A stretch of DNA of 64,000 nt, taken from contig DKJY01000130.1 of the NCBI GenBank assembly GCA_002454955.1, forward strand, positions 13,769 to 77,768. The letters are read 5' to 3'. Positions 1 to 64,000 of this stretch are shown in pieces. The stretch comes from Bacteroidales bacterium UBA6680. Lineage in GTDB: Bacteria > Bacteroidota > Bacteroidia > Bacteroidales > UBA6680. The translations under genes were made by a program, and so were the position numbers. The notes beneath the pieces were generated by a model that was given only the letters and a program-made list of their open reading frames with translations, did no database searches and was not told where the DNA came from. Each line of letters opens with the position of its first letter. The first letter of the stretch is position 1.

Positions 1-45
1 CTTTAGTGTGTTTGTTAAATTTGTCAGAATCTGTTATTCAATTGT

Positions 46-73
46 AAAGGCAATCCGTTTATGGATTGCCTTT
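46..73. terminator. Stem-loop downstream of the lipoprotein gene (11-bp perfect stem)
   Basis: AAAGGCAATCC (46-56) pairs with GGATTGCCTTT (63-73). It lies just past the stop of the minus-strand CDS ending at 96. Flanking A/T runs are weak. Confidence 0.5.
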
Positions 74-95
74 AGTTTTAAACTGTTATGCCCAA

Positions 96-1541
96 TTAAT
101 TTTTATAAGTTAAAGTCCATCCTTTTGCCCAGTGGTTTGTAACGCCTGGCTCAAATGCTCCTTTATATGTTACATTGGTAAACCAGCTATCAAGCTCAGA
201 GAAATCAGCTCCTGAAGCTCCTGTTGAAGGAACTGGATTTGCCGGAGTAAGTGTATTTGAAGTCTCCTGGTTACTGAATGTTACATACTTTGTTGCTATA
301 TCTGTCTTCTTTGTAGATACATAAGCTGTCCAGGCTTTAGTAAGTAGCTGTTTTCCGTCAGTACTCTTAACTGCTTTACCATCTTTTACTGAATCGCCCG
401 GAGCTGATACTGTAAAGAACTTCTCTTTTACATTAAAGAATACCGAATTCTTTACAACAAGGTTACCTGCTTCTAGCTGAGAGTAGCTACACTGCGAGTG
501 CGAAACAGATGATGAACTTTTATCTTTAAGCAGCTCTATATCTATACCTTTTGACTGATTTGCAAATATTGAATTGTAATACTTACCACCTGCGTTATCG
601 CGGAATGTAATAACCTTTTTTCCTGCATCAACTCCTCTACCAATATATGTAGCATTACTTACATTTGGTACAGCATAAGGTTGTGCTGTTTCAGGATCAG
701 TTCCTCCATCGTGCTCACCCATTCTGTCGCCGGCTGCCGGATCTTGAACTGCTACCCAAAACTGACCAAAGCCACGGTACCCTTCATCATAATCGTAACA
801 ATCGTCGCCACAATTAGATACCAATATATGTTTAGCTCTTGGCATTCCTCCAAAAAACTCAACACCATCATCGGCATTTGCCACAACCTCTATATAATCT
901 ATTGTTGTTCCGGAACCAACACCACCAAGTGTTAATCCGTTAATCTCATTTCCCTCGCCAATATCAGTACCTCCATGACGAATAGAGATGTACTTTAATG
1001 TACCTGAATTATCATCATTAGAACTTCCACCATATAAACCTCTGGTCTCTGTTGTTGGAATTCCCTCTATTGCACTCTCGCCAGGAGTTGAGTTAAGACC
1101 AGCACTACCAAGAACTATTACTCCACCCCAAAGACCACGCTCTGTAAGCGGTATATTACCATTTAACTGATCTGCCTCTGCTGTAAAGATAATAGGCTTT
1201 GCCTCTGTTCCTACTGCATTAACCTTACCACCACGCGCTACAATAAAAGCACTTGCATTCTCTTCCTGACCCGGTTTACCTTTAATTACTGTTCCGGCTT
1301 CAATTGTAAGAGTCTGTCCGTTATTAACAAAAACAAGTCCGTCAAGCACATACGTTTTACCCGCTGTCCAGGTCATTGTTCCGGTACCTTGTCCCTTATC
1401 CTTTACTGTAACAACGTTATTTACCTCAGTATAAGTTGTTGCCAAGGGATCTGTTTTCTTCTTATCGTCCTTTTCACAAGAAGTAAGGGTTAGTGCTACT
1501 AATACAACACCCAAAATTGTAACTGTTAATTTACTTTTCAT
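96..1541 (-). CDS. Lipoprotein with a predicted right-handed parallel beta-helix-like repeat region (function unknown)
   Basis: The ORF track gives 96..1580 from a GTG. The in-frame ATG at 1541 gives MKSKLTVTILGVVLVALTLTSCEKDD, a classic lipoprotein signal plus lipobox Cys. The Gly/Asp/Asn-rich segment (GGTDIGEGNEINGLTLGGVGSGTTIDYIEV...DDGVEFFGG) is typical of beta-helix surface proteins. Confidence 0.7.
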   Translation of the reverse strand: MKSKLTVTILGVVLVALTLTSCEKDDKKKTDPLATTYTEVNNVVTVKDKGQGTGTMTWTAGKTYVLDGLVFVNNGQTLTIEAGTVIKGKPGQEENASAFIVARGGKVNAVGTEAKPIIFTAEADQLNGNIPLTERGLWGGVIVLGSAGLNSTPGESAIEGIPTTETRGLYGGSSNDDNSGTLKYISIRHGGTDIGEGNEINGLTLGGVGSGTTIDYIEVVANADDGVEFFGGMPRAKHILVSNCGDDCYDYDEGYRGFGQFWVAVQDPAAGDRMGEHDGGTDPETAQPYAVPNVSNATYIGRGVDAGKKVITFRDNAGGKYYNSIFANQSKGIDIELLKDKSSSSVSHSQCSYSQLEAGNLVVKNSVFFNVKEKFFTVSAPGDSVKDGKAVKSTDGKQLLTKAWTAYVSTKKTDIATKYVTFSNQETSNTLTPANPVPSTGASGADFSELDSWFTNVTYKGAFEPGVTNHWAKGWTLTYKN

Positions 1542-1865
1542 CTGTTTATAATTTTTTTTAGTTGTCAGATGGAACTTCACATAATTTAATCATTCTCGTG
1601 TGCAGAAAATTTTTAGCTCATGTCAGTTTCATCATAAGTAATTTTTAAATTGGTTACTCTAAATTTCTTTTAATTTCGTTTTCACTGTTTTTGAATACAT
1701 TGCAAATTAAATACAGCAGGATTAACCACACTTTACTCAAAAATTATGGTTAGGTTAAGTAAATGGGATACTTAAATTGTTTTTCTTAACTTTAGCTTAA
1801 TATTGCATACGTTTATGTTTATTATTATTGCATTAGAAAACATACATTCAAATTAACACAGGGAT

Positions 1866-2546
1866 ATGGAAAATTCAGATTACAGAATATTACTTGTTGA
1901 TGACGAAGAAGATATTCTTGACTTTGTTGGTTACAACCTTAAAAAAGAGGGGTACAAAGTATTTACAGCAAATAATGGTAAAGAGGCACTTAAAAGAGTA
2001 GAAGATATTAATCCTCATCTAATTATTCTTGATGTAATGATGCCTGAACTGGATGGTATTGAAACATGCGAAGCTATAAGAGAGATAGATGGTATGGAGA
2101 ATGTAATTATTGCATTCCTTACTGCACGAAATGAAGATTACTCGCAGATAGCAGGTTTTGATGCCGGTGGCGACGACTACATAAACAAGCCAATAAAACC
2201 AAAGGTTTTGATTAGCAGAGTTAAAGCTCTACTTAAAAGGGTTGGTAGTAAAACTCCTGAAGAGATAGAACCAGTACACGGAATTGTTGTAGACAAAGAG
2301 AGATATATAATTATACAGGACGATAAAGAATTGAGCCTGCCAAAGAAAGAGTTTGAACTTTTAGCTCTTCTACACTCAAAACCAGATAAAGTATTTACAA
2401 GAGAAGAGATATATACAAAGGTGTGGGGCGATGAGATTATTGTAGGAGACAGAACCATTGATGTACACATCAGAAAGCTAAGAGAGAAACTTGGCGATGA
2501 ATATATTAGAACTGTAAAAGGAGTTGGTTATAAGTTTATTGCTTAA
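1866..2546 (+). CDS. OmpR/PhoB-family response regulator (receiver plus winged-helix); no cognate kinase is adjacent
   Basis: The receiver motifs are LLVDDEEDI, IILDVMMPELDG and INKPIKP. The C-terminal Trans_reg_C-like segment is ELSLPKKEFELLALL...DRTIDVHIRKLREKL...TVKGVGYKF. Confidence 0.92.
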   Translation: MENSDYRILLVDDEEDILDFVGYNLKKEGYKVFTANNGKEALKRVEDINPHLIILDVMMPELDGIETCEAIREIDGMENVIIAFLTARNEDYSQIAGFDAGGDDYINKPIKPKVLISRVKALLKRVGSKTPEEIEPVHGIVVDKERYIIIQDDKELSLPKKEFELLALLHSKPDKVFTREEIYTKVWGDEIIVGDRTIDVHIRKLREKLGDEYIRTVKGVGYKFIA

Positions 2547-2570
2547 AAAAAAGAGATAAACATATATCAA

Positions 2571-2596
2571 GGTGTCATTCTAGTGACACCTTTTTT
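2571..2596 (+). terminator. Rho-independent terminator of the response-regulator gene
   Basis: GGTGTCA ttctag TGACACC is followed by TTTTTT. Confidence 0.75.
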
Positions 2597-2607
2597 ATTA
2601 TAAAATA

Positions 2608-2827
2608 AAAAGCAGGCGTGGTTTCTGGTAAAAGCACACGTAGTTTCTGGTAAAAGCACACGTGGTTTTGAGTAAAAGCAGGCGTGGTTTCAGGTAAAAG
2701 CAGGCGTGGTTTCTGGTAAAAGCACACGTAGTTTCTGGTAAAAGCACACGTGGTTTTGAGTAAAAGCAGGCGTGGTTTTGAGTAAAAGCAGGCGTGGTTT
2801 CAGGTAAAAGCAGGCGTGGTTTTGGGA
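2608..2827. repeat. Tandem direct repeat, 10 units of exactly 22 bp (AAAAGCA[GG/CA]CGT[G/A]GTTT[CTG/TGA/CAG]GT)
   Basis: I counted unit starts at 2608, 2630, 2652 and so on to 2806. Units 5-7 are identical to units 1-3, which gives an 88-bp higher-order period. No unique spacers are present. Confidence 0.95.
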
Positions 2828-3100
2828 AACGGAGCAGTTGTTACAGATTATAACTATATTTTATCACATTCTATCAAAAAACTATTATAACAAAAAACAC
2901 CCATGTAACTGATACAAAAATTATGGTTCCTTATACAATTTTCCGAACAAAATGCCCAGTCATACGTATAACAGTTTGCAAACTTTAAGTATACTTTTAT
3001 ATTCTTTTTGGTTACAAAGAGTTACATAACGTAATATATGTATCAAAAGGAACATTTTTTATAATTATATTTGAGCATTGTTTTACTAATTATTAGTAGT

Positions 3101-6100
3101 ATGAACGAAATTTTACTCCGACAAATTACGACAAAAATAGGGAAGCTTCTCTTTATTATTTCTTTAGCATTAATATCATTTGAGAATGCATACTCTCAAC
3201 TTGATATGACTCACTATATTCCGCCTGCATGGGCAGCCGACAGGACATCTGGTGACTATAAAGATCATGCTATTGTTCTCTCAACGGGAGAGACAACTCC
3301 GTTTAATGTTACTCTTACAAATGGTGATGGAACATGGACAACAACCGTATCTATTAGTAAAAGTACTCCCAGAATAATTAATATGGGCGTTGTATCTTTT
3401 TCTGGTCCTTCAGGTCTAAGAGTTGAGAACAACGTTATTGGTGTTATTGGCGATGGACAGGTTAATATAACACTACCAAACGAAGGTATAATTGCCACAG
3501 GTAGTAAACCATTTTTTGTAAGTATCAGACACCGGTCAAATGCACAGGGAGGTATTATGACCTCTAAAGGAACTGTTGGTTTAGGACGTTCATTCTACTC
3601 AGGACATATGTACGGAGTGCGAGAAAATACCGCTGCAAGAGATTTGCACTTTATGTCTGTAATGGCTACAGAGGATAATACATTTATATCATATGATAAT
3701 CCGGGTGTAAGATTCAACGGTAACAATGTTGGTACAATAATAGGTGGTAGAGCAGGTATAAGACTTAACAGAGGTGAGTCATATGTATTTGGTGCTACAT
3801 TTGATGATCTGAACAACAATACCAATACCATTAATACAATGAATGGTACCCACATAACCTCTAATAAACCCGTAGCAGTGATTACAGGATCGTGGTGTTC
3901 ATCTGCATCAAGATCTACCAGAGATATGGGGTTTGACCAGATTGTACCAGATAATATTGTTGCCGATGAATATATTGTACAGAGAGGTTTTGGAAGAAAC
4001 AGTGTTGAGAAGGTGATTGTTGTTGCAGCAGAAGATAATGTTCAGTTGAGCCTTAATGGTGGTGGCTGGGGTAATACAATGACTAATGCCGGAGATTATG
4101 TAATACTTAATGAGAATGAATATGACAGTAATAACAACCTACATATTCTTGCCTCAGATAATATATATGTATATCAAACACTATTTGGTAGTACCAGTAC
4201 TGCCACCGGAGGATTTAGTTTTATTCCTCCACTTAAATGTACTGCCGATCACTCTGCAAATATATCATATGCAAACACATTGGTTAATCTGGGAAATACA
4301 GTAAATCCAATTATCAATATTATTACTCAGGAAGGGTCGCAGGTTTCTATAAATGGTACAAATGTACCAAAGGCATGGGCTAAAACGGTTTCCGGAAATA
4401 TATACTGGGAGACCTATTCTATTTCTAAGAATCAGCTACAGAACACATTTGGCGCTGTGGCAAATAACTGGAACTTTGAGGTTAGCTCTGAGGGAGCTAT
4501 TAATGTTTCGTTATCGGTTGAGAGTAGTATTGTTGGTGCTGGTGGTTACTACTCCGGATTTGGAGATAAACCTCAGATTGCCGGTAGACCTCACATTACA
4601 GGAGGGGCACTATGCGCAGGTGATATGGATCTGAATGTTGATGCAGGACTGTTCCCTTCATATAACTGGTATAACAACGGTGTTCAGATTCCTGGAGAAC
4701 ACAATGCAATTATTACTATTACAGATCCGGGAAGATATATGGCTACAGGACTTACTCCATGTAATGGTGGATGGATTGAGACATTCCCTTCTAACGCCAT
4801 TGTGGTAAGACCTTGTCTGGAGATTGCCAGCAAGATTGTGAATGAGGCCGATGGTACAATTCAGGTAAGGGTTAACCTTACACATGCAATTACTGATCCG
4901 GTAACATTCTACCTTTCAACAACTGCAGAGACTGCCGGACTTAATCAGGATTTTGGATCGGTTCAGAATACATTTACAATTCCGGCAGGCGATGATTATG
5001 TTGATGTTGATATTAATATAACTCAGGATCTGCTTGCTGAACCTGACGAAACATTTAAGGTTAATATATCGGTACCTACAAATGCTAATATAAATGTTGA
5101 TCAGGCAACCATTACAATTCAGGACGATGGTGACCCTAAACCGGATGTTACTACAACAACTGAGATTAGGGTTAACGAGGATGATCCGGCTGGTAAGTTC
5201 ACGGTTACTGTATCGCTTGATAAACCCAGTGGCTACACTACTGAGGTGGATGTGGCTGCTATTTCGCAAACTGCTACTGTTGGAATAGATGTTTTTGGGA
5301 CTATTCCGTCTAAATTAACATTTGATCCGGAAGAAACTACTAAATCCTTTGAGATATCTATTAATAACGATCCTGTGTACGAGCCTGAAGCTGCCGGATA
5401 TGAATATTTTGAGTTACAACTATCTAACTTCACAAATACAATATCTACAACGCCTATTACCGTGCAAGTGAAGATATACGATGATGAAACTCCTCCGGTT
5501 CTTACAATATCTGATCAGTCAGCCACCGAAGGAAATAATCTGCACTTTCTTGGTACTCTATCGCATACATGTAGTAAGAACATTACTATAGATTATATTA
5601 CCAGTGATTTAACTGCTAATCACCCTACTGATTATACTGGATTTCCGGTTAAGCAGACATATACCATTGCACCGGGTGCCAATACGCTTACTATAAATAT
5701 ACCGGCTATTGACGATGGTGTATCTGAAACTACTGAGAGCTTTAACCTTATACTCTCTGATCCGGTTAACTGTAATATTGGTACTAATCCGCTTACTCTA
5801 AAGGGCGATATATTCGACAGAAATGGTAAACCAAACCTTATTATTGAGGATAGTACTGCTATTGAGGGAGATAAAATTGCATTCAGAGCACATCTGTCTA
5901 TACCTAGTAGTTCGGATGTATCGTTTACATTTGTTACATCTAATGGTACTGCTACAGGAGCTGTTGATTATGAGCAGGTAGCTACAGACAGAACTATTAC
6001 AATTCCTGCTGGGACTATAAAAACATTCTTTGAGTTAAATACTACACAAGATGTTCTGGAAGAGGGTAATGAGACATTCTTTATAGATATTACATCATCA

Positions 6101-8134
6101 TCGCCACTGGTTGACCTGAATAACAATCAGGCTACCGGTACTATTATTGACGATGATGAGACTCCTGATGCAAGAGACGATGGCTTTAATATTGATGAAG
6201 ATAGCGCTACGCCTCTTAATGGAGATGTGAAGACTAATGATCTGGGATTAGGTGATACCCCGGTTACATTTGCTGTGGTTACTCCTTTAAACATAAACGG
6301 TACTCTTACATTCAATAACGATGGTACTTTCAGTTATACACCTGATCCGGACTTTAACGGCCCTGATACTTTTGATTATGAGGTTACTGATGCTGACGGG
6401 GATACTGATATTGCTACTGTAACAATTACCGTAAATCCTGTTAACGATACTCCTGTGGCAAATCCTGATACTTTTGGTCCTATTGAGGAGTTTACAAATC
6501 CGGCATATACTCAACTATCAGGTAATGTTATTACAAACGACACTGGACTGGGCGATAATGCACTTGTATATCTATCTAAGAACGTTGATAACGGAACATT
6601 GGTTATTAATAACGATGGGACTTTTACATACGATCCGAATCCTCAATTCTTTGGGAATGACTCGTTTGAATATTATCTCAGAGATGATGACGGGAATACA
6701 TCTGCTGTGGCTGTATGTTCTTTCTCTGTAAGTTTCTATAACGATGCCGCTCCGGTTGCAAATAACGATAACTACTCTACTGCTGAGGACACAAGCATAG
6801 ATATGCCTGTTCTCCAAAACGATTCTGATTTGGATGGTAATGCTACTATTGATAAGGGAGCTATTGTTATTACTACTCCTCCGTCTGACGGATCCTTATC
6901 TATTGATTATACTACCGGGGTTATTACATATACGCCGGATCTGAACTACAACGGACCGGATATGTTCAGATACAAGGTATACGATATGGTGATTGACGGA
7001 AACCCTAGTAAAGAGTCGAACATTGCTACGGTAAATATAAATATTACTACCAGTAATGACCCGCCTGTAGCAATATGTAAAGATATTACTGTTGATCTGG
7101 ATGCTACTGGTAAATATATTATGAATGCATCTGAGATAGACGATGGGTCATATGATCCTGAAGGTTCTGCTATAACTCTAAGAATTGATGGAAACGCTAC
7201 TAAGACATTTACAGGAGCAGATATAGGTACTCAATCTGTTAGGCTAACAGTTATTGATGATCTGTTTGCTAGCTCTTTCTGCGATGCTCTTGTTACTGTC
7301 AGAGATATGATAGATCCTACTGTTACTCAGTGCCAGAGTAATATTACTGTATATTGCGGACCGGCTGATGCTGGTAAGGTTGTTAACTATACTGTTCCCA
7401 GATTTGCTGATAATGTTGACGGTACTAATCTGTTGGGGAACCTTACAGAAGGACTTAGTTCCGGATCGGCATTCCCGGTTGGTGTTACTACTGTTACATA
7501 CTCATATACTGATGGGGCAGGAAATGGTCCTGCAACTTGTAGCTTTGATGTTGAAGTTATCAGAGATAATATAGCTCCGAATATAACTTGTCCCGGAGAG
7601 ACTACTCTTACTACAAATACTCCTGGTGGTATATATACTGTTGTTGGCGATGGACTTAATGCTACCGCTATTGATGCACAGGGAATACAATCTGTTGAGC
7701 ACGATTATGGTGTAGGCGGGCCTACTCTTAACGGTGTAACTTTTGCTATTGGAGATTACACAATTACATGGACTGCTACTGATATTTTTGGTAATACTTC
7801 TACCTGTTATCTTACTCTGCATATTATACCAAACATGACTGTTGCTATTACTAGCAGTGTTACTGGTAATGAGATATGTGAGGGCGACAACATTACATTT
7901 ACCGCTATGCCTACGGGTGGTTCAGGAACTATTACATATACATTCTATGTAGATAATGTTGTGCAAACAGTTGGGGTTACAGGTAATGTTTTCTCTACAT
8001 CTGCTCTTACAGACGGACAACAAGTGCATGTTGATGCTACCGATAATTACGGCACTGTTTCAAGTGCAAAGATTACTGTTACTGTACACGAAAGACCTAT
8101 TAGCGGTTCCATATATATTATACCGAATCCTTAA
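3101..8134 (+). CDS. Giant cell-surface/adhesin-like protein with a beta-helix-like N-terminal domain, Calx-beta-like repeats, cadherin/VCBS-like repeats, HYR and Ig-like domains; no C-terminal T9SS sorting domain
   Basis: The ORF track starts at a TTG at 3071. The ATG at 3101 gives a signal-like N-terminus (MNEILLRQITTKIGKLLFIISLALISFENAYSQ). Calx-beta-like modules include DFGSVQNTFTIPAGDDYVDVDINITQDLLAEPDETF. Repeated NDxPVA...DGSxTYTPxxNFNGxDxFxY modules are present. HYR-like segments include DPTVTQC...VGVTTVTYSYTDGAGNGPATCSFDV. Confidence 0.85.
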   Translation: MNEILLRQITTKIGKLLFIISLALISFENAYSQLDMTHYIPPAWAADRTSGDYKDHAIVLSTGETTPFNVTLTNGDGTWTTTVSISKSTPRIINMGVVSFSGPSGLRVENNVIGVIGDGQVNITLPNEGIIATGSKPFFVSIRHRSNAQGGIMTSKGTVGLGRSFYSGHMYGVRENTAARDLHFMSVMATEDNTFISYDNPGVRFNGNNVGTIIGGRAGIRLNRGESYVFGATFDDLNNNTNTINTMNGTHITSNKPVAVITGSWCSSASRSTRDMGFDQIVPDNIVADEYIVQRGFGRNSVEKVIVVAAEDNVQLSLNGGGWGNTMTNAGDYVILNENEYDSNNNLHILASDNIYVYQTLFGSTSTATGGFSFIPPLKCTADHSANISYANTLVNLGNTVNPIINIITQEGSQVSINGTNVPKAWAKTVSGNIYWETYSISKNQLQNTFGAVANNWNFEVSSEGAINVSLSVESSIVGAGGYYSGFGDKPQIAGRPHITGGALCAGDMDLNVDAGLFPSYNWYNNGVQIPGEHNAIITITDPGRYMATGLTPCNGGWIETFPSNAIVVRPCLEIASKIVNEADGTIQVRVNLTHAITDPVTFYLSTTAETAGLNQDFGSVQNTFTIPAGDDYVDVDINITQDLLAEPDETFKVNISVPTNANINVDQATITIQDDGDPKPDVTTTTEIRVNEDDPAGKFTVTVSLDKPSGYTTEVDVAAISQTATVGIDVFGTIPSKLTFDPEETTKSFEISINNDPVYEPEAAGYEYFELQLSNFTNTISTTPITVQVKIYDDETPPVLTISDQSATEGNNLHFLGTLSHTCSKNITIDYITSDLTANHPTDYTGFPVKQTYTIAPGANTLTINIPAIDDGVSETTESFNLILSDPVNCNIGTNPLTLKGDIFDRNGKPNLIIEDSTAIEGDKIAFRAHLSIPSSSDVSFTFVTSNGTATGAVDYEQVATDRTITIPAGTIKTFFELNTTQDVLEEGNETFFIDITSSSPLVDLNNNQATGTIIDDDETPDARDDGFNIDEDSATPLNGDVKTNDLGLGDTPVTFAVVTPLNINGTLTFNNDGTFSYTPDPDFNGPDTFDYEVTDADGDTDIATVTITVNPVNDTPVANPDTFGPIEEFTNPAYTQLSGNVITNDTGLGDNALVYLSKNVDNGTLVINNDGTFTYDPNPQFFGNDSFEYYLRDDDGNTSAVAVCSFSVSFYNDAAPVANNDNYSTAEDTSIDMPVLQNDSDLDGNATIDKGAIVITTPPSDGSLSIDYTTGVITYTPDLNYNGPDMFRYKVYDMVIDGNPSKESNIATVNINITTSNDPPVAICKDITVDLDATGKYIMNASEIDDGSYDPEGSAITLRIDGNATKTFTGADIGTQSVRLTVIDDLFASSFCDALVTVRDMIDPTVTQCQSNITVYCGPADAGKVVNYTVPRFADNVDGTNLLGNLTEGLSSGSAFPVGVTTVTYSYTDGAGNGPATCSFDVEVIRDNIAPNITCPGETTLTTNTPGGIYTVVGDGLNATAIDAQGIQSVEHDYGVGGPTLNGVTFAIGDYTITWTATDIFGNTSTCYLTLHIIPNMTVAITSSVTGNEICEGDNITFTAMPTGGSGTITYTFYVDNVVQTVGVTGNVFSTSALTDGQQVHVDATDNYGTVSSAKITVTVHERPISGSIYIIPNP

Positions 8135-8155
8135 AGATATTATTCTACTCTCTGA

Positions 8156-8191
8156 AAGGGCAGAACTACAATATGTAGTCTGCCTTTTTTT
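8156..8191 (+). terminator. Rho-independent terminator directly after the giant surface-protein gene
   Basis: GGCAGAaCTAC pairs with GTAGTCTGCC (10 bp, one bulge) and is followed by a T7 run. Confidence 0.75.
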
Positions 8192-8266
8192 GTATTCTAA
8201 ACATCATGAAAACCTATTCTCATTTTATTCGTACAACCAAATCGTAAACCAATAAAAGAATATATT

Positions 8267-9730
8267 ATGAGAACCTTTTTTGCAATCATTGTACTTCTAT
8301 CAATCAATTTACTAAGCTCTAATGCTAAAGAATACGGCAAAGTGTATGTAACCGATTTTGTATTCATTTTACAAGATAATCTGGAATACAATATTAATCT
8401 ATCTTCTTTTCCTGATTATATAAGTAACGATCAAGACTTTAAATACAAAGTAAAAGAAATGACAATAAAAACTATTAAAGATAAATGGGGTGCTAAAGAG
8501 ATAATATTTCATGAAGACAGAGATTTTATGTTTTTTGCCAGTTTCTTTGCCTCTGTTGAGTCAGGAAAGGAACCAGCTTTAAATAGCATGGTAAAAGGTA
8601 TGAAAAAGAAGGAGGAAGGAAAAGGTAATTTTTGGCAACCATATTATACTCCAAAATTTAATAAACTGTATAAAAACAGAGAAGGTGGTGCCGACCTATA
8701 TGTATCTATTGTAACAAAATTACAGGTAAATAATTTCATTACACCAAAAGGTCCTAAATATCAGTTACTATTTGCTGTTAAAGCAAGAAATACCGAAAAG
8801 AAGAAGAATAGGGTATTTAAAAAGAATGTAAAACAAAATTTTCATGTAATTACTAGTCAGGAATATATTAATGCACCTGAGTATATAACAAAAGATGAAT
8901 TTGAGAAGGAGTTCTTAGCGCTTTATCCAGAAGCTTTTATTGATAAAAAACAGAAAAAGGCAGAGTCTAAATCATTTACGCGAAATATGTTTGCTCAGTA
9001 CAAAGATTTCTTTGAAAATAGAGATATTAAAAAATACTATGTAACAAGCCCGGCATATCCGAATTTTGAAACAGATAAACCTGAATTTGATATCCTCGCT
9101 AAGAGAGGTAAAAAGTTTAAACCATACAGCGTAATTAAAGCCACAGACGACGATTTTAGAGGTATTGGCAACGTAGGTAAAAAGTTTTCTGAAGCTAACA
9201 CCAAACACTCATACTATAAGATAAAAAACAAGCTCGATAAGAATACTTATAGAGTAGAGGTAATACTATTTCCTAAATCAGAAGATTTTAATAATTGGCT
9301 AAACAATAAGGTAAAGAAGGCTATATCAGGTAAAGAGTTGAAGAATTGGGATAGAACAGATGAGGTTATTGTAAGAATAGATAAGGCTGATTATCCTTTA
9401 AAGGTTAATTTTAAGGATATACAATACGGTACAGCTATGTTGAGTACATATGATATTGCTGGCGATATTCAGGGTACAGTATATAAGTACTCATATGGTC
9501 CTAGCAATGCTGTTATACACGAAATAACCATGAATGGCAAGTTAGTAGCATTAGCTCAATATGCGGGTTATGAGGTAGATAAAAAACAGGGTAAGGTATA
9601 TAAAAGAGCTGTATTTGTGGATCTGGATGTTGACGAAGCTTCGATACCAAAGATTTTTAACTTCTTTGTCATTGCCAGTTTGTATGACAATACAGTATAC
9701 TGGAACTCTAAAAACTCAGGTTTGTTTTAA
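8267..9730 (+). CDS. Secreted Lys-rich protein of unknown function
   Basis: This is a long ORF with an N-terminal signal peptide (MRTFFAIIVLLSINLLSSNA). I recognise no family motif. Confidence 0.6.
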   Translation: MRTFFAIIVLLSINLLSSNAKEYGKVYVTDFVFILQDNLEYNINLSSFPDYISNDQDFKYKVKEMTIKTIKDKWGAKEIIFHEDRDFMFFASFFASVESGKEPALNSMVKGMKKKEEGKGNFWQPYYTPKFNKLYKNREGGADLYVSIVTKLQVNNFITPKGPKYQLLFAVKARNTEKKKNRVFKKNVKQNFHVITSQEYINAPEYITKDEFEKEFLALYPEAFIDKKQKKAESKSFTRNMFAQYKDFFENRDIKKYYVTSPAYPNFETDKPEFDILAKRGKKFKPYSVIKATDDDFRGIGNVGKKFSEANTKHSYYKIKNKLDKNTYRVEVILFPKSEDFNNWLNNKVKKAISGKELKNWDRTDEVIVRIDKADYPLKVNFKDIQYGTAMLSTYDIAGDIQGTVYKYSYGPSNAVIHEITMNGKLVALAQYAGYEVDKKQGKVYKRAVFVDLDVDEASIPKIFNFFVIASLYDNTVYWNSKNSGLF

Positions 9731-9737
9731 ACAAATA

Positions 9738-9775
9738 GTATCATAAGTCAGAGGTTAATATCTGACTTATGATAC
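9738..9775 (+). terminator. Perfect 15-bp stem-loop after the 8267..9730 gene
   Basis: GTATCATAAGTCAGA ggttaata TCTGACTTATGATAC. There is no clear T-tract, so terminator function is uncertain. Confidence 0.45.
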
Positions 9776-9856
9776 CTATATATAATGAAAAATCAATCAA
9801 TATTATTTGATAATCACACTCATTTTTATTAACTTATATTACCAGACAAAACATTT

Positions 9857-11038
9857 ATGACTATGAAAACCTGGTTAAAAATATCTCTCTTGTTTATTCT
9901 TGTTTACCTTCTTGTATGCTGTGAGAAAGATAGAAAAGGTGAGATTATCGAAGTTTTTTTTGTACTTACCGATACCGGACAAAGTACATTCTTTGACGAT
10001 AAAGGTAATATAATTGATGCTCCAAAACGTGGTGACAAATATTATGGGCAAGACGCTCAATTCTTTGGCGTGCAACCTCTGTTTACTGATAATGGTGATG
10101 GTACCATTACAGATAAGAGAACAGGGCTTATGTGGCAGAAAACACCAACATTTAAACGATATTTACATAACGAAGCCATATCATATGCACGTGATGCCGT
10201 TATTGGTGAACATAACGATTGGCGGGTACCGACAATTAAGGAGTTGTACTCTTTAGTATGGTATAAGGGTAAAATAGATTATACCTCTCCTGCCAACTCA
10301 ATACCATATATCAGAACTGATTATTTTGATTATAAATACGATTCGAAGCCTCTTAATGGTCAATACTGGTCATCGACACCATATCTGGTTGGTACTATAC
10401 AAGGTAATAACAGACCTGGTGCATACTGTGTAGATTTTACTCAGGGTTATATGATGGTTACACCAACCGGTAACGGCTCTAAACTTTATGCCGACACCGA
10501 TGGTTGTTTTGTAAGACTGGTAAGAGGACAGAAAAACATTTATGGAACAAATGTATTCACAGATAACGGAGATGGAACAGTAACCGACAGTGCTACAGGT
10601 TTAATGTGGCAACAATCTGATGATGGTAACAAATATAATTGGGAAGAGGCTCTATCTGTTGCCACAAATAGTTCGTTTGCTGGTTATAAAGATTGGCGTC
10701 TTCCGAATATAAAAGAGTTACAAAGTATTGTTGATTATAACAATACAACTACTCCTCTTATTAATAGTAGCTACTTTAAACTATCTGATACAGACAGCTG
10801 GATATGGACCAGTACCACACATAATGATATTACAAACAGTGCAAACTATATATCGTTTGGTAAGTCATATAGTAAAGCATCATCATCTGATGCAGATTAT
10901 ATTGATTGGTACGGAGCCGGTTCACAGATAAGTGATATAAAATCAGGAGATCCAAATAGCCATAAGCTAAGTGGAAGCAGATACAATGATATGATACGTG
11001 TAAAGAACTATATTCTTCTGGTAAGAAGTATAAAATAA
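9857..11038 (+). CDS. Lipoprotein with two DUF1566 (Lcl C-terminal / C-type-lectin-like) modules
   Basis: The signal plus lipobox is LVYLLVCCEKD. Two copies of the DUF1566 signature are present: DNGDGTITDKRTGLMWQK...WRVPTIKELYSLV and DNGDGTVTDSATGLMWQQSDD...WRLPNIKELQSIV. Confidence 0.75.
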   Translation: MTMKTWLKISLLFILVYLLVCCEKDRKGEIIEVFFVLTDTGQSTFFDDKGNIIDAPKRGDKYYGQDAQFFGVQPLFTDNGDGTITDKRTGLMWQKTPTFKRYLHNEAISYARDAVIGEHNDWRVPTIKELYSLVWYKGKIDYTSPANSIPYIRTDYFDYKYDSKPLNGQYWSSTPYLVGTIQGNNRPGAYCVDFTQGYMMVTPTGNGSKLYADTDGCFVRLVRGQKNIYGTNVFTDNGDGTVTDSATGLMWQQSDDGNKYNWEEALSVATNSSFAGYKDWRLPNIKELQSIVDYNNTTTPLINSSYFKLSDTDSWIWTSTTHNDITNSANYISFGKSYSKASSSDADYIDWYGAGSQISDIKSGDPNSHKLSGSRYNDMIRVKNYILLVRSIK

Positions 11039-11045
11039 TGCCTTA

Positions 11046-11759
11046 TCAGAAGCTCATAATATCTTTGAATTTTGCACTCTGCCTACGAGAAAGCTCAATA
11101 TCTTCTGCTCCATTCAGCAGAACAATCTTTAATGTACCACTAAACCACGGAACAACCTTATCTATCATTTTTAGGTTAATTATCTGCTGCCTGTTTGCCC
11201 TAAAAAATGTTGCCTCATCGAGTCTAGTTTCCAGATAATTCAATCCTTTTGGTATCAACGGTTTTTTATTCTTAAAATATATCCTCGAATAATTTCCTTC
11301 AACCTCAAATAGTCGTATCTCATTAAGTTTAACAAACCAGCAATCATCTCCATCTTTAACAAATACACTATCGTCTGACGATAGTTTACCTTTTACATAT
11401 GGTTTTGGTGATATGTTAAGCTCTATCTTCTCTAATGCAGCTGCTAGTCTGTTCTCCTTTATTGGTTTCATAAGATAATCAAGTGCATTATAATCAAGAG
11501 CTTTAACCGCGTACTCATCATAGGCTGTAGTGAAAACCACACTAGGAGTTCTGTCAAGTTCATTTAACAGATCAAATCCGTTTTTACCTGGCATATGAAT
11601 ATCCAGAAACAGAACATCAGGCATGTCATCATTAATTTGAGAAACCGCACTGTCAACATCTTCTGCCTCCCATATAACTTCAACTGAATTATAATCCTTT
11701 AACATAAATGCAAGCTCTTTACGTGCAAGCCTTGAATCATCAACTATTGCTACTCTCAT
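11046..11759 (-). CDS. LytR/AlgR-family response regulator (receiver plus LytTR DNA-binding domain)
   Basis: The receiver motifs are VAIVDDSRLARKEL, VLFLDIHMPGKNG and LMKPI. The LytTR-like C-terminus is FRANRQQIINLKMIDKV. It overlaps the upstream kinase gene by 20 nt. Confidence 0.9.
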   Translation of the reverse strand: MRVAIVDDSRLARKELAFMLKDYNSVEVIWEAEDVDSAVSQINDDMPDVLFLDIHMPGKNGFDLLNELDRTPSVVFTTAYDEYAVKALDYNALDYLMKPIKENRLAAALEKIELNISPKPYVKGKLSSDDSVFVKDGDDCWFVKLNEIRLFEVEGNYSRIYFKNKKPLIPKGLNYLETRLDEATFFRANRQQIINLKMIDKVVPWFSGTLKIVLLNGAEDIELSRRQSAKFKDIMSF

Positions 11760-12807
11760 ATCTTAATGGTATTGTTACTTTTGCTAAAACGGTATTCTCA
11801 TTATACTGAATAAGACAAGGTCCTTCTCCTCCCGGAAAAAGAGTTTCCATTCTACGTTTTAAATTTTCTAATCCCGTTTTTGTTCCCCCACTTGAATTAA
11901 CTATTACACCGGTATTATATATCTTTATAGAAATTGTGTTATCTTCTTTACCAATATCTAGGGTAATATCTCCACCTTTTATCTGCTTTGATATTCCATG
12001 TTTAACCGCGTTTTCCACCAATAGTTGAAGCGTAAAAGGAGGCACCTGTACGCCGTATAATTCCTTATCAACATTCACTTTATAGTGAAGTTTTTCTTCA
12101 TACTGAATCTTCTGCAAACTAAGATAGTTTTCGGTTAACTCAATTTCATCGACAAGTAACGTATAGTTGCCTTTACCACTCTGTAATGAATATCGTAACA
12201 GATCAGAAAGCGATGTAACTGCCTCACGTGCTTTGTACTGATCCTCAATTATCAACATACGAATATTATTTAGTGCATTAAAGGTAAAGTGGGGATCTAT
12301 CTGCTTCTTAAGCATATCAAGCTCTGCATCTTTAAGAGCCAATTTAATTTCAACTTTCTCTATTTCACTGCTCTTATAGTTCTCAAAATAGTGAATTACA
12401 AAATATATTACAGACCATAACCAGAATATTATATTTGTATTTAACATATAGTAGACTGTAGATTGAAATGTTACAGGTTGAATTCCGTTTGGTTTAACAA
12501 CTATATATAACATAAAAGTAACTAATATCTGACTAATAAACGCACCTGTTATATTCATTAATATAAGATATATAAATAGTTTAAATATCTTCAATTGACT
12601 ATATCTGTATCGCTTATATATCAGTCTTAACAGATGAGATATAAACAAGAAGCTGCAACCCAGAACAATATTTATTGATACATTATCAATATCTTTTCCT
12701 CTATTTTGGAATGCTATCAATGATAGCATAAATAGAGTAAAAATTGTCCAACCAAATAGTTGACATATCCAGTATATTATCTCTCTTTTATGTTTTCTCT
12801 TAATCAT
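11740..12807 (-). CDS. LytS/YehU-type sensor histidine kinase (multi-TM N-terminus, His_kinase plus HATPase_c)
   Basis: Hydrophobic helices are followed by QIDPHFTFNALNNI (the PF06580 His box) and LVENAVKHG (the N box). Confidence 0.85.
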   Translation of the reverse strand: MIKRKHKREIIYWICQLFGWTIFTLFMLSLIAFQNRGKDIDNVSINIVLGCSFLFISHLLRLIYKRYRYSQLKIFKLFIYLILMNITGAFISQILVTFMLYIVVKPNGIQPVTFQSTVYYMLNTNIIFWLWSVIYFVIHYFENYKSSEIEKVEIKLALKDAELDMLKKQIDPHFTFNALNNIRMLIIEDQYKAREAVTSLSDLLRYSLQSGKGNYTLLVDEIELTENYLSLQKIQYEEKLHYKVNVDKELYGVQVPPFTLQLLVENAVKHGISKQIKGGDITLDIGKEDNTISIKIYNTGVIVNSSGGTKTGLENLKRRMETLFPGGEGPCLIQYNENTVLAKVTIPLRYESSNS

Positions 12808-12901
12808 TACTTAGTATAATAGATTAAACTTTACATTATAAAGTATAGAAATAAGAGAGAGACGATCCCTCTCTTATTTCTAATCACTCAAATTTACCAT
12901 A

Positions 12902-13783
12902 TCAATTAATAAATCTATCTATCTCTGTAAAGAAAAATTCCGGATTATCAATCATTATAAAGTGTCGTGCATCATCTGAAATCACAATTTTACAGTTATC
13001 TGCTTTTGCATATTGTCCTTTATAATTATGCATTGTAATATCGTGTGTAACTCCATAGTTTTTATAAGCAACCCAAGATCCCATAACAAGTATTGGATTT
13101 TTTATACTCTTTAGTTCGTTTCTGAGATCGGTTGTGTAAAGTTCATAGTTAGCCTGAGCAACAGTAGGTGCATGGCTATTCACCCCCCACTTTACAATCT
13201 TTTCAGCATATAATGTATCAGTAACCATTGTACGCATCATTGGTCTTAAAAAATCAGCCCCTTCGCCTTTTTTACGGCTTTTCATTTGAGTACGCATTCT
13301 TTCAGCCATATTTTTACTACTCTCAACTGTTGCAATTGGATTCATTATGGCAGGTAAAAATGGTAATGCATCAACTATAATATATTTTGATGCCACACTA
13401 CTATTGGCTATAGCAATTTTTAATGCTATAAATCCTCCTAAACTATGTCCTACTATAATTGGTTTTTCAATATTATTATCCTCAATATATGATAGTATCT
13501 GTTCAGTAATATAATCGGTGTAATTTGTGCCAAAATTAATTTCCTTAACCTTATTAAATCCGGGAAGGGTCAATATATGACAACGATAATTAACATTATA
13601 GCGCTCAACTGTATTCTTCCAAACATCACCAGAACATGCCAGTCCGGGAATAAACATCATATCAGTACCTTTTCCTGTCACTTTAACACGAAAACCATAA
13701 TCTTTTGCTACTAAATTTACTACTGAGAAAAATGATAATAATACTACTACAAATACCTTTGTTATAAATAATTTAGATCTCAT
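12902..13783 (-). CDS. Secreted alpha/beta-fold hydrolase
   Basis: It has a signal peptide, the nucleophile elbow GHSLGG and a C-terminal D...H (DDARHF). Confidence 0.8.
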   Translation of the reverse strand: MRSKLFITKVFVVVLLSFFSVVNLVAKDYGFRVKVTGKGTDMMFIPGLACSGDVWKNTVERYNVNYRCHILTLPGFNKVKEINFGTNYTDYITEQILSYIEDNNIEKPIIVGHSLGGFIALKIAIANSSVASKYIIVDALPFLPAIMNPIATVESSKNMAERMRTQMKSRKKGEGADFLRPMMRTMVTDTLYAEKIVKWGVNSHAPTVAQANYELYTTDLRNELKSIKNPILVMGSWVAYKNYGVTHDITMHNYKGQYAKADNCKIVISDDARHFIMIDNPEFFFTEIDRFIN

Positions 13784-13938
13784 AATTTCTATTTTTTATT
13801 TGATACAAATCTAGATACAACTGCGTCATAACAGAAGTAAATTGTTGCGAACGGTAATATGAGATTATAAGCGGTATTTTATTAAGAAAGGATTAGTTAC
13901 AATTGTATAATTACCTTGAATCAGATAGTTATATAATA

Positions 13939-13969
13939 GTTAAGGATGATCTGTTAGACCTCCCTTAAC
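13939..13969 (-). terminator. Candidate terminator hairpin for the mutS2 operon
   Basis: GTTAAGG (13939-13945) pairs with CCTTAAC (13963-13969), immediately after the stop of the 44-codon ORF on the minus strand. The loop is 17 nt and the T-run is weak. Confidence 0.35.
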
Positions 13970-13975
13970 TATAAA

Positions 13976-14110
13976 TTAACTCTTCTTTGGCTTGCACACC
14001 TGCTTCTGTTTACATGCCTTACGATGACATTTCTTACAAATATATTTTACTTTATCAGATTCTGATATAACTCCTTTAGATAAATCTCTTTTGCACAGTT
14101 TCTTTCCCAT
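13976..14110 (-). CDS. Candidate 44-aa Lys/Cys-rich microprotein (not in the supplied ORF track because it is under 60 aa)
   Basis: My manual translation is MGKKLCKRDLSKGVISESDKVKYICKKCHRKACKQKQVCKPKKS. The ATG lies 6 nt after the stop of the upstream co-directional gene, and five Cys include a CxxC. Support rests on position and composition only. Confidence 0.35.
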   Translation of the reverse strand: MGKKLCKRDLSKGVISESDKVKYICKKCHRKACKQKQVCKPKKS

Positions 14111-14116
14111 ATAATA

Positions 14117-15529
14117 TTACTCTTGCTCTTTATGCCTCAGAATAACGATTATTTGGTTGTTTTGTTTAAGTCTTTCTACAATTTTTTCTGCACAATATAC
14201 GCTACGATGCTGCCCTCCTGTACATCCAAAATTTACTTGCAATGAGTTAAATCCTCTATCTATATAGTGATTAACACTATTACTTATCATATTCCAGGCA
14301 TTATTGATAAATTGTTTAACATCCTCTCCTTTCTCCAGAAATTCCTGAACTGGTCTGTCCATTCCTGTTAGATGTTTATACTCTATATATCGTCCTGGAT
14401 TATGTAATGAACGACAGTCAAACATATAACCACCACCATTTCCTGACCAATCAATTGGATAATTTTTACGATAACTAAAACTGTTTACATATACAGTAAG
14501 TTTACCCTGAGTTATTGGGGTATGCTTATATATAGTTGTTTCAGCAACATCAATCAATAAGCTTCTAAGATATGTATCGTCTGTTGATACAAGATTATTT
14601 TTCACAAGCCATTTTAGGTTATCTAATGCAAAAGGTATACTTTGTAAGAAGTGTCCTTTACGCTCAATAACCCCTCTAAAACCATACGCTCCAAGAGTTT
14701 GTAAGATTCTCAATAATACAAACTTATAGAAGTCTTTTCTGAACATATCTTTATCAATATCTACATATTCAGATATAGCATTAATGTAGTAATCAAGTGC
14801 ACTCTCTTTTATATGCTGAGGTATACGTGCTTTAGCCTGAAATAGTAAAGAGGCAAGATCATACTGCAATGGCCCTAACATAGCTCCCTGATAATCAATA
14901 AACCATGGTTTATTATTATGCCAAAGTATATTTCTTGACTGAAAATCACGATACATAAAATAGTCAGATGGTGTACTCTCTAATGTATCTAATAGTCTTG
15001 AAAACGATTTATCAAGTTCAATATCATTATATTCTATACCCGATATCTTTAAGAAATAGTACTTAAAATAGTTCAAATCCGAACTCATCATAGATCGTGA
15101 AAACACTCTATTTTTAGCATTATCCGAATCATTTAGTATACGAACCCCTTTACATTGAATCTTTACCAAATTATCTAGAATAGGGTATATATATGACTCA
15201 TAATCTATATTATCGCCACTGGTAAATATATCAAACAGACTCTTATTTCCAAGGTCATCAATAAGATAAAAGTTTTGAGAGCTATCAATATTAATTATTG
15301 ATGGTACATCTATATCTTCTGATTTAAATCCATCTGTAAAATCAAAAAAGGTTTTGTTCTCCTCTATATTAAGCGCATACACTCCTATAACAGATTGGTC
15401 ATTACCAGTTAATCTGAAGTATATACGAGATGATCCTGATTGTGGAAGTTGTACAAAATTCTCTGGTTCACAACCAAACTTATCATTATAGAGTTTATAT
15501 AGATTCCGCTTTATATCTGATATCTTCAT
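14117..15529 (-). CDS. Fusion protein: N-terminal aminoglycoside/choline-kinase-fold phosphotransferase domain plus a C-terminal RapZ-like (YhbJ C-terminal) domain
   Basis: The N-terminal part shows an APH-like catalytic region (YRDFQSRNILWHNNKPWFIDYQG). The C-terminus (FDCRSLHNPGRY...LTGMD..V..FL...VNFGCTGGQHRSVYCAEKI) matches the conserved RapZ C-terminal GCTGG-HRSV signature. The start overlaps the mutS2 stop (ATGA at 15529). Confidence 0.75.
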   Translation of the reverse strand: MKISDIKRNLYKLYNDKFGCEPENFVQLPQSGSSRIYFRLTGNDQSVIGVYALNIEENKTFFDFTDGFKSEDIDVPSIINIDSSQNFYLIDDLGNKSLFDIFTSGDNIDYESYIYPILDNLVKIQCKGVRILNDSDNAKNRVFSRSMMSSDLNYFKYYFLKISGIEYNDIELDKSFSRLLDTLESTPSDYFMYRDFQSRNILWHNNKPWFIDYQGAMLGPLQYDLASLLFQAKARIPQHIKESALDYYINAISEYVDIDKDMFRKDFYKFVLLRILQTLGAYGFRGVIERKGHFLQSIPFALDNLKWLVKNNLVSTDDTYLRSLLIDVAETTIYKHTPITQGKLTVYVNSFSYRKNYPIDWSGNGGGYMFDCRSLHNPGRYIEYKHLTGMDRPVQEFLEKGEDVKQFINNAWNMISNSVNHYIDRGFNSLQVNFGCTGGQHRSVYCAEKIVERLKQNNQIIVILRHKEQE

Positions 15530-18024
15530 TATCTGCTAAATTTTACAATAGTTATTCCTGACCCACCAAGATCAACACGTTCGTCACGGAATGAATCAAC
15601 AAGATCAACACCGCTCAGGTATTCACGAATAAGCTGGCGTAATATTCCGTTACCTTTACCATGTAATATACGAATTTCAGGTGCATCAACCATAATAGCA
15701 TTATCTACATGTTCCTGTACCTTATATAGAGCCTCTTCTGCTCTTACTCCTCTTACATCAATTTCCTGTTTAAAATTAAGTTTACGTTTACTTATACTCT
15801 CGCTATAGTTAATGGTTGATCCTGTACGCTGTGATCTTACTTGTTTTTTATATTCATTATTTGATATAATATCAAGACGTTTCTGAGGGACTGAAGTAAT
15901 TAATCCACCAAAGGCTACCATAACACTCTTATTTGTGATATCCATAACTTCACCAACAGCAGACTGTCCTTTTATTCTAACCTTAGCACCCTTTTCAAGA
16001 ACCAGTTCTCTATTCGATTTTTTAGGTTCTGTTACTTTTTCTCCGTCTTTAACACTCTCTTTTTTAACCTTTAGACGTTCATCTCTACGTTTAAGCTTCT
16101 GTAGCTTTCTCTCAATCTTTTCACTCTCATCAGCAGACTCTTCAGTCACAGATTCCTTAAACTCCTCAAGATTCTTTCTCGCCTTCTTAGTTCTCTCTTT
16201 CTCTGCCTGACTAACCTTTATTTCACGTATGGTCTTCTCTATCTTCTTATTTGCATCGGCAAGTATTGATTCTGCCTGCGCTTTAGCCTCATCAAGAATC
16301 TCTCTTCTTAGTTTCTTAATATCATTTAACTCTGATGTATAATCCTCTACAATACCTCCAAGTTTCTTTTCTGACACTCTTATCTTCTCACGTTTCTGCT
16401 GCCAATAATATTTATCGCGTACAATCTGACGCAGGTTTTTATCAAAGTCTACATGATCTTCTCCAACCTGCTCTGATGCTGATTTTAATATAGTTTCTGG
16501 TAATCCTATTTTACGTGCAATATCAAATGCAAATGAGCTACCTGGTTGACCTATCTGTAACTTAAACAAGGGTTCTATCTTACCAGTATCAAACAACATT
16601 GCACCATTTACCACACCTTCTGACGACGAAGCATAGTGTTTTAAATTTGTATAGTGTGTTGTGATTACACCAAATGTAAGCTTATTTCTAAGCTCTTCTA
16701 ATATACTTTGAGCAATAGCACCACCAATCTGTGGCTCTGTACCTGTACCAAACTCATCAATCAATATCAATGTACTCTCTGAACAGTACCTTATAAAGTG
16801 CTTCATGTTCATCAAATGCGAACTGTATGTACTAAGATCATTCTCTATTGACTGCTCATCGCCCATATCTACAAAGATACCTGAGAAGATTCCTGCTTTA
16901 GAACCCTCTTCAACAGATACAAGCATACCACATTGAAGCATATATTGTATTAGCCCAACTGTCTGTAAACAGACCGATTTTCCACCTGCATTTGGTCCAG
17001 ATATAAGCAATATCCTATTCTTATCAGACAACCTTATATTCAGAGGTACAATCTTCTGCTTCTGACGGCGTAATAATAGATCAAGAAGAGGATGACGAGC
17101 TTGCTTAAAATCAATTACTCTGTTATCCGATACTGGTATACGTATTGCATCAGTTTGTATTGCATATTTTGCTTTTGCTCTGACAAAATCAATAAGAGCA
17201 AGAAAATCAAATTGCAGCGATAAGTCATCAATATAGGGTCTTAGGTTCTCTGTTACCTGTTGCAGTATTTTTACTATCTCTCTCTGCTCTGCATATGTAA
17301 GATCCTTTATATCATTATTTATCTCAACAATCTCTGCAGGCTCAACATATGCTGTTTTACCTGTTGCACTCTGATCATGAATTATTCCATTGAGCTTACG
17401 TTTATTTGATGCGGAAATTGGTATAACAGCTCTACCATCTCTTATAGATACTGTTGTCTCTCTCTCTACAAGACCTGAATCTATAGCTCCGCGCAATATA
17501 GATTCCATTTTTCTGGTTACAGAAGTTTGTTTACGTCTAATACTACCGCGTATCTCCTGTAATTCAGGCGATGCATTATCCTTCATTTTACCGTATGGTG
17601 TCATTACTCTGTTTATCATATCAAACACCATGGTAAATACTTTAACTTCCATTGCACTCTTCCTGATAGTTTGATACTTTTCAGGATCGCAATTCTTAAA
17701 GAAATTTACAACCGCTTTTACTGTTTCTAATGCACGCTTAAGGTCAAAAAGTTCTTTAAGTGTAAGAAAGCTTCCTATAATACGAGCTTTTTCAAGCTCC
17801 TTTCTTGCATCAATATAGTTATTCAGAGGAAAGTTATCCTCCTCAATACATATCTGTTTAAAATCATTTGTTTGATCAAGTAACAAGTCAAGATGATCCT
17901 TATCCAGTGAGAAATTCATCTCATCAACCAACTCCCGACCCAGATTACACAAACACAACTCCTTTAAAGATTCTCTTATTTTAGTAAACCCTAGTTTACT
18001 CTCAAAATTCTCTGGATATATCAC
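15529..18024 (-). CDS. mutS2: Endonuclease MutS2 (MutS domain V ATPase plus C-terminal Smr domain)
   Basis: The Walker A motif is ISGPNAGGKS and DEFGTGTEP is present. A coiled-coil Lys/Glu region follows. The C-terminal Smr domain reads IDVRGVRAEEAL...ILHGKGNGILR. The start is a GTG giving MIYPENFESKLGF, as is typical for Bacteroidota MutS2. Confidence 0.95.
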   Translation of the reverse strand: MIYPENFESKLGFTKIRESLKELCLCNLGRELVDEMNFSLDKDHLDLLLDQTNDFKQICIEEDNFPLNNYIDARKELEKARIIGSFLTLKELFDLKRALETVKAVVNFFKNCDPEKYQTIRKSAMEVKVFTMVFDMINRVMTPYGKMKDNASPELQEIRGSIRRKQTSVTRKMESILRGAIDSGLVERETTVSIRDGRAVIPISASNKRKLNGIIHDQSATGKTAYVEPAEIVEINNDIKDLTYAEQREIVKILQQVTENLRPYIDDLSLQFDFLALIDFVRAKAKYAIQTDAIRIPVSDNRVIDFKQARHPLLDLLLRRQKQKIVPLNIRLSDKNRILLISGPNAGGKSVCLQTVGLIQYMLQCGMLVSVEEGSKAGIFSGIFVDMGDEQSIENDLSTYSSHLMNMKHFIRYCSESTLILIDEFGTGTEPQIGGAIAQSILEELRNKLTFGVITTHYTNLKHYASSSEGVVNGAMLFDTGKIEPLFKLQIGQPGSSFAFDIARKIGLPETILKSASEQVGEDHVDFDKNLRQIVRDKYYWQQKREKIRVSEKKLGGIVEDYTSELNDIKKLRREILDEAKAQAESILADANKKIEKTIREIKVSQAEKERTKKARKNLEEFKESVTEESADESEKIERKLQKLKRRDERLKVKKESVKDGEKVTEPKKSNRELVLEKGAKVRIKGQSAVGEVMDITNKSVMVAFGGLITSVPQKRLDIISNNEYKKQVRSQRTGSTINYSESISKRKLNFKQEIDVRGVRAEEALYKVQEHVDNAIMVDAPEIRILHGKGNGILRQLIREYLSGVDLVDSFRDERVDLGGSGITIVKFSR

Positions 18025-18217
18025 AGTATAAATTATTATTTCGACAAAAATATAAAAACATTTATAGCTCTCCTATTAGTAAACATTAATCATTAGGATA
18101 TGGTTGTATTATATACACAAATGGCTGTTTAATACAATTAATGAATTAATAGATAAAAATAACGAAACATATAACTATAAATTATGGTATAAAGACGTGC
18201 GGAACAGATTTTATAGT

Positions 18218-19192
18218 ATGAATAAAATATCTTACTCATTACATAAATTCCTTAATAAGGTTAAACAGGGTATTATTGGATGTTCTGATAAGCATACTGT
18301 ATATTGGGTATCAACACAACGATGTAATCTAAGATGCAAGCACTGCTCCTGCCCCTCTGCACAAGCAGCACGTATACCTGATATGCCTCTTTCTGACTTT
18401 GAGAAGATGTTAGATGAGATTATAGTATTAGCAAATCCTGAAGATGTTACAATTGTTATTACTGGTGGCGAACCTCTTATGAGAGATGATATATTAGACA
18501 TTGGAGATGCTATTATTATGCGTGGTTTTAGATGGATCTTGGAAACAAACGGCTTTCTCTTGAATCTGGATATGCAAAAACAATTATCAAACAAAGGTTT
18601 GTCAGAAATAATTTTATCTCTGGACGGAATGGAGAAAAATCACAATTGGTTCAGAGGTCATCCGAATTCATTTGAGAATTCACTCTATGCAATTAAACAG
18701 GTTGTAAGATTTTATCCTGAAATAGATTTAAAAATAAGAACTATAGTTAATAAAAAGAATCTCAATGATCTTGACCTTCTAAAAGACATGCTTATTCAGT
18801 TAAAAGTAAAAACATGGCTTCTACAGATCGTAAATCCTGACGCACACAACACCTATACACCAATATCGGAACTATTAATCTCTGATAAAGAGCATTACAT
18901 TGTTCAAAAGAAGATTAAATTATGGAATAGTAGTCAGAGGATAGTTGTAAAATATAGTTGTAACGGTAATAAAATGAACGGATATAATCCTGAAAAAGAC
19001 ATACATTTCTATTGTCCATCTGGGGGTAGATCAATAACATTAAATGCAGATGGACATGTTACAAGATGCCCTAAAGTAAAAGAGGTTATAGGGAATATAT
19101 ATAATACCGATTTAAAAGATATTCTTGAGAAGGGTTTACAGGTTAATGATCTAAAATCATTTATTAAAGGTTGCAATAGATTATGTAAATAA
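18218..19192 (+). CDS. Radical SAM protein with a Cys-containing C-terminal (SPASM/twitch-like) extension
   Basis: The radical SAM motif is CNLRCKHC (CxxxCxxC) and GGEPLMRDD is present. C-terminal Cys residues include YSCNG...FYCPSG...TRCP. The ORF track starts at a TTG at 18104, but the ATG at 18218 (MNKISYSL) is more plausible. Confidence 0.8.
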   Translation: MNKISYSLHKFLNKVKQGIIGCSDKHTVYWVSTQRCNLRCKHCSCPSAQAARIPDMPLSDFEKMLDEIIVLANPEDVTIVITGGEPLMRDDILDIGDAIIMRGFRWILETNGFLLNLDMQKQLSNKGLSEIILSLDGMEKNHNWFRGHPNSFENSLYAIKQVVRFYPEIDLKIRTIVNKKNLNDLDLLKDMLIQLKVKTWLLQIVNPDAHNTYTPISELLISDKEHYIVQKKIKLWNSSQRIVVKYSCNGNKMNGYNPEKDIHFYCPSGGRSITLNADGHVTRCPKVKEVIGNIYNTDLKDILEKGLQVNDLKSFIKGCNRLCK

Positions 19193-19216
19193 TAGTTTGA
19201 ACTAAATAGTAAAAGA

Positions 19217-19250
19217 GAGGACTCAATATCTCCTTTGATACAAAGTCCTC
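19217..19250. terminator. Hairpin between the convergent radical SAM and htpG genes
   Basis: GAGGACT (19217-19223) pairs with AGTCCTC (19244-19250). Confidence 0.45.
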
Positions 19251-19276
19251 ACTGTAAATATAAGTGTTAACTAAAA

Positions 19277-21325
19277 TTATATCAAGTCAATACTACGTTT
19301 AATAAACTTATTCAATTCCTCCCCTTTAAGCATGTTATTAGATAGTAAAGCAAGATCAATAACCTGTTTTACAAGCTTACTATCTTTTGAGAAATCTTTT
19401 AGTATACCATCCTGTTTCTGCTTTAACTCATCAATTTTACCATTAAGTTCGCTAAGTCTGTCTTTATCTACCTGAGGTATTTCATCATCTTTCTTATCTT
19501 TATTTATCGACTCGATATCAGATTTAGTTGCCTCAATTGGTTTTATCTTATCATCATATTTCTTAGCTTCTTCTCCTGCAGATTTGTCAAGATCTGTAGC
19601 AATTCTTGAAACCAATGGGTGGTTTGTATTAACTACAATATTATAACTATCTGGCATCTCACCATAGAAGTTCATTCCACCGCCGCCGCCCATAGCAGCC
19701 ATCTCTTTCATACGTCTCATAAACTCAGCCTGAGTTATAAGAACAGGTGCATCTGTTTCTGAAAGGTTCTCAAACGCAACAGAGTAGTTTGCATTTTCAG
19801 GAAGTATTGCCTCAAATACGGGCTTCAGGTATCGTTTCTGATCATCAGATAATAGTGATTCTGTTACAACATCCTTCTCAATAAGTTTATCTACAATATC
19901 AGAATCGACTCTCACAAAACGGCTCTCCTTAAACTCTTGCTCAAGATGATTTACAAAGTGTGAATCTAAATGACCATCAAGCATAAGTACATCATACCCT
20001 TTATTCTTAGCTGCCTCAATATATGTAAACTGCTCCTCTATATCAGTAGCATACAGATATATTAGTGTATTATTCTTATCTGTTTGATTCTCTTTTATCA
20101 GAGTTTGATACTCCTCAAAAGTAAAGTATTTTGAATCGGTGTTTTTAAGAAGAGTGAATTTTGTAGCACGCTCATTAAATTTCTTCTCCGACAACATACC
20201 GTATTTAATAAACAAACTTAAATCATCCCATTTCTCTTCAAACTGTTTTCTATCCTCTTTAAATATCTCAAATAGTCTATCTGCTACTTTCTTTGTTATA
20301 TGATTAGAGATTTTCTTAACATTAGAGTCGCTCTGAAGATAACTTCTAGATACATTTAATGGTATATCTGGTGAATCAATTACACCATGAAGTAGTGTAA
20401 GGAATTCTGGTACGATACCCTCTACTGAATCTGTTACAAAAACCTGATTACAGAATAACTGAATCTTATTTTTCTGTACCTCTATATTGTTCTTAATCTT
20501 TGGAAAATACAGAACTCCAGTAAGGTTAAATGGATAATCAACATTCAGGTGAATCCAGAATAGTGGTTCATCAGACATTGGATATAGTGTTCTATAGAAT
20601 GTCTTATAATCCTCATCTGTTAAATCTGATGGCTTTCTTACCCATATAGGATTTGTATCATTAATTACCTTATCCTTGTCAAGTTCTACCTCTTTACCGT
20701 CTTTCCATTCTTTCTCTTTCCCAAATACAACCTCAACTGGCAGAAACTTACAGTATTTATTTAGAAGTTCATTAATTTTGCTCTCCTCTAAGAACTCCTT
20801 TGATTCATCATCAATATAAAGAACAATATCTGTACCTCTCTCTGTCTTATCTATATCCTCAATTGAGTATTCCGGCGTACCGTCACAACTCCACTTTACA
20901 GCATTTGCCCCCTCTTTATGAGAAAGAGTTCTTATCTCAACCTTTTCTGAAACCATAAAAGATGAGTAGAAACCCAATCCAAAATGTCCTATAATAGATG
21001 TCTTATCTTTGTACTTTTCAAGAAACTCTTCTGCTCCAGAGAAAGCAATCTGATTAATATATTTTTCAATCTCATCGGCACTCATACCAATACCGCTATC
21101 TGATACAGTAAGTGTTCCTTTATCTTTATCAATACTTACCTTTACTTTAAGCTCTCCTAGTTCACCTTTAAACTCGCCAACAGACGAAAGAGCTTTAAGT
21201 TTCTGTGTAGCATCAATAGCATTTGATATCAATTCACGCAGGAATATTTCATGATCTGAGTAAAGAAATTTCTTGATAATAGGGAATATGTTCTCCGTAG
21301 TAACACCTATCTTTCCATTCTTCAT
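19277..21325 (-). CDS. htpG: Molecular chaperone HtpG (Hsp90)
   Basis: It carries LYSDHEIFLRELISNAIDA, GHFGLGFYS and the length and architecture typical of HtpG. Confidence 0.97.
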   Translation of the reverse strand: MKNGKIGVTTENIFPIIKKFLYSDHEIFLRELISNAIDATQKLKALSSVGEFKGELGELKVKVSIDKDKGTLTVSDSGIGMSADEIEKYINQIAFSGAEEFLEKYKDKTSIIGHFGLGFYSSFMVSEKVEIRTLSHKEGANAVKWSCDGTPEYSIEDIDKTERGTDIVLYIDDESKEFLEESKINELLNKYCKFLPVEVVFGKEKEWKDGKEVELDKDKVINDTNPIWVRKPSDLTDEDYKTFYRTLYPMSDEPLFWIHLNVDYPFNLTGVLYFPKIKNNIEVQKNKIQLFCNQVFVTDSVEGIVPEFLTLLHGVIDSPDIPLNVSRSYLQSDSNVKKISNHITKKVADRLFEIFKEDRKQFEEKWDDLSLFIKYGMLSEKKFNERATKFTLLKNTDSKYFTFEEYQTLIKENQTDKNNTLIYLYATDIEEQFTYIEAAKNKGYDVLMLDGHLDSHFVNHLEQEFKESRFVRVDSDIVDKLIEKDVVTESLLSDDQKRYLKPVFEAILPENANYSVAFENLSETDAPVLITQAEFMRRMKEMAAMGGGGGMNFYGEMPDSYNIVVNTNHPLVSRIATDLDKSAGEEAKKYDDKIKPIEATKSDIESINKDKKDDEIPQVDKDRLSELNGKIDELKQKQDGILKDFSKDSKLVKQVIDLALLSNNMLKGEELNKFIKRSIDLI

Positions 21326-21446
21326 GATTGATTATATTTTTATGTTAATAATTATCGTTATCTGAGGACTTGTAGTACCAAACCACGTGCCAGTATATAG
21401 ATACTGCCAAAAAGACATAATAAGATTACAAAAATATATCAATAAT

Positions 21447-21986
21447 TCAATAGAAGACAAATATATGTGGTGCTATAATAAGTAAAATAATAATAGCCAA
21501 AATGGCAGCTGATACATAATATATAAGTGCCCAAAATGACATCATTGCACTTCGGCGCCTACGGATATACTGATATTTACTGAAAAGATTATCAACGGTG
21601 GTTTTTATCTGCAGGATTATACGATTACCTTTCTTTATTGTATGTTTGGCACCAAGGCGTTTCGCTAATGCCAGTTCCTCTTCACTCTGATCATCATACA
21701 ACATTACAACATCTATTCTCGGGGCATATCTATCAACCAGTTCCATTACTTCAAGTCCATTCATAACAGCATTACCCTCATCCTCATTAAATGTAAAACC
21801 CAAAAAAAGAATAGCAAAATCTCTCTTGTTGTATATCTCAGAAGTAATATACGCAACAAATCTCTCCCCCGAATTAAAAAAGAATATATCAAAACTCTCA
21901 TCGTCAATGAACGACTCCTGAATACCCTTAACAAAGGTGTCATCACTCTCTACAAAAAAGACTGGTATCTTCTTTCTTAATCTCAT
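21447..21986 (-). CDS. Membrane-anchored receiver-like (pseudo-receiver) protein
   Basis: It shows a CheY-like alternation of hydrophobic strands and helices, but no Asp at the expected phospho-acceptor strand (AILFLGFTF). The C-terminal TM helix is ALIYYVSAAILAIIILLIIAPHIFVF. Confidence 0.5.
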   Translation of the reverse strand: MRLRKKIPVFFVESDDTFVKGIQESFIDDESFDIFFFNSGERFVAYITSEIYNKRDFAILFLGFTFNEDEGNAVMNGLEVMELVDRYAPRIDVVMLYDDQSEEELALAKRLGAKHTIKKGNRIILQIKTTVDNLFSKYQYIRRRRSAMMSFWALIYYVSAAILAIIILLIIAPHIFVFY

Positions 21987-22055
21987 GAAATAAAGATAAA
22001 AAAAGAGGTGTTAGAAATCAATGCCTTAACACCTCTTTTTTATGGGTATTTATAA

Positions 22056-23996
22056 TTATAAAAAACTATAATTTTCAGAATATTCAATCATCTGATCAAT
22101 ATATGATGTACATGGCTCTATTAAAACATCAACAACTATGTCATCTTTCAATACAGGTATCAGTTTTGGGTTAACAAAACCACTATATGGTGCTATATTT
22201 AATAATCTAAATCTTTCTAAAACCTCTTTATGCAAATCATAATCTATCTTTATTCCATAATTCTCTACAAGATATTTTGCTCCATCATAATCTCCTTCAG
22301 ACTTGATTCTTTGTATCTCTCTAAGTAGTTCGGCAAAAAGATCTCTAAGTTTTTCATAATCGTTAACAACAAAATAAGTTTTTGTATTACGTACCTTTCG
22401 CTCTATTACGTTATCCTTTAAACCTTTTTCATAACACCATTTAGATATAAGCTGTCTGTTTCTCATATGAGCTTGCTCAATATCCTTTCCTAACTCTATT
22501 CTTCCTAACTGCGTAACCAGTCCGTTTCTTATATAATTTGAATATTCACATTTGGCAGCATCTATTGAGTCAAATAATTCCAGATCTATCATTTTCTGAT
22601 CATAGATATAATAAAGAGCAAAAAGATCAGCTCTGGCCTCCTCAATAGGTGAATAGTAGTTCTTCAACATCTCAGTTGTAACCCCATCATTTATCTTTCC
22701 GGAACCATGCCCTAAACATTCGTGCAAATCGGTATGCATATTTCCTGCAATAAATCCATACTTCTCATTAAGTTCTATCTCATACTCTGAGAATGCAAAT
22801 TCTCTAAGAAATCCATTGTTTAAAGACTCTTTATGATATGCTTTTGTAATATTCTCTATTGTAACAGATTTACTTCCATATTCCTCTCTAATCCACTCGG
22901 CATTAGGCAAGTTTATCCCAATAGGTGTTGCAGGATAACAGTCTCCTCCAAGTGTAACAACATCAATTACCTTAGCTGACACACCTGTTACCTTCTCCCT
23001 TTTAAAATTTTTATCAACTGGCGAGTTATTTTCAAACCACTGGGCATTTTCTGATATAATCTCAGTACGTTTGGTTGCATCAATGTTTTTGATATTAACT
23101 ATTGCTTCCCAACTAGCTTTTATTCCAAGTGGATCTCCATATATTTCAATAAATCCATTTACAGAATCAACCTCAGATTTTTTATCATTAAGCCACGCTA
23201 TACTATAATTATCAAATATATCAAGATTTCCATTGGTATAGTACTCAATAAGTAACTGTAACCATCTATTTTGCTCATTATTCTCTGTATGATCAAGTGC
23301 TTTTTTCAACCAAAATACTATCTGCTCAATGGCTTTACCGTACATTCCGTTTAAGCACCATACATCCTCATATATTTGGTCGGAATCTTTTCTAAGTTGA
23401 GAATTTAATCCAACAGATTTTTTTGTATCAGAACGATCTCTGAGATCTTGGTAAAATTTTTCTGCTTCTTGTGTTGATACACCGCTATAAAAATTATTCG
23501 ATGAATCTGCTACAAGATCCCCTTCAGCATTTTGTGATACTCTCTTACTATAAATAGTAGTATCAAACATAACATTAACCAGATCCCTTTTAATAAAAGT
23601 CAATCCTCTATTGCTAATTAGTTTTATATCCTCAGTCGAAAGTTTTTCTATTCTCGACAATAAATAATCTTTACTGAATTCAGGGATAAGTTTCTCAGTA
23701 GAATAGTGATGGTGTATACCATTTGAAAACAGGACCCTCTTAAAGTAGTCAACAAATCGTCTATCTTCAATATCTAAATAGTTATCATCAATAGTTGTAT
23801 ATATACTCTCTAATAATCTTCTTATCTCAAGATTATATTTAAAGTTCTGATCCCAAAGAATATCTCTTCCGCAAAGAGCCGCCTGGCTAAGACAGTATAT
23901 TAGTATTTTTTTTTCTTCAGTGAGTTTATCAAATAATTCACATTCATATGATAATATCTTTATATCGTAAAATCTGTCCAGAATTATACCATCCAT
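22056..23996 (-). CDS. Peptidase family M49 (dipeptidyl-peptidase III-like) protein
   Basis: The zinc motifs are HECLGHGSG (HExxGH) and EEARADL (EExxAE-like), with the spacing expected for M49. Confidence 0.8.
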   Translation of the reverse strand: MDGIILDRFYDIKILSYECELFDKLTEEKKILIYCLSQAALCGRDILWDQNFKYNLEIRRLLESIYTTIDDNYLDIEDRRFVDYFKRVLFSNGIHHHYSTEKLIPEFSKDYLLSRIEKLSTEDIKLISNRGLTFIKRDLVNVMFDTTIYSKRVSQNAEGDLVADSSNNFYSGVSTQEAEKFYQDLRDRSDTKKSVGLNSQLRKDSDQIYEDVWCLNGMYGKAIEQIVFWLKKALDHTENNEQNRWLQLLIEYYTNGNLDIFDNYSIAWLNDKKSEVDSVNGFIEIYGDPLGIKASWEAIVNIKNIDATKRTEIISENAQWFENNSPVDKNFKREKVTGVSAKVIDVVTLGGDCYPATPIGINLPNAEWIREEYGSKSVTIENITKAYHKESLNNGFLREFAFSEYEIELNEKYGFIAGNMHTDLHECLGHGSGKINDGVTTEMLKNYYSPIEEARADLFALYYIYDQKMIDLELFDSIDAAKCEYSNYIRNGLVTQLGRIELGKDIEQAHMRNRQLISKWCYEKGLKDNVIERKVRNTKTYFVVNDYEKLRDLFAELLREIQRIKSEGDYDGAKYLVENYGIKIDYDLHKEVLERFRLLNIAPYSGFVNPKLIPVLKDDIVVDVLIEPCTSYIDQMIEYSENYSFL

Positions 23997-24070
23997 AATA
24001 ATTATTAATTAGAATTAAAAAAAAGCGCAATCACTAATGTAAATGCGCTCTATTCTTATTTATATATCAG

Positions 24071-24931
24071 TTAACCCTTTCTTCTCCTAGTTCTTCTTCT
24101 GCTCTGTTTTTTATAATGGGCTTTAGCATTTCTAAGATCAACATTACTCTTAAAATTCCATCCACTACGTTTAAACCTGAACGCATCGTATGTCATATCT
24201 GGAATCATAAATTCGGCAGCTCCATTTTTATACTCACTCTCTGATGAAAGATGATCAAATATTATACGATCTTCCCTCTTTTCATACTTAAGCATAAAAG
24301 AGACCTTTTCAGAGTATTCAAATAAGACACGATACGCCTTTTTCTTTTTATTAATAAACACAGGTGCACCAAACACTAAACCTCTACGGTTATCAAAAAA
24401 AGCTACATCAATCACCTTAAGATTGGTGCTTATACCTCTAGGATTAACTCCCAACAAAGTATAATAGGTTCTTTTACCAATCTTCTTACCGATGATCGAA
24501 TAATACAAAGCTCCAAACCAATTATTTGCTCTTAGTGTCTGTCTTATCAACCTTCTACCAAAATAAGAGCCTTGTATTAATCTATTTACTACAGTATCGC
24601 CATCCTCTTTTATATACCTGTATACACCAGAAACAACACTTCTCTTGTTGCTCAACATTGTATTCCAGGTAAGAATTACAACTCTGCCATCTTCTGATTC
24701 AACCTTAGCTATTCTGTTAAGTTTACCCGTATTAAAAACCGGTGTTTCACTCTTAAGATCATTCTCTAACTCAAAGTAGAGTCTACCGTTAATATCAAAT
24801 TTTATACTATCTGCTATATTCTGATACAAACTGTATGTTAATTTATTTACGGTATCAACATCAGTTGTTTTACCATAAATAGTATAACTACACAATACAA
24901 AAACAGATAGCAATAGTAAAGCTCTCCTCAT
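24071..24931 (-). CDS. Secreted protein of unknown function with a highly basic C-terminal tail
   Basis: The signal peptide is MRRALLLLSVFVLCSYTIYG and the tail is KKQSRRRTRRRKG. No family was recognised. Confidence 0.55.
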   Translation of the reverse strand: MRRALLLLSVFVLCSYTIYGKTTDVDTVNKLTYSLYQNIADSIKFDINGRLYFELENDLKSETPVFNTGKLNRIAKVESEDGRVVILTWNTMLSNKRSVVSGVYRYIKEDGDTVVNRLIQGSYFGRRLIRQTLRANNWFGALYYSIIGKKIGKRTYYTLLGVNPRGISTNLKVIDVAFFDNRRGLVFGAPVFINKKKKAYRVLFEYSEKVSFMLKYEKREDRIIFDHLSSESEYKNGAAEFMIPDMTYDAFRFKRSGWNFKSNVDLRNAKAHYKKQSRRRTRRRKG

Positions 24932-24958
24932 ACGAATAAATTTTTATCGCAAAGATAA

Positions 24959-25660
24959 TTATCTATTCATTAAATTGAGGTCTCCTAAAAGATTATCTCT
25001 ATAAGACTTACCTATAGGTAGTACTTTTCTTCCTGTTTTATGGTTTATTACAACCGAATTATCCTCAATGCTATTAATCTTTGAGATATTAACTATAAAA
25101 GATCGGTGAATACGTTTAAACATATTCAAAGGTAGTTGTTTCTCTATAGACTTCATTGTAAAGTGAATAGTATACTTTTCATCAAAAGTATTAATTACAA
25201 CATAGTTCTCAAGAGCCTCAACCCAAAGAATCTCCTCATAAGATAACCTTACAAGTGCTGAATTCTTCTTAATAAATATCTCTTTCTTATTATCTGATTC
25301 AACCTTATTCAACCTTTTAAAAGCCTTTTCTGCAGCTTTAAAGAATCTACCATAAGTAACTGGTTTCAACAGATAATCTGTTACATCATACTCAAACGCA
25401 TCTAATGCATACTTCTCTTGTGCTGAAACAATTATCACCTGAGGAGTGCTCTTAAATGAGTTAAGAAAATCTATTCCTGTCATCTCTGGCATCTCAATAT
25501 CCAAAAATATCAAATCAATTTTCTCTTCGTTTGTAACAGTATTCAATGCTTCAATAGCATTAGAAAACGAGTGCGTTAACTTTAAAAAATCTGTTCTCTC
25601 TACAAAAGATTCAATTATCTTTCTTGATAATTGATCGTCATCAATTATTATACAATTCAT
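24959..25660 (-). CDS. LytR/AlgR-family response regulator (receiver plus LytTR), no adjacent kinase
   Basis: The motifs are CIIIDDDQLSRK, LIFLDIEMPEMTG, LLKPV and the LytTR-like FKRIHRSFIVNISKI. Confidence 0.9.
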   Translation of the reverse strand: MNCIIIDDDQLSRKIIESFVERTDFLKLTHSFSNAIEALNTVTNEEKIDLIFLDIEMPEMTGIDFLNSFKSTPQVIIVSAQEKYALDAFEYDVTDYLLKPVTYGRFFKAAEKAFKRLNKVESDNKKEIFIKKNSALVRLSYEEILWVEALENYVVINTFDEKYTIHFTMKSIEKQLPLNMFKRIHRSFIVNISKINSIEDNSVVINHKTGRKVLPIGKSYRDNLLGDLNLMNR

Positions 25661-25727
25661 AATAGAAGGCTTTATGCTCTAATTTTGCAATAAGTTACAA
25701 AATTATGACAAATATCTCCAAAAGTTA

Positions 25728-26402
25728 TTACTTATCATTAGTAAATTTTTCAATAATTTTTTCAGAACCCTTTATAGATCGGCTATACCACTGAAACAGA
25801 ACATTATCTTTTTCTATTTCAGATAAAGGCCAATTAACTTTTGAGCTCCTCATTACCATCGTAAGATGATGAAGTATAATTGCAACAGATACCGATATAT
25901 TAAAACTTTCAGTAAATCCATACATCGGAATTGTCATAAATTCATCTGCATTCTCCTCTACAACAGAGGATATACCAGTAAGTTCAGTTCCAAAAACAAT
26001 AGCCGTTTTCCCTTTGGTAATATCAAATTCATTTAATTTAATATTTCCTGGTTTTGGCGATGTTGCAACAATTCTATACCCTTCAGCTTTAAGTTTGTTA
26101 ATTGCATCAAGAGTATTTGAACTATTTTCATCATTATATCTGCTCAAACTTAACCACTTTGAAGCACCCATATCAATTTCTGAGTTAACCATAAACTCAT
26201 TTCTATTCTCAATAGTGTGCACATTTTGTACTCCAAAACAATCACACGACCTTAATACTGCACTTGCATTATGACCTTGAAAAATATCTTCGAGCACAAC
26301 AGTTATATAATTTGTCCGCTCTTTAATATTCTTTTGAAAAAGATTAAACCTATTCTCAGTCATAAATCCTCTCAAATGCTCATTAATTCTCTTTATGTTC
26401 AT
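25728..26402 (-). CDS. SpoU/TrmH-family RNA 2'-O-methyltransferase
   Basis: SPOUT motifs are present: NASAVLRSCDCFG, IVFGTELTGIS, IPMYGFTESFNISVSVAI. The ORF track extends to a TTG at 26411, and the ATG at 26402 (MNIKRINEH) is preferred. Confidence 0.85.
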   Translation of the reverse strand: MNIKRINEHLRGFMTENRFNLFQKNIKERTNYITVVLEDIFQGHNASAVLRSCDCFGVQNVHTIENRNEFMVNSEIDMGASKWLSLSRYNDENSSNTLDAINKLKAEGYRIVATSPKPGNIKLNEFDITKGKTAIVFGTELTGISSVVEENADEFMTIPMYGFTESFNISVSVAIILHHLTMVMRSSKVNWPLSEIEKDNVLFQWYSRSIKGSEKIIEKFTNDK

Positions 26403-26462
26403 ATATATCAAAAAAAAGGAGACCTAAATTCAGATCTCCTGTAATAACTTCTCAGGTGGTAA

Positions 26463-26735
26463 TTAATTTACTGCATCACCAAGCTCGCTACCAGGCTTAA
26501 ACTTAACAACCTTTTTTGCCCCTATAGTTATAGGCTTACCTGTTTGTGGGTTACGTCCAGTTCTCGCGCTTCTCTCTGATACAGAGAATGATCCAAATCC
26601 TACCAATGCAATACGATCACCTTTTTTAAGTACCTCACTTGTTGTTTTAATAAAAGCATCTAAAGCTTTTTTTGCATCTGCTTTAGAGATTTTAGCTTCT
26701 GAAGCCATAGCATCAATTAATTGAGCCTTGTTCAT
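26463..26735 (-). CDS. hup: HU-family DNA-binding protein
   Basis: [11 protein letters not shown]...[37 protein letters not shown] is a canonical HU sequence. The true start is the ATG at 26735; the track ORF is extended upstream. Confidence 0.95.
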
Positions 26736-26780
26736 AATAAAAATAATTTTTAGGGTTAGTAATTCTCTATTATCTATACG

Positions 26781-26810
26781 CAAATATAAAGGTTTTATGC
26801 ACTATACCAA
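26781..26810 (-). promoter_or_regulatory. Canonical Bacteroidota sigma-A promoter for the HU gene (TTG-N19-TATATTTG)
   Basis: On the minus strand, TTG (complement of 26808-26810) is followed by exactly 19 nt and then TATATTTG (complement of 26781-26788). This matches the published -33 TTG / -7 TAnnTTTG consensus and lies about 45 nt upstream of the ATG. Confidence 0.6.
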
Positions 26811-27161
26811 GGATTAGAACACTTTTTTTGAAAAAAAATTACTTTTTCTTTGGATTTTTAAACCAAAACATAAAACCAACTTATATAGGATAATAGCTCC
26901 ATCTCAATGTTATATATTCATTTTTTATACTTAAATAAAACAGATGCGCATTACAATAACAAAATGCATACTTTACGGTTAAATATACAACAAACTAACT
27001 ATCAATTTATTACATTACAAAAACAGATCATTCATCAACATTTTAGTATACTTTTTTCAAAAAAAATTGATTAAAAACATTTTTTGTTATAAATTGTGCT
27101 ATCTGTTTAGATCAGATTTTTAATTCGGCAACAACATATATTATATAGAAAAGATTGCCAT

Positions 27162-27743
27162 TTGCATGAAAGAAACGATTATAAAGTAATACATAAACAC
27201 ACTAAAACTATGCTTTACAAATTAGCTTTAAAGAACTCAAAAAAGACAGTTCTTATTGATGAGGAGAGTTACCTTTATCTTACAAAGAATACCTATCTTA
27301 AACAGATAGATTTTCTTTCTAACCTCAGAATTCATTCACACGGTTATGCATTTTTCCAAAAAAATTGGCCACTTAAAAATGGTATGTATAAAAACGAGAC
27401 CATTTACCTTCATAAATTATTGGCCGAAAAGTTTATTGAAAAACCAGAAAGTGACAAGAGGTTGATGGTAAGATTTAAGAACTCTACACCTCTTGATTGT
27501 AGATTAAAGAATCTTGAATGGTCTACATTATCAAGAGTTGTAAGAAATACAACTAAAATTAAAAATAGTACTGGATACCGAGGAGTTGTTAAACACAGCA
27601 ATAAGTATCAAGCAATCATTTATGTTGAGAGAAAACCTGTATTTATTGGTTCTTATGACACTGCTAAAGAAGCAGCAATAGCATATAATGAAAAATCAAA
27701 AGAGTTATTTGGTGAAACCAAAAGTTTAAATAAAATTCGTTGA
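27162..27743 (+). CDS. Degenerate HNH_3-like plus AP2 DNA-binding domain protein
   Basis: The AP2 signature is YRGVVKHSNKYQAIIYVERKPVFIGSYDTAKEAAIAYNEKSKELFGE. The preceding HNH_3-like block (YLHKLL...VRFKNSTPLDCRLKNLEW) lacks the catalytic His. The start is uncertain: TTG at 27162 or ATG at 27210. Confidence 0.7.
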   Translation: MHERNDYKVIHKHTKTMLYKLALKNSKKTVLIDEESYLYLTKNTYLKQIDFLSNLRIHSHGYAFFQKNWPLKNGMYKNETIYLHKLLAEKFIEKPESDKRLMVRFKNSTPLDCRLKNLEWSTLSRVVRNTTKIKNSTGYRGVVKHSNKYQAIIYVERKPVFIGSYDTAKEAAIAYNEKSKELFGETKSLNKIR

Positions 27744-27752
27744 ACCTAAAAA

Positions 27753-27783
27753 AGAGAAGAAAGCTCTGTCAGTTTTCTTCTCT
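27753..27783 (+). terminator. Terminator-like hairpin after the AP2 gene
   Basis: AGAGAAGAAA (27753-27762) pairs with TTTCTTCTCT (27774-27783), a 10-bp stem. Confidence 0.5.
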
Positions 27784-27831
27784 CTCTCTTCTCTTTTTGC
27801 TATATTGCAATCTATACTATGATTTGCTAAT

Positions 27832-30800
27832 ATGTTTAGATTCAAAAAAAATGATCCATGCTCCCAGATAATTAATCAGGCAGCTCTTGCAATTGTTGTA
27901 TATCAGCATGGTATAATAAAATACGCTAATAAAACATTCTATAATCTATTAGGAATAAATCAAAAGGATGCTGAAAATAAAAGCATTCTGGATTTTATAC
28001 ATTCCAACGATAAAAGGCAGATGTCTTTTGCTATTAACGAAATCGAAAAAGATAATAACGATAATATCTCTTCAACTACACTTACCTATAGAGTAAACAC
28101 ATCAAATAATCAATATAAATGGTTTAAATCTAACCTTGCATTTATTACCTGGAATGAATCTCCAGCAATAATAGATATTATCACAGATGCTTCAAGACAA
28201 AAAGAGATTGAAGGCATATTACTTGAAGATGAGAAAAATTACAGACAAATTTTCAACGCGCTTGACGACTATATCTTTATTCTAAACGGAGATCTCAATA
28301 TAATTCAGGCAAACTTCAGTGTATACAACGATCTGGAATACGAAGATTTTGACTTATTCAACAGTAGTTTAGAGAATATTATATCTGAAAATTTTAAAGA
28401 TCAGTTTAAAAAGTACATAAATAATTTCCCTCAATCACTTGATGAAATCATTGAGTCTGAAATAGTAACAAAAAAAGATTTAACTATTCCTGTTGAGATA
28501 CACCTATCTGATGGATACTGGGGAAATAAACCAGTATTCTTTATACGATGTATAAATCTGACTGACAAAAAGCAATCTGAGAAGCAACTGAATGCATCCA
28601 GATTAAAGTTCATTAAAGCATTTAATTCAAACCCTAATCCAATGACCATTAACGATCAGGTTAGTGGTTTATTTAAAGATATAAACAAAGCTTTTGAGAG
28701 AATCACAGGATATACAAAAGCAGAAGTTATTGGTAAAACAGCACATGAGTTAAATATAATCACAAAAGAAGATGAGAAGAAGATATTTAATCTTATTAAT
28801 GGTGAAAATAATTCTTCAAAGACAGATCTTATAATAAATAATAAATCTGGAGAAAAGATTAATGTAATTTTCTACTCTGAACGACTACACATTGAAGACT
28901 CTGCCCATACGCTAATTGCAATTGTTGACATCTCTGAAATCAAGAAAGCAGAGAAAGAGATTAAAAACAGTAAAGCCAGACAGAATGCTATTCTTGATAA
29001 TATGCCACATGAGGCATGGCTAAAAGATAGAAATGGTAATTATCTGGCTGTAAACAAAACATTTGCAAATTCAGTAAGCAAAACAATACAAAACATTATA
29101 GGAAAAAAAGATACAGATCTATATCCTATAAATGAAGCTGAAAAATACAATAAAGAAGATAAAAGAGTAATGGATAGTCAGCAAAGACAAAGGTTACTCG
29201 GATATAAAAAAGATAAAAAGCAATGGGTAGAGACATATAAAACTCCAATATTTGATCATGACAATAAACTATTGGGTACAGCCGGTATATCAAGCGATAT
29301 AACCAACACAATAAATTACGAGTTAAAACTTAAAAAGAGCCTGGGTTTTCAGCAATCTCTCACCGATATCTCGTCAAAATTAAACAGTCTAGATGAGTTT
29401 GCTGATAAAATAAATTACTCTTTAAATGCAGCTGCAACTACACTTGACCTCAACTCTATAAAGATTATAGAAAAGGATAGTAATAGCAATATTAATACCG
29501 CATTCTCCTGGACAAAGAAAATTGAGATAAAAGAGAAATGTAAAAAATTAGAGGAGATAAACGTAAATACAAAAAAGTGGAATACACTATTTAAGGATAA
29601 TGATCCTGTGTATTTTGACAACAAATGCTGTAAAAATAGAGATCCGGAAAAATATGCTGACAAATCGTGTGGTACGATCTTACACCCAATTTTTGCCGAC
29701 AACAGGTTAATTGCAATAATTGAGATTAATAAAAACGACGACTTTGACAAAGAACTTTCCGAACATGTTGACTATATAAAAACATTCGGAAACCTAATAA
29801 CATATTCATATCAAAGAAACGAAGCTGATAAAAAAATTAAGAAGAGTGAACACCGTTTCAGAGAATTTGCTGAGCTATTACCAGAAATGGTATGCGAAAC
29901 AGATATCAAAGGAAACATAACCTTTGCAAACAACTACACATACGATAATTTTGGTTACACAAAAGATGACACATTCACTCTGTTTGATCTTATCACAAAC
30001 AAAGAGGTGGCTAAAGATAGGTTCAAAGAACTTATATCCGGAAAACAGTTACCTCCTAAAGAGTACATTGCTGTAAGAAAGGATAACACAATATTTCCTA
30101 CAATAATGTATTCAAATCTGATATATTCCTCTGACAAGATAATTGGAATAAGACTAGTAATGACCAATATATCAGAACAAAAAAAGAATGAACAGGAATT
30201 AATATCAGCCAAAGAGAAAGCTGAAGCAGCCTCTTTAATTAAACAACAATTCTTATCTACAATGAGTCATGAGATAAGAACACCAATGAATGCCGTAATA
30301 GGAATGAGTCATATTCTATTGGAAGACAATCCAAAGCCAGAACAGATTGAGAATCTAAAAACATTACAATCGTCTGCTAAGAACCTGTTAATTCTTGTAA
30401 ATGATATACTTGATTTTAATAAGATAGAGACCGGGAACATAACATTGGTCGAATCAAAGTTTAGCATCAGAGAACTTGTTGATGAATTAAGAAAATCATT
30501 CAGATATGCAACTGAAGAGAAAGAGCTTGAATTCAGAATAAATGTAGATAATAGAATTACCGATACTCTAATTGGAGACAAACCAAGAATAACTCAGGTA
30601 CTTACAAATCTTATTGGTAATGCTATAAAATTCACACCTCATGGACATATTGGACTAATATTAAGATATGTAAGAGAACATGATAATACAATAGATATCG
30701 AGTTCCGTGTTGAAGATACTGGTATTGGAATAAGGAAGGATAAAATAAACCACATTTTCAAACACTTTACTCAAGAAACAAGTGATACAACAAGAAAGTA

Positions 30801-31374
30801 CGGAGGTACAGGACTTGGTCTTGCAATATCAAAGAAATTAATTGAGATGCATAACAGCGAGATATTTATTAATAGTACACCTGGCAAAGGGTCTGTATTC
30901 TTCTTTTCGCTTAATCTTAAATATGTTAAAGAGGATAATAAGAAAAGTATAAATAGTAAAGACAAAGAGACTTTTACACAAGATGAGATTGCTGATAAAA
31001 AGATTCTTGTTGTTGAAGATAATGAGATAAACAGGGTTATAGTATCTAAGTTCTTAAGAAACTGGAATATAAAATTCGACTATGCCACTAACGGTAAAGA
31101 AGCAGTTGATAAGGTATCAGAAAATAATTACAATATGATATTAATGGATCTAGAGATGCCTGAAATGAGTGGATATGATGCCACAAAGATTATACGCGAT
31201 ATGAACGATCCTATGAAAAATAAAGTGCCAATCATTGCCCTTACCGCAGCTGCTCTATTAGATGTAAAAAACAAAATAGTTGAGATTGGAATGAATGATT
31301 ACGTATTAAAACCATTTAACCCTAAGAATCTTTATAAGGTTATTAGAAAACATCTTTTTACGACATTTTCATAA
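27832..31374 (+). CDS. Hybrid sensor histidine kinase/response regulator with multiple PAS domains
   Basis: The H box is FLSTMSHEIRTPMNAV, the N box is LIGNAIKFT, and the G boxes are DTGIGI and GGTGLGLAISK. The C-terminal receiver reads ILVVEDNEINR...ILMDLEMPEMSG...LKPF. A long N-terminal region has several PAS-like repeats. Confidence 0.9.
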   Translation: MFRFKKNDPCSQIINQAALAIVVYQHGIIKYANKTFYNLLGINQKDAENKSILDFIHSNDKRQMSFAINEIEKDNNDNISSTTLTYRVNTSNNQYKWFKSNLAFITWNESPAIIDIITDASRQKEIEGILLEDEKNYRQIFNALDDYIFILNGDLNIIQANFSVYNDLEYEDFDLFNSSLENIISENFKDQFKKYINNFPQSLDEIIESEIVTKKDLTIPVEIHLSDGYWGNKPVFFIRCINLTDKKQSEKQLNASRLKFIKAFNSNPNPMTINDQVSGLFKDINKAFERITGYTKAEVIGKTAHELNIITKEDEKKIFNLINGENNSSKTDLIINNKSGEKINVIFYSERLHIEDSAHTLIAIVDISEIKKAEKEIKNSKARQNAILDNMPHEAWLKDRNGNYLAVNKTFANSVSKTIQNIIGKKDTDLYPINEAEKYNKEDKRVMDSQQRQRLLGYKKDKKQWVETYKTPIFDHDNKLLGTAGISSDITNTINYELKLKKSLGFQQSLTDISSKLNSLDEFADKINYSLNAAATTLDLNSIKIIEKDSNSNINTAFSWTKKIEIKEKCKKLEEINVNTKKWNTLFKDNDPVYFDNKCCKNRDPEKYADKSCGTILHPIFADNRLIAIIEINKNDDFDKELSEHVDYIKTFGNLITYSYQRNEADKKIKKSEHRFREFAELLPEMVCETDIKGNITFANNYTYDNFGYTKDDTFTLFDLITNKEVAKDRFKELISGKQLPPKEYIAVRKDNTIFPTIMYSNLIYSSDKIIGIRLVMTNISEQKKNEQELISAKEKAEAASLIKQQFLSTMSHEIRTPMNAVIGMSHILLEDNPKPEQIENLKTLQSSAKNLLILVNDILDFNKIETGNITLVESKFSIRELVDELRKSFRYATEEKELEFRINVDNRITDTLIGDKPRITQVLTNLIGNAIKFTPHGHIGLILRYVREHDNTIDIEFRVEDTGIGIRKDKINHIFKHFTQETSDTTRKYGGTGLGLAISKKLIEMHNSEIFINSTPGKGSVFFFSLNLKYVKEDNKKSINSKDKETFTQDEIADKKILVVEDNEINRVIVSKFLRNWNIKFDYATNGKEAVDKVSENNYNMILMDLEMPEMSGYDATKIIRDMNDPMKNKVPIIALTAAALLDVKNKIVEIGMNDYVLKPFNPKNLYKVIRKHLFTTFS

Positions 31375-31496
31375 ACTACTATTAAACAAAACTTAAACTA
31401 CTAAACCAGAATCTGCTTTTAACATTAAATAGATGAATTGGTAACCATTTTATCTGTTTAACGTAACAGGTATATCGTAACATAATACCTGATCTT

Positions 31497-32024
31497 ATGA
31501 AAATACCATACTCTATAAAAGGACGGAATATAAACCTAAGACCACTTAAGGAGAATGATTTTGAAGGATTCTGTTCATTCTGGCAGAACGAAAAAGCGAC
31601 AAGGCACTTGCTATTTCATCAGGAAGAACACAAAGAGACCGAATATCTAAAAAAGTACTTCGCAAAAATTATTAACTCATACGACTCACCTGAGCAGATA
31701 TTTATTCTTGCAATTACAGATAAACAAGATGAATATGTAGGAATGGTTGGTCTAGCATCTGATTTTAATACAAGTAATAAACAGATATTCTGGTCGGTAT
31801 TACCCGAATACTGGAACAATGGTTTTGCTTCAGAAGCTGTCAAAAGATTGCTAAATTATGCCACAACCAAACTTAATCAATATACGATTGTGGCATACTC
31901 ACATCCTGACAATCTAGCATCAACACGTGTTGCTATAAAAGCAGGAATGAAAAGCTGTGGAACTATTGAGATTGATGAAACCGAAGGTTTTGTAGAATAC
32001 TTTGAATACAAACATACTCTATAA
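31497..32024 (+). CDS. GNAT-family N-acetyltransferase (RimJ/RimL-like)
   Basis: INLRPLKENDFE...WNNGFASEAVKRLLNYA is a typical acetyl-CoA-binding segment. Confidence 0.85.
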   Translation: MKIPYSIKGRNINLRPLKENDFEGFCSFWQNEKATRHLLFHQEEHKETEYLKKYFAKIINSYDSPEQIFILAITDKQDEYVGMVGLASDFNTSNKQIFWSVLPEYWNNGFASEAVKRLLNYATTKLNQYTIVAYSHPDNLASTRVAIKAGMKSCGTIEIDETEGFVEYFEYKHTL

Positions 32025-32693
32025 AGACCAATTTATCACATCTTGTCCAGCATCAGACAAATACCTATTTGCTTGCGAAAAGTGTTTACACCCCATAAAT
32101 CCTCTCCTTGCAGATAAAGGTGATGGATGAACCGATTTCAGAATCAGATGTTTATTCTCATTAATAAGGATAGCCTTTTTATGAGCATAATTTCCCCATA
32201 ACATAAATACCACAGAGTTGCTATTGTCTGATATAGCCTTAATAACATTATCAGTAAACCTCTCCCATCCTCTCTTTTGGTGCGATCCGGCACTATTTGC
32301 TCTTACAGTTAATGTTGCATTAAGCAATAAAACACCTTGTTCTGCCCAACGCTCAAGATTACCATGTGAAGGAATATCAATACCAATATCGCTATTCAAC
32401 TCTTTGTATATATTTCTTAACGATGGCGGTATCTTTACCCCTTCAGGAACAGAGAAACTTAATCCGTGAGCCTGCCCCTCTCCATGATACGGATCCTGAC
32501 CCAATATCACAACCTTTATATTATCAAAAACAGTCTTATTAAATGCATTATATACAAGATGTTCAGGTGGATATATCTCATCACCCTCTCGTTCTGATTT
32601 AACAAAAGCAGTCAGTTCTCTGAAATAATCAGACTCAAACTCACAACACAACACCTCTCGCCATTTGCTATCGTATATATACGATTCAACCAT
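32019..32693 (-). CDS. ung: Uracil-DNA glycosylase (family 1)
   Basis: It carries GQDPYHG, GVLLLN and HPSPLS. It overlaps the convergent GNAT gene by 6 nt. Confidence 0.95.
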   Translation of the reverse strand: MVESYIYDSKWREVLCCEFESDYFRELTAFVKSEREGDEIYPPEHLVYNAFNKTVFDNIKVVILGQDPYHGEGQAHGLSFSVPEGVKIPPSLRNIYKELNSDIGIDIPSHGNLERWAEQGVLLLNATLTVRANSAGSHQKRGWERFTDNVIKAISDNSNSVVFMLWGNYAHKKAILINENKHLILKSVHPSPLSARRGFMGCKHFSQANRYLSDAGQDVINWSL

Positions 32694-32821
32694 TACTTTA
32701 TATATATTAGTAGATTCCTGAAAAATAGAGACAGAGCAAGAACATGACAGATCTTATTAATAGATATCAAAATAAAACTGACAATGTCTGGCTCTGCCTC
32801 TCTAAAACTTATGATAAATAA

Positions 32822-35650
32822 TTAGTCAACGCTATCCTCAACTAAATCATATCCAAAATCTTTACCTTTATCTATTGCAGGTATACCATTAACCATCCAT
32901 CTTGGAGCAGGTTTCTCCTTTAGATAGTGATCAAAAAACTGCATCATTCTAATACTTAAGTCTCTGCTATTAGGACTATTTGCACGCAGGTTATGTGGCT
33001 CACCATTATAGTTCAACATCCACACAGGCTTATTCAATCTGCGCAAAGCAACAAATAACTCGATCCCCTGATACCAAGGTACAGCACCATCGTTATCATT
33101 ATGCATAATCATTAGCGGAGTATTAATCTGCGGTGCCTTAAACAGTGCACTATTATTAATATAATTAAAAGGCTTGTCCCATAAAGTACCACCAATCCTA
33201 CTCTGAGTCTGCTCGTACTGGAACATTCTGCTCATTCCGGATCCCCAACGGATACCACCATAAGCACTTGTCATGTTAGTTACAGGAGCACCAGCCTCTG
33301 CGGCTCTAAACAGATTTGTTCTAGTAATCAGATATGTCACCTGATAACCACCCCAACTCTGTCCTTGAAGCCCCATATGATCAAAATCTACATAAGGAAG
33401 ACTCTTTAACGACATTGCTCCACTTACTATATAGTTATATGCACTTTCGCCAGGATATCCAATCTCAAACCTGATATTAGGAACAAACACAATATATCCG
33501 TTACTAGCATAATAACTCTTATTTATTACCGAACGGCTAGGGCGTGGCGATGAATAACTGTAAAGTCCGTTTGAGCTAAGTCTGTAGAAATATACCACAA
33601 CAGGGTACTTCTTATTAGGATCAAAATTCTCTGGCTTAATAAGTAGTCCTTCAGCCTCTGCACCGTCAAAAGTTCTCCACTTATATAGCTCTGATGTTCC
33701 CCAATTATAATCCTTCTGCTGAGGGTTTATATCAGATATCTTTCTTCCGTTAAACTTCATATCTCCAAAATAGATATCAGGATATTCTGTAAAACTCATT
33801 CTGCGCCACATAAGATTATCACTGTTCTTAGCTTTATTAACAGAATAGAACGAATATTTACCCATAACCACTTTCACAGGCGATTTAGCCCCTGTAATAT
33901 CACCAAAATAGAATCCGCTCTCTTTATTTCCGTTATTAAATGCCGACATATAGAATTTATCTGACGGATCAATATAAGCCTCATCATAATCCAAACGTTC
34001 GTGTCTGAATGTTATATTATTCTTTCTACCTTCTGATTTAGTAATATTTACAGTTTCTCTCTTTCCTGTAGGATCAACTCTCCAGATATCATATCTGTCA
34101 TTTATCAGAAATGCCTTATCATCCTTTGTCCATCCGCAAAAACCATATGATCCTGGCGAAGAAGGATAGTCATGCTCTACATCGTAGAATTTAACATTAA
34201 GACCCTTGGTAACATTCAGTGCCTTTCCCTTCTTAATACTCTCTACATACCATGAGCTATCAGCATCTGAATACCAGTACAGATACTTACCAGCTGGCGA
34301 TACACGTACATAATCCTTACTTGCACGTTTATAAAGCTTCTTTGTACCTTTATCTATGTTTAACAGATAGATATCACTTAATCCCTCAATATCCCATGAA
34401 AGTTGTCTTCTGTATTTACTATTATCGCTACCAAGAGCATACATTGCATTCCCTTTTTGCGTTACATAAACATTCGGCACCTTCTTAGTTTCCAGACGTG
34501 TAATCTTACCTTTTACAATATCATACACAGTCTTATACGTCTTTCTCTTATCGCGCGAAAGGTTCACCAACTGCTGCGGTTGTAATCTGTCATCAGTCCA
34601 CGACCATAAATCTAACTTTACCTTCTCATTAGACAGTAACGTATCTTTAGGCGCTTTAACAGGACTCTTCGCTATTCCAAAGAATAATCTCTTACCATTC
34701 TCTGAAAATTGTAGTTCTCCTTTAAGACTTACAGACCAATTCTCAGGAAAAAGATCATTCTTTACATCAGAAACCATCTTAACACCCTTCTTTCCAGTAA
34801 TCCAAAGTGAATATATCTTCTCTTTTACAGTATCTGCAGAGAACATAAATGCAACCTGATTACCTGTTTTGTCAATGGTAATCTTCTTAACGAGTCCATT
34901 ACGCTTAAATACCTCTCTTGTTTCGCCACTATTTGCATCAAATATCTTTAGTGTCGAAACTAATACAGTATCATTCTGTTGCTGTACAAATGCAAGCTTA
35001 GATCCATTCTCAGACCATTTAAACTCAGTAACATCGTTAAATTCTTTCTTATCCTCTCCTACAGGTTTAAATAAAAACAGAGGATACGATTTAGGTGCAT
35101 CCTTATCCTTTATCTTCTTCTTTGGTTTCTTAGCTTTTTTCTTTACTGAATCCTTAATCTCTTTCTTCTCTTCACTTTTCTTCTCAATTTTCTCCAATAA
35201 CTGATAAGATATCCAGTCGCCACCTTTTTTTCCAATAGAGTAAGACTTAACCTTAGGATACTTTATAACCTTACCTGTTGATAGAACAACTATACCAATA
35301 GAGTCCTTAGGTAACTTCTTTTTACTAACCTTAGCCAGTTTCTTTGTTCTTAAAGTATCATATTGTGGCTTAATCTTAAACACCACAAAATTGTTGTTAA
35401 AGCCAATCTTATGGGAATATCCACGGTCAATTATGGTATTCTTTCCATCGCTAGTATTGTAGATAAACAACCGTGAATCACCTCTGTATGGCTTCTGGCC
35501 ATAAACAACCCACTTAGCATCATTCGAAATTCGAGCAGAATTAACAGACTTCCACTCATCCCACTGTTCGGGAGATAAAACCTTCTTAGTCTGACCAAAA
35601 ACTCCAGTAATAGTAATTGACAGGCAGAGAAATAGCAAAACTCTCTTCAT
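32822..35650 (-). CDS. S9-family serine peptidase (prolyl oligopeptidase/DPP-like) with a large N-terminal propeller region
   Basis: It has a signal peptide, the C-terminal nucleophile elbow GQSWGG, and later DNDGAV and GEPHNL (Asp and His of the triad). Confidence 0.85.
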   Translation of the reverse strand: MKRVLLFLCLSITITGVFGQTKKVLSPEQWDEWKSVNSARISNDAKWVVYGQKPYRGDSRLFIYNTSDGKNTIIDRGYSHKIGFNNNFVVFKIKPQYDTLRTKKLAKVSKKKLPKDSIGIVVLSTGKVIKYPKVKSYSIGKKGGDWISYQLLEKIEKKSEEKKEIKDSVKKKAKKPKKKIKDKDAPKSYPLFLFKPVGEDKKEFNDVTEFKWSENGSKLAFVQQQNDTVLVSTLKIFDANSGETREVFKRNGLVKKITIDKTGNQVAFMFSADTVKEKIYSLWITGKKGVKMVSDVKNDLFPENWSVSLKGELQFSENGKRLFFGIAKSPVKAPKDTLLSNEKVKLDLWSWTDDRLQPQQLVNLSRDKRKTYKTVYDIVKGKITRLETKKVPNVYVTQKGNAMYALGSDNSKYRRQLSWDIEGLSDIYLLNIDKGTKKLYKRASKDYVRVSPAGKYLYWYSDADSSWYVESIKKGKALNVTKGLNVKFYDVEHDYPSSPGSYGFCGWTKDDKAFLINDRYDIWRVDPTGKRETVNITKSEGRKNNITFRHERLDYDEAYIDPSDKFYMSAFNNGNKESGFYFGDITGAKSPVKVVMGKYSFYSVNKAKNSDNLMWRRMSFTEYPDIYFGDMKFNGRKISDINPQQKDYNWGTSELYKWRTFDGAEAEGLLIKPENFDPNKKYPVVVYFYRLSSNGLYSYSSPRPSRSVINKSYYASNGYIVFVPNIRFEIGYPGESAYNYIVSGAMSLKSLPYVDFDHMGLQGQSWGGYQVTYLITRTNLFRAAEAGAPVTNMTSAYGGIRWGSGMSRMFQYEQTQSRIGGTLWDKPFNYINNSALFKAPQINTPLMIMHNDNDGAVPWYQGIELFVALRRLNKPVWMLNYNGEPHNLRANSPNSRDLSIRMMQFFDHYLKEKPAPRWMVNGIPAIDKGKDFGYDLVEDSVD

Positions 35651-35846
35651 AAATTAAAAATTATTTGTTTAAATATAAAAATCCACTGTACATTATGACA
35701 ACTCATATATCAAAACGATTAAAGGTGCCACAAAATAAATATTAACCAAATATTAAATAAAAGAATAAATTTGCAAAATATTAGTCTCAAAGGCTTACAA
35801 TAATTAATAAATAAGCATATACTATATTGATATAATTGCATAATTA

Positions 35847-36887
35847 ATGACGACAAAAAAGACAGATCCTGACGGAGTTGGCATAGATAATGGCAACTAT
35901 TTTGGCTTCGATTTTAATATTGAGAACTCTAACATTGTAATTATTCCAATACCATGGGATGTAACAACGTCGTACCAAAAAGGTACATCAAAAGGTCCGG
36001 AATCTATAATAAAAGCATCAGTGCAGCTAGATTTCTTTGACCTTAATGTTGATAAGGCATGGGAGATTGGTCACTACACTCACAAAACACCTGCAGATAT
36101 TGCAGACTCTAATAAGGTATTAAGATCACATGCCGAAAAGATTATTGATCATCTGGAGAAAGGCAGATCAATTAAAGATACATCTATTGCAGAAAATCTG
36201 AATATTGTAAATAGTGAGTGCCGTAATATTAATAGATATGTATACGAAACCGCAACCCATTATCTGAATAACGACAAACTCTGTATAATAAATGGTGGCG
36301 ACCATAGTGTTCCCCTTGGATTTATAGAGGCTCTTGCAGACAAAAACAACTCTTTTGGTATACTCCACATTGATGCTCATGCAGACCTGAGAGAAGCCTA
36401 TGAAGGGTTTGAATACTCACACGCATCAATAATGCACAACGCTATTAAACTTGATAGTGTTAAACAGATTACACAAGTAGGCATAAGAGATCTATGCAGT
36501 AGCGAGGCAGAAACAATAAAAAACAGCTCAGAAATAACATGTTTCTATGACGATACTATATCTGAGATGATGTTCAACGGTAGAAACTGGAATGCAATAT
36601 GCGACATAATAGTTGACACCTTACCTGAGAAGGTATACCTCAGCTTTGATATTGATGGTTTAGACCCGTCGTTATGTCCTAATACAGGAACACCTGTACC
36701 TGGCGGATTATCATTCAATCAGGCTATCTACCTAATAAAAAAGGTTGTAGAAAAGGGTAAAAAGATTATTGGGTGCGACCTTTGTGAGGTAGCTCCGGGT
36801 AATAATGAGTGGGATGCAAATGTTGGTGCACGTATACTTTACAGTATCAGTAACCTTATGTACAAATCGAATATAGAGGTAGTTTAA
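35847..36887 (+). CDS. speB: Agmatinase/ureohydrolase-family protein
   Basis: The Mn-binding motifs are GGDHSV, HIDAHADL and SFDIDGLDP. The agmatinase assignment rests on its neighbourhood with pdaD. Confidence 0.75.
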   Translation: MTTKKTDPDGVGIDNGNYFGFDFNIENSNIVIIPIPWDVTTSYQKGTSKGPESIIKASVQLDFFDLNVDKAWEIGHYTHKTPADIADSNKVLRSHAEKIIDHLEKGRSIKDTSIAENLNIVNSECRNINRYVYETATHYLNNDKLCIINGGDHSVPLGFIEALADKNNSFGILHIDAHADLREAYEGFEYSHASIMHNAIKLDSVKQITQVGIRDLCSSEAETIKNSSEITCFYDDTISEMMFNGRNWNAICDIIVDTLPEKVYLSFDIDGLDPSLCPNTGTPVPGGLSFNQAIYLIKKVVEKGKKIIGCDLCEVAPGNNEWDANVGARILYSISNLMYKSNIEVV

Positions 36888-37219
36888 CTACCTCTTAGCA
36901 CTCTATAAAAAATTTCAACTTTTTATGTATAGAGAATAAGCACGAACTATTTTTTTTTATATAATTGCAAAATATTGCGTGTAATACACAATCTATAACA
37001 AATTACACAACATTTAAAACTGATAATGAGAAAGTACAGATATACCAAAATTAACATAAAAAGAGAGCAGAGCAGATACGCATTTGCCTTCTTTTACAAG
37101 GTATTCCTTTCTGATATTATCAATTGCCGGATTTGAAAAACATTTCTTCACTTATACAACCAATTCTTAATTCAATGTAATTAATAGCTATTGGTATATA
37201 TTAACTTAAATCTTATTTT

Positions 37220-37618
37220 ATGGACGACCCTGGTGGTAGTATACTATTAATACAAAAAGAAGTAAATAAAGATAACGAGATTGAGAATGTACTGAAAAAA
37301 GGGACTTACAAGGTAAGTACTGCTTTTTCGGCAAGTGATCAGGATAAAACTACAGTATACGATCTCTACATATTAAATATTAAAGGATCAGAAGAGGCTG
37401 AAATCAATGAAGTAAAGAATATTCATAAGGTTTCTGGCGATTCGCCAATAGTAGTTTTAACCAACAGTAACAACGACAAATTTCTCAAGAAGCTTCTATC
37501 ATACGGAGCTACAGAGTATATTAAGATACCGTTTGAAGAAGAGAAAGTTCTTGATATAATTGCCGATGTTTTAAATTTAAAAAGATGGTATAGAGAGATT
37601 AACTCTGACGATAACTGA
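37220..37618 (+). CDS. Stand-alone receiver-like (pseudo-receiver) protein
   Basis: It has a CheY-like layout ending in YIKIPFEEEKV (the K-P position is conserved). The expected acceptor strand reads DLYILNIKG (Asn instead of Asp), and the N-terminal acidic pair is absent (LLIQKE). Confidence 0.55.
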   Translation: MDDPGGSILLIQKEVNKDNEIENVLKKGTYKVSTAFSASDQDKTTVYDLYILNIKGSEEAEINEVKNIHKVSGDSPIVVLTNSNNDKFLKKLLSYGATEYIKIPFEEEKVLDIIADVLNLKRWYREINSDDN

Positions 37619-37653
37619 TATAAAATAACAAAAAATACATTACATAACAGAAA

Positions 37654-38211
37654 ATGAGTGAGAACTTGATCTTGTCAGATGGTATTACTGTGGGAACAAG
37701 AATACCAAAAGATTATTTTGAGACAAAAGGAACCGGAGAGAGCGATATAACAGTACATGCAGGTTCATATCATTTAGCTTTAAAAGAAGCAAACATTGAG
37801 AGTTACAATATAATGACATACTCCTCAATATTACCAAAAATAGCAACCAGAACAGAACAGCCAGATACACAAACGCACGGAGCTGTTATGGAGACTATAA
37901 TGTCGGTTGCACATGCAAACAAAGGAGAGATTGCCACAGCTGGTATAATATACGGATGGCTGTACAACAAAGAGACGAATGAGAAGTTTGGAGGTTTAGT
38001 TTGTGAACATAACGGAAACTACGATGAAGATGAGTTAAACAGGTTATTAAATGCCAGTCTTGACGAGCTATACTACAACGGGTTCTCCGAAAAATATGAT
38101 ATTCGAGACAAACATACTATAACAGAGAGTTTTGTTCCTGAAAAAAGATACGGAACAGCTCTTGTTGCAATATGTTTCAGCTCATATTACTGGCCTGTTA
38201 TTAACAAATAA
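37654..38211 (+). CDS. pdaD: Pyruvoyl-dependent arginine decarboxylase
   Basis: The length (185 aa) and N-terminal region ending in TYSSILP (the Ser-Ser self-cleavage site region) match the PdaD family. Confidence 0.88.
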   Translation: MSENLILSDGITVGTRIPKDYFETKGTGESDITVHAGSYHLALKEANIESYNIMTYSSILPKIATRTEQPDTQTHGAVMETIMSVAHANKGEIATAGIIYGWLYNKETNEKFGGLVCEHNGNYDEDELNRLLNASLDELYYNGFSEKYDIRDKHTITESFVPEKRYGTALVAICFSSYYWPVINK

Positions 38212-38542
38212 GAACACCTGAAAATACAATTGAAGAGTTGCATTATTGCAGCTCTTTTTTCGTCCCTATCAAATAGTTACATCTATTTGATTATATATAA
38301 TCACCACCCCTTGAAAGCCAAAAAAGCTACTTTTTCATTCTTAATTTTAATCATGATAACAACCATGTTCATCAATAACATTACACACTTCATAAAGCAA
38401 ACCAATTTAAAACGAAACTATAACAAATCATGCCCGTATATTTTGCCATAATGTCTTCTCGACAGAAAATTAGATAGTGATTTTTAACTAATTAGTGAAG
38501 ATTTAATAACAAAGAGAACTTTAATAACTTAAAATAACTTAT

Positions 38543-39640
38543 ATGAAAAAGAGATTTCTAATTCTGGCAATAACAATAGTAGGATTATACTCGTGTGAGA
38601 AATCAGAGAATGTAACAACAAATGGAGAAACTACAACTGTTAAGTTTGCACCTGCAATTGAGGCTCCTGATTCAAAAGATGTAGGAAGAAGTAACGGAAT
38701 GATAAGCGGATCACAAATTGGTGCCGAAGGTAATGTACTGGCAGCAATAGATAAGTTTTTCATAGAAGCTAATGCAATGGGTGAGGTATTTAAATCTGAG
38801 TTCTACGTAAGAGGTGAGGCTTATGATTCAAATACTCATACAGATGTTAGCATTAAAACACTGGTTGGACCAAACACATTCAGACTATATACAACCTCAA
38901 AAATGGAGACTGCTGAGAACGATCCCAGAGGAACTGAAAGAGATGGTTTTAGCGCATGGAACCGGTTTGATTACTCAAAACCTGTTTTCAACAGCTACAA
39001 AAGTAAGTATGGTCTGATAGAGACTACTGAGCAGGCTGCTAAAGCACTTAGAATGCTTCCTCCTTATGCAGAGTTTGAAGGAACTGCAGAGAGAGTAGTT
39101 AAGGCTACAGATACAAAACCTGTTGATGTACTTATGAAAGCTAAGCACGGACGCTTTATAGCAACGATTGAGTTTGAAGAAAATTCTGATCTTCTTATGA
39201 AGTACTCAGCAAAGTGTAAGATGACTATAAAGAATGCTAATGAGAATGCAGGTATTGCTCCGGCGGTTGTTTCAGACGTATTGCTAGGATATGATAATAA
39301 CGTAAGTACAGTACCTTTTACATGGTTCTACGCTACAAACAGCAAGATCAATGAGGATGCTGCAATTGAGCTAAAGATTGACATCTATAAAGGCGGACAG
39401 CCTGGACAAACATCAGGAGAGATACTTAAATCATATACTATTGCTAACCAAACAGCTGTAAACATTCTTGGATCAGGAAAATACAATCCTAAGGTTTCCA
39501 GCCTGTTTAAGGTAGATAATGGTGTAGATAAGTGGATAAGAATAATTATAAGAGAATCTGCTGTATCGGTTGAGACTGGTAACCTATTTGACATTACATG
39601 GGATTGGGACGAAGCAGACGGAACACTTGACCTGGAATAA
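38543..39640 (+). CDS. Lipoprotein of unknown function
   Basis: The lipobox is MKKRFLILAITIVGLYSCEKSE. No family motif was recognised with confidence. Confidence 0.6.
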   Translation: MKKRFLILAITIVGLYSCEKSENVTTNGETTTVKFAPAIEAPDSKDVGRSNGMISGSQIGAEGNVLAAIDKFFIEANAMGEVFKSEFYVRGEAYDSNTHTDVSIKTLVGPNTFRLYTTSKMETAENDPRGTERDGFSAWNRFDYSKPVFNSYKSKYGLIETTEQAAKALRMLPPYAEFEGTAERVVKATDTKPVDVLMKAKHGRFIATIEFEENSDLLMKYSAKCKMTIKNANENAGIAPAVVSDVLLGYDNNVSTVPFTWFYATNSKINEDAAIELKIDIYKGGQPGQTSGEILKSYTIANQTAVNILGSGKYNPKVSSLFKVDNGVDKWIRIIIRESAVSVETGNLFDITWDWDEADGTLDLE

Positions 39641-39654
39641 CTAATATATTATCA

Positions 39655-39680
39655 AAAATCCCCGCAATGCGGGGATTTTT
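39655..39680. terminator. Bidirectional rho-independent terminator between convergent genes
   Basis: AAAAATCCCCGC aat GCGGGGATTTTT has A and T runs on both sides. Confidence 0.8.
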
Positions 39681-39687
39681 TATCTCT

Positions 39688-41004
39688 TTACTTTACAGAT
39701 TTAACAACATCAGATAGAAACTTGCCCGTATCAAATCGCCTGCTTATCGACAACCCTAATCGCACAATAACAAGATCTTTAGACGGTATTATAGCCACAA
39801 CCTGTCCATCATGACCAATACAACAATATGTATCGTCTGGCGAACCCCACTTTACATTATTCTTGTTCAGCCAGAACTGTGCCCCATAAGCACCATCAGA
39901 TGCTTGCACTGCTGTGGTAGTATAATCAACCCAACCCTCTGGAAGAATACGCTCACCATTAGCAACACCATCGTTATAATATAACATACCAAATTTAGCC
40001 CAATCACGTGCTGTGGCATAACCAAACGACGATCCTACAAATGTACCCGAAGCATCAGTCTCATAATAGAATGAACTTGCACCTATCTTCTCAAAGATCT
40101 CACTATACGGGAAATTATGATAAATCTCATCGTTATTTATTCTGTTACGAATAAACTTGCTTATAATATTTGTAGTTCCCGATGAATAATACCACTTTGT
40201 ATCAGGCTTATACTGCATTGGTTTGTTAATAGCATATGCCGCAGCATCGCCTGTGGTGTAAAGCATCTTTGTTACATCAGATACACCACCATACCCCTCA
40301 TTCCACTCAAGTCCGCTACTCATATGCAACAAATCATTCAGCGTTATATTCTTTCGCTCATCCTCACTCCACTCATCAAACAGATTCCTCTCTTTTATAT
40401 CAATCTGTTGTTTCATAGACAATACTCCAATCATAGTATTTATAATACTCTTATTCATCGACCATCCTAACAGAGCTGTCTTATCACTAAATCCATCAGC
40501 ATATCGCTCTGCTACTAATCTGTTTTTATAGAGCACAACAACCGCTCTGGTTCGCTCCTCATTAATAAAAACAGAATCTACAGCCTCCTTCAACATAGCA
40601 AAATCTATCTCATCTCTTACTGAATCGATATCTGTATTAAGTGGTATATTGGCAAACTGTGGCTTATCAAAAGCCTCCTTTCTTAACGCCTGAATATTAT
40701 AACCATTTGTTAAACAACAACCCATAGCTCCTCTGAACAGAGCTTTGCGTTTAAACATCCCTAATATACCGGCGGTAACCAATCCGTTATCTCTGTCAAC
40801 ATCAACACTAACATACTTCATTACATTAAAATTGACATCATTCTCAAGCATTGAGTCAACAGGTCGGTCAGAAATAAAAATACCGGAACTTACATCCTTA
40901 GCTACATATGAGGTGGCAATCGGCAACATCTTATTTGCGGTATAAACTCCGTATACCAATGCGGCAACAATTATCCAAAAGAGTATTCGTTTAAAACGTT
41001 TCAT
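39688..41004 (-). CDS. Beta-lactamase-fold serine hydrolase (class C/PBP4*-like), N-terminal membrane anchor
   Basis: It has an N-terminal TM segment and an SxxK motif (WSMNKS) within a region typical of the family. Confidence 0.8.
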   Translation of the reverse strand: MKRFKRILFWIIVAALVYGVYTANKMLPIATSYVAKDVSSGIFISDRPVDSMLENDVNFNVMKYVSVDVDRDNGLVTAGILGMFKRKALFRGAMGCCLTNGYNIQALRKEAFDKPQFANIPLNTDIDSVRDEIDFAMLKEAVDSVFINEERTRAVVVLYKNRLVAERYADGFSDKTALLGWSMNKSIINTMIGVLSMKQQIDIKERNLFDEWSEDERKNITLNDLLHMSSGLEWNEGYGGVSDVTKMLYTTGDAAAYAINKPMQYKPDTKWYYSSGTTNIISKFIRNRINNDEIYHNFPYSEIFEKIGASSFYYETDASGTFVGSSFGYATARDWAKFGMLYYNDGVANGERILPEGWVDYTTTAVQASDGAYGAQFWLNKNNVKWGSPDDTYCCIGHDGQVVAIIPSKDLVIVRLGLSISRRFDTGKFLSDVVKSVK

Positions 41005-41387
41005 AAAAAATATTTAATTTAAATGCATAACCAATATAAAATATATTATAATAAAAAAGAACTTTTAACACATATATAATAGTTAACCACTATACAATTA
41101 CACTACAAAAAAGACAACACCACTGGCTATTTCACCTTTTACAACAACAATAACATTCTAAAAAACATTTAATCGTAACACCTAAAAACACAACAGAATA
41201 CAGGCGTTATTATACATTCTGTTTTATAAATCAGAGCATACTTAATTTCATAACAAAGTTATTATCAATTTACTTTGAACTGCACTATAAAAACAATACA
41301 AGCTGATCACACTACCACACTGTATATAAAAACTGGATACAAAAGAGAAACTTACATATACAGGTAACTAATATAATTTTATTATTT

Positions 41388-43826
41388 ATGAGGAAAATTT
41401 TTACATTATTGGTTGTGTGCACCTCAATAGGTCTCTACGCTCAAAAAAGAGCAGGCGAACCTATTGTTGCAAGGCAGTTAAATGCATTTGAAGCACTAAA
41501 AAACAGTCTGGACGGCGATAACTGGAACTTTAAGACAATAGACGATCTAAAGGCCAGAGATAAATCGCCATATATAAAACTATACAATAGTGTTCTTAAC
41601 TACAACGGAACAGGACACAAACGTATTGATATGTTAGATCTGTCTAACAACAATCTAACCGGAGTAATTCCTGAATCGTTCAATTTTGTAACAGATGATA
41701 TTGGTAACTGGAAACACTCAATGACAAACTATGGCGTTGTAAAATTCAGCCACAACAATATAACAGATGCATCCAAGTATATAGGTTTTGCTATAAGACA
41801 AGGATACTACAAAGGTCTTTGGCTTGACCATAATAAACTAGAGAAGTTTGAGATGGCAGATCCATATAAACCACCAGTAAGCAATACCGGTTTTTATGGC
41901 CACAGCAGTAGCAACGAATTTGTAATAAACAACAACGAGATAAAAACACTCAGCGTAAAGAGGCTCGGCCAACCAAGTATGGACGGCTCATCGTCTATTA
42001 TTGGGTGGCACTCTACACTTATCAGGATTGATAACAACCGTTTACCATTTGCTGATATTATTGAGTTAAAAAACTTTATGAAACGTAACAAATCATATAT
42101 TCCAACAGGAGGAACATCTCCGGGATGTGCCTATGAGTTTATATACGCACCACAAAAGGCTATCGGTGGCGATAATACAGAGGTAGTAAAGAGTGAGGGT
42201 GAGACAATACCTTTAACATTCTCACTTGAACATGCCAAGAATCAGTACACATGGTTACTAAACGGAAAACCTGTTAATGTAAACGGTAAAAACCTTACAA
42301 TTACAAACTTTGATGCTTCACAGGCTGGTGTATATACATGTAAAGTAACAAATCCAGATGCACCGGAATTAACGCTTTACTCATACGATATGGCTGTATG
42401 GTACAATAAAGAAGGAAACAGTGCACCTAACAATATAGCGCTTAGCAATACTAATGCTAACAACAAGATGCCTCTATACACAAATATTGCAGAGATTACA
42501 GGAACCGATGCCGATAACGATAACCTATACTTCAGATTAGACGATAAGGTAGCAGACAATGCATCGTTTAGAATTGTAAATGGCAAAACACTTGTTACTG
42601 CTGAGGATCTGTTTGCCAGACACTATATAGAGAGTTACACAATTGTTGTAGAGGCTTATGACTGCTTTGGTGGTAAATTCACAAAGGAGTTTACAATAAA
42701 CAAAGGCGAGGTTACCTCTACAATACCTTATCCAACCAGAATAACTCTGTCGGCAAATACCATTGACGAGAACGTTGTTAAAGCAATTGGCACAATTGAT
42801 CTTGAAGGCGTAAACGATGGCAACTACACAATATCTATGCCCGATGCTCTTGACAACGCAATGTTTCAACTATCCGGCAACTCAATATCGCCAAAAAATG
42901 CGTTCGATTTTGAGGAGAGATCAAACTACACTATAAGAGTTAAACTTACAAGTTCTGACAATCAGATAATTATTGAGAAGGATTTTGATATAAAGGTTTT
43001 GAATATAAACGATGCTCCACACGGCATTATCATTACAAACGATCAGATGAAAGTAAACGAACCCCTTAACTCAATTATTGCAGTAATAATTGCAGAAGAT
43101 CAGGATGTTGCCGATGAGAACTTTACATTTGAGCTTTGCGATGGTGGCGAAGACAATAGGTTCTTTAAGATATACAAGAACAGACTTATATCATCTAAAA
43201 ACTTTAAAGATAGCGATATAGGAAACAAGAATATTAAGATAAGAGTAACCGACCCTGCCGGAGCAACATTCGAGAAAAACTTTGTTGTATCTGTTAAGGC
43301 TACAGTAACAGAGAACAAATCGCCTCGAGGAATGGGTATAACCAATATGGTAATAACATCTGCCATGTCGCAAAACGATGTTCTTGCATATGTATATATG
43401 AGCGACCCTGAAGGCGAAGCCGGAACATTCAGCTGCAATAACGAGTATATTAGCATAGAGAATAACCAGCTTATTATAAAAGAGAAACCTGCAGAGGGAA
43501 CATCATTTACTCTTAAAATATCCGGTAGCGATGGTGAGAATACAATAGAGCAGTCGTTTACAGTGTATGCATCAAAAGTGAGTGGCGAAACAGATGTTAT
43601 ACAAACCAGTACAGAACAGTATTTTGTATACCCAAACCCTGCACAAAACAGTATTGCAGTAAACGGTATTGATAATGGTCCTTACACTATATTTAATATA
43701 AATGGCAATGAGATAATGAGGGTTATGAGTGCACCAATTAATGTTTCCGGACTTAAGCCCGGCACCTATATAATAAAGTGTAACTCCAACGATATTCAGT
43801 TTTCCAAAACCTTTATAAAGAGGTAA
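41388..43826 (+). CDS. T9SS-secreted surface protein with an LRR-like N-terminus, Ig-like and cadherin-like repeats, and a type-A C-terminal sorting domain
   Basis: It has a signal peptide. Repeated modules of about 100 aa contain NDAPHGI and NSAPNNI. The C-terminus (YFVYPNPAQNSIAVNG...LKPGTYIIKC...FSKTFIKR) is typical of Por_Secre_tail. Confidence 0.85.
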   Translation: MRKIFTLLVVCTSIGLYAQKRAGEPIVARQLNAFEALKNSLDGDNWNFKTIDDLKARDKSPYIKLYNSVLNYNGTGHKRIDMLDLSNNNLTGVIPESFNFVTDDIGNWKHSMTNYGVVKFSHNNITDASKYIGFAIRQGYYKGLWLDHNKLEKFEMADPYKPPVSNTGFYGHSSSNEFVINNNEIKTLSVKRLGQPSMDGSSSIIGWHSTLIRIDNNRLPFADIIELKNFMKRNKSYIPTGGTSPGCAYEFIYAPQKAIGGDNTEVVKSEGETIPLTFSLEHAKNQYTWLLNGKPVNVNGKNLTITNFDASQAGVYTCKVTNPDAPELTLYSYDMAVWYNKEGNSAPNNIALSNTNANNKMPLYTNIAEITGTDADNDNLYFRLDDKVADNASFRIVNGKTLVTAEDLFARHYIESYTIVVEAYDCFGGKFTKEFTINKGEVTSTIPYPTRITLSANTIDENVVKAIGTIDLEGVNDGNYTISMPDALDNAMFQLSGNSISPKNAFDFEERSNYTIRVKLTSSDNQIIIEKDFDIKVLNINDAPHGIIITNDQMKVNEPLNSIIAVIIAEDQDVADENFTFELCDGGEDNRFFKIYKNRLISSKNFKDSDIGNKNIKIRVTDPAGATFEKNFVVSVKATVTENKSPRGMGITNMVITSAMSQNDVLAYVYMSDPEGEAGTFSCNNEYISIENNQLIIKEKPAEGTSFTLKISGSDGENTIEQSFTVYASKVSGETDVIQTSTEQYFVYPNPAQNSIAVNGIDNGPYTIFNINGNEIMRVMSAPINVSGLKPGTYIIKCNSNDIQFSKTFIKR

Positions 43827-43845
43827 TCAATTTGTTTGTTAACAA

Positions 43846-43870
43846 AAAACCACCCTAAGGGGTGGTTTTC
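43846..43870 (+). terminator. Rho-independent terminator
   Basis: AAAACCACCC taag GGGTGGTTTT is followed by a T-rich sequence. Confidence 0.7.
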
Positions 43871-43908
43871 TCGTTATATTAATGTGATATATTTAGAGAC
43901 CAAAACAG

Positions 43909-45612
43909 ATGCTAATTATGAGAACCATATTAATAATCATATTATCCGCTTTATTAGTAAAAACAGCCCAAGGCAGAGATATAAAGCAGCAACCATCGGC
44001 AAAATATCTTGATAGTATATATGTGTTTACTGAGTTATCATATACCGATATTAAAATGGCTCAGGATAAACTTGTTGAGATGGAAGCGTTGTTAAATACA
44101 GACAACTATCAATATAAGGATGCTGTAATGTATCTGTTCAAAGGTATTGTTGAACGTGGAAAGAACAACAACAGTCAGGCACACACTCAGTTCAAAAGAT
44201 CAAAAGAGCTTATATATCCTAAACACAACAGCAGCAGCGATGCAATGTACATATACTTCTGTAGTACACTGTCTGAATCAGATCTGCTTATGACAGAATA
44301 TAAGTTTAAAGAGAGTATTGAGCTAATGTATAAACTAGAGCAACATTTTCTTACAAAAAACAGAGAGTGGCTTATAGATATATATAACAATATTGCAGCA
44401 ATATATAGCGAGATTGATGAAAATGAACTAACTATTAAGTATCTGGAGAAAGCCCTGGAGGTTGCCATAGATGATAATGCTATAGGTACAATGCTTACCA
44501 TAAAGATAAATCTTGCATCTATAGAGCACGTAAATAACAACCACAAAGGTGCCCTTGACATACTCTATGAGATGGGAAAACCATCTGATTACAAGGTGAT
44601 AGGTTACAATGAACTGGATGAGATGTACTGGGCACTTATGGCAAACTCTCTGTATGAGATTGGCGATTATAAAGCATCGTTAAATGCAATTCAAGCACTT
44701 GACTCTCTGCCTGAGCAGGATATGTACTACAGGGCTAAAGCACATATAACACACGCCAATATTGCCGGTAAAAGAGGCGACTACAAAACTGTTGCTAATC
44801 AGATGCTAAAAGCAAAGCAGATATTTGATCAATATAACAATCCTTACTTTAACAAAGATCTGTATGAGAATATGTTCTACATATATAAACATAACCCCGA
44901 TAGTGTAAAGAAGTATGTTGAACTATTTATGGCATATACAGATACCACCAGAATGGAGTCATACACTGATAATATTGTAAATCTGGAGGTAAAAAAAGCC
45001 ATGCGCGAACTCGATAACAGATATACCGAGCTAAAGATATCTAATCTGTACCAGAAAAGAATAACACAGAATCAGTTCTACATAATTATACTTATTACAA
45101 TACTTCTTATTGCCACCACTGTAACACTGCTGATAATACGTACAAAAAACAGAAAGCTAAGGTTCCATCTAAACAGACTTATACAGAACAACAAAAAAAT
45201 ATATGAAAAGAGAGAGAGTAACAATCGCGATGTACGTATTGGTAATGAAAAGAGAGAGATGCTTATATCTGAATGGGAAGAGATTATACTAAACAAAGAG
45301 CTGTTTAAAAATAAAGATATATCGCTACAGATTATTGCGCGTAAACTAAAAACAAATACATCGTACCTATCTGAGAGTATAAACTCATATTACAACAAAA
45401 ACTTTAATAAACTCATAAACGAATATCGAATAAAGGAGAGTCTTAAATACTTTCATAACAACAACACATCAAACTATACTATAGAGTATGTAGCAACATC
45501 ATCGGGTTTTAAATCAATGTCGGCATTCTACAGAGCCTTTAAGGAGTATACCGGGGTTACACCAAGTGTATATCTAAAAGAGTTAAACAGTAAGGATAGT
45601 GTTAAGGTTTAG
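43909..45612 (+). CDS. TPR-repeat, single-TM, AraC-type HTH transcriptional regulator
   Basis: It has a signal/anchor and a TPR-like helical region. The TM helix is FYIIILITILLIATTVTLLII. The C-terminal HTH_18-like segment is SLQIIARKLKTNTSYLSESI...YVATSSGFKSMSAFYRAFKEYTGVTPSVY. Confidence 0.8.
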   Translation: MLIMRTILIIILSALLVKTAQGRDIKQQPSAKYLDSIYVFTELSYTDIKMAQDKLVEMEALLNTDNYQYKDAVMYLFKGIVERGKNNNSQAHTQFKRSKELIYPKHNSSSDAMYIYFCSTLSESDLLMTEYKFKESIELMYKLEQHFLTKNREWLIDIYNNIAAIYSEIDENELTIKYLEKALEVAIDDNAIGTMLTIKINLASIEHVNNNHKGALDILYEMGKPSDYKVIGYNELDEMYWALMANSLYEIGDYKASLNAIQALDSLPEQDMYYRAKAHITHANIAGKRGDYKTVANQMLKAKQIFDQYNNPYFNKDLYENMFYIYKHNPDSVKKYVELFMAYTDTTRMESYTDNIVNLEVKKAMRELDNRYTELKISNLYQKRITQNQFYIIILITILLIATTVTLLIIRTKNRKLRFHLNRLIQNNKKIYEKRESNNRDVRIGNEKREMLISEWEEIILNKELFKNKDISLQIIARKLKTNTSYLSESINSYYNKNFNKLINEYRIKESLKYFHNNNTSNYTIEYVATSSGFKSMSAFYRAFKEYTGVTPSVYLKELNSKDSVKV

Positions 45613-45652
45613 CTAAGCAATTTATTAGCTTGTTATACATCTTGATATAGCA

Positions 45653-45684
45653 AGAGAGCGGGTCACTGGATATGCCCGCTCTCT
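45653..45684. terminator. Hairpin between convergent genes
   Basis: AGAGAGCGGG (45653-45662) pairs with CCCGCTCTCT (45675-45684). Confidence 0.5.
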
Positions 45685-45731
45685 CTGTACTGTTAATATA
45701 TAATAACAGTAGCATGGTATCTTTTAGCTGG

Positions 45732-46247
45732 TTAAAACTGTTTAACCATAATCCTATTCTCATAATCGTTGCCATCCATATTAAAAAATATATGTCCGGC
45801 ATCTGTGTGCCCCTCTCTAATATAGAATCGTATTGCGGATTCATTACCAGAATATACACTTAACCAATACCCTCTCCTACCCGATCTTTTAAGTATATCT
45901 TTAGCTCCGTCTAATAACATAATACCTATACCCTGCCCACAGAATCTACTAAGCACATACAAAACAGTAATCTCAGGATAATTTACCCCATCAACCGGAG
46001 CCTTGGCACTATAATCAAGTTGTAACAGCCCAACAATATGGTTGTTACTCTCTGCCACAAGCGTAACCATATTATCACTATTCAGCAGCGTTTTCTCGTT
46101 ATCTACAGTAAACTCACTAATAACATACTCCGAGAACTCACTCCTTACACCTTCAGTTGCATAGGTATCTATCCACACCTGCTGCTTTACAACAACAATA
46201 TTTGTTATATCCTCAAATCTTGCCTCTCTTATAGTAAAATTACACAT
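45732..46247 (-). CDS. GNAT-family N-acetyltransferase
   Basis: It carries the acetyl-CoA-binding motif FCGQGIGIMLLDGA within a 171-aa GNAT-sized protein. Confidence 0.85.
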   Translation of the reverse strand: MCNFTIREARFEDITNIVVVKQQVWIDTYATEGVRSEFSEYVISEFTVDNEKTLLNSDNMVTLVAESNNHIVGLLQLDYSAKAPVDGVNYPEITVLYVLSRFCGQGIGIMLLDGAKDILKRSGRRGYWLSVYSGNESAIRFYIREGHTDAGHIFFNMDGNDYENRIMVKQF

Positions 46248-46750
46248 ATGCTACAAAAATAGATATCTTACCCTAAATAACAACAACCAAAAGTTAGGAA
46301 TGAGAGTAGAATAGTAAAAAGCTGTGGATATACTCACCTGCAATATTTCTGCAATAAGTTGATTCATCCTAAGAACATACCTATAATAAAGCGCCGTAAA
46401 CTAAAGAGCTTATAAGGAATATTAATTACATTTGCTAGAACAATAAAATGGCGATACGCAATGGATAGAGTTGATCTGGTTAATTTATCTGGGAGTGTAT
46501 GTCATTTAAAAAGCCTATGGATACTGATAAACTAAATATTGACAATAAAGATATTTGGGATTCTAATGCAAAGGGTTAAGAGTATATGGGAGAATATGGC
46601 AACGACTGACATAAATGGCTAATAATTCAGTGCCCTTGCTTCAATTCAGGATCTGCAAATAGTCTGTTATAAATGAATTTATTGGGTCATCTTTTAACCC
46701 GAAGACAGACAATGGGATTTACTCAAGATTCTCTCCCATATTAATTATAA

Positions 46751-46882
46751 AGATGATTAATATGAAACGAAGCATAAGAAAGAGTTTCCACACACAAGAA
46801 ACAAGCATAAGAGTTGCTTACTAGTACACTAAAATGATTATTATGGAATTCAATATGACCATTGAAAAGAAAAAATAAATAT
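46751..46882 (+). promoter_or_regulatory. Leader element C1 upstream of the MATE gene, containing a conserved mini-ORF (46762..46824, MKRSIRKSFHTQETSIRVAY)
   Basis: TAATATGAAACGAAGCATAAGAAAGAGTTTCCACACACAAGAA matches 38 of 43 positions of a second copy at 56749-56791. A second shared box, TTCAATATGACCATTGAAA, lies just before the gene start. Confidence 0.4.
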
Positions 46883-48229
46883 ATGAAGGATAATAAAATT
46901 TTAACGGGAAAAATAAACTCAGTATTTTTCTCCTTTGCAATCCCTGTAGTACTCGGATTGGTTGCATCTTCTTCGGCAGGTATTATTGACGGAATGTTTA
47001 TTGGTAATTATATTGGAGAAACAGCACTTGCCGCAGTAACGCTATGTGTACCAATATTTCCTTTTTTAATGGGAATTGCTATTCTATTCTCAACTGGTGG
47101 CGAGGTATTTAGTGGCAAATTCATAGGCGAAGGTAATCATAAAAGAGCATCCGAAGTATTCACAAAAGTTATAATTGTTATTCTTACAATAAGCACTCTG
47201 CTAATGATTATTGGTCTGGTTTTTCTGGACTCATTAGTTAATCTGCTTGGAGCTGATAAGGAGGTGCATCAGATGGCTTCTGAATATTTACAGATAATTA
47301 TAATTAGTGCTCCGCTTATTGCTACGTTTTCCTTATCCTATTTTGTACGTGTTGATGGTAAACCAAACCTTAGTGCCGCATCGCTGTTAGCCACTGCCGT
47401 TCTTAATATAGTTTTAGATTACATATTTATTGTTGAGCTAAATTGGGGTATAAAAGGAGCTGCCTGGGGAACTATTCTGTCATACACAGCTATGCCCATT
47501 CTGCTACTACCTCACTTTATATTACGACAAGGAAACTTAAGATTTGTTAAGCCTACAAAATCACTCAAGATACTAGGAGAAGTAGCTTATAATGGATCTT
47601 CCGAATTTTTTAGCGAGATATCAGGAGGTATCTTACTGTTTGTTATAAATATTACCATGATGAAATATTATGGAAACAGAGGTGTTGCAGCTTATGCCGT
47701 AGTTGGTTATCTCCTATATTTCACCGCAATGGCATGCTATGGAGTTTCAGATGCAATAAAATCTATTGTTAGTATAAACTTTGGAGCAAAGCAGCGCAAA
47801 CGTATCTCTCAGTTTTTGCGAGTAGCAATAATTACTGTAGTCTCTTTTGGTTTTGTATTAGTAATCTTAACACAAATAAACTCAACCCTGTTTGTACAAC
47901 TATTTCTTAAAAATAATGCTGATACTACAGTTAGCACTTTAGCAAATGATTTCATATTATCAATCTCACCAGTACTATTAATTATAGGAACAAATATAAT
48001 ATTGTCAGCCTACTTTACGGCAATTCATATGCCAAAACCATCGTTAATAATTTCTCTATCAAGAACACTGATACTACCTCTAATTTTGATACCAATAATT
48101 ACAAGCCTTGTTGGCGGAGACGGAATTATTACGGCATTAATTATATCAGAAATAGCAACCCTTCTAATAGCAATATTGTTAGTATTAGGAAACAAAAATA
48201 AGGTAGCTTTTAAATCTCTTGATTCATAA
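46883..48229 (+). CDS. MATE-family multidrug/toxin efflux transporter
   Basis: It is a twelve-helix hydrophobic profile with N-terminal MatE-like sequence (FFSFAIPVVLGLVASSSAGIIDGMFIGNYIGETALAAV). The ATG at 46883 is preferred over the track TTG at 46862. Confidence 0.9.
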   Translation: MKDNKILTGKINSVFFSFAIPVVLGLVASSSAGIIDGMFIGNYIGETALAAVTLCVPIFPFLMGIAILFSTGGEVFSGKFIGEGNHKRASEVFTKVIIVILTISTLLMIIGLVFLDSLVNLLGADKEVHQMASEYLQIIIISAPLIATFSLSYFVRVDGKPNLSAASLLATAVLNIVLDYIFIVELNWGIKGAAWGTILSYTAMPILLLPHFILRQGNLRFVKPTKSLKILGEVAYNGSSEFFSEISGGILLFVINITMMKYYGNRGVAAYAVVGYLLYFTAMACYGVSDAIKSIVSINFGAKQRKRISQFLRVAIITVVSFGFVLVILTQINSTLFVQLFLKNNADTTVSTLANDFILSISPVLLIIGTNIILSAYFTAIHMPKPSLIISLSRTLILPLILIPIITSLVGGDGIITALIISEIATLLIAILLVLGNKNKVAFKSLDS

Positions 48230-48265
48230 AACCTATTTTACTGTCTTAAACAAGCTTAAGAATGA

Positions 48266-48375
48266 ATACCACTTATGGTCATACATAGTCACAAATTTGT
48301 ATATTTCCGCTTTTGTAAATAACTTTAACAAGTATGCTCTGCTAAACATACTGAGCACACACAATAAATATACGT
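48266..48375 (+). promoter_or_regulatory. Intergenic module B, copy 1 (decayed palindrome plus TTTG-N20-TAACTTTA promoter-like core)
   Basis: It is identical to the copy at 51055-51162 at 101 of 108 positions by my count, with a 53-nt uninterrupted identical run. TTTG lies at 48296-48299 and TAACTTTA at 48320-48327. Confidence 0.55.
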
Positions 48376-48567
48376 AATGTGGGCAACTGGGTAAATTTGG
48401 ACATTAAACAATACAGCGGTTTAATAGTGAAGAGCCTTGAAATCCGGCACTACGCATATTCAAGTAGTTAGCTTTAATTTAACATTAATAAAGCACAGTC
48501 TTCCATTCTTAATGGATTACAGCTATTCTATATATTTTTATCGATACTAACTAAACTTAACATTAAA

Positions 48568-50007
48568 ATGAAAAAAATAATATTACTGATCATAAGCCTA
48601 GTGTTTATTAATGCTATTCAAGCACAAATTATCAATTCAGACTCCATTAAATTGGAACTCACAAAATATTTAAATCAACAAAAAGAGAAATATCAATTAC
48701 CAAGTCTGGTATTAGTATTGGTTCAGGGAGATAGTATAATTTATTCAAAAGCATTAGGGTATGCAGATGTTGAAAAAAAACTACCGGCAACTATTGATAG
48801 TAAATATCCTATAATGTCTATTACAAAGACGTTTACTGCTACTGTTTTAATGCAATTATATGAGGAAGGTAAATTATCATTGTATGACAAAGTGGAGACA
48901 TATATTCCGGAATATCAAGTTAAGACAGAAAATGGTAACAAGGCAAATACCAACTTGTTTCAGTTAAGTATACACAGTTCCGGTTTGGGTAGGAATTCAG
49001 GAGTTGATTTCCCTTATTTTAATTCATCAAATCGCTGGTATTTGAGTAACGGACAAGAAGAGTTAAAATGGTTTGTTACCAATAAAGAACTTTTAGCCTC
49101 GTTAAAAGAATTAAAACTGGAATATCCAGCGTATCATTTCTATCCTTTTAGCCGTCACTACTCCAATACAGGTTATGCACTATTAAGTATTGCTCTTGAA
49201 AGGATTAATAACAAGAGTATTACAAAATCTATAGAAGAAAACATCCTTCATCCTTTAGGAATGTTTAATACAGGATTTATAAATGAGAAAAACATCAGCA
49301 ATAAATTAGCAAAAGGTTACGCGCAATCCTGGAAAGATGACAAATTGCTAAAAGTACCAACCATTGATGTAGACAAAAATAATACAGTAATTGGAGCCGG
49401 TGGGTTATATTCAACAGGCCGTGATATGAGCAAGTATATCTCTTTTCAGTTGAGTAATAATAAACATAAAGAAGTCCTGTCCCAATTTTCAAAGAACAAA
49501 ATGTATTCTTTGAGAATAGGTTGGTCTTACTCTTATTACTATCCTTTTTCATTGATAACACACGATGGCGCTTTTATGGGATATAGAAGTCACATGGCAT
49601 TTAATCCCGACAAAGGAATAGGGTGGATTGTTTTTATCAATAAAAATGGTCAGCAAAGCGGTGAAAATGGAATGAGTTTCCGTAAATTAAATTCAAAAAT
49701 GGTTGAACTATTATATGATAGCAAAAACAATAATACCGAAGTAATCAATTATGAAAAGTATGTGGGTACATACAAAGCTATAGGAGGTAAAGAAGTAATT
49801 GAAATTAAGAAAGATGCTAAAGGTCTATATTCAACTCATTTAAACGACCTAATTGATAATACATACCTTGAACCAAATGGCTATCATTCGTTTATAGTAA
49901 AAGGAAATGGTGACCACAAAACCTATTATAAATTTATTATAGATAAGAACCAACGAGTAATCTCCTTAAAATTGGGGCCATTTGTTTGGAATAAAATTGA
50001 AAACTAA
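48568..50007 (+). CDS. Secreted beta-lactamase-fold serine hydrolase
   Basis: It has a signal peptide, an SxxK motif (MSITKTF) and a YxN motif (YSNTGY). Confidence 0.85.
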   Translation: MKKIILLIISLVFINAIQAQIINSDSIKLELTKYLNQQKEKYQLPSLVLVLVQGDSIIYSKALGYADVEKKLPATIDSKYPIMSITKTFTATVLMQLYEEGKLSLYDKVETYIPEYQVKTENGNKANTNLFQLSIHSSGLGRNSGVDFPYFNSSNRWYLSNGQEELKWFVTNKELLASLKELKLEYPAYHFYPFSRHYSNTGYALLSIALERINNKSITKSIEENILHPLGMFNTGFINEKNISNKLAKGYAQSWKDDKLLKVPTIDVDKNNTVIGAGGLYSTGRDMSKYISFQLSNNKHKEVLSQFSKNKMYSLRIGWSYSYYYPFSLITHDGAFMGYRSHMAFNPDKGIGWIVFINKNGQQSGENGMSFRKLNSKMVELLYDSKNNNTEVINYEKYVGTYKAIGGKEVIEIKKDAKGLYSTHLNDLIDNTYLEPNGYHSFIVKGNGDHKTYYKFIIDKNQRVISLKLGPFVWNKIEN

Positions 50008-50220
50008 AGCTAGTTGAGTAGGTAAAGGGGAATCTCACCCCTAAACCTCTCACAGAACCGTACGTGAACCTTTCAATTCATGCGGCACTTATCATGTTAT
50101 CAATTACCATATTAGATTAACTGACACATAATGTTAAATGATAAAACAGATTAGGATAACACTTATAGGTACACCGAAACTGATCCAAGTTTTCAGCTAA
50201 GATCATGACCATTAAAAATG
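50008..50220 (+). repeat. Intergenic module A, copy 1 (begins at the stop codon of the upstream gene)
   Basis: It shares blocks with the copies at 50819, 53194 and 57762: TAAAGCT-AGT...GTAGGTAAAGGGG..CTCACCCCTAAACCTCTCACAG, GAACCGTACGTGAACC, TCAATTCATGCGGC, TTATCATG, and TTTTCAGCTAAGAT. Confidence 0.8.
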
Positions 50221-50290
50221 GTTGCCACATATGGCAATACGTGGCAACAAAGTTGTATATTTCCGTTTTGTATATAACTTTAACAATCTA
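50221..50290 (+). promoter_or_regulatory. Intergenic module B, copy 2 (palindrome GTTGCCACATAT-GGCA-ATACGTGGCAAC plus TTG-N19-TAACTTTA)
   Basis: The palindrome spans 50221-50248. TTG lies at 50253-50255 and TAACTTTA at 50275-50282, 30 nt before the ATG at 50312. Confidence 0.55.
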
Positions 50291-50311
50291 CAGTTAGCCA
50301 CAACTAAACAA

Positions 50312-50818
50312 ATGGAACTTCGAAATCTAATAGGGAAAAAGATTAGTGATATAAGAATGGAAGTAAAAGATTTTCCATATGATGGAAGCATTCCATTGGA
50401 TGAATCTGTAAGCCATATTATTTTGGATTCAAATGAAATAATCGAAATTCCTTATCTAAATTCAAATTGCTTGTTATTAGAAGAAGCCCTATCGAAGAAT
50501 CAAAAAACAATCTTTGAAGAAAACGGAAATAAGTCTATACTTCATAAGTTATTTTTCCAGTCAGACTCTGATAATCTGATTACCAGAAATACCAATAATA
50601 TTAAAGACAAAGAAATTACAGCCATTTTTCAATATGATAGTCTATATTCAGATAAAGGTCGAGAATGGGATAAATGTTTGATCCAAGTTGAAAGTGGTTT
50701 TTTGATAAGTGAAAAAACAATCTCTCCTAAAGGGACAGGGCAAGCAGGAATTTGGATTTTTACCTCGCTTGAAGATTTAACAACAAAGATTGGAAGTGGT
50801 TTTAGAAAATTAATATAA
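50312..50818 (+). CDS. Hypothetical protein (168 aa)
   Basis: This is an ORF with an ATG at 50312 (MELRNLIGKK). The track ORF start at 50222 lies inside the repeat module and is unlikely to be real. No family was recognised. Confidence 0.5.
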   Translation: MELRNLIGKKISDIRMEVKDFPYDGSIPLDESVSHIILDSNEIIEIPYLNSNCLLLEEALSKNQKTIFEENGNKSILHKLFFQSDSDNLITRNTNNIKDKEITAIFQYDSLYSDKGREWDKCLIQVESGFLISEKTISPKGTGQAGIWIFTSLEDLTTKIGSGFRKLI

Positions 50819-51055
50819 CTAAAGAAGCAGCTAATACAGTAGACGGACATGAGCTGTAAAACCCACGTTGCACCTCTCACATGCTGATCATGCTGAAGTA
50901 GAACCATACGTGACCCAGCTTAATTCATATGGCTCTTATCATGCAGTCAATTGCTTAATTTAGGTTAACTGATAACCTAATGTACAATGGTAAAACAGAT
51001 TCGGGTAACTATTACAGAGGCATCACAGTTGATTACAGCTTTTCAGCTAAGATGA
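50819..51055 (+). repeat. Intergenic module A, copy 2
   Basis: A 58-nt stretch (TATCATGCAGTCAATTGCTTAATTTAGGTTAACTGATAACCTAATGTACAATGGTAAA) matches copy 3 at 57 of 58 positions. It contains the hairpin TTAGGTTA-actga-TAACCTAA (50960-50980). Confidence 0.85.
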
Positions 51056-51165
51056 TACCACGTATGGTCATACGTGGTCACAAATTTGTATATTTCCGCT
51101 TTTGTAAATAACTTTAACAAGTATGCTCTACTAAACATGCTGAGCACACACAATGTATATACAAA
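51056..51165 (+). promoter_or_regulatory. Intergenic module B, copy 3 (perfect palindrome ACCACGTATG-GT-CATACGTGGT plus TTTG-N20-TAACTTTA)
   Basis: The palindrome spans 51057-51078. TTTG lies at 51085-51088 and TAACTTTA at 51109-51116. A downstream small hairpin, TGCTC...GAGCA, is present. Confidence 0.6.
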
Positions 51166-51251
51166 ATAGGCGTGATAGTAGTAAACTCAACAACTTTGCA
51201 TATGCTTTCTGTTTTCTACAACGCAGGTGCCACATATAACAATGATACAGA

Positions 51252-52034
51252 ATGATTGATTATGTTGAACCGACAAAGATTTTAAGCAAATACATAAAAC
51301 ACTATTTAGTTGTTGAGTTAGACAATCCAATGGACTTTTTACCTAATGAAAGAGTTTATCCCTGCGGATATGCAACTATGGTTTTTCATTATGGTTCTCC
51401 GTCGATATTTCAGAAGAAGGATTCAAGCAAATATATTGAACCCAATTTGGTCATTTGTGGACAACAAACCAGTTATTATGACCTGTCATTATCAGGAAAG
51501 ACGGGCATGGTTCTTATTGTATTTAAACCGCATGGAATAAAATCTTTTTTCAATTTCCCAATTACTGAATTATTAAATGAGAATCTTTCGCTTCAGGACT
51601 TAATTAATAATGAGACTATTGAATTAGAAGACAAACTGTTTAACTCTCCGAATAATAGACAAAGAATTATTCATCTAGAAAACTTTCTTATTAAAAGATT
51701 AATTCATAATAATGAATTTGAACGAGTTGAACATGCCATAAAAATAATTGAGAATTCTAAAGGGCAAATTAAAGCTCAAGATATTGCACATGAGGTTTGT
51801 TTGGGGATAAAGCAATTTGAAAGGACTTTTTCAAAATATGTTGGCATAAATCCCAAAAAGTATGCAAGTATTGTCCGGTTTCAAAATGTCATACAAATGA
51901 AAAGAGAGCATAAAGACCTAAACATGTCTCAATTAGCTTTTGATAATGGTTATTACGATCAATCTCATTTTATTCATGATTTTAAAAGTTTAACAGGATT
52001 TACTCCAAAGTCTTTTTTTAACGCCAGAAAATAA
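51252..52034 (+). CDS. AraC-family transcriptional regulator
   Basis: The C-terminal HTH_18 segment is IAHEVCLGIKQFERTFSKYVGINPKKYASIVRF...LAFDNGYYDQSHFIHDFKSLTGFTPKSF. Confidence 0.85.
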   Translation: MIDYVEPTKILSKYIKHYLVVELDNPMDFLPNERVYPCGYATMVFHYGSPSIFQKKDSSKYIEPNLVICGQQTSYYDLSLSGKTGMVLIVFKPHGIKSFFNFPITELLNENLSLQDLINNETIELEDKLFNSPNNRQRIIHLENFLIKRLIHNNEFERVEHAIKIIENSKGQIKAQDIAHEVCLGIKQFERTFSKYVGINPKKYASIVRFQNVIQMKREHKDLNMSQLAFDNGYYDQSHFIHDFKSLTGFTPKSFFNARK

Positions 52035-52087
52035 AGACCATTTTTTACAATTTCTTCATTTATCTATAAACTATTTTTGAAATAAAA

Positions 52088-52822
52088 ATGGAAAGTATGA
52101 ATAAACTAAAATTAAAACATAAGGAAGTAGTAGATTTTTATACAAAAAACGCAGATGAAAATGTAGTTAAAAAACTATCTAGATATTTCAAAGAGGGATT
52201 AGATGCTTATGGTGTTGATAAAGATACGTTTTTAGCTCAAGGGAAAAAATGGCTCTCAGAATGGGAAAATGATATGACCATTGAAGATTATCTGGATTTT
52301 GGAGATATGCTCGTGTCAACCGGTAAATATGAAGAAGCACACTGTGCTACCGAGTTTATAATATCAAAAAAAGATGAATTCACACATGATACGTTTGATA
52401 GAATCGGGAAATGGTTAGAAAATGGAATTCAAAACTGGGCAAATACAGATGTATTATGCATGTCAGTATTATGTGAGTTTGTTTTTAATGATATTATACA
52501 ACCTAAAGACTTTATAAATTGGACTACTTCTGAGTCAAAATGGAAAAGAAGAGCTGTTCCGGTAACATTTGTTGAAACGTATAAAAAAGGATATAAACAA
52601 GAAACAATACTATCTGTAATAGAACATTTAATGGAAGATAAAGAAGAAGATGTTCAAAAAGGATTAGGTACGCTACTAAGAGAAATTTGGAAAAAACAAC
52701 CCGAAATAGCAGAAGAGTTTCTTTTAAAATGGAAAGATAAATGTGGACGGAAAATTATTCATTATGCGACTGAAAAAATGGATAAAGAGAATAAAGCAAA
52801 ATTCAAAAAGACTAAAAAATAG
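52088..52822 (+). CDS. DNA alkylation repair protein (AlkD-like HEAT-repeat family)
   Basis: The size and helical-repeat composition fit, and WKRRAVPVTF and the KGLGTLLREI-like segments are characteristic of PF08713 proteins. Confidence 0.7.
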   Translation: MESMNKLKLKHKEVVDFYTKNADENVVKKLSRYFKEGLDAYGVDKDTFLAQGKKWLSEWENDMTIEDYLDFGDMLVSTGKYEEAHCATEFIISKKDEFTHDTFDRIGKWLENGIQNWANTDVLCMSVLCEFVFNDIIQPKDFINWTTSESKWKRRAVPVTFVETYKKGYKQETILSVIEHLMEDKEEDVQKGLGTLLREIWKKQPEIAEEFLLKWKDKCGRKIIHYATEKMDKENKAKFKKTKK

Positions 52823-52827
52823 AGACA

Positions 52828-53193
52828 ATGGAACAAACAAATATTGATCTGGTCTCCTATTGTGGATTTTACTGTGGCACTTGCCCCAAATATACTAAAG
52901 GACATTGTGAAGGATGTAAAGGTAATAACCCAAAGTGTGCAGTTGGTTACAAATCATGTCAGGTAAAACCATGCTGCATTGAGAATGAATTTAATTCATG
53001 TGCAAACTGTAATAGATTTGAATCAGTCAAGGATTGTAAATTATATAATCCATTTATGATACGATTTGGACAATTTATTACACAAACAAATCGGAAATTA
53101 GGGATTGAGATGATAAAGGCAAAAGGGGAAACAGAGTTTGCAAAATACATGATTGATAAAGGTTGGGTAACGATTAAGAGTAGAAAACAATAA
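52828..53193 (+). CDS. DUF3795-family Cys-rich protein
   Basis: The N-terminal YCGFYCGTCPKY...CEGCKG...C pattern is typical of DUF3795. Confidence 0.75.
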   Translation: MEQTNIDLVSYCGFYCGTCPKYTKGHCEGCKGNNPKCAVGYKSCQVKPCCIENEFNSCANCNRFESVKDCKLYNPFMIRFGQFITQTNRKLGIEMIKAKGETEFAKYMIDKGWVTIKSRKQ

Positions 53194-53400
53194 AGCTCAG
53201 TACACGTAGTAAAAGGGAACCTCACCCCTAAACCTCTCACAGCTCTACTGGGCATTGCCGAAGTAGAGCCGTATGTGCCCCCCTCAATTCATACGGCTAT
53301 TATCATGCAGTCAATTGCTTAATTTAGGTTAACTGATAACCTAATGTATAATGGTAAATCGCATTGGTTATAGCTTTTGTTAATTTGCTCCTATCCTATT
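53194..53400 (+). repeat. Intergenic module A, copy 3 (begins at the stop codon; followed by the 105-bp tandem array instead of module B)
   Basis: It has the same block order as copies 1 and 2. Its hairpins are GCTCTACT-N12-AGTAGAGC, AGCCGTATG-N14-CATACGGCT and TTAGGTTA-actga-TAACCTAA (53326-53346). Confidence 0.85.
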
Positions 53401-54300
53401 TTCTATTCAAACCATGTATCCGGAATACAAAACCACTAACCTGAAACATCAAACCTATAAACCTGAATTGTCAACCATCAATATTTTTGTGCAGACCATA
53501 CATCCAGAAACAAAAACCAAACATCCAGAATGCAAAACTGCTAATCTGAAATCATAAACCTATAAACCTGAGTTGGCAACCATCAATATTTCTGTGCAGA
53601 TCATCCATCCAGAAATAAAAACCAAACGTCCAGAATGCAAAACTGCTAATCTGAAATAACAAACCTATAAACCTGAGTTGGCAACCATCAATATTTCTGT
53701 GCAGATCATCCATCCAGAAATAAAAACCAAACGTCCAGAATGCAAAACTGCTAATCTGAAATCATAAACCTATAAACCAGAACTGTCAACCATCAATATT
53801 TCTGTGCAGATCATCCATCCAAAAATAAAAACCAAACGTCCAGAATGCAAAACTGCTAATCTGAAATAACAAACCTATAAACCTGAGTTGGCAACCATCA
53901 ATATTTCTGTGCAGATCATCCATCCAGAAATAAAAACCAAACATCCAGAATGCAAAACTGCTAATCTGAAATAATAAACCTATAAACCAGAACTGTAAAC
54001 CATCAATATTTCTGTACAGACCATACATCCAGAAATAAAAACCAAACATCCAGAATGCAAAACTGCTAATCTGAAATGACAAACCTATAAAACTGAACCG
54101 TAAACCATCAATATTTTTGTACAGACCATACGTCCAGAAATAAAAACAAAAAACAAAACATCCAGAATGCAAAATAACTAATCTGAAATAGCAAACCTAT
54201 AAGCCAGAACTGTAAACCATCAATATTTTTGTACAGACCTCAAATCCAAAAATAGAAATCATGAATACAGAATATAGAATCATTAACATGAAACATTAAT
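53401..54300. repeat. Tandem repeat array with a 105-bp unit: eight phased units plus degenerate flanking partial units
   Basis: The CCATCAATATT anchor occurs at 53475, 53580, 53685, 53790, 53895, 54000 and 54105 (exact 105-bp spacing) and at 54217 (112 bp). The alternating A/B unit variants give a 210-bp higher-order period. Each unit has an 8-bp inverted repeat, TATTTCTG-N15-CAGAAATA. Confidence 0.95.
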
Positions 54301-54528
54301 TCACAATGTTATTACAAATATTATTTAACAGCCAGAGACTTATTTGATAAATATTTTTGTTATTGCAATACGCATAAAGGTTAAAATATAGACAGAGATA
54401 CCATGAACAGTGATTTCTATGATAGAATAAGTTAGAAACCGGAAAAACTAATTTTATATTGACATAGTTATCAGTTATTTGTAATTTAATTAGCGATAAT
54501 ATTATTATAAATTAAAATCCTTTGGTTT

Positions 54529-55248
54529 ATGAAAACTTCAAAATGGTCGTTAAAAGACCTTGCAAAGTTGAACACTGCGTTTAATAACTGTAAGAATCCG
54601 GAGATTAAGAGCAAATTGGAGATAGTTGGTGTAGGTGATATATTTGTTGATAAGGGTATAAATCTACATTCCGATATTGTCAAACTGGATATGAAACACA
54701 AAAATGAGTTGCAAGAGAAGAGTCAGGCATTTACTCAATACAAAGAGAAGCGTGATGAGTGTAGGAACGATTATGATACCATTCTACACTTTGTACGTAT
54801 AGCAGCCAGATTTGACAACAATCTGGGCTCACGCATAAGAACAACATCTGTACCGGAGAATCCTGTAAATGAGTGGCCATATCAGATTGATCTCTTCTAT
54901 GACTCGTTAGAGAAGGAACCATCTATCATGAACTTTCTAAAAGAGCGTAAATTTCCGGATGATATCATTACAATCAACAGAGCTAAAATTAAAACGTTAA
55001 TTAATCTGCATAACCGCGTTGATACCGAAAAAGGTCAGGCAGAAGATGCACGCAGAGAACGTGACAGCAAGTTTGCCGAGTTAATTGATATGTGGTGGGA
55101 ACTTAAAGCATATGCTCTATTTGCACTAAAAGAAACACCTCAACTTCTCGAAGAGCTCGGAATAAAGGTAAAAGTTAATCCTACATCAGGATTTATTAGT
55201 TCAACATTATGTTCAAAAGCAGTCGGAAGGCTGCTTTTTTTTAAGTAA
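54529..55248 (+). CDS. Hypothetical protein (239 aa, predicted helical)
   Basis: This is an ORF with an ATG start and no recognised family. Confidence 0.5.
   Translation: MKTSKWSLKDLAKLNTAFNNCKNPEIKSKLEIVGVGDIFVDKGINLHSDIVKLDMKHKNELQEKSQAFTQYKEKRDECRNDYDTILHFVRIAARFDNNLGSRIRTTSVPENPVNEWPYQIDLFYDSLEKEPSIMNFLKERKFPDDIITINRAKIKTLINLHNRVDTEKGQAEDARRERDSKFAELIDMWWELKAYALFALKETPQLLEELGIKVKVNPTSGFISSTLCSKAVGRLLFFK
55216..55242 (+). terminator. Rho-independent terminator overlapping the end of the 54529..55248 ORF
   Basis: AAAGCAG tcggaagg CTGCTTT is followed by a T run. Confidence 0.5.
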
Positions 55249-55251
55249 TAA

Positions 55252-55325
55252 TTCGGTTGCTTACTACTCTATTTGATAACGTAATTTGTATATTTCGCTT
55301 GGTAAGCAACACTTAACAAGTGAAT
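55252..55325 (+). promoter_or_regulatory. Intergenic module B', copy 1 (GTTGCTTAC...GTAAGCAAC inverted repeat flanking the AATTTGTATATTTCGC core)
   Basis: It shares GCTTACT..T.T..AT.T..TAACGTAATTTGTATATT-C-GCTT-GTAA with the copy at 58181-58245. The 9-bp inverted repeat lies at 55256-55264 and 55302-55310. Confidence 0.5.
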
Positions 55326-55442
55326 ATTGCTATGCATAAAAGATAAACATAATAAATATAGATATTAAAAGATCATAGCGATTTGGATGGGAAAAAATAT
55401 GATGTCAAACACCCCATGTTTAAGTGATTGGCAACAATTTGA

Positions 55443-56279
55443 ATGAATTTCGAAGAGAAAATAATAAAATACAAAGACCGAATAGTTTTCATCAAGCTAT
55501 CTATGCCTTTTTTCAACAGAACATTAAAACGTTATATTGAAAATGAAGCTTGTTTTATGTTCGTCAATAAAGGAGAAGTGAGTGTAAGAACACCTGATGA
55601 TTATCTTATACTTAATCATGATACTGGAATGATTGCTAAATGTTTAAATTATTTCTTTGAACCCACTAATAATCAAAAAATTTGTACTAAAGGGATAGAG
55701 TCTGTAGGGGTTTTTCTTTATCCTTCATTGGTTAAAGATTTATTTGATTTAGATGTTTCCGCTTCAAGTTATAAAATAAACTATAATGTAAAACAAGTGC
55801 AAGTAGATTTAATGCTAAATAATTTTAGACAAAGCATAGATATACTGCTAGAGAACCCGGAATTAGTTGATGATAACATCATAGAGACCAAGCTGAAAGA
55901 GTTTGTTCAATTACTTGTTAAGTCGCAAAATGCACCATCTCAGTTAGATTTTTTGGCAGCTTTATTTAAACCAAACGAAATAGAATTTAAAACAGTAATT
56001 AAACAAAACTTGTATACCAATCTTTCTGTTAAAGAGCTAGCATTACTTACACATTTAAGCGAATCTTCGTTTAAAAGAAAGTTTAAAGAGGTATTTAATG
56101 ATAGTCCTAAGAAATACCTCACTCAAAAGAAGATTGAGCGTGCTGCTGAGTTACTAAAATTGAGAACAAACCGTGTATCTGAAATCGCATATGATGTAGG
56201 TTTTGATTCTGTATCAACATTCAATCGTAATTTTGCTGTTTATTATGGAAAATCGCCTTCAGATTATCGCACGATCTAA
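55443..56279 (+). CDS. AraC-family transcriptional regulator
   Basis: The C-terminal HTH_18 segment is LALLTHLSESSFKRKFKEVFNDSPKKYLTQKKIERAAELL...IAYDVGFDSVSTFNRNFAVYYGKSPSDY. Confidence 0.85.
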   Translation: MNFEEKIIKYKDRIVFIKLSMPFFNRTLKRYIENEACFMFVNKGEVSVRTPDDYLILNHDTGMIAKCLNYFFEPTNNQKICTKGIESVGVFLYPSLVKDLFDLDVSASSYKINYNVKQVQVDLMLNNFRQSIDILLENPELVDDNIIETKLKEFVQLLVKSQNAPSQLDFLAALFKPNEIEFKTVIKQNLYTNLSVKELALLTHLSESSFKRKFKEVFNDSPKKYLTQKKIERAAELLKLRTNRVSEIAYDVGFDSVSTFNRNFAVYYGKSPSDYRTI

Positions 56280-56740
56280 AATGAACAGTCTTTGACCTAA
56301 ATTGCACTTAAGGCTAATACAACCTACATTACCTTTGTATCAATATAAAATACAAGGTTATGAACTATTCCGAAATTTACATATTTATTTCAGAGTCGAT
56401 CCTGACAACCATAGGAGACTTAATAATTTTTAAGCCAATAAACATTAAGCCTAATGAAGGGATAGAGATAGCAGGAAATGCAAGTGTATTATACTATGTC
56501 TGTTCATTTGGAGTATTACTGTTTGCTATAATATTACTTTCACTTTTGGAAAGCCTTAAGGACTCATCAAGTAAATCTGTTGCGATTTCTTCTTTTCCTA
56601 TCATTAGCATTTGGCAGATTACCAACCGTTTTACTTAGCGTAATTACATCAGGCGGAATGGTAAAACTATAGACTAGAGATCATGTTTAGCCTATTCGGA
56701 TTTATCCTTCTTTAATTAAATAGCAAGAAAATCTTTTAAA

Positions 56741-56840
56741 ATTAGAATAATATGAAACGAAGCATGAGAAAGAGTTTTCGCACACGAGGATGACTAAAAA
56801 TGCGGCGTTCCATATGACCTATTAAAACAAATTTAGACAT
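56741..56840 (+). promoter_or_regulatory. Leader element C2 upstream of the SDR gene, containing the conserved mini-ORF (56752..56793, MKRSMRKSFRTRG)
   Basis: It is the second copy of the element at 46751-46882. The second box, TTCCATATGACCTATTAAA, lies about 20 nt before the ATG at 56841. Confidence 0.4.
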
Positions 56841-57761
56841 ATGAATAAATCAATATTGATAACAGGAGCCAATGCTGGAATTGGTAAAGAGACTGCAAGG
56901 CAATTAGCATTAATAGAAGAAACAGAATTAATCTATTTAGCATGTAGAAATCTTGAAAAAGCAGAAATAGCAAAGAAAGAACTAATTGAAATTACAGGAA
57001 GAGATATATTTAAAATTATTGTTCTGGATATCTCGAAACCTGATAATGTTAAGCAAGCTGTTTTACAATTATATGAACCAATAGATGCCGTAATAATGAA
57101 TGCTGGCGGAACAGGAGGAAAAACACCTGAAAAACTTACCAAAGATGGGGTTACAGAATTAACTGCGAGTAATCTTTTAGGACACGTTGTGCTTCTTGAT
57201 GAGTTAATATTGCAAAACAAATTAAATAATGTGGCTTTATTTGCTAGTTCTGAAGCCTCCAGAGGTATTGAAAGAGTGGGAATAAAAAGACCTGATTTAA
57301 AGGATAATTCAGTAGATGAATTTGTTTCAATTTTTGATGGAAGCAAGTTTAAAGGAAACTTTGATGCATATCAGATTTATGGCTGGATTAAATATGGAGG
57401 AACTCTTTGGATGAGTAATATGGCAAGAAAACATCCGAACATCAAATTTATAAGCATGAGTCCAGGGGGAACAAGGGGTACCAACGGTATGAATGATTTA
57501 CCTTTTTTAAAGAGAATATTTTTAAAACATATTGGAATGAAATTAATTATGCCATTAATGGGAATGTCGCATTCAGTAGAGAAAGGTGCAAAACGTTTTG
57601 TTGAAGGTATTAATAACCCAAAATTCAAAAGTGGTATATTTTATGCAAGTAAAGAAAAGGTATTAACAGGACAAGTTATAGATCAAAATAGTATTTGGAA
57701 GGATTTAGGTAATCATAAATTTCAAAATAATGCAGATATAGCAATTCATAAATTTATTTGA
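56841..57761 (+). CDS. Short-chain dehydrogenase/reductase (SDR) family oxidoreductase
   Basis: It has ITGANAGIGKETA (TGxxxGxG), NAGG, and a YxxxK candidate (YGWIK). Confidence 0.85.
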   Translation: MNKSILITGANAGIGKETARQLALIEETELIYLACRNLEKAEIAKKELIEITGRDIFKIIVLDISKPDNVKQAVLQLYEPIDAVIMNAGGTGGKTPEKLTKDGVTELTASNLLGHVVLLDELILQNKLNNVALFASSEASRGIERVGIKRPDLKDNSVDEFVSIFDGSKFKGNFDAYQIYGWIKYGGTLWMSNMARKHPNIKFISMSPGGTRGTNGMNDLPFLKRIFLKHIGMKLIMPLMGMSHSVEKGAKRFVEGINNPKFKSGIFYASKEKVLTGQVIDQNSIWKDLGNHKFQNNADIAIHKFI

Positions 57762-57930
57762 TTAGAAACATTAACCAATTAAGTAAGTAAAGGGAGGTCT
57801 CACCACCAGATCTCCCTTAGCTCTGCAAAACATACAGAGATAGAACCGTACGTGAACCTCCCTATCCGATGGTATATCTTATTAGATATAACTCAATGCC
57901 AATTTGCTCCTACCTTATGCTTTATTCATA
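57762..57930 (+). repeat. Intergenic module A, copy 4 (partial and diverged)
   Basis: It carries AGTAAGTAAAGGGAGGTCTCACCACCAGATCTCCC (a 9-bp stem with one G-T pair), GAACCGTACGTGAACC, and AATTTGCTCCTACCTTATGCTTTATTCA. The last block matches 53385-53410. Confidence 0.7.
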
Positions 57931-58180
57931 TTAATTTTTGGTAATGATATTTATCAATGGTATTACCTACAGTAAATGACAAACCTTCTACTCTCAATGT
58001 TCTATATCAGTTACGCTAAGTGTAACTAAAGTCAAATGCTATTCAAACTTTAACTATATAATATATAATCAACTATAGCTTGTATCTGGCAATAACAGAA
58101 CCAGCTTATAGTTTATATTAGTTAAGGTTAAACCCCACCCACAAAGGACTTCTCTTTCCGAACAATTCAGATGCTTACTG

Positions 58181-58245
58181 TTGTTATATCTAACGTAATT
58201 TGTATATTCCGCTTTGTAAATAACTTTAATCCTGAGCACTATGAC
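58181..58245 (+). promoter_or_regulatory. Intergenic module B', copy 2 (TTTG-N18-TAACTTTA)
   Basis: TTTG lies at 58209-58212 and TAACTTTA at 58231-58238. It is similar to 55252-55325 upstream of the core and to the B copies downstream of it. Confidence 0.5.
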
Positions 58246-58371
58246 AGATCAGGTAATTTTGGTATGGCTTACAGATATAGTTAATTAAGAGATTAGTACA
58301 CCAATGATCTATAAGTTAATTGTGGATAATGCAAAATAATCTACTATAAAATTCAACATATAATTAAGAAG

Positions 58372-59787
58372 ATGATTTCTGAACAAGATAAACTTATTGA
58401 AATAATAAGGGGTGAGATTGAATATTTAGAAAATGTTGATTCCTTGCCGATTGGAGTAAATAAGAGCAAAGAAGAATTAATTAGGTTGATTGATAAAAAA
58501 TTACCTGAAAACGGTGAGGATTTTACCACTGCGTTAGAGAAATTGTCATCTGGTGCAAGATCCGGATTAATTGGAAACAGAAATCCCAGATATTTTGGAT
58601 ATGTGCTTGCAGGAACAACCCCTACAGCTATGGCTGCAGATTGGTTAACTTCAGTATGGAATCAGAATGCACAAGTCTTTAATTCCTCTCCAGCAGCTTC
58701 GATATTTGAAGAAATTGTTGCCTCATGGTTGCTTGAATTATTATCGTTACCTAACTATTCATCTTTGGGTTTTGTAACAGGCGGGCAAATGGCAAATTTT
58801 ACAGCCATTAATATTGCCCGAAATACCGTATTAGAAAAAAACGGCTGGGACTTTGATAAAAATGGGATGCAAGGAGCCCCATTTATATCTATTTATTGTG
58901 CTGATGTGTGTCATGGAACAATTCTTTCAGCAATCCGAATGAATGGATTTGGAGAAAAAAACATAGTACCAATATCAACCGATCCGGAAGGAAGAATGAT
59001 TATTTCGGACTTAGAAGATAAGTTAAGCAATCATAAAGGACCTAAAATAATTTGTAGCCAAGCAGGAAATGTAAATACTGGAAGTTTTGATTTTTTTGAA
59101 GCTATTTCAGAATTAGCAAATAAGCACAAAGCCTGGCATCATATTGACGGTGCATTTGGACTTTGGGCGAGAACATCGTCTAATTTTTCAGAATTAACGA
59201 AAGGGATTGATAAAGCTGACTCTTGGACAGTTGATGCTCATAAGTGGTTAAGCATACCATTTGATTCAGGGATGGTTATAACCAGACATAAAGACTCTCT
59301 TGCAAACCTGAAGAAATCACGTTGCGCATATTCCGGAATACCAGATGATTCTATGCGTGATGGTTCGCAATGGGTTCCAGAGAATTCAAGGAGAGCTAGA
59401 GGCTTTGTACTTTATGCAACAATTAGAAACTTTGGTAGAAAAGGGATTAGCAAAATTATTGAGAATAACTGTTATTTAGCTCGTCAATTAGCTGAGTTAT
59501 TAAATTCTTTTAGAGATACAAAAATTGTAAATGAAATACACCTTAATCAAGTATTATGTAGAATAGAGCCAAAGAATGTGAAGGAATTAGATGAATTTCA
59601 CAGAAAAACAGCTCAAAGAATTCAGAAAGAGGGTATTTGTTGGCTTGGCACATCTGTTTGGAACGGAGAAACTGTTTTAAGAATGTCATTAACAAATGTC
59701 TATACATCATCAGAAGATATAACAATTACTGTTAATTCAATAAGAAAAGCCATTGATTATGTACTCGAAAATGATAACAATCAGTAG
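58372..59787 (+). CDS. Pyridoxal-phosphate-dependent decarboxylase (group II, fold type I)
   Basis: It has GGQMANF, HIDGAFG and the PLP-lysine context SWTVDAHKWLSIPFDSG. Confidence 0.85.
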   Translation: MISEQDKLIEIIRGEIEYLENVDSLPIGVNKSKEELIRLIDKKLPENGEDFTTALEKLSSGARSGLIGNRNPRYFGYVLAGTTPTAMAADWLTSVWNQNAQVFNSSPAASIFEEIVASWLLELLSLPNYSSLGFVTGGQMANFTAINIARNTVLEKNGWDFDKNGMQGAPFISIYCADVCHGTILSAIRMNGFGEKNIVPISTDPEGRMIISDLEDKLSNHKGPKIICSQAGNVNTGSFDFFEAISELANKHKAWHHIDGAFGLWARTSSNFSELTKGIDKADSWTVDAHKWLSIPFDSGMVITRHKDSLANLKKSRCAYSGIPDDSMRDGSQWVPENSRRARGFVLYATIRNFGRKGISKIIENNCYLARQLAELLNSFRDTKIVNEIHLNQVLCRIEPKNVKELDEFHRKTAQRIQKEGICWLGTSVWNGETVLRMSLTNVYTSSEDITITVNSIRKAIDYVLENDNNQ

Positions 59788-59913
59788 AATGCATATTGCC
59801 TGAATATAATAGACAAAATGGGAATCTTACACATAAATCTCTCATCAGATTAACCAATAAAAATCTGTATATAATTCGCATCACTTACAATTGAGTTAAA
59901 CAAATACTACTGA

Positions 59914-60210
59914 AATTCAAAAGAGATAAGAGAATATCCTACTGCTGGATATTTTGCTGATAAATTGAATGTATCTACTAACTACCTGAGTGATATTGTT
60001 AAAGTCAATATAAGGAAAACAGCAAAGGAGCTTATAAATGAGTGCATCTTAAAGCAAGCCAAAAGATATTTAGACACTCAGCAGCATTCAATTTCATAAA
60101 TTGCATATATGCTTTATGCTTGGCTTTGAATATCCAAATTATTTTGCTTGTTTCTTTAAAAGAGAACTTGGATATTCACTATCTCACTATAAAAAAAGTT
60201 TTCCGGTAAA
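59914..60210 (+). pseudogene. Remnant of an AraC-family regulator (C-terminal HTH only, with an in-frame stop and a frameshift)
   Basis: The frame opening at 59914 reads NSKEIREYPTAGYFADKLNVSTNYLSDIVK...ELINECILKQAKRYLDTQQHSIS, then a stop. The expected continuation (LGFEYPNYFACFFKRELGYSLSHYKK) is in another frame within track ORF 60101..60403. The N-terminal effector domain is absent. Confidence 0.7.
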
Positions 60211-60342
60211 TAGTATCTTTATTTCAGGAAATAGTATACACTCCTCTTTTATACGCCACATATCTTTGCATCATAATAGTGTAAATTATTTTGGTGTGCA
60301 TAATCATCATCCCAAAATGATGAAAATAAAAGAGTTTAAGAG

Positions 60343-60978
60343 ATGGAGAATATACTTATTATTAATGCTCATCAGAAATATCCAAGTGCCGAAGGCAGAT
60401 TGAATGCAAGTTTGGTTGAACAAGCAGAAATGTTTTTTACTAATAGAGGCGACAGTGTTAAAATCACGAAAATGATTGATGATATTAACATTGATAAAGA
60501 AGTAGAAAAACATGTTTGGGCTGATATAATTATCATTCAAACCCCTGCATATTGGATGGGAGTGCCATGGTCTTTTAAAAAATATATGGACGATGTCTAC
60601 TCAATGGGAACAATGGGTAAATTATGTGATAGTGATGGCAGATCAAGCCAAAATCCTAAAGAAAATTATGGCACAGGAGGTCAATTAAATAACACCAGAT
60701 ACATGCTATCTGTTACATTTAATGCACCAAAAGAGGCCTTTAATAATCCAGATGAATATTTATTTCAAGGAAAATCTGTTGACGATTTATTTGTTTCTAT
60801 GCATTTGTGTATGCGATTTTTTGCTGCTAAAGCTTTACCAACATTCGCTTGCCACGATGTTATTAAGAATCCTGTAATAAAAGAAGATTTTGAACGATTT
60901 GAGGAACATCTGAATAAAACATTTAATGATACTCCCAGCTCCCACATTAGTCAAAAGAACCTAATCAGTAAAATTTAA
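60343..60978 (+). CDS. mdaB: NAD(P)H:quinone oxidoreductase MdaB (flavodoxin-like fold)
   Basis: It is collinear with my recollection of E. coli MdaB: NILIINAHQKYPSAEGRLN, WADIIIIQTPAYWMGVPWSFKKYMDDV, YGTGG, YMLSVTFNAP and LPTFACHDVIK. Confidence 0.85.
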   Translation: MENILIINAHQKYPSAEGRLNASLVEQAEMFFTNRGDSVKITKMIDDINIDKEVEKHVWADIIIIQTPAYWMGVPWSFKKYMDDVYSMGTMGKLCDSDGRSSQNPKENYGTGGQLNNTRYMLSVTFNAPKEAFNNPDEYLFQGKSVDDLFVSMHLCMRFFAAKALPTFACHDVIKNPVIKEDFERFEEHLNKTFNDTPSSHISQKNLISKI

Positions 60979-60990
60979 ATAAATAAGATT

Positions 60991-62034
60991 ATGAAGATAA
61001 CAAAAGTACTTTGTACGATTATTCTTGGCACAATATCTTTGGGATTATTTGCACAGAATGCAGAAAAGCAATCAGACGCGAGCTATAAAATTAGCTTTAC
61101 AGAAGGGCTTAATAAAGTTAATTTCTTAAGTGAAGGAACACGTATGGCTGGCAATTTATTTGTACCTGCTAATTATAGAGAAGATGGAAAACTCAAAGCC
61201 ATTGTAGTAGTAACTCCGGCAGGTGGAGTAAAAGAGCAAACAGCAGGTATTTATGCAGAAAAGCTATCTAAACAAGGTTTTATTGCTCTTGCTTTTGATC
61301 ATAGAACTTTTGGTGAAAGTGGAGGATTGCCTCGTACTATGGAAAATGCTCCGATGAAAGTAGAAGATATCAAGAATGCAATATCATTTATTCGTACTGT
61401 AGCAGGTGTAGATAGAGACAATATTGGACTGTTAGGTATTTGCTCCGGTTCTGGTTATAGTATTCAAACTACAATTTTTGACGACAGAATAAAAGCCTTA
61501 GCAACGGTAAGTGGTTATAACGATTTTGTTGGGTATGGTTTAAGCGGAGCAACACAGTATGGCGATGTATTAACAGGCGATGGAATTGAGCAATTCCAAC
61601 AGCAAATGAAAATGGCTAGTGATGCGCGTCAAAAATATTACGAAACAGGAGAAGTTATTTATGTAGATGCAATACCTGTTAAAGGCTCAGGAAGAGGTGT
61701 TTTCTGGGATAGAGCTGCTGATTATTACAGAAATCCAGAAAGAGGAGCAGTTGATAATTATAGTCCTTTGCGTGCTGCAATTTCATTGGATACTCGTTAC
61801 TTCTTCAATGCCCTTGAGCACATGAATTTAATGAGAGACACACCTTTCTTGGCAGTTGCGGGATCTGTAGCATTATCAATAGGACAAAGCGAAGCAGCTG
61901 TAAAAAATGCTATTGGTGACAAAGAATTATTTAAGGTAAAGGATGCAACTCACTTTGATCTTTACGATCAAGATTGGGCTGTGGATCAAGCAATAGAGAA
62001 ATTAAACGATTTCTACGGTAAGAAACTAAAATAA
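60991..62034 (+). CDS. Secreted alpha/beta hydrolase, dienelactone-hydrolase-like
   Basis: It has a signal peptide and an alpha/beta-fold core (AIVVVTPAGG, FDHRTFGESGG). The nucleophile elbow GICSGSG fits either a G-x-C-x-G or a Ser variant. Confidence 0.75.
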   Translation: MKITKVLCTIILGTISLGLFAQNAEKQSDASYKISFTEGLNKVNFLSEGTRMAGNLFVPANYREDGKLKAIVVVTPAGGVKEQTAGIYAEKLSKQGFIALAFDHRTFGESGGLPRTMENAPMKVEDIKNAISFIRTVAGVDRDNIGLLGICSGSGYSIQTTIFDDRIKALATVSGYNDFVGYGLSGATQYGDVLTGDGIEQFQQQMKMASDARQKYYETGEVIYVDAIPVKGSGRGVFWDRAADYYRNPERGAVDNYSPLRAAISLDTRYFFNALEHMNLMRDTPFLAVAGSVALSIGQSEAAVKNAIGDKELFKVKDATHFDLYDQDWAVDQAIEKLNDFYGKKLK

Positions 62035-62065
62035 GTAATCTTACTGACACAAAAGTATAGTACAT

Positions 62066-62101
62066 AAAAATGGATTTCGAATGTTACGGAATCCATTTTT
62101 T
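62066..62101 (+). terminator. Rho-independent terminator
   Basis: AAAAATGGATT..CG aatgtta CGGAATCCATTTTT has one mismatch in the stem and is followed by a T run. Confidence 0.6.
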
Positions 62102-62417
62102 AAAGTAGGATAAAACAAACTAGTTGATTAAATTTTTAATACATAATTTAAGGATAATAAATAACAGCAAACTACTCATAGCAGAGTAGGTAAAGAGTAG
62201 TCTCATCATTAATGATATTTATTAATGGCATTATCTACCATATTACCACATGCGTTATTCCGATCTTTATGTACCCAACAATAAACAGAATTTGTTTAGT
62301 TTGATAAATGAGTTAAATAGGATAAATTTAAAAAGAAAAAATTAGCTGCAACATTAAATAAATAGTATTAAAACAACGTTTATTATTACCGTTGACACTA
62401 ATTTAAAAGAAATCTAA

Positions 62418-64000
62418 ATGGGCAAATTCCTGAGTATATTATTACTACTTGTGACTATCTCCTCTTTCGGGCAAACAGAAATTACCACTAAAGTTGATTC
62501 GCTGCTTAAATCAAAAATAGAATCTGAATTCGCTCCAGGAATAACTATTGGCATAGTAAAAGGTAATAAACTAATATATCACAATAGTTCAGGATGCATG
62601 AATCTTGAGTATAATGTCCCGTATAATGACTCAACAGTATTTGGGTTAGCCTCTGTTACCAAACAGTTTACAACTGCATGTATCGGAGTGCTTGAGGCAC
62701 AAGGAAGGCTATCTGTAAATGATGATATAAGAACATATATCCCGGAACTGGCATATCACAACGATACCATCAGGATCAAACATCTGCTAAATCATACAAG
62801 TGGAATTAGAAATCATAATGTTTTATTAGATCTAAAAGGATTTGATTATGAGCATAGAGGCTATACAAATAAAATGATTCAGGAACTTATGTTCCGCCAG
62901 AGAGGGGTAAATAACTTACCAGGTGCCAAAGTGTTATACTCTAACACAAACTATGTTCTGCTGGCATTGGTTGTTGAAAGGGTATCTGGTAATAAGCTCC
63001 ATGAGTTTGCCAGGAATGAGCTATTCACCCCATTAAATATGAAACAAACATTTTACATGAGTGATATCAGAGCTGTAATCAAAAACAGAGCTTATCCGTA
63101 TTACAAAGAGAAAGACAGATACAAACAACCCAAAACACTTACTCTATGCGTTGGTGCAGGCGAAATGGGGAGTACTGTTTATGACTTATCGCTTTGGTCA
63201 CAGGTATTTTTAAATCCTCATCATAAGTTCTCTTACCTAAAAGATTTTATCACGCATCAAGATACACTTATCAGCGGTGAGCTAATGAGTCATGCAAGAG
63301 GTATGTTTGTTTCGCCATATAAGGGTTATACTACCTATAACCACAGCGGACGAGGCTTAGGTATGCGTTCACAGTTTATATGTGTTCCTGAATTAAACAT
63401 TGGAGTTATTGTATATACCAACTCAGAACATATAAATGCCGTAAGTACTTCATACCAAATCTTAGACCTGTTTATAGACAAAACAGAAATGGTAAAGAAG
63501 AGAGCTACGCTAAGTAAAAAATACAAAAATAAGAAGTTAAAGAGATATGTTGGAACTTATCAGGAGCTAAATAGCGATTTAAGGATGACTATTTTTATCG
63601 AAAGAGATACCTTAAAAGCCATTAGTAGTTTTGGTAATGATCCTGTTCCGCTTATTTACAAAGGAGATAATAGGTTTTGTCGTCAGAACAATTCATTTGT
63701 AACATATTCCTTTATATTACAAACATATTCAGAAACAGACTTGCAGGTTGATTTTGGTGGAGCAATATTCTATTTTGAACGTATAGAGCTTTCAAAAAAA
63801 CCAGATGTTAACCTACAGCAATATACAGGAATCTATTATTCTAAAGAGCTTGATGTTACATACAACATAACCTTGTCTGACAATAAACTGATACTAAATT
63901 ATCCTAATAATGAGAATATAGTTCTGCGCGAAGGGGAAGAGAATGTATTTGGTGCAAATAGAAGAACAAAATACTCCTTTTTAAAAAATAAAAAGGGAGA
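62418..64000 (+). CDS. Secreted beta-lactamase-fold serine hydrolase, 3'-partial (runs off the window; absent from the ORF track because no stop is reached)
   Basis: My manual translation from the ATG at 62418 is open to position 64000. It reads MGKFLSILLLLVTISSFGQ (signal), ASVTKQF (SxxK), YSNTNY (YxN) and HSGRG (a KTG-like motif). Confidence 0.85.
   Translation, partial: MGKFLSILLLLVTISSFGQTEITTKVDSLLKSKIESEFAPGITIGIVKGNKLIYHNSSGCMNLEYNVPYNDSTVFGLASVTKQFTTACIGVLEAQGRLSVNDDIRTYIPELAYHNDTIRIKHLLNHTSGIRNHNVLLDLKGFDYEHRGYTNKMIQELMFRQRGVNNLPGAKVLYSNTNYVLLALVVERVSGNKLHEFARNELFTPLNMKQTFYMSDIRAVIKNRAYPYYKEKDRYKQPKTLTLCVGAGEMGSTVYDLSLWSQVFLNPHHKFSYLKDFITHQDTLISGELMSHARGMFVSPYKGYTTYNHSGRGLGMRSQFICVPELNIGVIVYTNSEHINAVSTSYQILDLFIDKTEMVKKRATLSKKYKNKKLKRYVGTYQELNSDLRMTIFIERDTLKAISSFGNDPVPLIYKGDNRFCRQNNSFVTYSFILQTYSETDLQVDFGGAIFYFERIELSKKPDVNLQQYTGIYYSKELDVTYNITLSDNKLILNYPNNENIVLREGEENVFGANRRTKYSFLKNKKG

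Follow-up and report, generated by a model that had tools for sequence, protein, structure and literature searches.

Gene content and extent of the array

Analysis of the window, the whole 64,000-nucleotide stretch of DNA under study, revealed that from 46.3 kb onward a fixed chromosomal site of a coral-associated Bacteroidales bacterium is occupied by a hypervariable, co-directional array of accessory genes. A divergent GNAT gene just precedes the array, and ORF calls combined with Pfam placed every family-supported ORF from 46862 on on the + strand. Comparison with a 99.7%-identical contig (L001) showed that the co-directional run extends ~6 kb beyond the window end, to a window-equivalent position of ~70.3 kb.

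The first unit is a MatE efflux gene (46883..48229; PF01554), which is followed by a beta-lactamase-fold/DUF3471 gene (48568..50007), a hypothetical gene with a short leader (50299..50818; ORF called from 50231 or 50312), an AraC(DUF6597), DNA_alkylation and DUF3795 gene group (51252..53193) and a second hypothetical gene from the ORF list (54529..55248), to which a terminator-like hairpin found by terminator scan at 55215-55238 belongs. Neither hypothetical gene matched a Pfam family. The next unit (55443..57761) comprises AraC(ExsA_N), a frameshifted DUF4345 (56282-56756) and an SDR; by blastn, 56282-56756 matches the DUF4345 genes of L003-L006, and the gene contexts of these four loci show that the trio stays together in Tenacibaculum and Pontimicrobium relatives. 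The remaining units are a PLP-dependent decarboxylase gene (58372..59787), a frameshifted AraC C-terminal remnant (59914..60211; two frames by tblastn with the L007 AraC, E=3e-11), Flavodoxin_2 quinone-reductase-like and alpha/beta hydrolase genes (60343..62034) and a second beta-lactamase-fold/DUF3471 gene (62418..64000), cut by the window end. The Pfam content of the array (MatE, two beta-lactamase-fold, two AraC, DNA_alkylation, DUF3795, SDR, PLP decarboxylase, Flavodoxin_2 and alpha/beta hydrolase) and the AraC remnant bear out the first-pass annotation, which had described a co-directional + strand grab-bag of unrelated functions. That annotation had also left the mechanism unnamed for want of an integrase, transposase or canonical attC in the window; none was found here, nor was an RT gene found at the array, and no recombinase was detected among the Pfam-scanned window ORFs, in the 8 kb past 64000, where a search had been proposed, or in the loci of two relatives, L013 and L015.

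Spacer modules as relics of a group IIC intron

The spacers had been described as built from two recurring modules, A and B, and repeat analysis agreed: 48266-48373 matches 51055-51162 (93.5%, E=1e-42), 50872-50994 matches 53232-53358 (85%, E=6e-35) and 50054-50286 matches 50900-51120 (71%, E=1e-28). The B core is also present at 58197-58229 and 55250-55360, and a degenerate 25-nt B pattern gave 4 matches compared with 0 in 100 shuffles.

Sequence matches identify the spacer modules as relics of one group IIC intron family, antisense to the genes. Read on the minus strand, module A corresponds to group II intron domains V-VI, and module B to the intron 5' end (GUGUG...), the first ~95 nt of domain I. 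Rfam Intron_gpII (RF00029, gathering score 40) matched 50013-50090 on the minus strand with 50.4 bits (E=6e-7), and a second, weaker domain V match lies at 50901-50935; Rfam D1-D4 had no match anywhere in the window. Element 5' ends read GTGTGTGC.., and a genome scan with the B pattern recovered the same elements in two other Bacteroidales MAGs, with copies spread over three contigs in MAG McBI.38. The L010 copy runs into a GIIM maturase remnant (precomputed Pfam match, PF08388) and the L009 copy carries a C-terminal remnant (...GTAYSWSRT). Among solved structures, these IEP fragments are closest to IIC reverse transcriptases: 7uim and 6ar1 matched, and 5hhl, 7uim, 5hhj and 6ar1 scored 165-173 bits, compared with 100 for IIA and 63 for IIB. 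L011, a distant full-length relative, also runs antisense, and its 3' end sits at a stop codon.

Most copies are a compact ORF-less derivative of 290-350 nt, ordered as B, a palindrome with 10-12-bp arms, a "middle" of ~110 nt, domain V and domain VI; the rest are either fragments or ORF-less relics of greater length. The compact form has intron-precise 5' (GUGUG) and 3' (..CUACUCGAY) ends beside unrelated flanks in at least four genomes. Because this form is without most of domain I, standard ribozyme chemistry does not explain its apparent transposition with intron-precise ends, and we know of no description in bacteria of a ~300-nt form that lacks most of domain I yet has multiplied with precise ends. 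No copy in the window looks catalytically intact. The palindrome, (G)TTGCCACGTATGGCCATACGTGGCAA(C), is kept in 9 copies, among which one pair has changed in a compensatory way (G-C to A-T) and G-U changes also occur.

In the junction table, 10 5' ends and 13 3' ends combine conserved termini with unrelated flanks, and neither terminal inverted repeats nor target-site duplications were noticed in its sequences. In the four measurable window copies the element 3' end lies 5-15 nt from the upstream stop codon, and in L007 an apparently empty site (..TATATATTGT/TATGCGCTGG.., the slash marking the junction) is found 12 nt from a stop codon. A hairpin upstream, as expected for IIC targets, is clear at some copies only and is absent at c51 (z=+0.9). 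Because the modules are antisense group IIC intron relics, the "conserved junction" of the first-pass annotation is a retroelement insertion site and not a demonstrated recombinase site.

Element copies across the window

The element copies all have minus-strand orientation. The relic 46325..46573, which lies at the array's left edge, derives from a long-type intron interior (blastn to L007 1836-2080, 70%, E=1e-29); the adjoining L007 2037-2192 matches L009 intron positions 475-631. Copy c48 (48252..48362; nhmmer E=1.5e-15; 93.5% to c51) is a 5' module only, made up of GUGUGUGC..., the B core and the palindrome, with a 5' junction of ...TATTTATT/GTGTGTGCTCAG; the rest of the element is missing, so that of the A tail plus B previously read at 48250-48375, B with its palindrome stands and the A tail does not.

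Copies c50 and c51 are the two sites at which A and B, as reported earlier, are contiguous. The first (50013..50296; RF00029; nhmmer 235 bits) is a compact element without its first ~20-35 nt; its domains V-VI occupy 50013-50090, the domain V "AGC" triad is UGC in the Rfam alignment, and its 3' junction (...CCTACTCAAC/TAGCTTTAG) is 5 nt off the stop codon. The second (50834..51151; nhmmer 228 bits) is a complete compact element of 318 nt with both junctions defined, laid out as GUGUG..., B core, palindrome (51057-51080), middle part, domain V (50901-50935) and domain VI, with a predicted RNA fold of -85.8 kcal/mol (z=-1.9). Copy c53 (53200..53409; nhmmer E=1e-21; 85% to c51) is a 3' part; besides domains VI and V it contains the middle and a stretch similar to the interior of c58 (53351-53409, matching 57869-57928). 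Its 3' junction is 6 nt off the stop codon, so that A starts 5-6 nt past the stops at 50005-50007 and 53191-53193, close to where it had been placed. A 105-bp tandem array of 7.9 copies (53418..54258 by TRF), also noted previously, stands in place of the 5' part of c53; its copy number varies by strain (3 units fewer in L001), and related repeats are present in L007 1-331.

Copy c55 (55247..55362), a decayed long-type intron 5' module (blastn to L009 intron 14-102, 71%, and to c58, 77%), abuts the stop codon of the upstream gene. Copy c58 (57774..58253; nhmmer E=2e-4; domain V-VI alignment), at which A and B are split by other sequence as described earlier, is a long-type ORF-less relic of ~480 nt with a partial domain I containing a GAAAG..AAGUCC motif, a decayed domain V and a domain VI; it matches L009 intron positions 9-173 with 71.5% identity across 165 nt. 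The A-like scraps reported earlier were placed as expected but are weak (59816-59849 and 62160-62212, E ~0.004-0.009). One is a weak domain VI scrap (59816..59849; 82% over 34 nt to 50024-50056, E=0.009) lying 28 nt past a stop codon, and the other (62169..62238; repeat search; blastn E=0.004 and 5e-4) joins a domain-VI-like piece to a sequence common to the c58 interior, the reported shared 30-mer, seen here as a 29-mer at 57942-57970 and 62210-62238.

Within the loci compared, the elements are concentrated in the arrays. The window has 9 relics between 46.3 and 62.3 kb; the L013 array carries 5-6 over 9 kb, and the L015 array 2. By blastn and nhmmer, no A-B element was detected at window positions 1-46000 or in the 8 kb past 64000 (part array, part flank), nor in the L013 and L015 backbones of 12.5 kb. 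Since blastn found no A or B copies in the right half of the array (62-70 kb), the elements are not required between every unit. Copies within a genome are more alike than copies between genomes; the middles of L007a and L007b are nearly identical, and c48 and c51 share 93.5%.

Comparison with related loci

Gene order, which the first-pass annotation had proposed comparing across relatives, is not conserved. The backbone (33909-46510) is syntenic with L013 and L015 at 81% nucleotide identity, and both alignments stop at 46510, inside the relic 46325..46573. Past this point L013 and L015 each hold other co-directional arrays with the same elements, and at the same edge L013 12553-12587 and L015 12543-12581 match L009 intron positions 452-490. 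Arrays of the window relatives open with a gene of the SMI1_KNR4 family, which we take to be typical of immunity proteins.

Marks of the insertion, deletion and recombination suggested earlier came from just one clear shared unit and one indel between strains, all in metagenome assemblies. The hypothetical unit 50299-50818 is ~98% identical in nucleotide sequence to L013 15937-16457, above the 81% of the backbone, and its neighbours differ between the arrays. Window 50159-50888 and L013 15797-16528 are 94% identical overall, with 98% in the gene, 89% in the B module and 87% in domain VI, and the right boundary of the unit is sharp, at the domain VI 5' end. As far as the first element, L013 and L015 share 97% identity, and they diverge after it; the first element of L015 is a hybrid of L013 elements 1 and 2, and the two intervening genes are absent. 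The L015 array recurs in a second sample, L016. The MatE gene is 95.8% (aa) and 91.6% (nt) identical to a gene of a Marinifilaceae MAG (L008) with wholly different neighbours, and this homology spans 46866-48262 only, stopping at the B module start. In sum, the combination of an ordinary genome-wide MITE or REP family, a gene order common to relatives and an absence of rearrangement junctions does not describe what was found. As a general caution, repeats are where assemblers make chimeras.

Intron relics as candidate portable homology

We consider it probable that this is a variable gene array in which the intron relics serve as portable homology for the exchange of units. The introns would have arrived by the usual IIC route, reverse splicing beside a gene-end stem-loop, and a full-length relative presumably supplied the compact form's mobility in trans. 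Once in place, the dispersed intergenic copies may act as portable homology, and copy-copy recombination, within the genome or with incoming DNA of similar arrays, could delete, insert or swap gene units. If so, the locus would display cassette-array behaviour without integron machinery, a bacterial analogue of exon shuffling via within-intron recombination. The copies are 65-93% identical and thus a poor RecA-type substrate, so breakpoints at modules may partly reflect the fact that modules fill most intergenic space.

Alternatively, selfish IIC introns and their decayed copies could simply pile up in a low-constraint island, with gene turnover being unrelated, a reading that we judge unlikely. 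IIC introns are known in intergenic regions after terminators (PMC4424553), the window copies all look decayed (the UGC triad of c50, the broken domain V of c58, the fragments), their 65-93% identity indicates that they are old, and content varies in the array's distal third even though no copies lie there. However, the L015 hybrid element is a direct footprint of copy-copy recombination, both ends of the shared unit fall inside elements, the boundary between backbone and array is itself within a relic, and the greater likeness of copies within a genome suggests ongoing conversion or amplification.

It seems improbable to us that this is a dedicated site-specific cassette system, in which recombination would take place at the compact element or at its palindrome (G)TTGCCACGTATGGCCATACGTGGCAA(C), as an attC analogue, and a recombinase encoded elsewhere would excise and re-insert B-gene-A circles, re-forming the joined A-B element. 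Such a system would account for the layout, a gene followed by joined A and B modules and then the next gene, at the same chromosomal site in three genomes, for the conservation of the palindrome with its compensatory pair and G-U changes, and for two independent breakpoints (the left edge of the hypothetical unit and the L015 hybrid) that lie beside the palindrome or B near ..TTCAGCTAAGAT; rAID-1 also provides a precedent for recombinase-linked, integron-like arrays in Bacteroidales (10.1101/471110). In contrast, the ends of the shared unit lie at different element positions (past the palindrome and at the domain V/VI boundary), whereas one crossover point would give equal end positions. Identity falls off gradually through the flanking modules, as in homologous exchange; a crude attC scan gave 5 matches compared with 1-7 in shuffles, none behind a stop codon; and the searches described above detected no recombinase.

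Very little probability remains for an assembly artefact, in which metagenomic mis-joins at repeats mimic mosaicism of arrays that are in truth stable. The comparison loci are all metagenome contigs or MAGs, the L014 assembly breaks exactly at the array start and exact 30-40-mers are common to copies, but the window arrangement recurs in JGI, ENA and Logan assemblies, the L015 array recurs in the L016 sample, and the L013 hypothetical unit and the window are 2% apart in the gene and 11-13% apart in the modules on either side, so that the unit is not a read-level mix-in of the window strain. It is just as hard to credit that A is a shared terminator and B a shared promoter or operator of one regulon, kept by selection: although the next start codon is always 20-190 nt downstream of B, the B palindrome could bind a dimeric regulator and IIC-attC introns are known with outward promoters driving downstream cassettes (PMC3001079), the intron termini, domain V-VI covariance-model match and maturase-bearing relatives all argue against it, a by-eye reading of the + strand of B revealed no Bacteroidetes-type -33/-7 promoter motif, a sigma-70-type scan gave no promoter-like excess (85 compared with 89 expected), and exaptation of B as an outward promoter would be secondary.

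Relationship to known systems

The elements share with MITE and REP repeats their short, non-autonomous, intergenic, multi-copy nature and their presence at rearrangement breakpoints, but their termini are intron splice sites and they are strictly oriented against the flanking genes. Like the ORF-less or degenerate group II introns of bacteria and the group III introns of Euglena, they have lost the IEP and have a shrunken ribozyme with domain V/VI and the 5' end retained, and IEP-bearing copies in related genomes could act in trans (PMC4424553); bacterial ORF-less introns, however, are described as rare and as full ribozymes. The rAID-1 (recombinase-associated acquired interbacterial defence) arrays occur in the same order, Bacteroidales, and are likewise long and co-directional, with repetitive intergenic sequences "reminiscent of integrons" (10.1101/471110), and the SMI1_KNR4 gene that opens the relatives' arrays is a further point of likeness; but their defining feature, a 5' gene for a XerD-like recombinase, is missing from this locus, and the window array carries efflux, hydrolase and redox genes rather than immunity genes.

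Integrons and CALINs (attC clusters without an integrase) are similar in having unrelated, co-directional accessory genes at a fixed site, content that differs among close relatives, a structured repeat after each unit, and units common to arrays in differing order. Unlike them, the window array has no IntI and no R''/R' boxes, several of its units are multi-gene with their own AraC regulators, and its repeats are 290-480-nt retroelement relics, whereas attC sites are 57-141 nt.

Overall, the array resembles an integron with IIC-attC introns, minus the integron machinery. The window elements differ from IIC-attC introns in their setting, an array without attC sites or an integron integrase in a Bacteroidales bacterium, in recurring behind many array genes where IIC-attC introns are sporadic, and in that most copies are a ~300-nt ORF-less derivative. 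In common with IIC-attC introns, they are of class C, as judged by reverse-transcriptase relatives, are inserted in the bottom strand, opposed to the cassette genes, and have a 3' exon separated from the upstream ORF's stop codon by only a few nt; their context (..TT/T..) resembles the TTGT/T consensus, with one empty site reading TTGT/T, a stem-loop lies 5' of some insertion sites, and truncated copies are common. One proposal for IIC-attC introns is that recombination between intron copies joins genes to recombination sites (PMC3001079, PMC7923331).

Intron identity of the spacer modules

The two modules that recur between genes of the co-directional array, which begins at ~46.3 kb and which we follow under the names A and B, are almost certainly intron-derived. 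Module A gave a match to RF00029, the Rfam family for group II intron domains V-VI, at 50013-50090 on the minus strand (50.4 bits against a gathering score of 40), with a weaker domain V match at 50901-50935; the copies c51, c53 and c58 (named, like c48, c50 and c55, by kb position) carry homologous domain V-VI sequence by alignment. Module A therefore corresponds to a group II intron's 3′ end, in antisense orientation relative to the genes. Module B starts GUGUGUGC on the same strand as module A, and its GTGTG 5′ end, of the GUGYG type, is found in c48, c51 and eight related copies. The 3′ ends read ..CTACTC(G/A)A(C/T), with a branch-site A 7-8 nt upstream of the end.

A scan of GTDB genomes with an exact B-core pattern gave hits at four sites within two further MAGs, Bacteroidales McBI.38 and Marinifilaceae McD1.32; the same approach with the B pattern gave 0 matches in a metagenome collection, from which the source contig is evidently absent. 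Two of these loci (L007 and L008) hold the compact B-A element seen in the window, and the other two (L009 and L010) hold longer versions in which domain I continues normally (GAAAGGUGAAAGUCC...). The L010 copy leads into a maturase ORF remnant with the Pfam domain GIIM, whose best solved relatives are group IIC reverse transcriptases, and the L009 copy retains a C-terminal peptide remnant. In L011, a locus with a distant full-length relative, the intron-encoded protein (RVT_1+GIIM) is split by a frameshift into 203 and 224 aa, the size of En-less IIC proteins, and its RT half scores 165-173 bits with four IIC RTs versus 100 with IIA LtrA and 63 with a IIB RT, all of them solved structures. 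Module B would thus represent the start of domain I, ~95 nt long, in a class-C-type intron, an assignment drawn from the L010 and L011 protein fragments placed among solved structures, the window copies having no intron-encoded protein. The L011 region also includes a DDE transposase and a tyrosine recombinase (1131-2303 and 8066-9208), ~2.3 kb away. These comparisons show that the modules are relics of group II introns, probably of the IIC type, antisense and close behind stop codons.

Insertion position and target site

All copies are antisense to the flanking genes. The 3′ ends in the window lie 5, 15, 6 and 12 nt behind the stop codons at 50007, 50818, 53193 and 57761, respectively, and in the relatives the 3′ end is ~10-30 nt from the stop codon, a rule that the L011 copy, one of the L007 copies (L007a) and those of L013, a syntenic relative's MAG locus, also obey. 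Constant termini beside unrelated flanks mark the copies as discrete insertions, not segmental duplications. The 5′ flanks finish ..TT and the 3′ flanks open T(A/G)(G/C)CTG or TGG; a candidate empty site, 12 nt from a stop codon, was found at L007 3345-3500 (..TATATATTGT/TATGCGCTGG). These ..TT/T junctions, and the single TTGT/T empty site, resemble the TTGT/T consensus of group IIC-attC introns (PMC7923331), which insert into the bottom strand of attC at TTGT/T and lie antisense within cassette arrays (PMC7923331, PMC3001079).

Class C introns characteristically insert directly 3′ of a stem-loop, either a terminator or an attC, and have short IBS1 and IBS3. A conserved hairpin family (TATGAARCR - variable stem - loop - YRYTTTATGA) was found 6 nt 5′ of three intron 5′ ends, at L007 5001-5049, L010 7357-7409 and L015 14401-14447 (minus strand; L015 is a syntenic locus from a JGI sample), with a 3′-arm remnant at a fourth, the second L015 element. 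Its stem changes are compensatory, its distance from the intron 5′ end is 6 nt in every case, and it was never seen on its own; it may be a target that IIC introns favour, or else it is carried along with the element. Reconstruction of the L011 and L009 insertion sites gave ~130-nt imperfect hairpins (z −3.0 and −1.3), and that of c51 gave no such hairpin (z +0.9). The target-hairpin loop motif GTTGCWCCTGCGAC occurred at 2 loci only, with nothing convincing in the window.

A compact, ORF-less derivative

The copies in the window differ in completeness. The sole complete compact copy is c51 (50834-51151, 318 nt); c50 (50013-50296) is compact and lacks roughly the first 20-35 nt. The 3′ part of the element is represented by c53 (53200-53409), and 5′ parts by c48 (48252-48362, compact type) and c55 (long type). 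A long-type relic without an ORF, c58, occupies 57774-58253; scraps lie at 59816-59849 and 62169-62238, and an interior relic at 46325-46573 forms the left edge of the array. All the specific coordinates in the first-pass annotation proved accurate, the exception being 48252-48362, which had been read as the tail of module A plus B and is module B plus palindrome only.

In the compact form, module B is followed by a palindrome with 10-12-bp arms, then ATCTTAGCTGAA, ~110 nt, domain V and domain VI; the palindrome stands in place of most of domain I. The same internal junctions are present in the window, L007 (two copies), L008, L013 and L015. Families D1-D4 had no match in 46-64 kb at E≤10, compared with 105 bits for the full-length relative in L011, and the copies in the window accordingly count as relics or derivatives and not as intact introns. 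The catalytic triad of c50 reads UGC and domain V of c58 is broken, and no window copy looks catalytically intact. No intron-encoded RT or maturase was found in domain IV in the window, remnants occurring in the related copies L010, L009 and L011 alone. L011, the sole full-length relative found, is too diverged for the middle of the compact element to be mapped onto it, the alignment covering just the first ~25 nt and the intron-encoded protein. Among eight compact copies there were 4-5 compensatory pairs, which is insufficient to claim a selected RNA fold. The compact form is apparently a miniaturised group II intron derivative that is still propagating. To our knowledge, no bacterial ORF-less group II intron this small is known. 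Bacterial ORF-less group II introns have been described as rare (PMC4424553).

Gene content and orientation of the array

Every family-supported ORF from 46862 onward is on the plus strand, in agreement with the first-pass annotation, and six further genes of L001, a 99.7%-identical JGI contig that extends the window, keep this orientation until a convergent T9SS cargo gene closes the run at ~70.3 kb in window-equivalent coordinates. Pfam likewise bore out the impression of a functional grab-bag: the families include MatE, two beta-lactamase-fold/DUF3471 proteins, two AraC regulators, a DNA-alkylation-repair protein, DUF3795, an SDR, a PLP decarboxylase, a Flavodoxin_2 protein and an alpha/beta hydrolase, followed past the window end by GNATs, VanY, a polysaccharide deacetylase and DUF5700. 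The recurrence of spacer modules noted there is real, with pairwise matches at E = 1e-28 to 1e-42.

Several other features of the region were observed. The array is flanked on both sides by inverted paralogous Por_Secre_tail genes (T9SS cargo, Ig/cadherin-like; ~58% nt identical), at 41388-43826 (plus strand) and L001 19554-21044 (minus strand; window-equivalent ~70.5 kb onward). A 105-bp tandem array at 53418-54258 (7.9 copies, 90% identity) has three fewer units in L001, related repeats sit behind a gene in L007 (1-331), and a 128-aa minus-strand ORF spanning the array is probably a repeat artefact. The AraC(ExsA_N)-DUF4345-SDR trio (55443-57761) is conserved as a trio in Tenacibaculum, Pontimicrobium and other relatives (L003, L004, L005), where the SDR has 84-87% aa identity and all other neighbours differ, which suggests a laterally moving three-gene unit; the DUF4345 gene in the window (56282-56756) is frameshifted, and no intron-derived modules surround the trio in the Tenacibaculum and Pontimicrobium relatives.

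A second non-coding repeat family, here termed the D element, is ~110-130 nt long with imperfect inverted ends and no Rfam match (ATATGAAACGAAGCATGAG..CACACGAG..ATGCGAGTTCCATATGACAAAT..AAACA(G/T)ATG), and it usually ends on the ATG of the gene that follows (MatE, SDR, VanY). It occurs in the window at 46745-46885 (+), 56735-56843 (+) and 1578-1690 (−), and in relatives at L001 13766-13829 and 14230-14353, L007 7823-7945 (−), L008 7735-7855, L009 4133-4250 (−) and L015 5645-5770 (−). In L015 and L016, the latter from a second JGI sample, it lies between two convergent genes and is missing from the equivalent spot in the window (39650-39688) and in L013, indicating a MITE-like insertion polymorphism. 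The idea of a tRNA integration site was dropped, there being no tRNA genes in the window.

Hypervariable content at a fixed site, with breakpoints in the relics

Relatives of the AraC-TPR gene (43909-45612), 84-85% identical to it, occur in a MAG labelled 'Bacteroidales bacterium' (L013) and in the two JGI samples (L015 and L016), and window positions 33909-46510 align with these three loci without a break at 81% nt identity, through the divergent GNAT gene. This backbone alignment halts at 46510, inside the interior relic, and to the right of it the co-directional arrays differ from genome to genome: SMI1_KNR4, several hypotheticals, DUF1016/YhcG and RhuM, among others, in L013, and SMI1_KNR4 followed by other genes in L015/L016. 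The same antisense compact elements are present in the L013 and L015/L016 arrays, and there are 0 in their 12.5-kb backbones.

One unit is shared between otherwise different arrays. Window 50159-50888 and L013 15797-16528 are 94% identical, comprising a hypothetical gene (50299-50818, ~98%), the preceding B module (89%) and the following domain VI (87%); similarity has a sharp limit where domain VI starts at its 5′ end and, on the other side, stops near ..TTCAGCTAAG, and the neighbours of the unit differ between the two arrays. An exact look-up of the shared protein found the same strain alone, in JGI, ENA (coral) and Logan records. L013 and L015 are 97% identical as far as the first element and then their arrays differ; the first element of L015 is a hybrid of L013 elements 1 and 2, and the two intervening genes are absent. 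The repeated insertion, deletion and recombination proposed in the first-pass annotation thus have a counterpart in this comparison across strains, which shows an array that is hypervariable at a fixed site and whose breakpoints lie in the relics, the case count being one shared unit and one indel.

A third junction concerns MatE, which has 91.6% nt (95.8% aa) identity to a gene in the Marinifilaceae MAG (L008) with wholly different neighbours. The homology (window 46866-48262, L008 1243-2637) takes in 17 nt ahead of the ATG and 33 nt beyond the stop codon, breaking off just past a small hairpin, at the beginning of the B module. In McBI.38 copies are on three contigs, each again in a run of co-directional accessory or defence-like genes, so the element family is not confined to one locus. 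Within this MAG, two co-directional ORFs at L009, 285 and 387 aa long (5117-5974 and 6800-7963, both minus strand), have a long-type relic in antisense between them; by eye they look defence-like (TIR-like and ATPase-like).

How the array may be built

The explanation we favour, with moderate confidence as a whole, is that introns arrive by the IIC insertion route, that the compact form is mobilised in trans, and that the dispersed copies then provide portable homology through which the intervening gene units are deleted, inserted and exchanged; the net effect would approximate exon shuffling, on the antisense strand. Multiplication with intron-precise ends is hard to account for in a ~300-nt element that has lost most of domain I. 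Instead of true mini-intron mobility, full-length insertions may have been gene-converted by a compact master copy.

A bolder version has the compact elements as active, trans-mobilised mini group IIC introns that seed themselves in antisense behind genes and then assemble and shuffle cassettes, through recombination between copies or through an unlinked recombinase acting on the palindrome. We consider it unlikely. If true, the locus would be an integrase-free, retroelement-built integron analogue in marine Bacteroidales and a living example of the Leon-Roy proposal, in its cited form, that group IIC introns create gene cassettes.

We think it unlikely that the copies are a passive graveyard with no part in gene turnover: their decayed state suits such a reading, and the position of the breakpoints argues against it. 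Quite unlikely is a dedicated site-specific system acting on the palindrome, a structure common to compact copies in several genomes. No Phage_integrase or other recombinase, transposase or RT was detected among the window ORFs scanned with Pfam (two further upstream ORFs have counterparts in relatives annotated as arginase and PvlArgDC), nor in the L013 and L015 loci, nor in the 8 kb of L001 past position 64,000, where the first-pass annotation had suggested looking. Its statement that the window has no integrase, transposase or canonical attC (RYYYAAC...GTTRRRY, 50-150 nt, bottom-strand hairpin, one behind each ORF) therefore stands, the last by a crude scan for R″/R′ plus hairpin that gave 5 candidates in 72 kb versus 1-7 in shuffles, with 0 behind a stop codon. 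Inspection of the junction table revealed neither terminal inverted repeats nor flank duplications of the MITE kind (termini GTGTG.../...CTACTCGAY).

All comparison loci are metagenome-derived; assembly chimeras are very improbable as the explanation. Equally remote are purely regulatory modules, as scans for sigma-70-type promoters and terminators showed no excess and no Bacteroidetes −33 TTTG / −7 TAnnTTTG promoter was seen by eye on the plus strand of module B.

Comparison with known systems

The origin of integron cassettes and their recombination sites is a long-standing question, for which the IIC-intron proposal is among the few concrete answers. The architecture it envisages occurs in nature at this locus and at its counterparts in related genomes: the genes are unrelated and share one orientation, many are followed by an antisense element of apparent IIC origin, strains that are 97% identical differ in array content, and one unit has moved from array to array, its breakpoints falling within the elements. 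The locus also displays an unusually small, multiplied bacterial group II derivative; judged from their sequences, the elements are derivatives and not intact introns. Annotation pipelines would call these spacers empty intergenic DNA, and integron finders would overlook the array.

The locus works like the Bacteroidales rAID-1 arrays, in which co-directional genes by definition come after a 5′ XerD-like recombinase (>44% identity to BF9343_RS08045) (10.1101/471110); here, in contrast, a divergent GNAT and no XerD-like recombinase is at the 5′ edge. It also works like an integron or CALIN invaded by IIC-attC introns, from which it differs in having no IntI-type tyrosine recombinase beside the array and no attC site recognisable in the crude scan. 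As in integrons, close relatives have different cassettes at one fixed site. Every copy here has the antisense orientation described for IIC-attC introns. Our explanation is also close to the Leon-Roy idea on cassette genesis, as cited in PMC7923331: in the proposal as outlined there and in PMC3001079, IIC introns insert behind genes and recombination between copies stitches the genes into arrays. For the question of how cassette arrays come about, the locus offers a concrete case in nature, and it makes that proposal testable.

Follow-up and report, generated by a model that had tools for sequence, protein, structure and literature searches.

The repeated, hairpin-rich element called Module A, which follows four genes in the window (the whole 64-kb stretch of DNA analyzed here), very probably comprises four dead copies of a mobile group II intron, each truncated at its 5' end and oriented antisense to the neighboring plus-strand genes. 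Each copy represents the final ~150-220 nt of such an intron: the last codons of the reverse transcriptase (RT)/maturase, the 3' strand of domain IV, and domains V and VI. An earlier note on this DNA had read the same blocks on the plus strand, as hairpins abutting stop codons. The feature is real and was correctly observed, but it was wrongly interpreted: it is repeated, co-varying, mobile, and derived from a structured RNA, as proposed, but the RNA is that of the minus strand, and the roles suggested for it (3' UTR or sRNA, RNA-stability element, single-stranded DNA recombination site) are unsupported, the structures being group II domains V and VI. Module A is thus a well-known kind of remnant, ordinary retroelement debris read on the wrong strand, and the case has its value mainly as a correction, in that RNA-motif scans near gene ends should check the opposite strand against group II domains V/VI.

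The four copies and their setting

The window is a segment of a Bacteroidota chromosome with a low GC content (~33%). Core genes of the ordinary kind (MutS2, HtpG, two-component systems, and others) lie to the left of an array of >20 co-oriented, functionally unrelated accessory genes, whose edges are formed by T9SS-sorted cadherin-like proteins and which include MatE, beta-lactamase-family, SDR, and DNA-alkylation repair proteins, AraC regulators, a PLP decarboxylase, hydrolases, and acetyltransferases. Only 4 of the >20 spacers in this array carry Module A. No integrase (Phage_integrase-family or IntI), transposase, RT, or recombinase was found in the 64-kb window or the 8 kb to its right, and no RVT_1 or GIIM protein is encoded in the 64-kb window. 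A tRNA scan of the window found none, and a tRNA-linked element was rejected on this ground. Two metagenome contigs match the window: one from coral is 100% identical and stops within a 105-bp tandem repeat, and one from JGI is 99.6% identical, with every difference inside one 105-bp tandem repeat. All Module A copies are identical between the two strains compared. The features of the array and of the copies are as follows.

~46.8 kb (46800) to 64000, and 8 kb beyond (L071 11044-19300), plus strand: accessory-gene array
53304-54360: 105-bp tandem repeat, ~9 units, directly adjoining Module A copy 3
50013..50205, minus strand: copy 1, 5'-truncated group II intron remnant (Rfam, blastn, nhmmer)
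about 50129-50164, minus strand: copy 1, RT C-terminal pseudo-codons
50055-50088, minus strand: copy 1, domain V, catalytic triad AGC changed to UGC
50013-50054, minus strand: copy 1, domain VI with bulged branch A, and 3' end
50834..51055, minus strand: copy 2, group II intron remnant (tblastn, blastn, weak Rfam D5, nhmmer)
51055->50963, minus strand: copy 2, 31 RT C-terminal codons with two in-frame stops
50901-50935, minus strand: copy 2, domain V, AGC kept, upper helix and loop disrupted
53200..53409, minus strand: copy 3, group II intron remnant (tblastn, blastn, nhmmer)
53386->53327, minus strand: copy 3, RT C-terminal codons
53266-53299, minus strand: copy 3, domain V, lower helix intact, upper helix destroyed
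57778..57930, minus strand: copy 4, most decayed remnant (nhmmer, D5 3' strand match)
57842-57860, minus strand: copy 4, retained domain V 3' half, 19/19 nt match to the D5 3' strand
59816..59849, minus strand: possible vestigial domain VI stub, ~30 nt past the PLP-decarboxylase stop (59787)

Every copy shows the same order on the minus strand, from the last 12-31 RT codons (a pseudogene) through domain V and domain VI to the 3' splice end. Domain V is defined by a hairpin of ~34 nt that carries an AGC (or CGC) catalytic triad, a bulge of 2 nt, and a loop of the GNRA type, and domain VI by a bulged branch-point A 7-8 nt before the 3' splice site. An Rfam search, which had been proposed as a check, matched RF00029 on the minus strand of copy 1 (50090->50013) with 50.4 bits against a gathering score of 40; copy 2 carries a canonical domain V hairpin on the minus strand (GAGCCAUAUGA...UCACGUAUGGUUC) with the AGC triad and gives a weak Rfam D5 match. 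At a permissive E-value, the remaining Rfam matches were at chance level (Phe leader, RNAI etc.), at a terminator near 43.85 kb.

The copies were also compared with an intact intron of Carboxylicivirga linearis (locus L030). Copy 1 is 85% identical to its 3' end over 150 nt (E = 2e-42). Copy 2 matches it at 83% over 119 nt by blastn and at RT residues 387-417, with two in-frame stops, by tblastn (E = 3e-6), and copy 3 at 72% over 152 nt and at RT residues 398-417 (E = 0.006). An nhmmer profile made solely from intron 3' ends of other genomes and run against the 64-kb window matched 50014-50199 (E = 2e-42), 53209-53368 (E = 8e-32), 50872-51028 (E = 7e-30), and 57781-57865 (E = 2e-6). These are exactly the four copies, 4/4 on the minus strand, so that the four homologous copies reported earlier were all recovered at essentially the same coordinates. 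Nothing else was significant with this profile in the 64 kb or the 8-kb extension, the only marginal match being the stub at 59817-59844 (E = 0.57); by blastn this stub (59816..59849) is 82% identical over 34 nt (E = 0.03-0.04), and it is not significant alone.

The hairpins described on the plus strand are all present and find their place in this structure. The first stem forms the distal portion of domain VI, and the second, whose arms co-vary as CCATA/TATGG versus CCGTA/TACGG, corresponds to the lower helix of domain V. The TTAGGTTA-n5-TAACCTAA hairpin falls within domain IV, over the codons (LGYQLT*) with which the intron RT gene ends.

The state of decay differs between the copies. Domain VI of copy 1 reads GAGAGG...CCU[A]CUCAAC, with the branch A bulged. 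The AGC triad and the domain V lower helix are retained in copies 2 and 3, in each of which an insert separates domains V and VI; domain VI is degenerate in copy 2, and its 3' strand is degenerate in copy 3. Copy 4 has kept some RT C-terminal coding sequence and has a block (57901-57928) in common with copy 3 at 53382-53409, but an internal deletion took the 5' half of its domain V, and its domain VI has diverged. The branch-A feature is degenerate in copies 2-4, and in copies 3 and 4 the degeneracy of domain VI allows the 3' end to be placed only to within a few nt. Rfam gave no match to domains I-IV (D1-D4) in the window, and a blastn search with the full intron matched only its last ~190 nt, with no rest of the parent intron. 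With D1-D4 and an RT gene missing and disabling changes in 4/4 copies, they cannot splice or move: the Module A copies are fragments of group II introns and not functional members of that family.

Some shorter stretches of the array bear a resemblance to these remnants. A 44-nt stretch at 62169-62212 resembles a domain VI 3' strand with its junction, and was not significant in the profile search; a 29-nt repeat occurs both at 57942-57970, flanking copy 4, and at 62210-62238, beside that stretch. The MatE spacer may hold a ~35-nt stub of a remnant (48230-48267).

Parent intron family and landing sites

Relatives were sought by a motif scan of 185,579 species genomes. The first pattern, of 18 fixed bases, gave 26 matches where about 17 are expected by chance, and the Bacteroidota matches alone were used; the credible Module A relatives from the motif scan are restricted to the Bacteroidota and belong mostly to the Marinilabiliales. 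In C. linearis, locus L030 holds an intact ~1.9-kb intron with Rfam matches to D1-D4 and D5-D6 and a 417-aa RVT_1+GIIM protein, whose C-terminus reads ...FPNLFYHWTLGYQLT*. The parent of Module A is an abundant family of such ~1.9-kb introns, with a 417-aa RT that has no endonuclease domain, common in the Marinilabiliales and other Bacteroidota. Its truncated members begin at intron positions 554, 1344, 1427, 1617, 1695, 1773, 1778, and 1846 of 1938, which agrees with the published view that truncation or inactivation has affected most group II copies in bacteria (PMC4424553). In a comparison with solved RTs, the RT of the parent scores 158 bits against GsI-IIC, 130 against IIB (6me0), and 128 against IIA (LtrA). 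It is only marginally closer to the IIC RT than to the others, and could be class F-like (class F/g2-like; PMC3552965).

Ahead of every intact parent copy found via RT homologues (15/15) stands ...CTACTCGAT/GTGTGCTG, the 3' end of a class C intron. The parent directly follows this partner and has another intron's domain VI for its 5' exon. The partner RT is clearly class C, with 312-323 bits to IIC RTs (E = 3e-95 to 7uim and 5e-92 to GsI-IIC), and in L057 the partner itself follows an obvious classic terminator hairpin. The literature searched yielded no description of this arrangement of the parent in tandem behind a class C intron, and the presence of a class C intron directly ahead of every intact copy examined may interest specialists in mobile elements. 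No trace of the partner was found in the window, so its past presence there is inferred: the position of the parent behind a class C intron, plain in other genomes, would have applied to the window as well.

Tandem pairs occur at L030 3683-7500, L056-L061, and L066-L070, and the partner domain V has a CGC triad. The partner RT measures 412-458 aa in most loci, and the partner is ORF-less in L066. An identical parent/class C pair adjoins at least four different 3' exons. Among fragments from a Saccharicrinis MAG, L015 is fused upstream to 5' ribozyme sequence, and L018, L021, and L023 are fused upstream to the sequence coding for the C-terminus of the class C partner RT; the junctions of these four differ, and they are deletion hybrids of the tandem pair. 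Decayed copies elsewhere carry hairpin insertions of ~25-30 nt in domain V (L017 ~3750-3800, L020 ~4330-4370, L039 ~250-280), and L035 likewise has small ones inside decayed domain V at 8418-8450 and 9756-9788. The same insertion in different loci suggests a tiny secondary mobile or expanding hairpin.

The relation to stop codons was described correctly in the earlier note and extends beyond the window. The copies begin 5, 15, 6, and 16 nt after plus-strand ORF stops: the 3' end of copy 1 lies 5 nt from the TAA at 50005-50007, that of copy 2 15 nt from the stop at 50816-50818, and those of copies 3 and 4 about 6 and about 16 nt from the stops at 53191-53193 and 57759-57761. The earlier note had called for a look at copies elsewhere for a consistent relation: the stop of a convergent ORF lies <=15 nt from the intron 3' end in 15/30 evaluable copies from many genomes, compared with 1.1% of random positions, and <=45 nt away in 19/30 compared with 3.2%. 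Antisense landing within ~15 nt of stop codons is thus ~50x chance in the parent intron family, which may be of interest to specialists. A second array of co-oriented genes, with three antisense fragments, is found in L035.

The 3' exons recur as TAGC..., often as TAGCWTTAGTT (W1, W2, L015, L020, L024, L039, L040, L053-L055, L066), so that several unrelated genes end in ...AACTAA(N)GCTA/intron; in L024 the TAG stop codon of the gene includes the intron's last base. The recurrent bases suggest a target-site sequence preference beyond the hairpin that is found at the other end of some copies. The following hairpins and related modules were observed in the window.

50221..50248, minus strand: palindromic hairpin directly 5' (intron sense) of copy 1, 12-bp stem then CATTTTTAAT
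51058..51077, minus strand: palindromic hairpin CCACGTATGGTCATACGTGG directly 5' (intron sense) of copy 2, z = -3.0
48256-48345, 50212-50300, and 51045-51135, with partial versions at 55283-55323 and 58197-58229: hairpin/promoter-like module

The hairpin at the 5' junction of copy 1 is terminator-like, with a T-run on the intron strand and a DNA fold z = -3.2, and is likely to be the hairpin target motif of the original insertion. The hairpin and junction recur in copy 2 and in L024 according to the alignment. As copies 1 and 2 are DNA-level relatives, their hairpins count as about one independent case. The DNA fold test of 5'-junction hairpins was not significant at copies 3 and 4, the 62.2-kb stub, and the MatE spacer. 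The repeated module joins a palindromic hairpin to a promoter-like tract (...CACAAATTTGTATATTTCCGCTTTTGTAAATAACTTTAACAA). Several array genes have it upstream, in some cases next to an intron remnant and in others not.

The usual site of an IIC intron is behind the terminator of a gene in the same orientation. In the mechanism that we propose, the intron would insert antisense to the gene, immediately beyond a hairpin near the stop codon, and such an insertion would leave the intron 3' end a few nt from that stop. The remaining intron would have been lost afterwards, through incomplete reverse transcription or deletion. Antisense insertion of this kind would explain the abutment in the window, and we infer that a retroelement's preference for certain insertion sites underlies the link to stop codons. 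IIC introns are described as targeting terminators or attC sites (PMC4424553, PMC1702495), and IIC-attC introns as antisense to the cassette genes, in the interval that separates a gene from its hairpin; 5'-truncated DV-DVI fragments have already been described in cassette arrays (PMC3001079, PMC7923331).

A further-reaching proposal, which we put forward tentatively and think rather unlikely, is that the parent lineage homes obligately to the class C 3' splice junction, and that the remnants together with the hairpin/promoter modules act as homology tracts for gene swaps. If true, the homing would be a ride on the hairpin targeting of the partner and would explain the genome-wide antisense landing within ~15 nt of stop codons, and the remnants and modules would mediate an integrase-less, cassette-like exchange of genes between genomes in an array of the Marinilabiliales type. 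It should be noted that neither the landing habit nor the class C tandem alters what the four copies in the window are.

Later history of the copies and alternative readings

Copies 1 and 2 and the copy in the related genome L024 have one truncation point and one flanking hairpin in common, which indicates that this unit was copied later as DNA. The earlier observation that copies 2 and 3 match at 57 of 58 positions is exact (50936-50993 versus 53300-53357), and this near-identical block points to gene conversion between the copies; of the two processes that had been suggested, recent spread and gene conversion, the first fits a sequence that spread as a mobile element and the second fits this block. 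Copy 1 is closer to the intact introns of other genera (85%) than to copy 2 (73%) or copy 3 (67%), which is a pattern of star-like decay. In L024, a MatE gene with 92% DNA identity has different neighbors on either side, and a different gene stands between it and the homologous Module A with its hairpin.

These observations bear on a reading in which the remnants have been exapted as boundary elements, forming with the hairpin/promoter module portable homology or recombination sites for shuffling the accessory genes of an integron-like cassette array that has no integrase. We consider this quite improbable, although several features point towards it. The array has >20 co-oriented, unrelated accessory genes with repeated intergenic modules, and the succession of gene, antisense intron, hairpin, and next gene is the geometry of IIC-attC cassettes (PMC3001079, PMC7923331). 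Neighbors of the MatE gene have been exchanged relative to L024, including the gene before Module A and its hairpin; the 57/58 block shows recombination between copies, and the unit shared by copies 1 and 2 and L024 was propagated as DNA. The co-orientation of the array and the gene replacement relative to L024 keep this reading weakly alive. Against it, nothing that encodes an integrase, transposase, or RT was found in the window or the 8 kb beyond. When both strands of the whole array were searched for attC architecture (R''-L''...L'-R', RYYYAAC...GTTRRRY, as imperfect 55-140 nt palindromes behind each cassette) with a crude scan for pattern and pairing, 0 sites resulted compared with 0.1 in shuffles, and the hairpin is only 20-28 nt long; for CALIN, an adjacent IntI is not required. 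Most of the >20 spacers have no Module A, and the copies are 27-33% diverged and variously deleted, as neutral decay predicts. Moreover, ordinary homologous recombination among any dispersed repeats would yield the same signals.

The second alternative is a structured RNA on the plus strand that belongs to the upstream gene, be it a 3' UTR, an sRNA, a stability element, or a terminator without a T-tract. The short distance of 5-16 nt to the stop codons and the ability of the hairpins to fold on either strand speak for it. The covariation described in the earlier note is real and belongs to the minus-sense structure: across 14 distinct family members, 93.5% of the positions in the minus-sense D5/D6 structure are paired and 11 pairs have changed on both sides, a result that 0/500 shuffles reached and that dropped to 35-51% paired in slid controls. 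Against the plus-strand reading, the covariance model matches on the minus strand only, several D5/D6 pairs are G.U wobbles in every member and would read as C.A mismatches on the plus strand, and the minus strand also carries the recognizable RT pseudo-ORF; these three observations identify the minus strand as the selected RNA. Homology to the end of an intact retroelement argues in the same direction, as do the large indels that destroy individual hairpins and the loss of half of D5 in copy 4. The abutment itself recurs in unrelated genomes because of where the family inserts. We therefore judge the plus-strand reading highly improbable. Plus-strand folds of the D5 region range from -3.3 to -11.7 kcal/mol, and the comparison of strands is uninformative for decayed copies. 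The compensatory changes were fixed in active parent lineages while the ribozyme was functional; covariation that dates from active parents says nothing on function at the present sites, where the plus-strand hairpins may have a secondary (exapted) role. An intrinsic terminator of the upstream gene was also considered and rejected, as no terminator-like site on the plus strand lies inside any copy, in agreement with the statement that none of these hairpins is a T-tract terminator.

Functional mini-introns or trans-splicing group II 3' halves, helped by 5' halves or an RT elsewhere, deserve practically no credence: copy 1 has a near-complete D5-D6 above the Rfam threshold with its branch A bulged, and ORF-less partners are known in related loci (L066), but the triad of copy 1 is UGC, copies 2 and 3 have lost the D5 upper helix, copy 4 is missing half of D5, D1-D4 are absent from the window, and no exon would be joined, since antisense gene ends and promoters form the flanks.

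Likeness to known systems

Twintrons and nested arrays, as in Methanosarcina (PMC4424553), resemble the parent of Module A in that it likewise occupies a fixed site set by another intron, namely its 3' end. The parent arrangement, seen outside the window only, is in contrast a tandem at the 3' splice junction and is not nested in an ORF.

The IIB1 'groEL' introns insert in stop codons and can integrate in tandem (PMC12584367), and like the Module A family they have a position tied to a stop codon. They have, however, the same orientation as their host, one specific housekeeping gene whose stop codon they interrupt, and must splice, whereas the Module A copies are antisense, 5-16 nt beyond the stops of many unrelated genes, and dead.

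Class C (IIC) introns insert after intrinsic terminators according to PMC1702495 and to Robart et al. 2007 as related in PMC12584367. Like them, copy 1 has a stem-loop followed by Ts directly 5' on the intron strand; unlike them, Module A derives from the downstream partner and is antisense to the neighboring genes.

The IIC-attC introns take the same position opposite co-oriented cassette-like genes, between the stop codon and a hairpin, and the 3' exon of Module A often opens with T-R-R-(R)-Y (TAGC.., TGAGC), like an R'' box cut at TTGT/T. Here, however, no attC architecture or integron integrase was found, the hairpin is 20-28 nt long, the parent RT is not clearly class C, and the genes have their own promoter-like modules and long spacers.

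The closest likeness is to the truncated group II copies of bacteria (Dai & Zimmerly surveys; reviewed in PMC4424553). These have retained the same 3'-terminal part and lost the 5' domains and the RT, and they are found in the same intergenic, multiple, and diverged state with inactivating mutations, so that nothing essential differs. What sets the present instance apart is that four copies are clustered within 8 kb of a single array and that one truncated version was propagated at the DNA level together with its flanking hairpin.

What the first reader, a model, noticed from the sequence alone, without database searches (positions are those of the whole stretch)
51056..51165. Module B: portable promoter with a 20-22 bp palindromic operator, reused upstream of several cassettes
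Copies at 48266, 50221 and 51056 carry a palindrome followed about 7 nt later by TTTG/TTG-N19-20-TAACTTTA. The latter is a 7-of-8 match to the Bacteroidota -7 box TAnnTTTG, with appropriate spacing to a -33 TTG. Two B' copies exist:
- The copy at 58181 keeps the core (TTTG-N18-TAACTTTA).
- The copy at 55252 keeps the core only partly.
Both replace the palindrome with a different upstream segment (GCTTACT...TAACGT).

The palindromes are as follows:
- Copy 3: ACCACGTATG-GT-CATACGTGGT, perfect 10-bp arms.
- Copy 2: GTTGCCACATAT-GGCA-ATACGTGGCAAC. Its outer arms differ from copy 3 on both sides in a complementary way.
- Copy 1: three substitutions break the symmetry.

Copies 1 and 3 match at 101 of 108 positions although they precede unrelated genes (a hydrolase and an AraC regulator). 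This looks like a mobile promoter-plus-operator unit that could place different cassettes under one unknown dimeric regulator.
Basis: partly seen in the sequence, partly recalled or inferred. Interest (0 to 1): 0.7.

Follow-up and report, generated by a model that had tools for sequence, protein, structure and literature searches.

The report
Outward promoter inside decayed group II introns
The repeated "promoter plus palindrome" is the front end, read backwards, of small dead copies of a self-splicing mobile intron wedged between genes; it probably still serves as a promoter for the next gene, and the palindrome is more likely an intron hairpin than a regulator's docking site.

Summary
Three Module B copies and two B' copies exist as described, and copies 1 and 3 match at 101 of 108 positions.

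On the minus strand, each intergenic unit (Module A, palindrome, Module B, leader) is a miniature, ORF-less, degenerate group II intron:
- It starts with 5' GUGUGUGC.
- It ends in domains V and VI (Rfam RF00029, 50.4 bits) a few bases from the upstream gene's stop codon.
- Fuller copies in two coral-associated Bacteroidales MAGs keep a domain I core and a maturase remnant (Pfam GIIM, E 9e-17).

The Module B core (TTTG-N19/20-TAACTTTA) lies in an AU-rich domain I loop and points out of the intron's 5' end towards the next gene. It is the best-conserved part of all 17 copies, even where the ribozyme has decayed. This fits an outward promoter like Pout of group IIC-attC introns.

The palindrome sits next to the core only because of a roughly 105-nt internal deletion:
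- It is absent from 5 of 17 cores.
- It occurs twice without an adjacent core.
- It decays asymmetrically.
- It diverges faster than the core between orthologous cassettes.

An operator role is therefore not supported. No transcription data exist.

The parts
50835..51151 (-). Unit 3: a miniature, ORF-less, degenerate group II intron relic of about 317 nt. It contains the finding's copy 3. Its 5' end (GUGUGUGCUCAGCAUG) is at 51151. Its 3' end lies about 17 nt after the stop codon of the upstream + gene (50816-50818).
   Evidence: - 5' end: 13 of 16 identical to the first 16 nt of a validated intron, L028.
- D5-like hit at 50935->50901.
- Collinear with 13 related copies.
- The 3' end is placed by alignment to unit 2, whose Rfam match ends at 50013.
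51085..51116 (+). Module B core of copy 3: -33 TTTG (51085-51088), 20-nt spacer, -7-like TAACTTTA (51109-51116). It is a putative outward-facing Bacteroidota sigma-A promoter aimed at the AraC gene (ATG 51252). On the intron strand it is the AU-rich apical part of a domain I stem-loop.
   Evidence: - Sequence.
- Most conserved block in 17 copies.
- Consensus from PMC7366714 and PMC9723704.
- Function is inferred; no TSS data.
51057..51078 (.). Palindrome of copy 3, with 10-bp arms. It is interpreted as a domain I hairpin of the intron relic that an internal deletion brought next to the promoter core.
51117..51151 (-). 5'-terminal stem of the intron relic (GUGUGUGCUC...GAGCAUAC). On the + strand it would be the first ~30 nt of the transcript leader.
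50901..50935 (-). Domain V remnant of unit 3. The lower helix GAGCCAUAU/GUAUGGUUC is intact and the upper helix is degenerate.
   Evidence: (RF04357, 20 bits, E 2.9).
50010..50290 (-). Unit 2: an intron relic that has lost its extreme 5' end. Its parts are:
- domains V-VI at 50090->50013
- palindrome at 50221-50248
- core with TTG at 50253-50255 and TAACTTTA at 50275-50282, 30 nt before the ATG at 50312
   Evidence: - Rfam RF00029, 50.4 bits, above the gathering score of 40.
- The catalytic triad reads UGC instead of AGC (alignment).
-.
48256..48362 (-). Unit 1: the 5' fragment only of the mini intron. Its parts are:
- degenerate palindrome at 48268-48289
- core at 48296-48327
- 5' stem running to about 48362
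Domains V-VI are missing.
   Evidence: -.
- MATE cassette homology with the Marinifilaceae MAG ends at 48262, just before the palindrome.
57780..58245 (-). B' copy: a fuller but decayed ORF-less intron relic of about 470 nt. Its parts are:
- D6 and D5 (57783-57880)
- decayed remnant of the palindrome hairpin (about 58094-58125)
- domain I core remnant GAGAAGUCC
- core at 58200-58228
55249..55330 (-). B' fragment: only the promoter-core loop and one flank of the domain I stem survive (core 55286-55310, -7 box degenerate).
53197..53365 (-). 3' fragment of an intron relic (D6, D5, hairpin TTAGGTTAACTGATAACCTAA) without Module B. It abuts the 105-bp tandem array.
   Evidence: (D8, D11).

Best explanation
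**What it is.** Module B is not a free-standing promoter/operator cassette. It is the first ~100 nt, read on the opposite strand, of a family of degenerate, ORF-less group II intron relics. These sit antisense in the spacers of a variable array of accessory genes.

**Shown: layout of unit 3 on the minus strand.**
- 5'-GUGUGUGC terminal stem
- AU-rich domain I loop (Module B core)
- hairpin (the palindrome)
- about 120 nt of reduced ribozyme
- domain V
- domain VI, ending beside the stop codon of the upstream gene

**Shown: history.**
- Fuller relatives carry about 105 nt more of domain I (GGUGAAAGUCC and flanking sequence) between core and hairpin.
- Fuller relatives also carry a maturase remnant.
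- The 'palindrome 7 nt upstream of -33' arrangement therefore arose from an internal deletion.

**Inferred: function.**
- The domain I loop reads on the gene strand as a Bacteroidota sigma-A promoter (TTTG, 19-20 nt, TAACTTTA).
- It fires out of the intron's 5' end into the downstream gene. This would compensate for the intron separating that gene from upstream transcription, as shown for Pout of group IIC-attC introns.
- After the ribozyme died (no reverse transcriptase, domain I core deleted, domain V mutated), selection kept the promoter block. That would explain why it is the best-conserved part.
- The palindrome is a leftover intron hairpin. At most it adds a read-through barrier. It is not a binding site for a dimeric regulator.
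For: **Intron identity**
- RF00029 (domains V-VI) on the minus strand at 50090->50013, 50.4 bits against a gathering score of 40. The orthologous junction in MAG McBI.38 scores 52.8 bits.
- D5 3'-strand motifs follow four + gene stops.
- The intron 5' end matches the first 16 nt of intron L028 at 15/16 (L014) and 13/16 (window copy 3). L028 is validated by RF02001 at 96.6 bits plus RVT_1 and GIIM ORFs.
- A Pfam GIIM remnant (E 8.8e-17) lies in the intron-sense frame inside a B' copy.
- Weak but correctly ordered and oriented domain I hits occur in fuller copies: RF02001 E 0.021 and RF02003 full-length E 0.035, with the palindrome aligned to a model hairpin.
- D5 and D6 pairs show compensatory changes.

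**Promoter**
- All 17 cores point at a same-strand ORF 30-240 nt away.
- The shared block ends exactly at -33 and just past -7, while both flanks vary.
- Mean pairwise identity is 0.91 for the core against 0.72 for D5 and 0.47 for the 5' stem.
- The core survives in copies reduced to about 80 nt (55249-55330).
- The core also survives in copies that lost the intron 5' end (copy 2).
- The consensus is taken from PMC7366714 and PMC9723704.
- Precedent: P1out in domain I of antisense IIC-attC introns (PMC3001079).

**Palindrome is not an operator**
- It is absent from 5 of 17 cores.
- Two palindromes (M_5124, B_14563) have no B core between them and the next ORF; domain I core sequence follows them directly.
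- The distal arm carries 24 substitutions and the proximal arm 10.
- Deviations give 14 G-U pairs on the intron strand against 5 on the gene strand.
- Between orthologous cassettes the palindrome is 75-86% identical, the core 92-97% and the ORFs 98%.
Against: **Promoter**
- No transcription start data exist for this uncultured organism.
- The -7 box has A where the consensus has its final G.
- The loose motif TTG-N18-21-TAnnTTT[GA] is common in this AT-rich window.
- RNAalifold proposes a pairing between the core (AAAACGGR) and YCUGUUUU further 3'. This could offer an RNA-level reason for conservation. However, B' copies that lack the partner still keep the core.

**Intron identity**
- The mini copies give no Rfam domain I hit.
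- No full-length parent with exactly this core was recovered.

**Palindrome**
- It is still the second most conserved segment among mini copies (0.86).
- It is unusually perfect for an RNA hairpin.
- A secondary function, as a terminator or even a protein site, is therefore not excluded.

**Spread**
- How a ribozyme-dead mini copy spread to more than 10 junctions in three genomes is unexplained.
Confidence: 0.7

Rival explanations
1. One reading: Module B is a mobile promoter-plus-operator unit. The 20-28 bp palindrome binds an unknown dimeric regulator that co-regulates the cassettes.
For: - The palindrome lies 6-7 nt upstream of -33 in 12 copies and has long, nearly perfect arms.
- It is the second best conserved segment of the mini copies (0.86).
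- One symmetric A-T to G-C change occurs.
- AraC-type regulators are encoded in the array.
Against: - Five of 17 promoter cores lack it.
- Two palindromes have no B core before the next ORF and are followed directly by domain I sequence.
- It is always attached to the intron-derived 'Module A' side and aligns to a hairpin position of group II domain I.
- The half-sites decay unequally, 24 versus 10 substitutions.
- It diverges faster than the core and the ORFs between orthologous cassettes.
- No copy was found outside intron relics in any locus examined.
- AraC proteins typically bind direct repeats, not palindromes (general knowledge).
Confidence: 0.1
2. The palindrome has been co-opted as a bidirectional intrinsic terminator or insulator. 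It would stop read-through from the upstream gene, or antisense transcription, just before the outward promoter. This is compatible with the main explanation.
For: - Copy 2 scores as a terminator on the minus strand: a 12-bp stem followed by CATTTTTAAT.
- The stem is stable on both strands.
Against: - Most copies have no U-tract after the hairpin on either strand.
- Several copies have broken stems.
- B' junctions do without it.
Confidence: 0.2
3. Module B has no promoter function. Its conservation reflects only recent copying or gene conversion among intron relics, or a role of that loop in the intron RNA.
For: - The promoter match is imperfect (TAACTTTA) and the loose motif is frequent in this window.
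- The related intron L028 has the same AU-rich loop at the same place without a good -33/-7 pair.
- RNAalifold pairs part of the core with a downstream segment.
Against: - Within the same copies the core is far better conserved than D5, D6 or the 5' stem.
- The edges of conservation coincide with -33 and -7.
- The core is kept in fragments that cannot form any intron structure (55249-55330, and copy 2 without the 5' end).
- Orientation towards an ORF holds in 17 of 17 copies.
Confidence: 0.2
4. The junction repeats are attC-like recombination sites of an integron-type cassette array, and the palindrome is the site bound by an integrase.
For: - The array consists of same-strand, unrelated accessory genes.
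- Gene content differs next to a conserved flank in a related MAG.
- Cassettes are shared at 94-98% identity between genomes.
- Repeats occur at the junctions.
Against: - No integrase lies in the 64-kb window or the next 8 kb.
- The palindrome is a perfect short hairpin without RYYYAAC/GTTRRRY cores or extrahelical bases.
- Shared-cassette boundaries do not fall in the palindrome.
- The spacer beyond the intron 5' end travels with the downstream gene, not the upstream one.
Confidence: 0.04

Closest known systems
Outward-oriented promoters (P1out/P2out) of group IIC-attC introns such as S.ma.I2 (Leon, Quiroga, Centron, Roy, NAR 2010; PMC3001079)
   Same: - A group II intron lies antisense between same-strand cassette genes.
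- A promoter in a variable region of domain I, close to the intron 5' end, fires outward into the next gene.
- The intron otherwise blocks read-through.
   Different: - Here the motif is of Bacteroidota -33/-7 type, not sigma-70 type.
- It lies at intron positions ~36-67, not 81-109.
- The introns are ORF-less, miniaturised and catalytically dead.
- They occupy many junctions of one array.
- No attC sites or integron integrase are present.
- Promoter activity is untested here.
ORF-less and fragmentary group II introns in bacterial genomes (general knowledge, for example ORF-less derivatives in Thermosynechococcus; from memory)
   Same: - The intron-encoded protein is lost.
- Multiple copies occur per genome.
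- Domains V-VI are retained as the recognisable signature.
   Different: - The known ORF-less mobile derivatives keep a complete ribozyme core.
- The mini copies here share a ~105-nt deletion of the domain I core.
- What they keep best is the antisense promoter block.
Outward promoters carried by insertion sequences in Bacteroides that activate adjacent resistance genes (from memory; not checked here)
   Same: A mobile element supplies a Bacteroidota-type promoter to whatever gene lies downstream.
   Different: The carrier here is a retroelement (group II intron) relic and not a DNA transposon. The context is a chromosomal accessory-gene array in uncultured coral-associated Bacteroidales.
Integron attC repeats (for example Vibrio cholerae repeats) between cassettes
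   Same: Related repeats separate unrelated same-strand genes in a hypervariable array.
   Different: - There is no integrase.
- There are no attC core sites.
- The repeats are intron-derived.
- Cassette boundaries are not at the palindrome.

Membership tests
Group II intron (self-splicing ribozyme/retroelement) | Domain V hairpin with catalytic triad, followed by domain VI | tested here: met
   - RF00029 at 50090->50013 (-), 50.4 bits against gathering 40. This is unit 2, directly upstream of Module B copy 2.
- The orthologous junction in MAG McBI.38 scores 52.8 bits.
- Unit 3, next to the finding, has only a D5-like hit (E 2.9) with a degenerate upper helix.
- The triad in unit 2 reads UGC, so the element is present but probably inactive.
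Group II intron (self-splicing ribozyme/retroelement) | 5' end GUGYG continuous with domain I | tested here: met
   - GUGUGUGC starts at 51151 (-).
- Matches to the first 16 nt of L028 are 13/16 for copy 3 and 15/16 for L014.
- L028 is an intron with RF02001 at 96.6 bits.
Group II intron (self-splicing ribozyme/retroelement) | Complete domains I-IV ribozyme core | tested here: not met
   - No D1D4 family hit in the window at E<=10 or in a mini copy searched alone.
- Fuller relatives give only sub-threshold hits.
- The mini copies lack the GGUGAAAGUCC region.
- Hence these are intron-derived relics, not functional members.
Group II intron (self-splicing ribozyme/retroelement) | Intron-encoded reverse transcriptase/maturase in domain IV | tested here: not met
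   - No YxDD-bearing ORF occurs in the window, L004 or L009-L016.
- Only a GIIM remnant occurs in a homologous B' copy, L016 (E 8.8e-17), and its tail in L014.
Group IIC-attC introns with Pout | Inserted antisense to the cassette ORFs | tested here: met
   All relics in the window and all 17 cores in three genomes are antisense to the flanking genes.
Group IIC-attC introns with Pout | Inserted in the bottom strand of an attC site of an integron | tested here: not met
   - No integrase lies within 72 kb.
- The 5'-exon spacer co-varies with the downstream gene, not the upstream cassette.
- No attC covariance model was available, so the attC test itself was indirect.
Group IIC-attC introns with Pout | IEP belongs to the IIC-attC lineage | not testable with these tools
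   - Only a 110-aa maturase remnant exists.
- Its closest homologues are unnamed GIIM proteins.
- No reference phylogeny is on hand.
Group IIC-attC introns with Pout | Active outward promoter in a variable part of domain I or II | tested here: inconclusive
   - The motif is present at intron positions ~36-67 in an AU-rich domain I loop.
- Conservation supports function.
- Activity cannot be measured here.
Bacteroidota sigma-A promoter | -7 box TAnnTTTG | tested here: inconclusive
   - TAACTTTA is a 7 of 8 match; the final G is A in nearly all copies.
- Consensus from PMC7366714 and PMC9723704.
Bacteroidota sigma-A promoter | -33 TTTG/TTG about 19-21 nt upstream of the -7 box | tested here: met
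   - TTTG is followed by 20 nt in copies 1 and 3, and by 19 nt in copy 2 and most MAG copies.
- The -33 consensus is from PMC7366714.
- The 19-21 nt spacing is recalled from memory and was not retrieved here.
Bacteroidota sigma-A promoter | Transcription start about 5-8 nt downstream of the -7 box | not testable with these tools
   No transcriptome is available for this uncultured organism.
Palindromic operator of a dimeric regulator | Fixed partnership and spacing with the regulated promoter | tested here: not met
   - Absent from 5 of 17 cores.
- Two palindromes have no B core before the next ORF and are followed directly by domain I sequence.
Palindromic operator of a dimeric regulator | Both half-sites under equal constraint | tested here: not met
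   - 24 substitutions fall in the distal arm and 10 in the proximal arm over 14 copies.
- Only 3 of 14 copies pair perfectly.
Palindromic operator of a dimeric regulator | A cognate DNA-binding protein | not testable with these tools
   No binding data exist.

The most novel reading that the evidence does not exclude
The intron-derived junction elements may be more than debris with promoters. They could be the machinery, or the scar, of an integrase-free cassette system.

What the evidence shows:
- Genes are exchanged between coral-associated Bacteroidales at 94-98% identity, while a conserved flank is only about 80% identical.
- Exchange boundaries fall inside or at the ends of the antisense intron relics.

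What this does not exclude:
- Group II introns, through retromobility across two intron copies or recombination between them, could assemble and shuffle promoter-equipped gene cassettes.
- That would be a natural version of the cassette-genesis model proposed for IIC-attC introns.
Probability: 0.12. Interest if true: 0.8.

Novelty: new variant of a known kind. Interest (0 to 1): 0.5.

Why it matters
- It reinterprets an apparent regulon signal as retroelement anatomy. This is a caution for motif-based operator calls in repeated intergenic DNA.
- If the core is active, the Pout principle (mobile introns carrying an outward promoter so that insertion does not silence the next gene) extends in three ways: from proteobacterial integrons to Bacteroidota, to a different promoter grammar, and to dead introns kept for their promoter.
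- The core would be a compact, naturally portable 36-nt promoter candidate for Bacteroidota.
- The hypervariable array with intron relics at its junctions gives a concrete system for testing whether group II introns help build or shuffle gene cassettes.

Tried and rejected
- Metagenome-wide scan with the core pattern: 8 loci, all unrelated chance matches. The family was found only in the window organism and two MAGs.
- Search for a reverse transcriptase in all held DNA: none found.
- Rfam domain I-IV models on the window and on a mini copy alone: no hit. Domain assignments inside the mini copies therefore rest on collinearity with fuller copies.
- First idea that Module A was an attC site or a 5'-truncated retrohoming product: rejected. 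All copies share the same architecture and a recognisable 5' end.
- Idea that the palindrome is the class C target hairpin in the 5' exon: rejected. It lies inside the element, 3' of domain I sequence. The 5'-exon flanks show only a loose TATA-like motif.
- Genome-wide promoter statistics: TAnnTTTG is only about 2-fold enriched upstream of genes, and the composite motif is too frequent to be decisive.
- The sigma-70 scan is not relevant to this phylum.
- MFE folding of unit 3: z = -1.9, not informative on its own.
- Homologues of the maturase remnant: the best 120 are all under 200 aa. At least one (P0112) is the downstream half of a frameshifted RT-maturase. No closer full-length parent was obtained.

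Full report
**1.

Reading the window and the repeat finder confirm three Module B copies.

| Copy | Palindrome | -33 | -7 box |
|---|---|---|---|
| 1 | 48268-48289 | 48296-48299 | 48320-48327 |
| 2 | 50221-50248 | (G)TTG ending at 50255 | 50275-50282 |
| 3 | 51057-51078 | 51085-51088 | 51109-51116 |

- Two B' copies (55286-55310 and 58200-58228) share the core but not the palindrome.
- Copies 1 and 3 match at 101 of 108 positions.
- The palindrome pattern gives 3 hits against 0.08 expected. The core pattern never occurs in shuffles.
- The downstream genes are a Beta-lactamase-family hydrolase and an AraC regulator.
- The window is a metagenome contig (JGI 3300003311, 192 kb). Identical sequence occurs in a coral metagenome and a Logan assembly.

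**2. The decisive context: 'Module A' is the 3' end of a group II intron on the other strand**

- Rfam finds domains V-VI (RF00029) at 50090->50013 on the minus strand, 50.4 bits against a gathering score of 40. The match ends 6 nt from the stop codon of the upstream + gene.
- The same domain V strand motif follows the stops at 50818, 53193 and 57761. A weaker domain V hit lies at 50935->50901.

**3. Relatives**

- A scan of species-representative genomes with the core pattern found the element only in two coral-associated MAGs: Bacteroidales McBI.38 and Marinifilaceae McD1.32. The metagenome scan gave only chance hits.
- Together there are 17 true cores and 14 palindromes.
- Every palindrome is preceded by the right-hand part of Module A.
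- The sequence after TAACTTTAAC is also conserved. On the minus strand it reads GUGUGUGCCCUGCAUGUGUAGCAG, a group II 5' end.

**4. Fuller copies show the whole element is one intron**

- L014 and L016 (B' type) read, in intron sense:
  - GUGUGUGCCC...
  - a stem CACACUUGUU / AACAAGUGUG that encloses the reverse complement of the Module B core
  - GGUGAAAGUCC and further domain I sequence
  - a maturase remnant
- The maturase remnant is a Pfam GIIM match, E 8.8e-17, 61 bits, in L016. L014 keeps only its tail.
- L014 gives a sub-threshold RF02001 hit (22.9 bits, E 0.021).
- A copy without the promoter loop (L010 5217->5102) aligns over the full length of RF02003 (18.7 bits, E 0.035). There the palindrome falls on a model hairpin.
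- Homologues of the maturase remnant led to L028. This is a nearly intact intron:
  - RVT_1 plus GIIM ORFs
  - RF02001 at 96.6 bits
  - RF00029 at 34.1 bits, E 2e-4, below the gathering score of 40
- The first 16 nt of L028 match L014 at 15/16 and window copy 3 at 13/16.
- L028 has an equivalent AU-rich stem-loop at nt ~40-90.
- L028 also has a short hairpin where the palindrome lies, after ...UUAGUAAGCUG...UUGU and before UGAAGGAAG.

**5. The B-type unit is a deletion derivative**

- Compared with fuller copies, about 105 nt of domain I between the core and the hairpin are missing.
- The window copy at 57780-58245 still shows the older order: core, then domain I remnant, then a decayed hairpin remnant.
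- The '7 nt between palindrome and -33' is therefore a deletion junction.
- The window copies look catalytically dead:
  - no domain I core
  - no reverse transcriptase
  - triad UGC in unit 2
  - degenerate upper helix of domain V in unit 3

**6. Is the core a promoter?**

For:
- All 17 cores face a same-strand ORF 30-240 nt away.
- The block common to B and B' copies, and to copies that lost the intron 5' end, is AATTTGTATATTYCCG(C)TTTTGTAWATAACTTTAAC. That is, it runs from -33 to just past -7.
- Among nine mini copies, mean pairwise identity differs sharply by segment:

| Segment | Mean pairwise identity |
|---|---|
| Module B core | 0.91 |
| Palindrome | 0.86 |
| Domain V | 0.72 |
| Domain VI | 0.57 |
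| 5' stem | 0.47 |

- Between orthologous cassettes the core is 92-97% identical.
- The motif fits the Bacteroidota sigma-A grammar: TTTG near -33 and TAnnTTTG at -7 (PMC7366714 and PMC9723704).
- There is direct precedent. Antisense IIC-attC introns carry active outward promoters in a variable part of domain I and impede read-through (PMC3001079).

Against:
- The -7 box ends in A, not G.
- The loose motif is common in the window.
- There are no transcription data.

**7. Is the palindrome an operator?**

The evidence points away from it:
- It is absent from 5 of 17 cores.
- Two palindromes have no B core before the next ORF; domain I sequence follows them directly.
- Only 3 of 14 copies pair perfectly.
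- The promoter-distal arm has 24 substitutions and the proximal arm 10.
- Deviations give 14 G-U pairs on the intron strand against 5 on the gene strand.
- Between orthologous cassettes it is 75-86% identical, where ORFs are 98%.

It may still act as a structural barrier. Copy 2 scores as a minus-strand terminator.

**8. Context**

- The relics lie in an array of same-strand accessory genes running from about 46.8 kb to about 8 kb beyond the window end. The genes include MATE, beta-lactamase-like, AraC, a DNA alkylation repair protein, SDR, a PLP decarboxylase, GNATs and VanY, among others.
- There is no integrase or reverse transcriptase in 72 kb.
- The left flank (44000-46447) is 80% identical to MAG McBI.38, but the arrays differ.
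- Single cassettes are shared at 94-98%.
- The breakpoints of the intron-flanked shared cassettes fall within or at the ends of the intron relics. Two other shared segments break where no relic lies: the left edge of the MATE cassette and the left edge of the 98% McBI.38/McD1.32 block.
- The spacer beyond the intron 5' end travels with the downstream gene. This argues against an attC geometry.

**9. Verdict**

- The element is a new variant of a known kind: an outward, Bacteroidota-type promoter carried by group II intron relics.
- Confidence by step:
  - intron origin about 0.9
  - promoter function about 0.6
  - palindrome not an operator about 0.75
- How the dead mini copy multiplied, and whether the introns take part in cassette exchange, remains open.

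Noticed in passing
window 53418-54258: A 105-bp tandem repeat with 7.9 copies at 90% identity. It starts right after a truncated intron relic (53197-53365). Two other assemblies of the same strain end inside it. Each unit carries TAGGTTTG (a TAnnTTTG match) on the minus strand. Function unknown.
   Followed up: partly
window 46755-46798 and 56745-56788: A third shared intergenic module, 44 nt at 89% identity (GATTAATATGAAACGAAGCATAAGAAAGAGTTTCCACACACAAG). It lies upstream of the MATE gene and of the SDR gene (family D12). It is unrelated to the intron relics.
   Followed up: no
window 44000-64000 versus L012+L013 and L010+L011: - Accessory-gene cassettes are 94-98% identical between genomes whose conserved flank is only about 80% identical.
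- The array content next to that flank (AraC-TPR plus divergent GNAT) differs between the window organism and MAG McBI.38.
- This suggests recent horizontal exchange within a hypervariable island.
   Followed up: partly
window 41388-43826 (+) and L004 19554-21044 (-), about window 70238 onward: The variable array is bracketed by two large genes of similar size. Both have faint Cadherin and Por_Secre_tail (T9SS) domains and lie in opposite orientation. They may be inverted paralogues flanking the island.
   Followed up: no
proteins P0001-P0120; L027, L028: - The 120 best homologues of the maturase remnant are all short (115-195 aa) proteins whose precomputed Pfam hits are GIIM only for all but three, which also carry RVT_1; several lie on long contigs.
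- In L028 the short ORF is the second half of a frameshifted RT-maturase.
- In L027 it stands alone next to IS66 genes.
- Truncated or split intron proteins seem common in this lineage.
   Followed up: partly
window 59809-59844 and 62169-62212: Two strongly decayed domain VI-like remnants (GTAGGTAAAG...CTCAC-like) lie after the PLP-decarboxylase gene and before the last beta-lactamase-like gene. The array therefore holds about 8-9 intron relics in about 16 kb (48256-62212).
   Followed up: no
alignment A3 columns 56-64 with 180-187 (for example window 51097->51089 with 50982->50975, minus strand): RNAalifold predicts an 8-bp long-range pairing between AAAACGGR (inside the reverse complement of the promoter core) and YCUGUUUU in the middle of the element. 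It shows only one-sided changes. It may be chance; B' copies lack the partner.
   Followed up: partly
window 46325-46489; L009 (rc) 5920-6093; L012+L013 (rc) 4254-4426: A segment of about 170 nt upstream of the divergent GNAT gene recurs inside the MAG array at 77-83% identity. It is another repeated intergenic module of unknown role.
   Followed up: no
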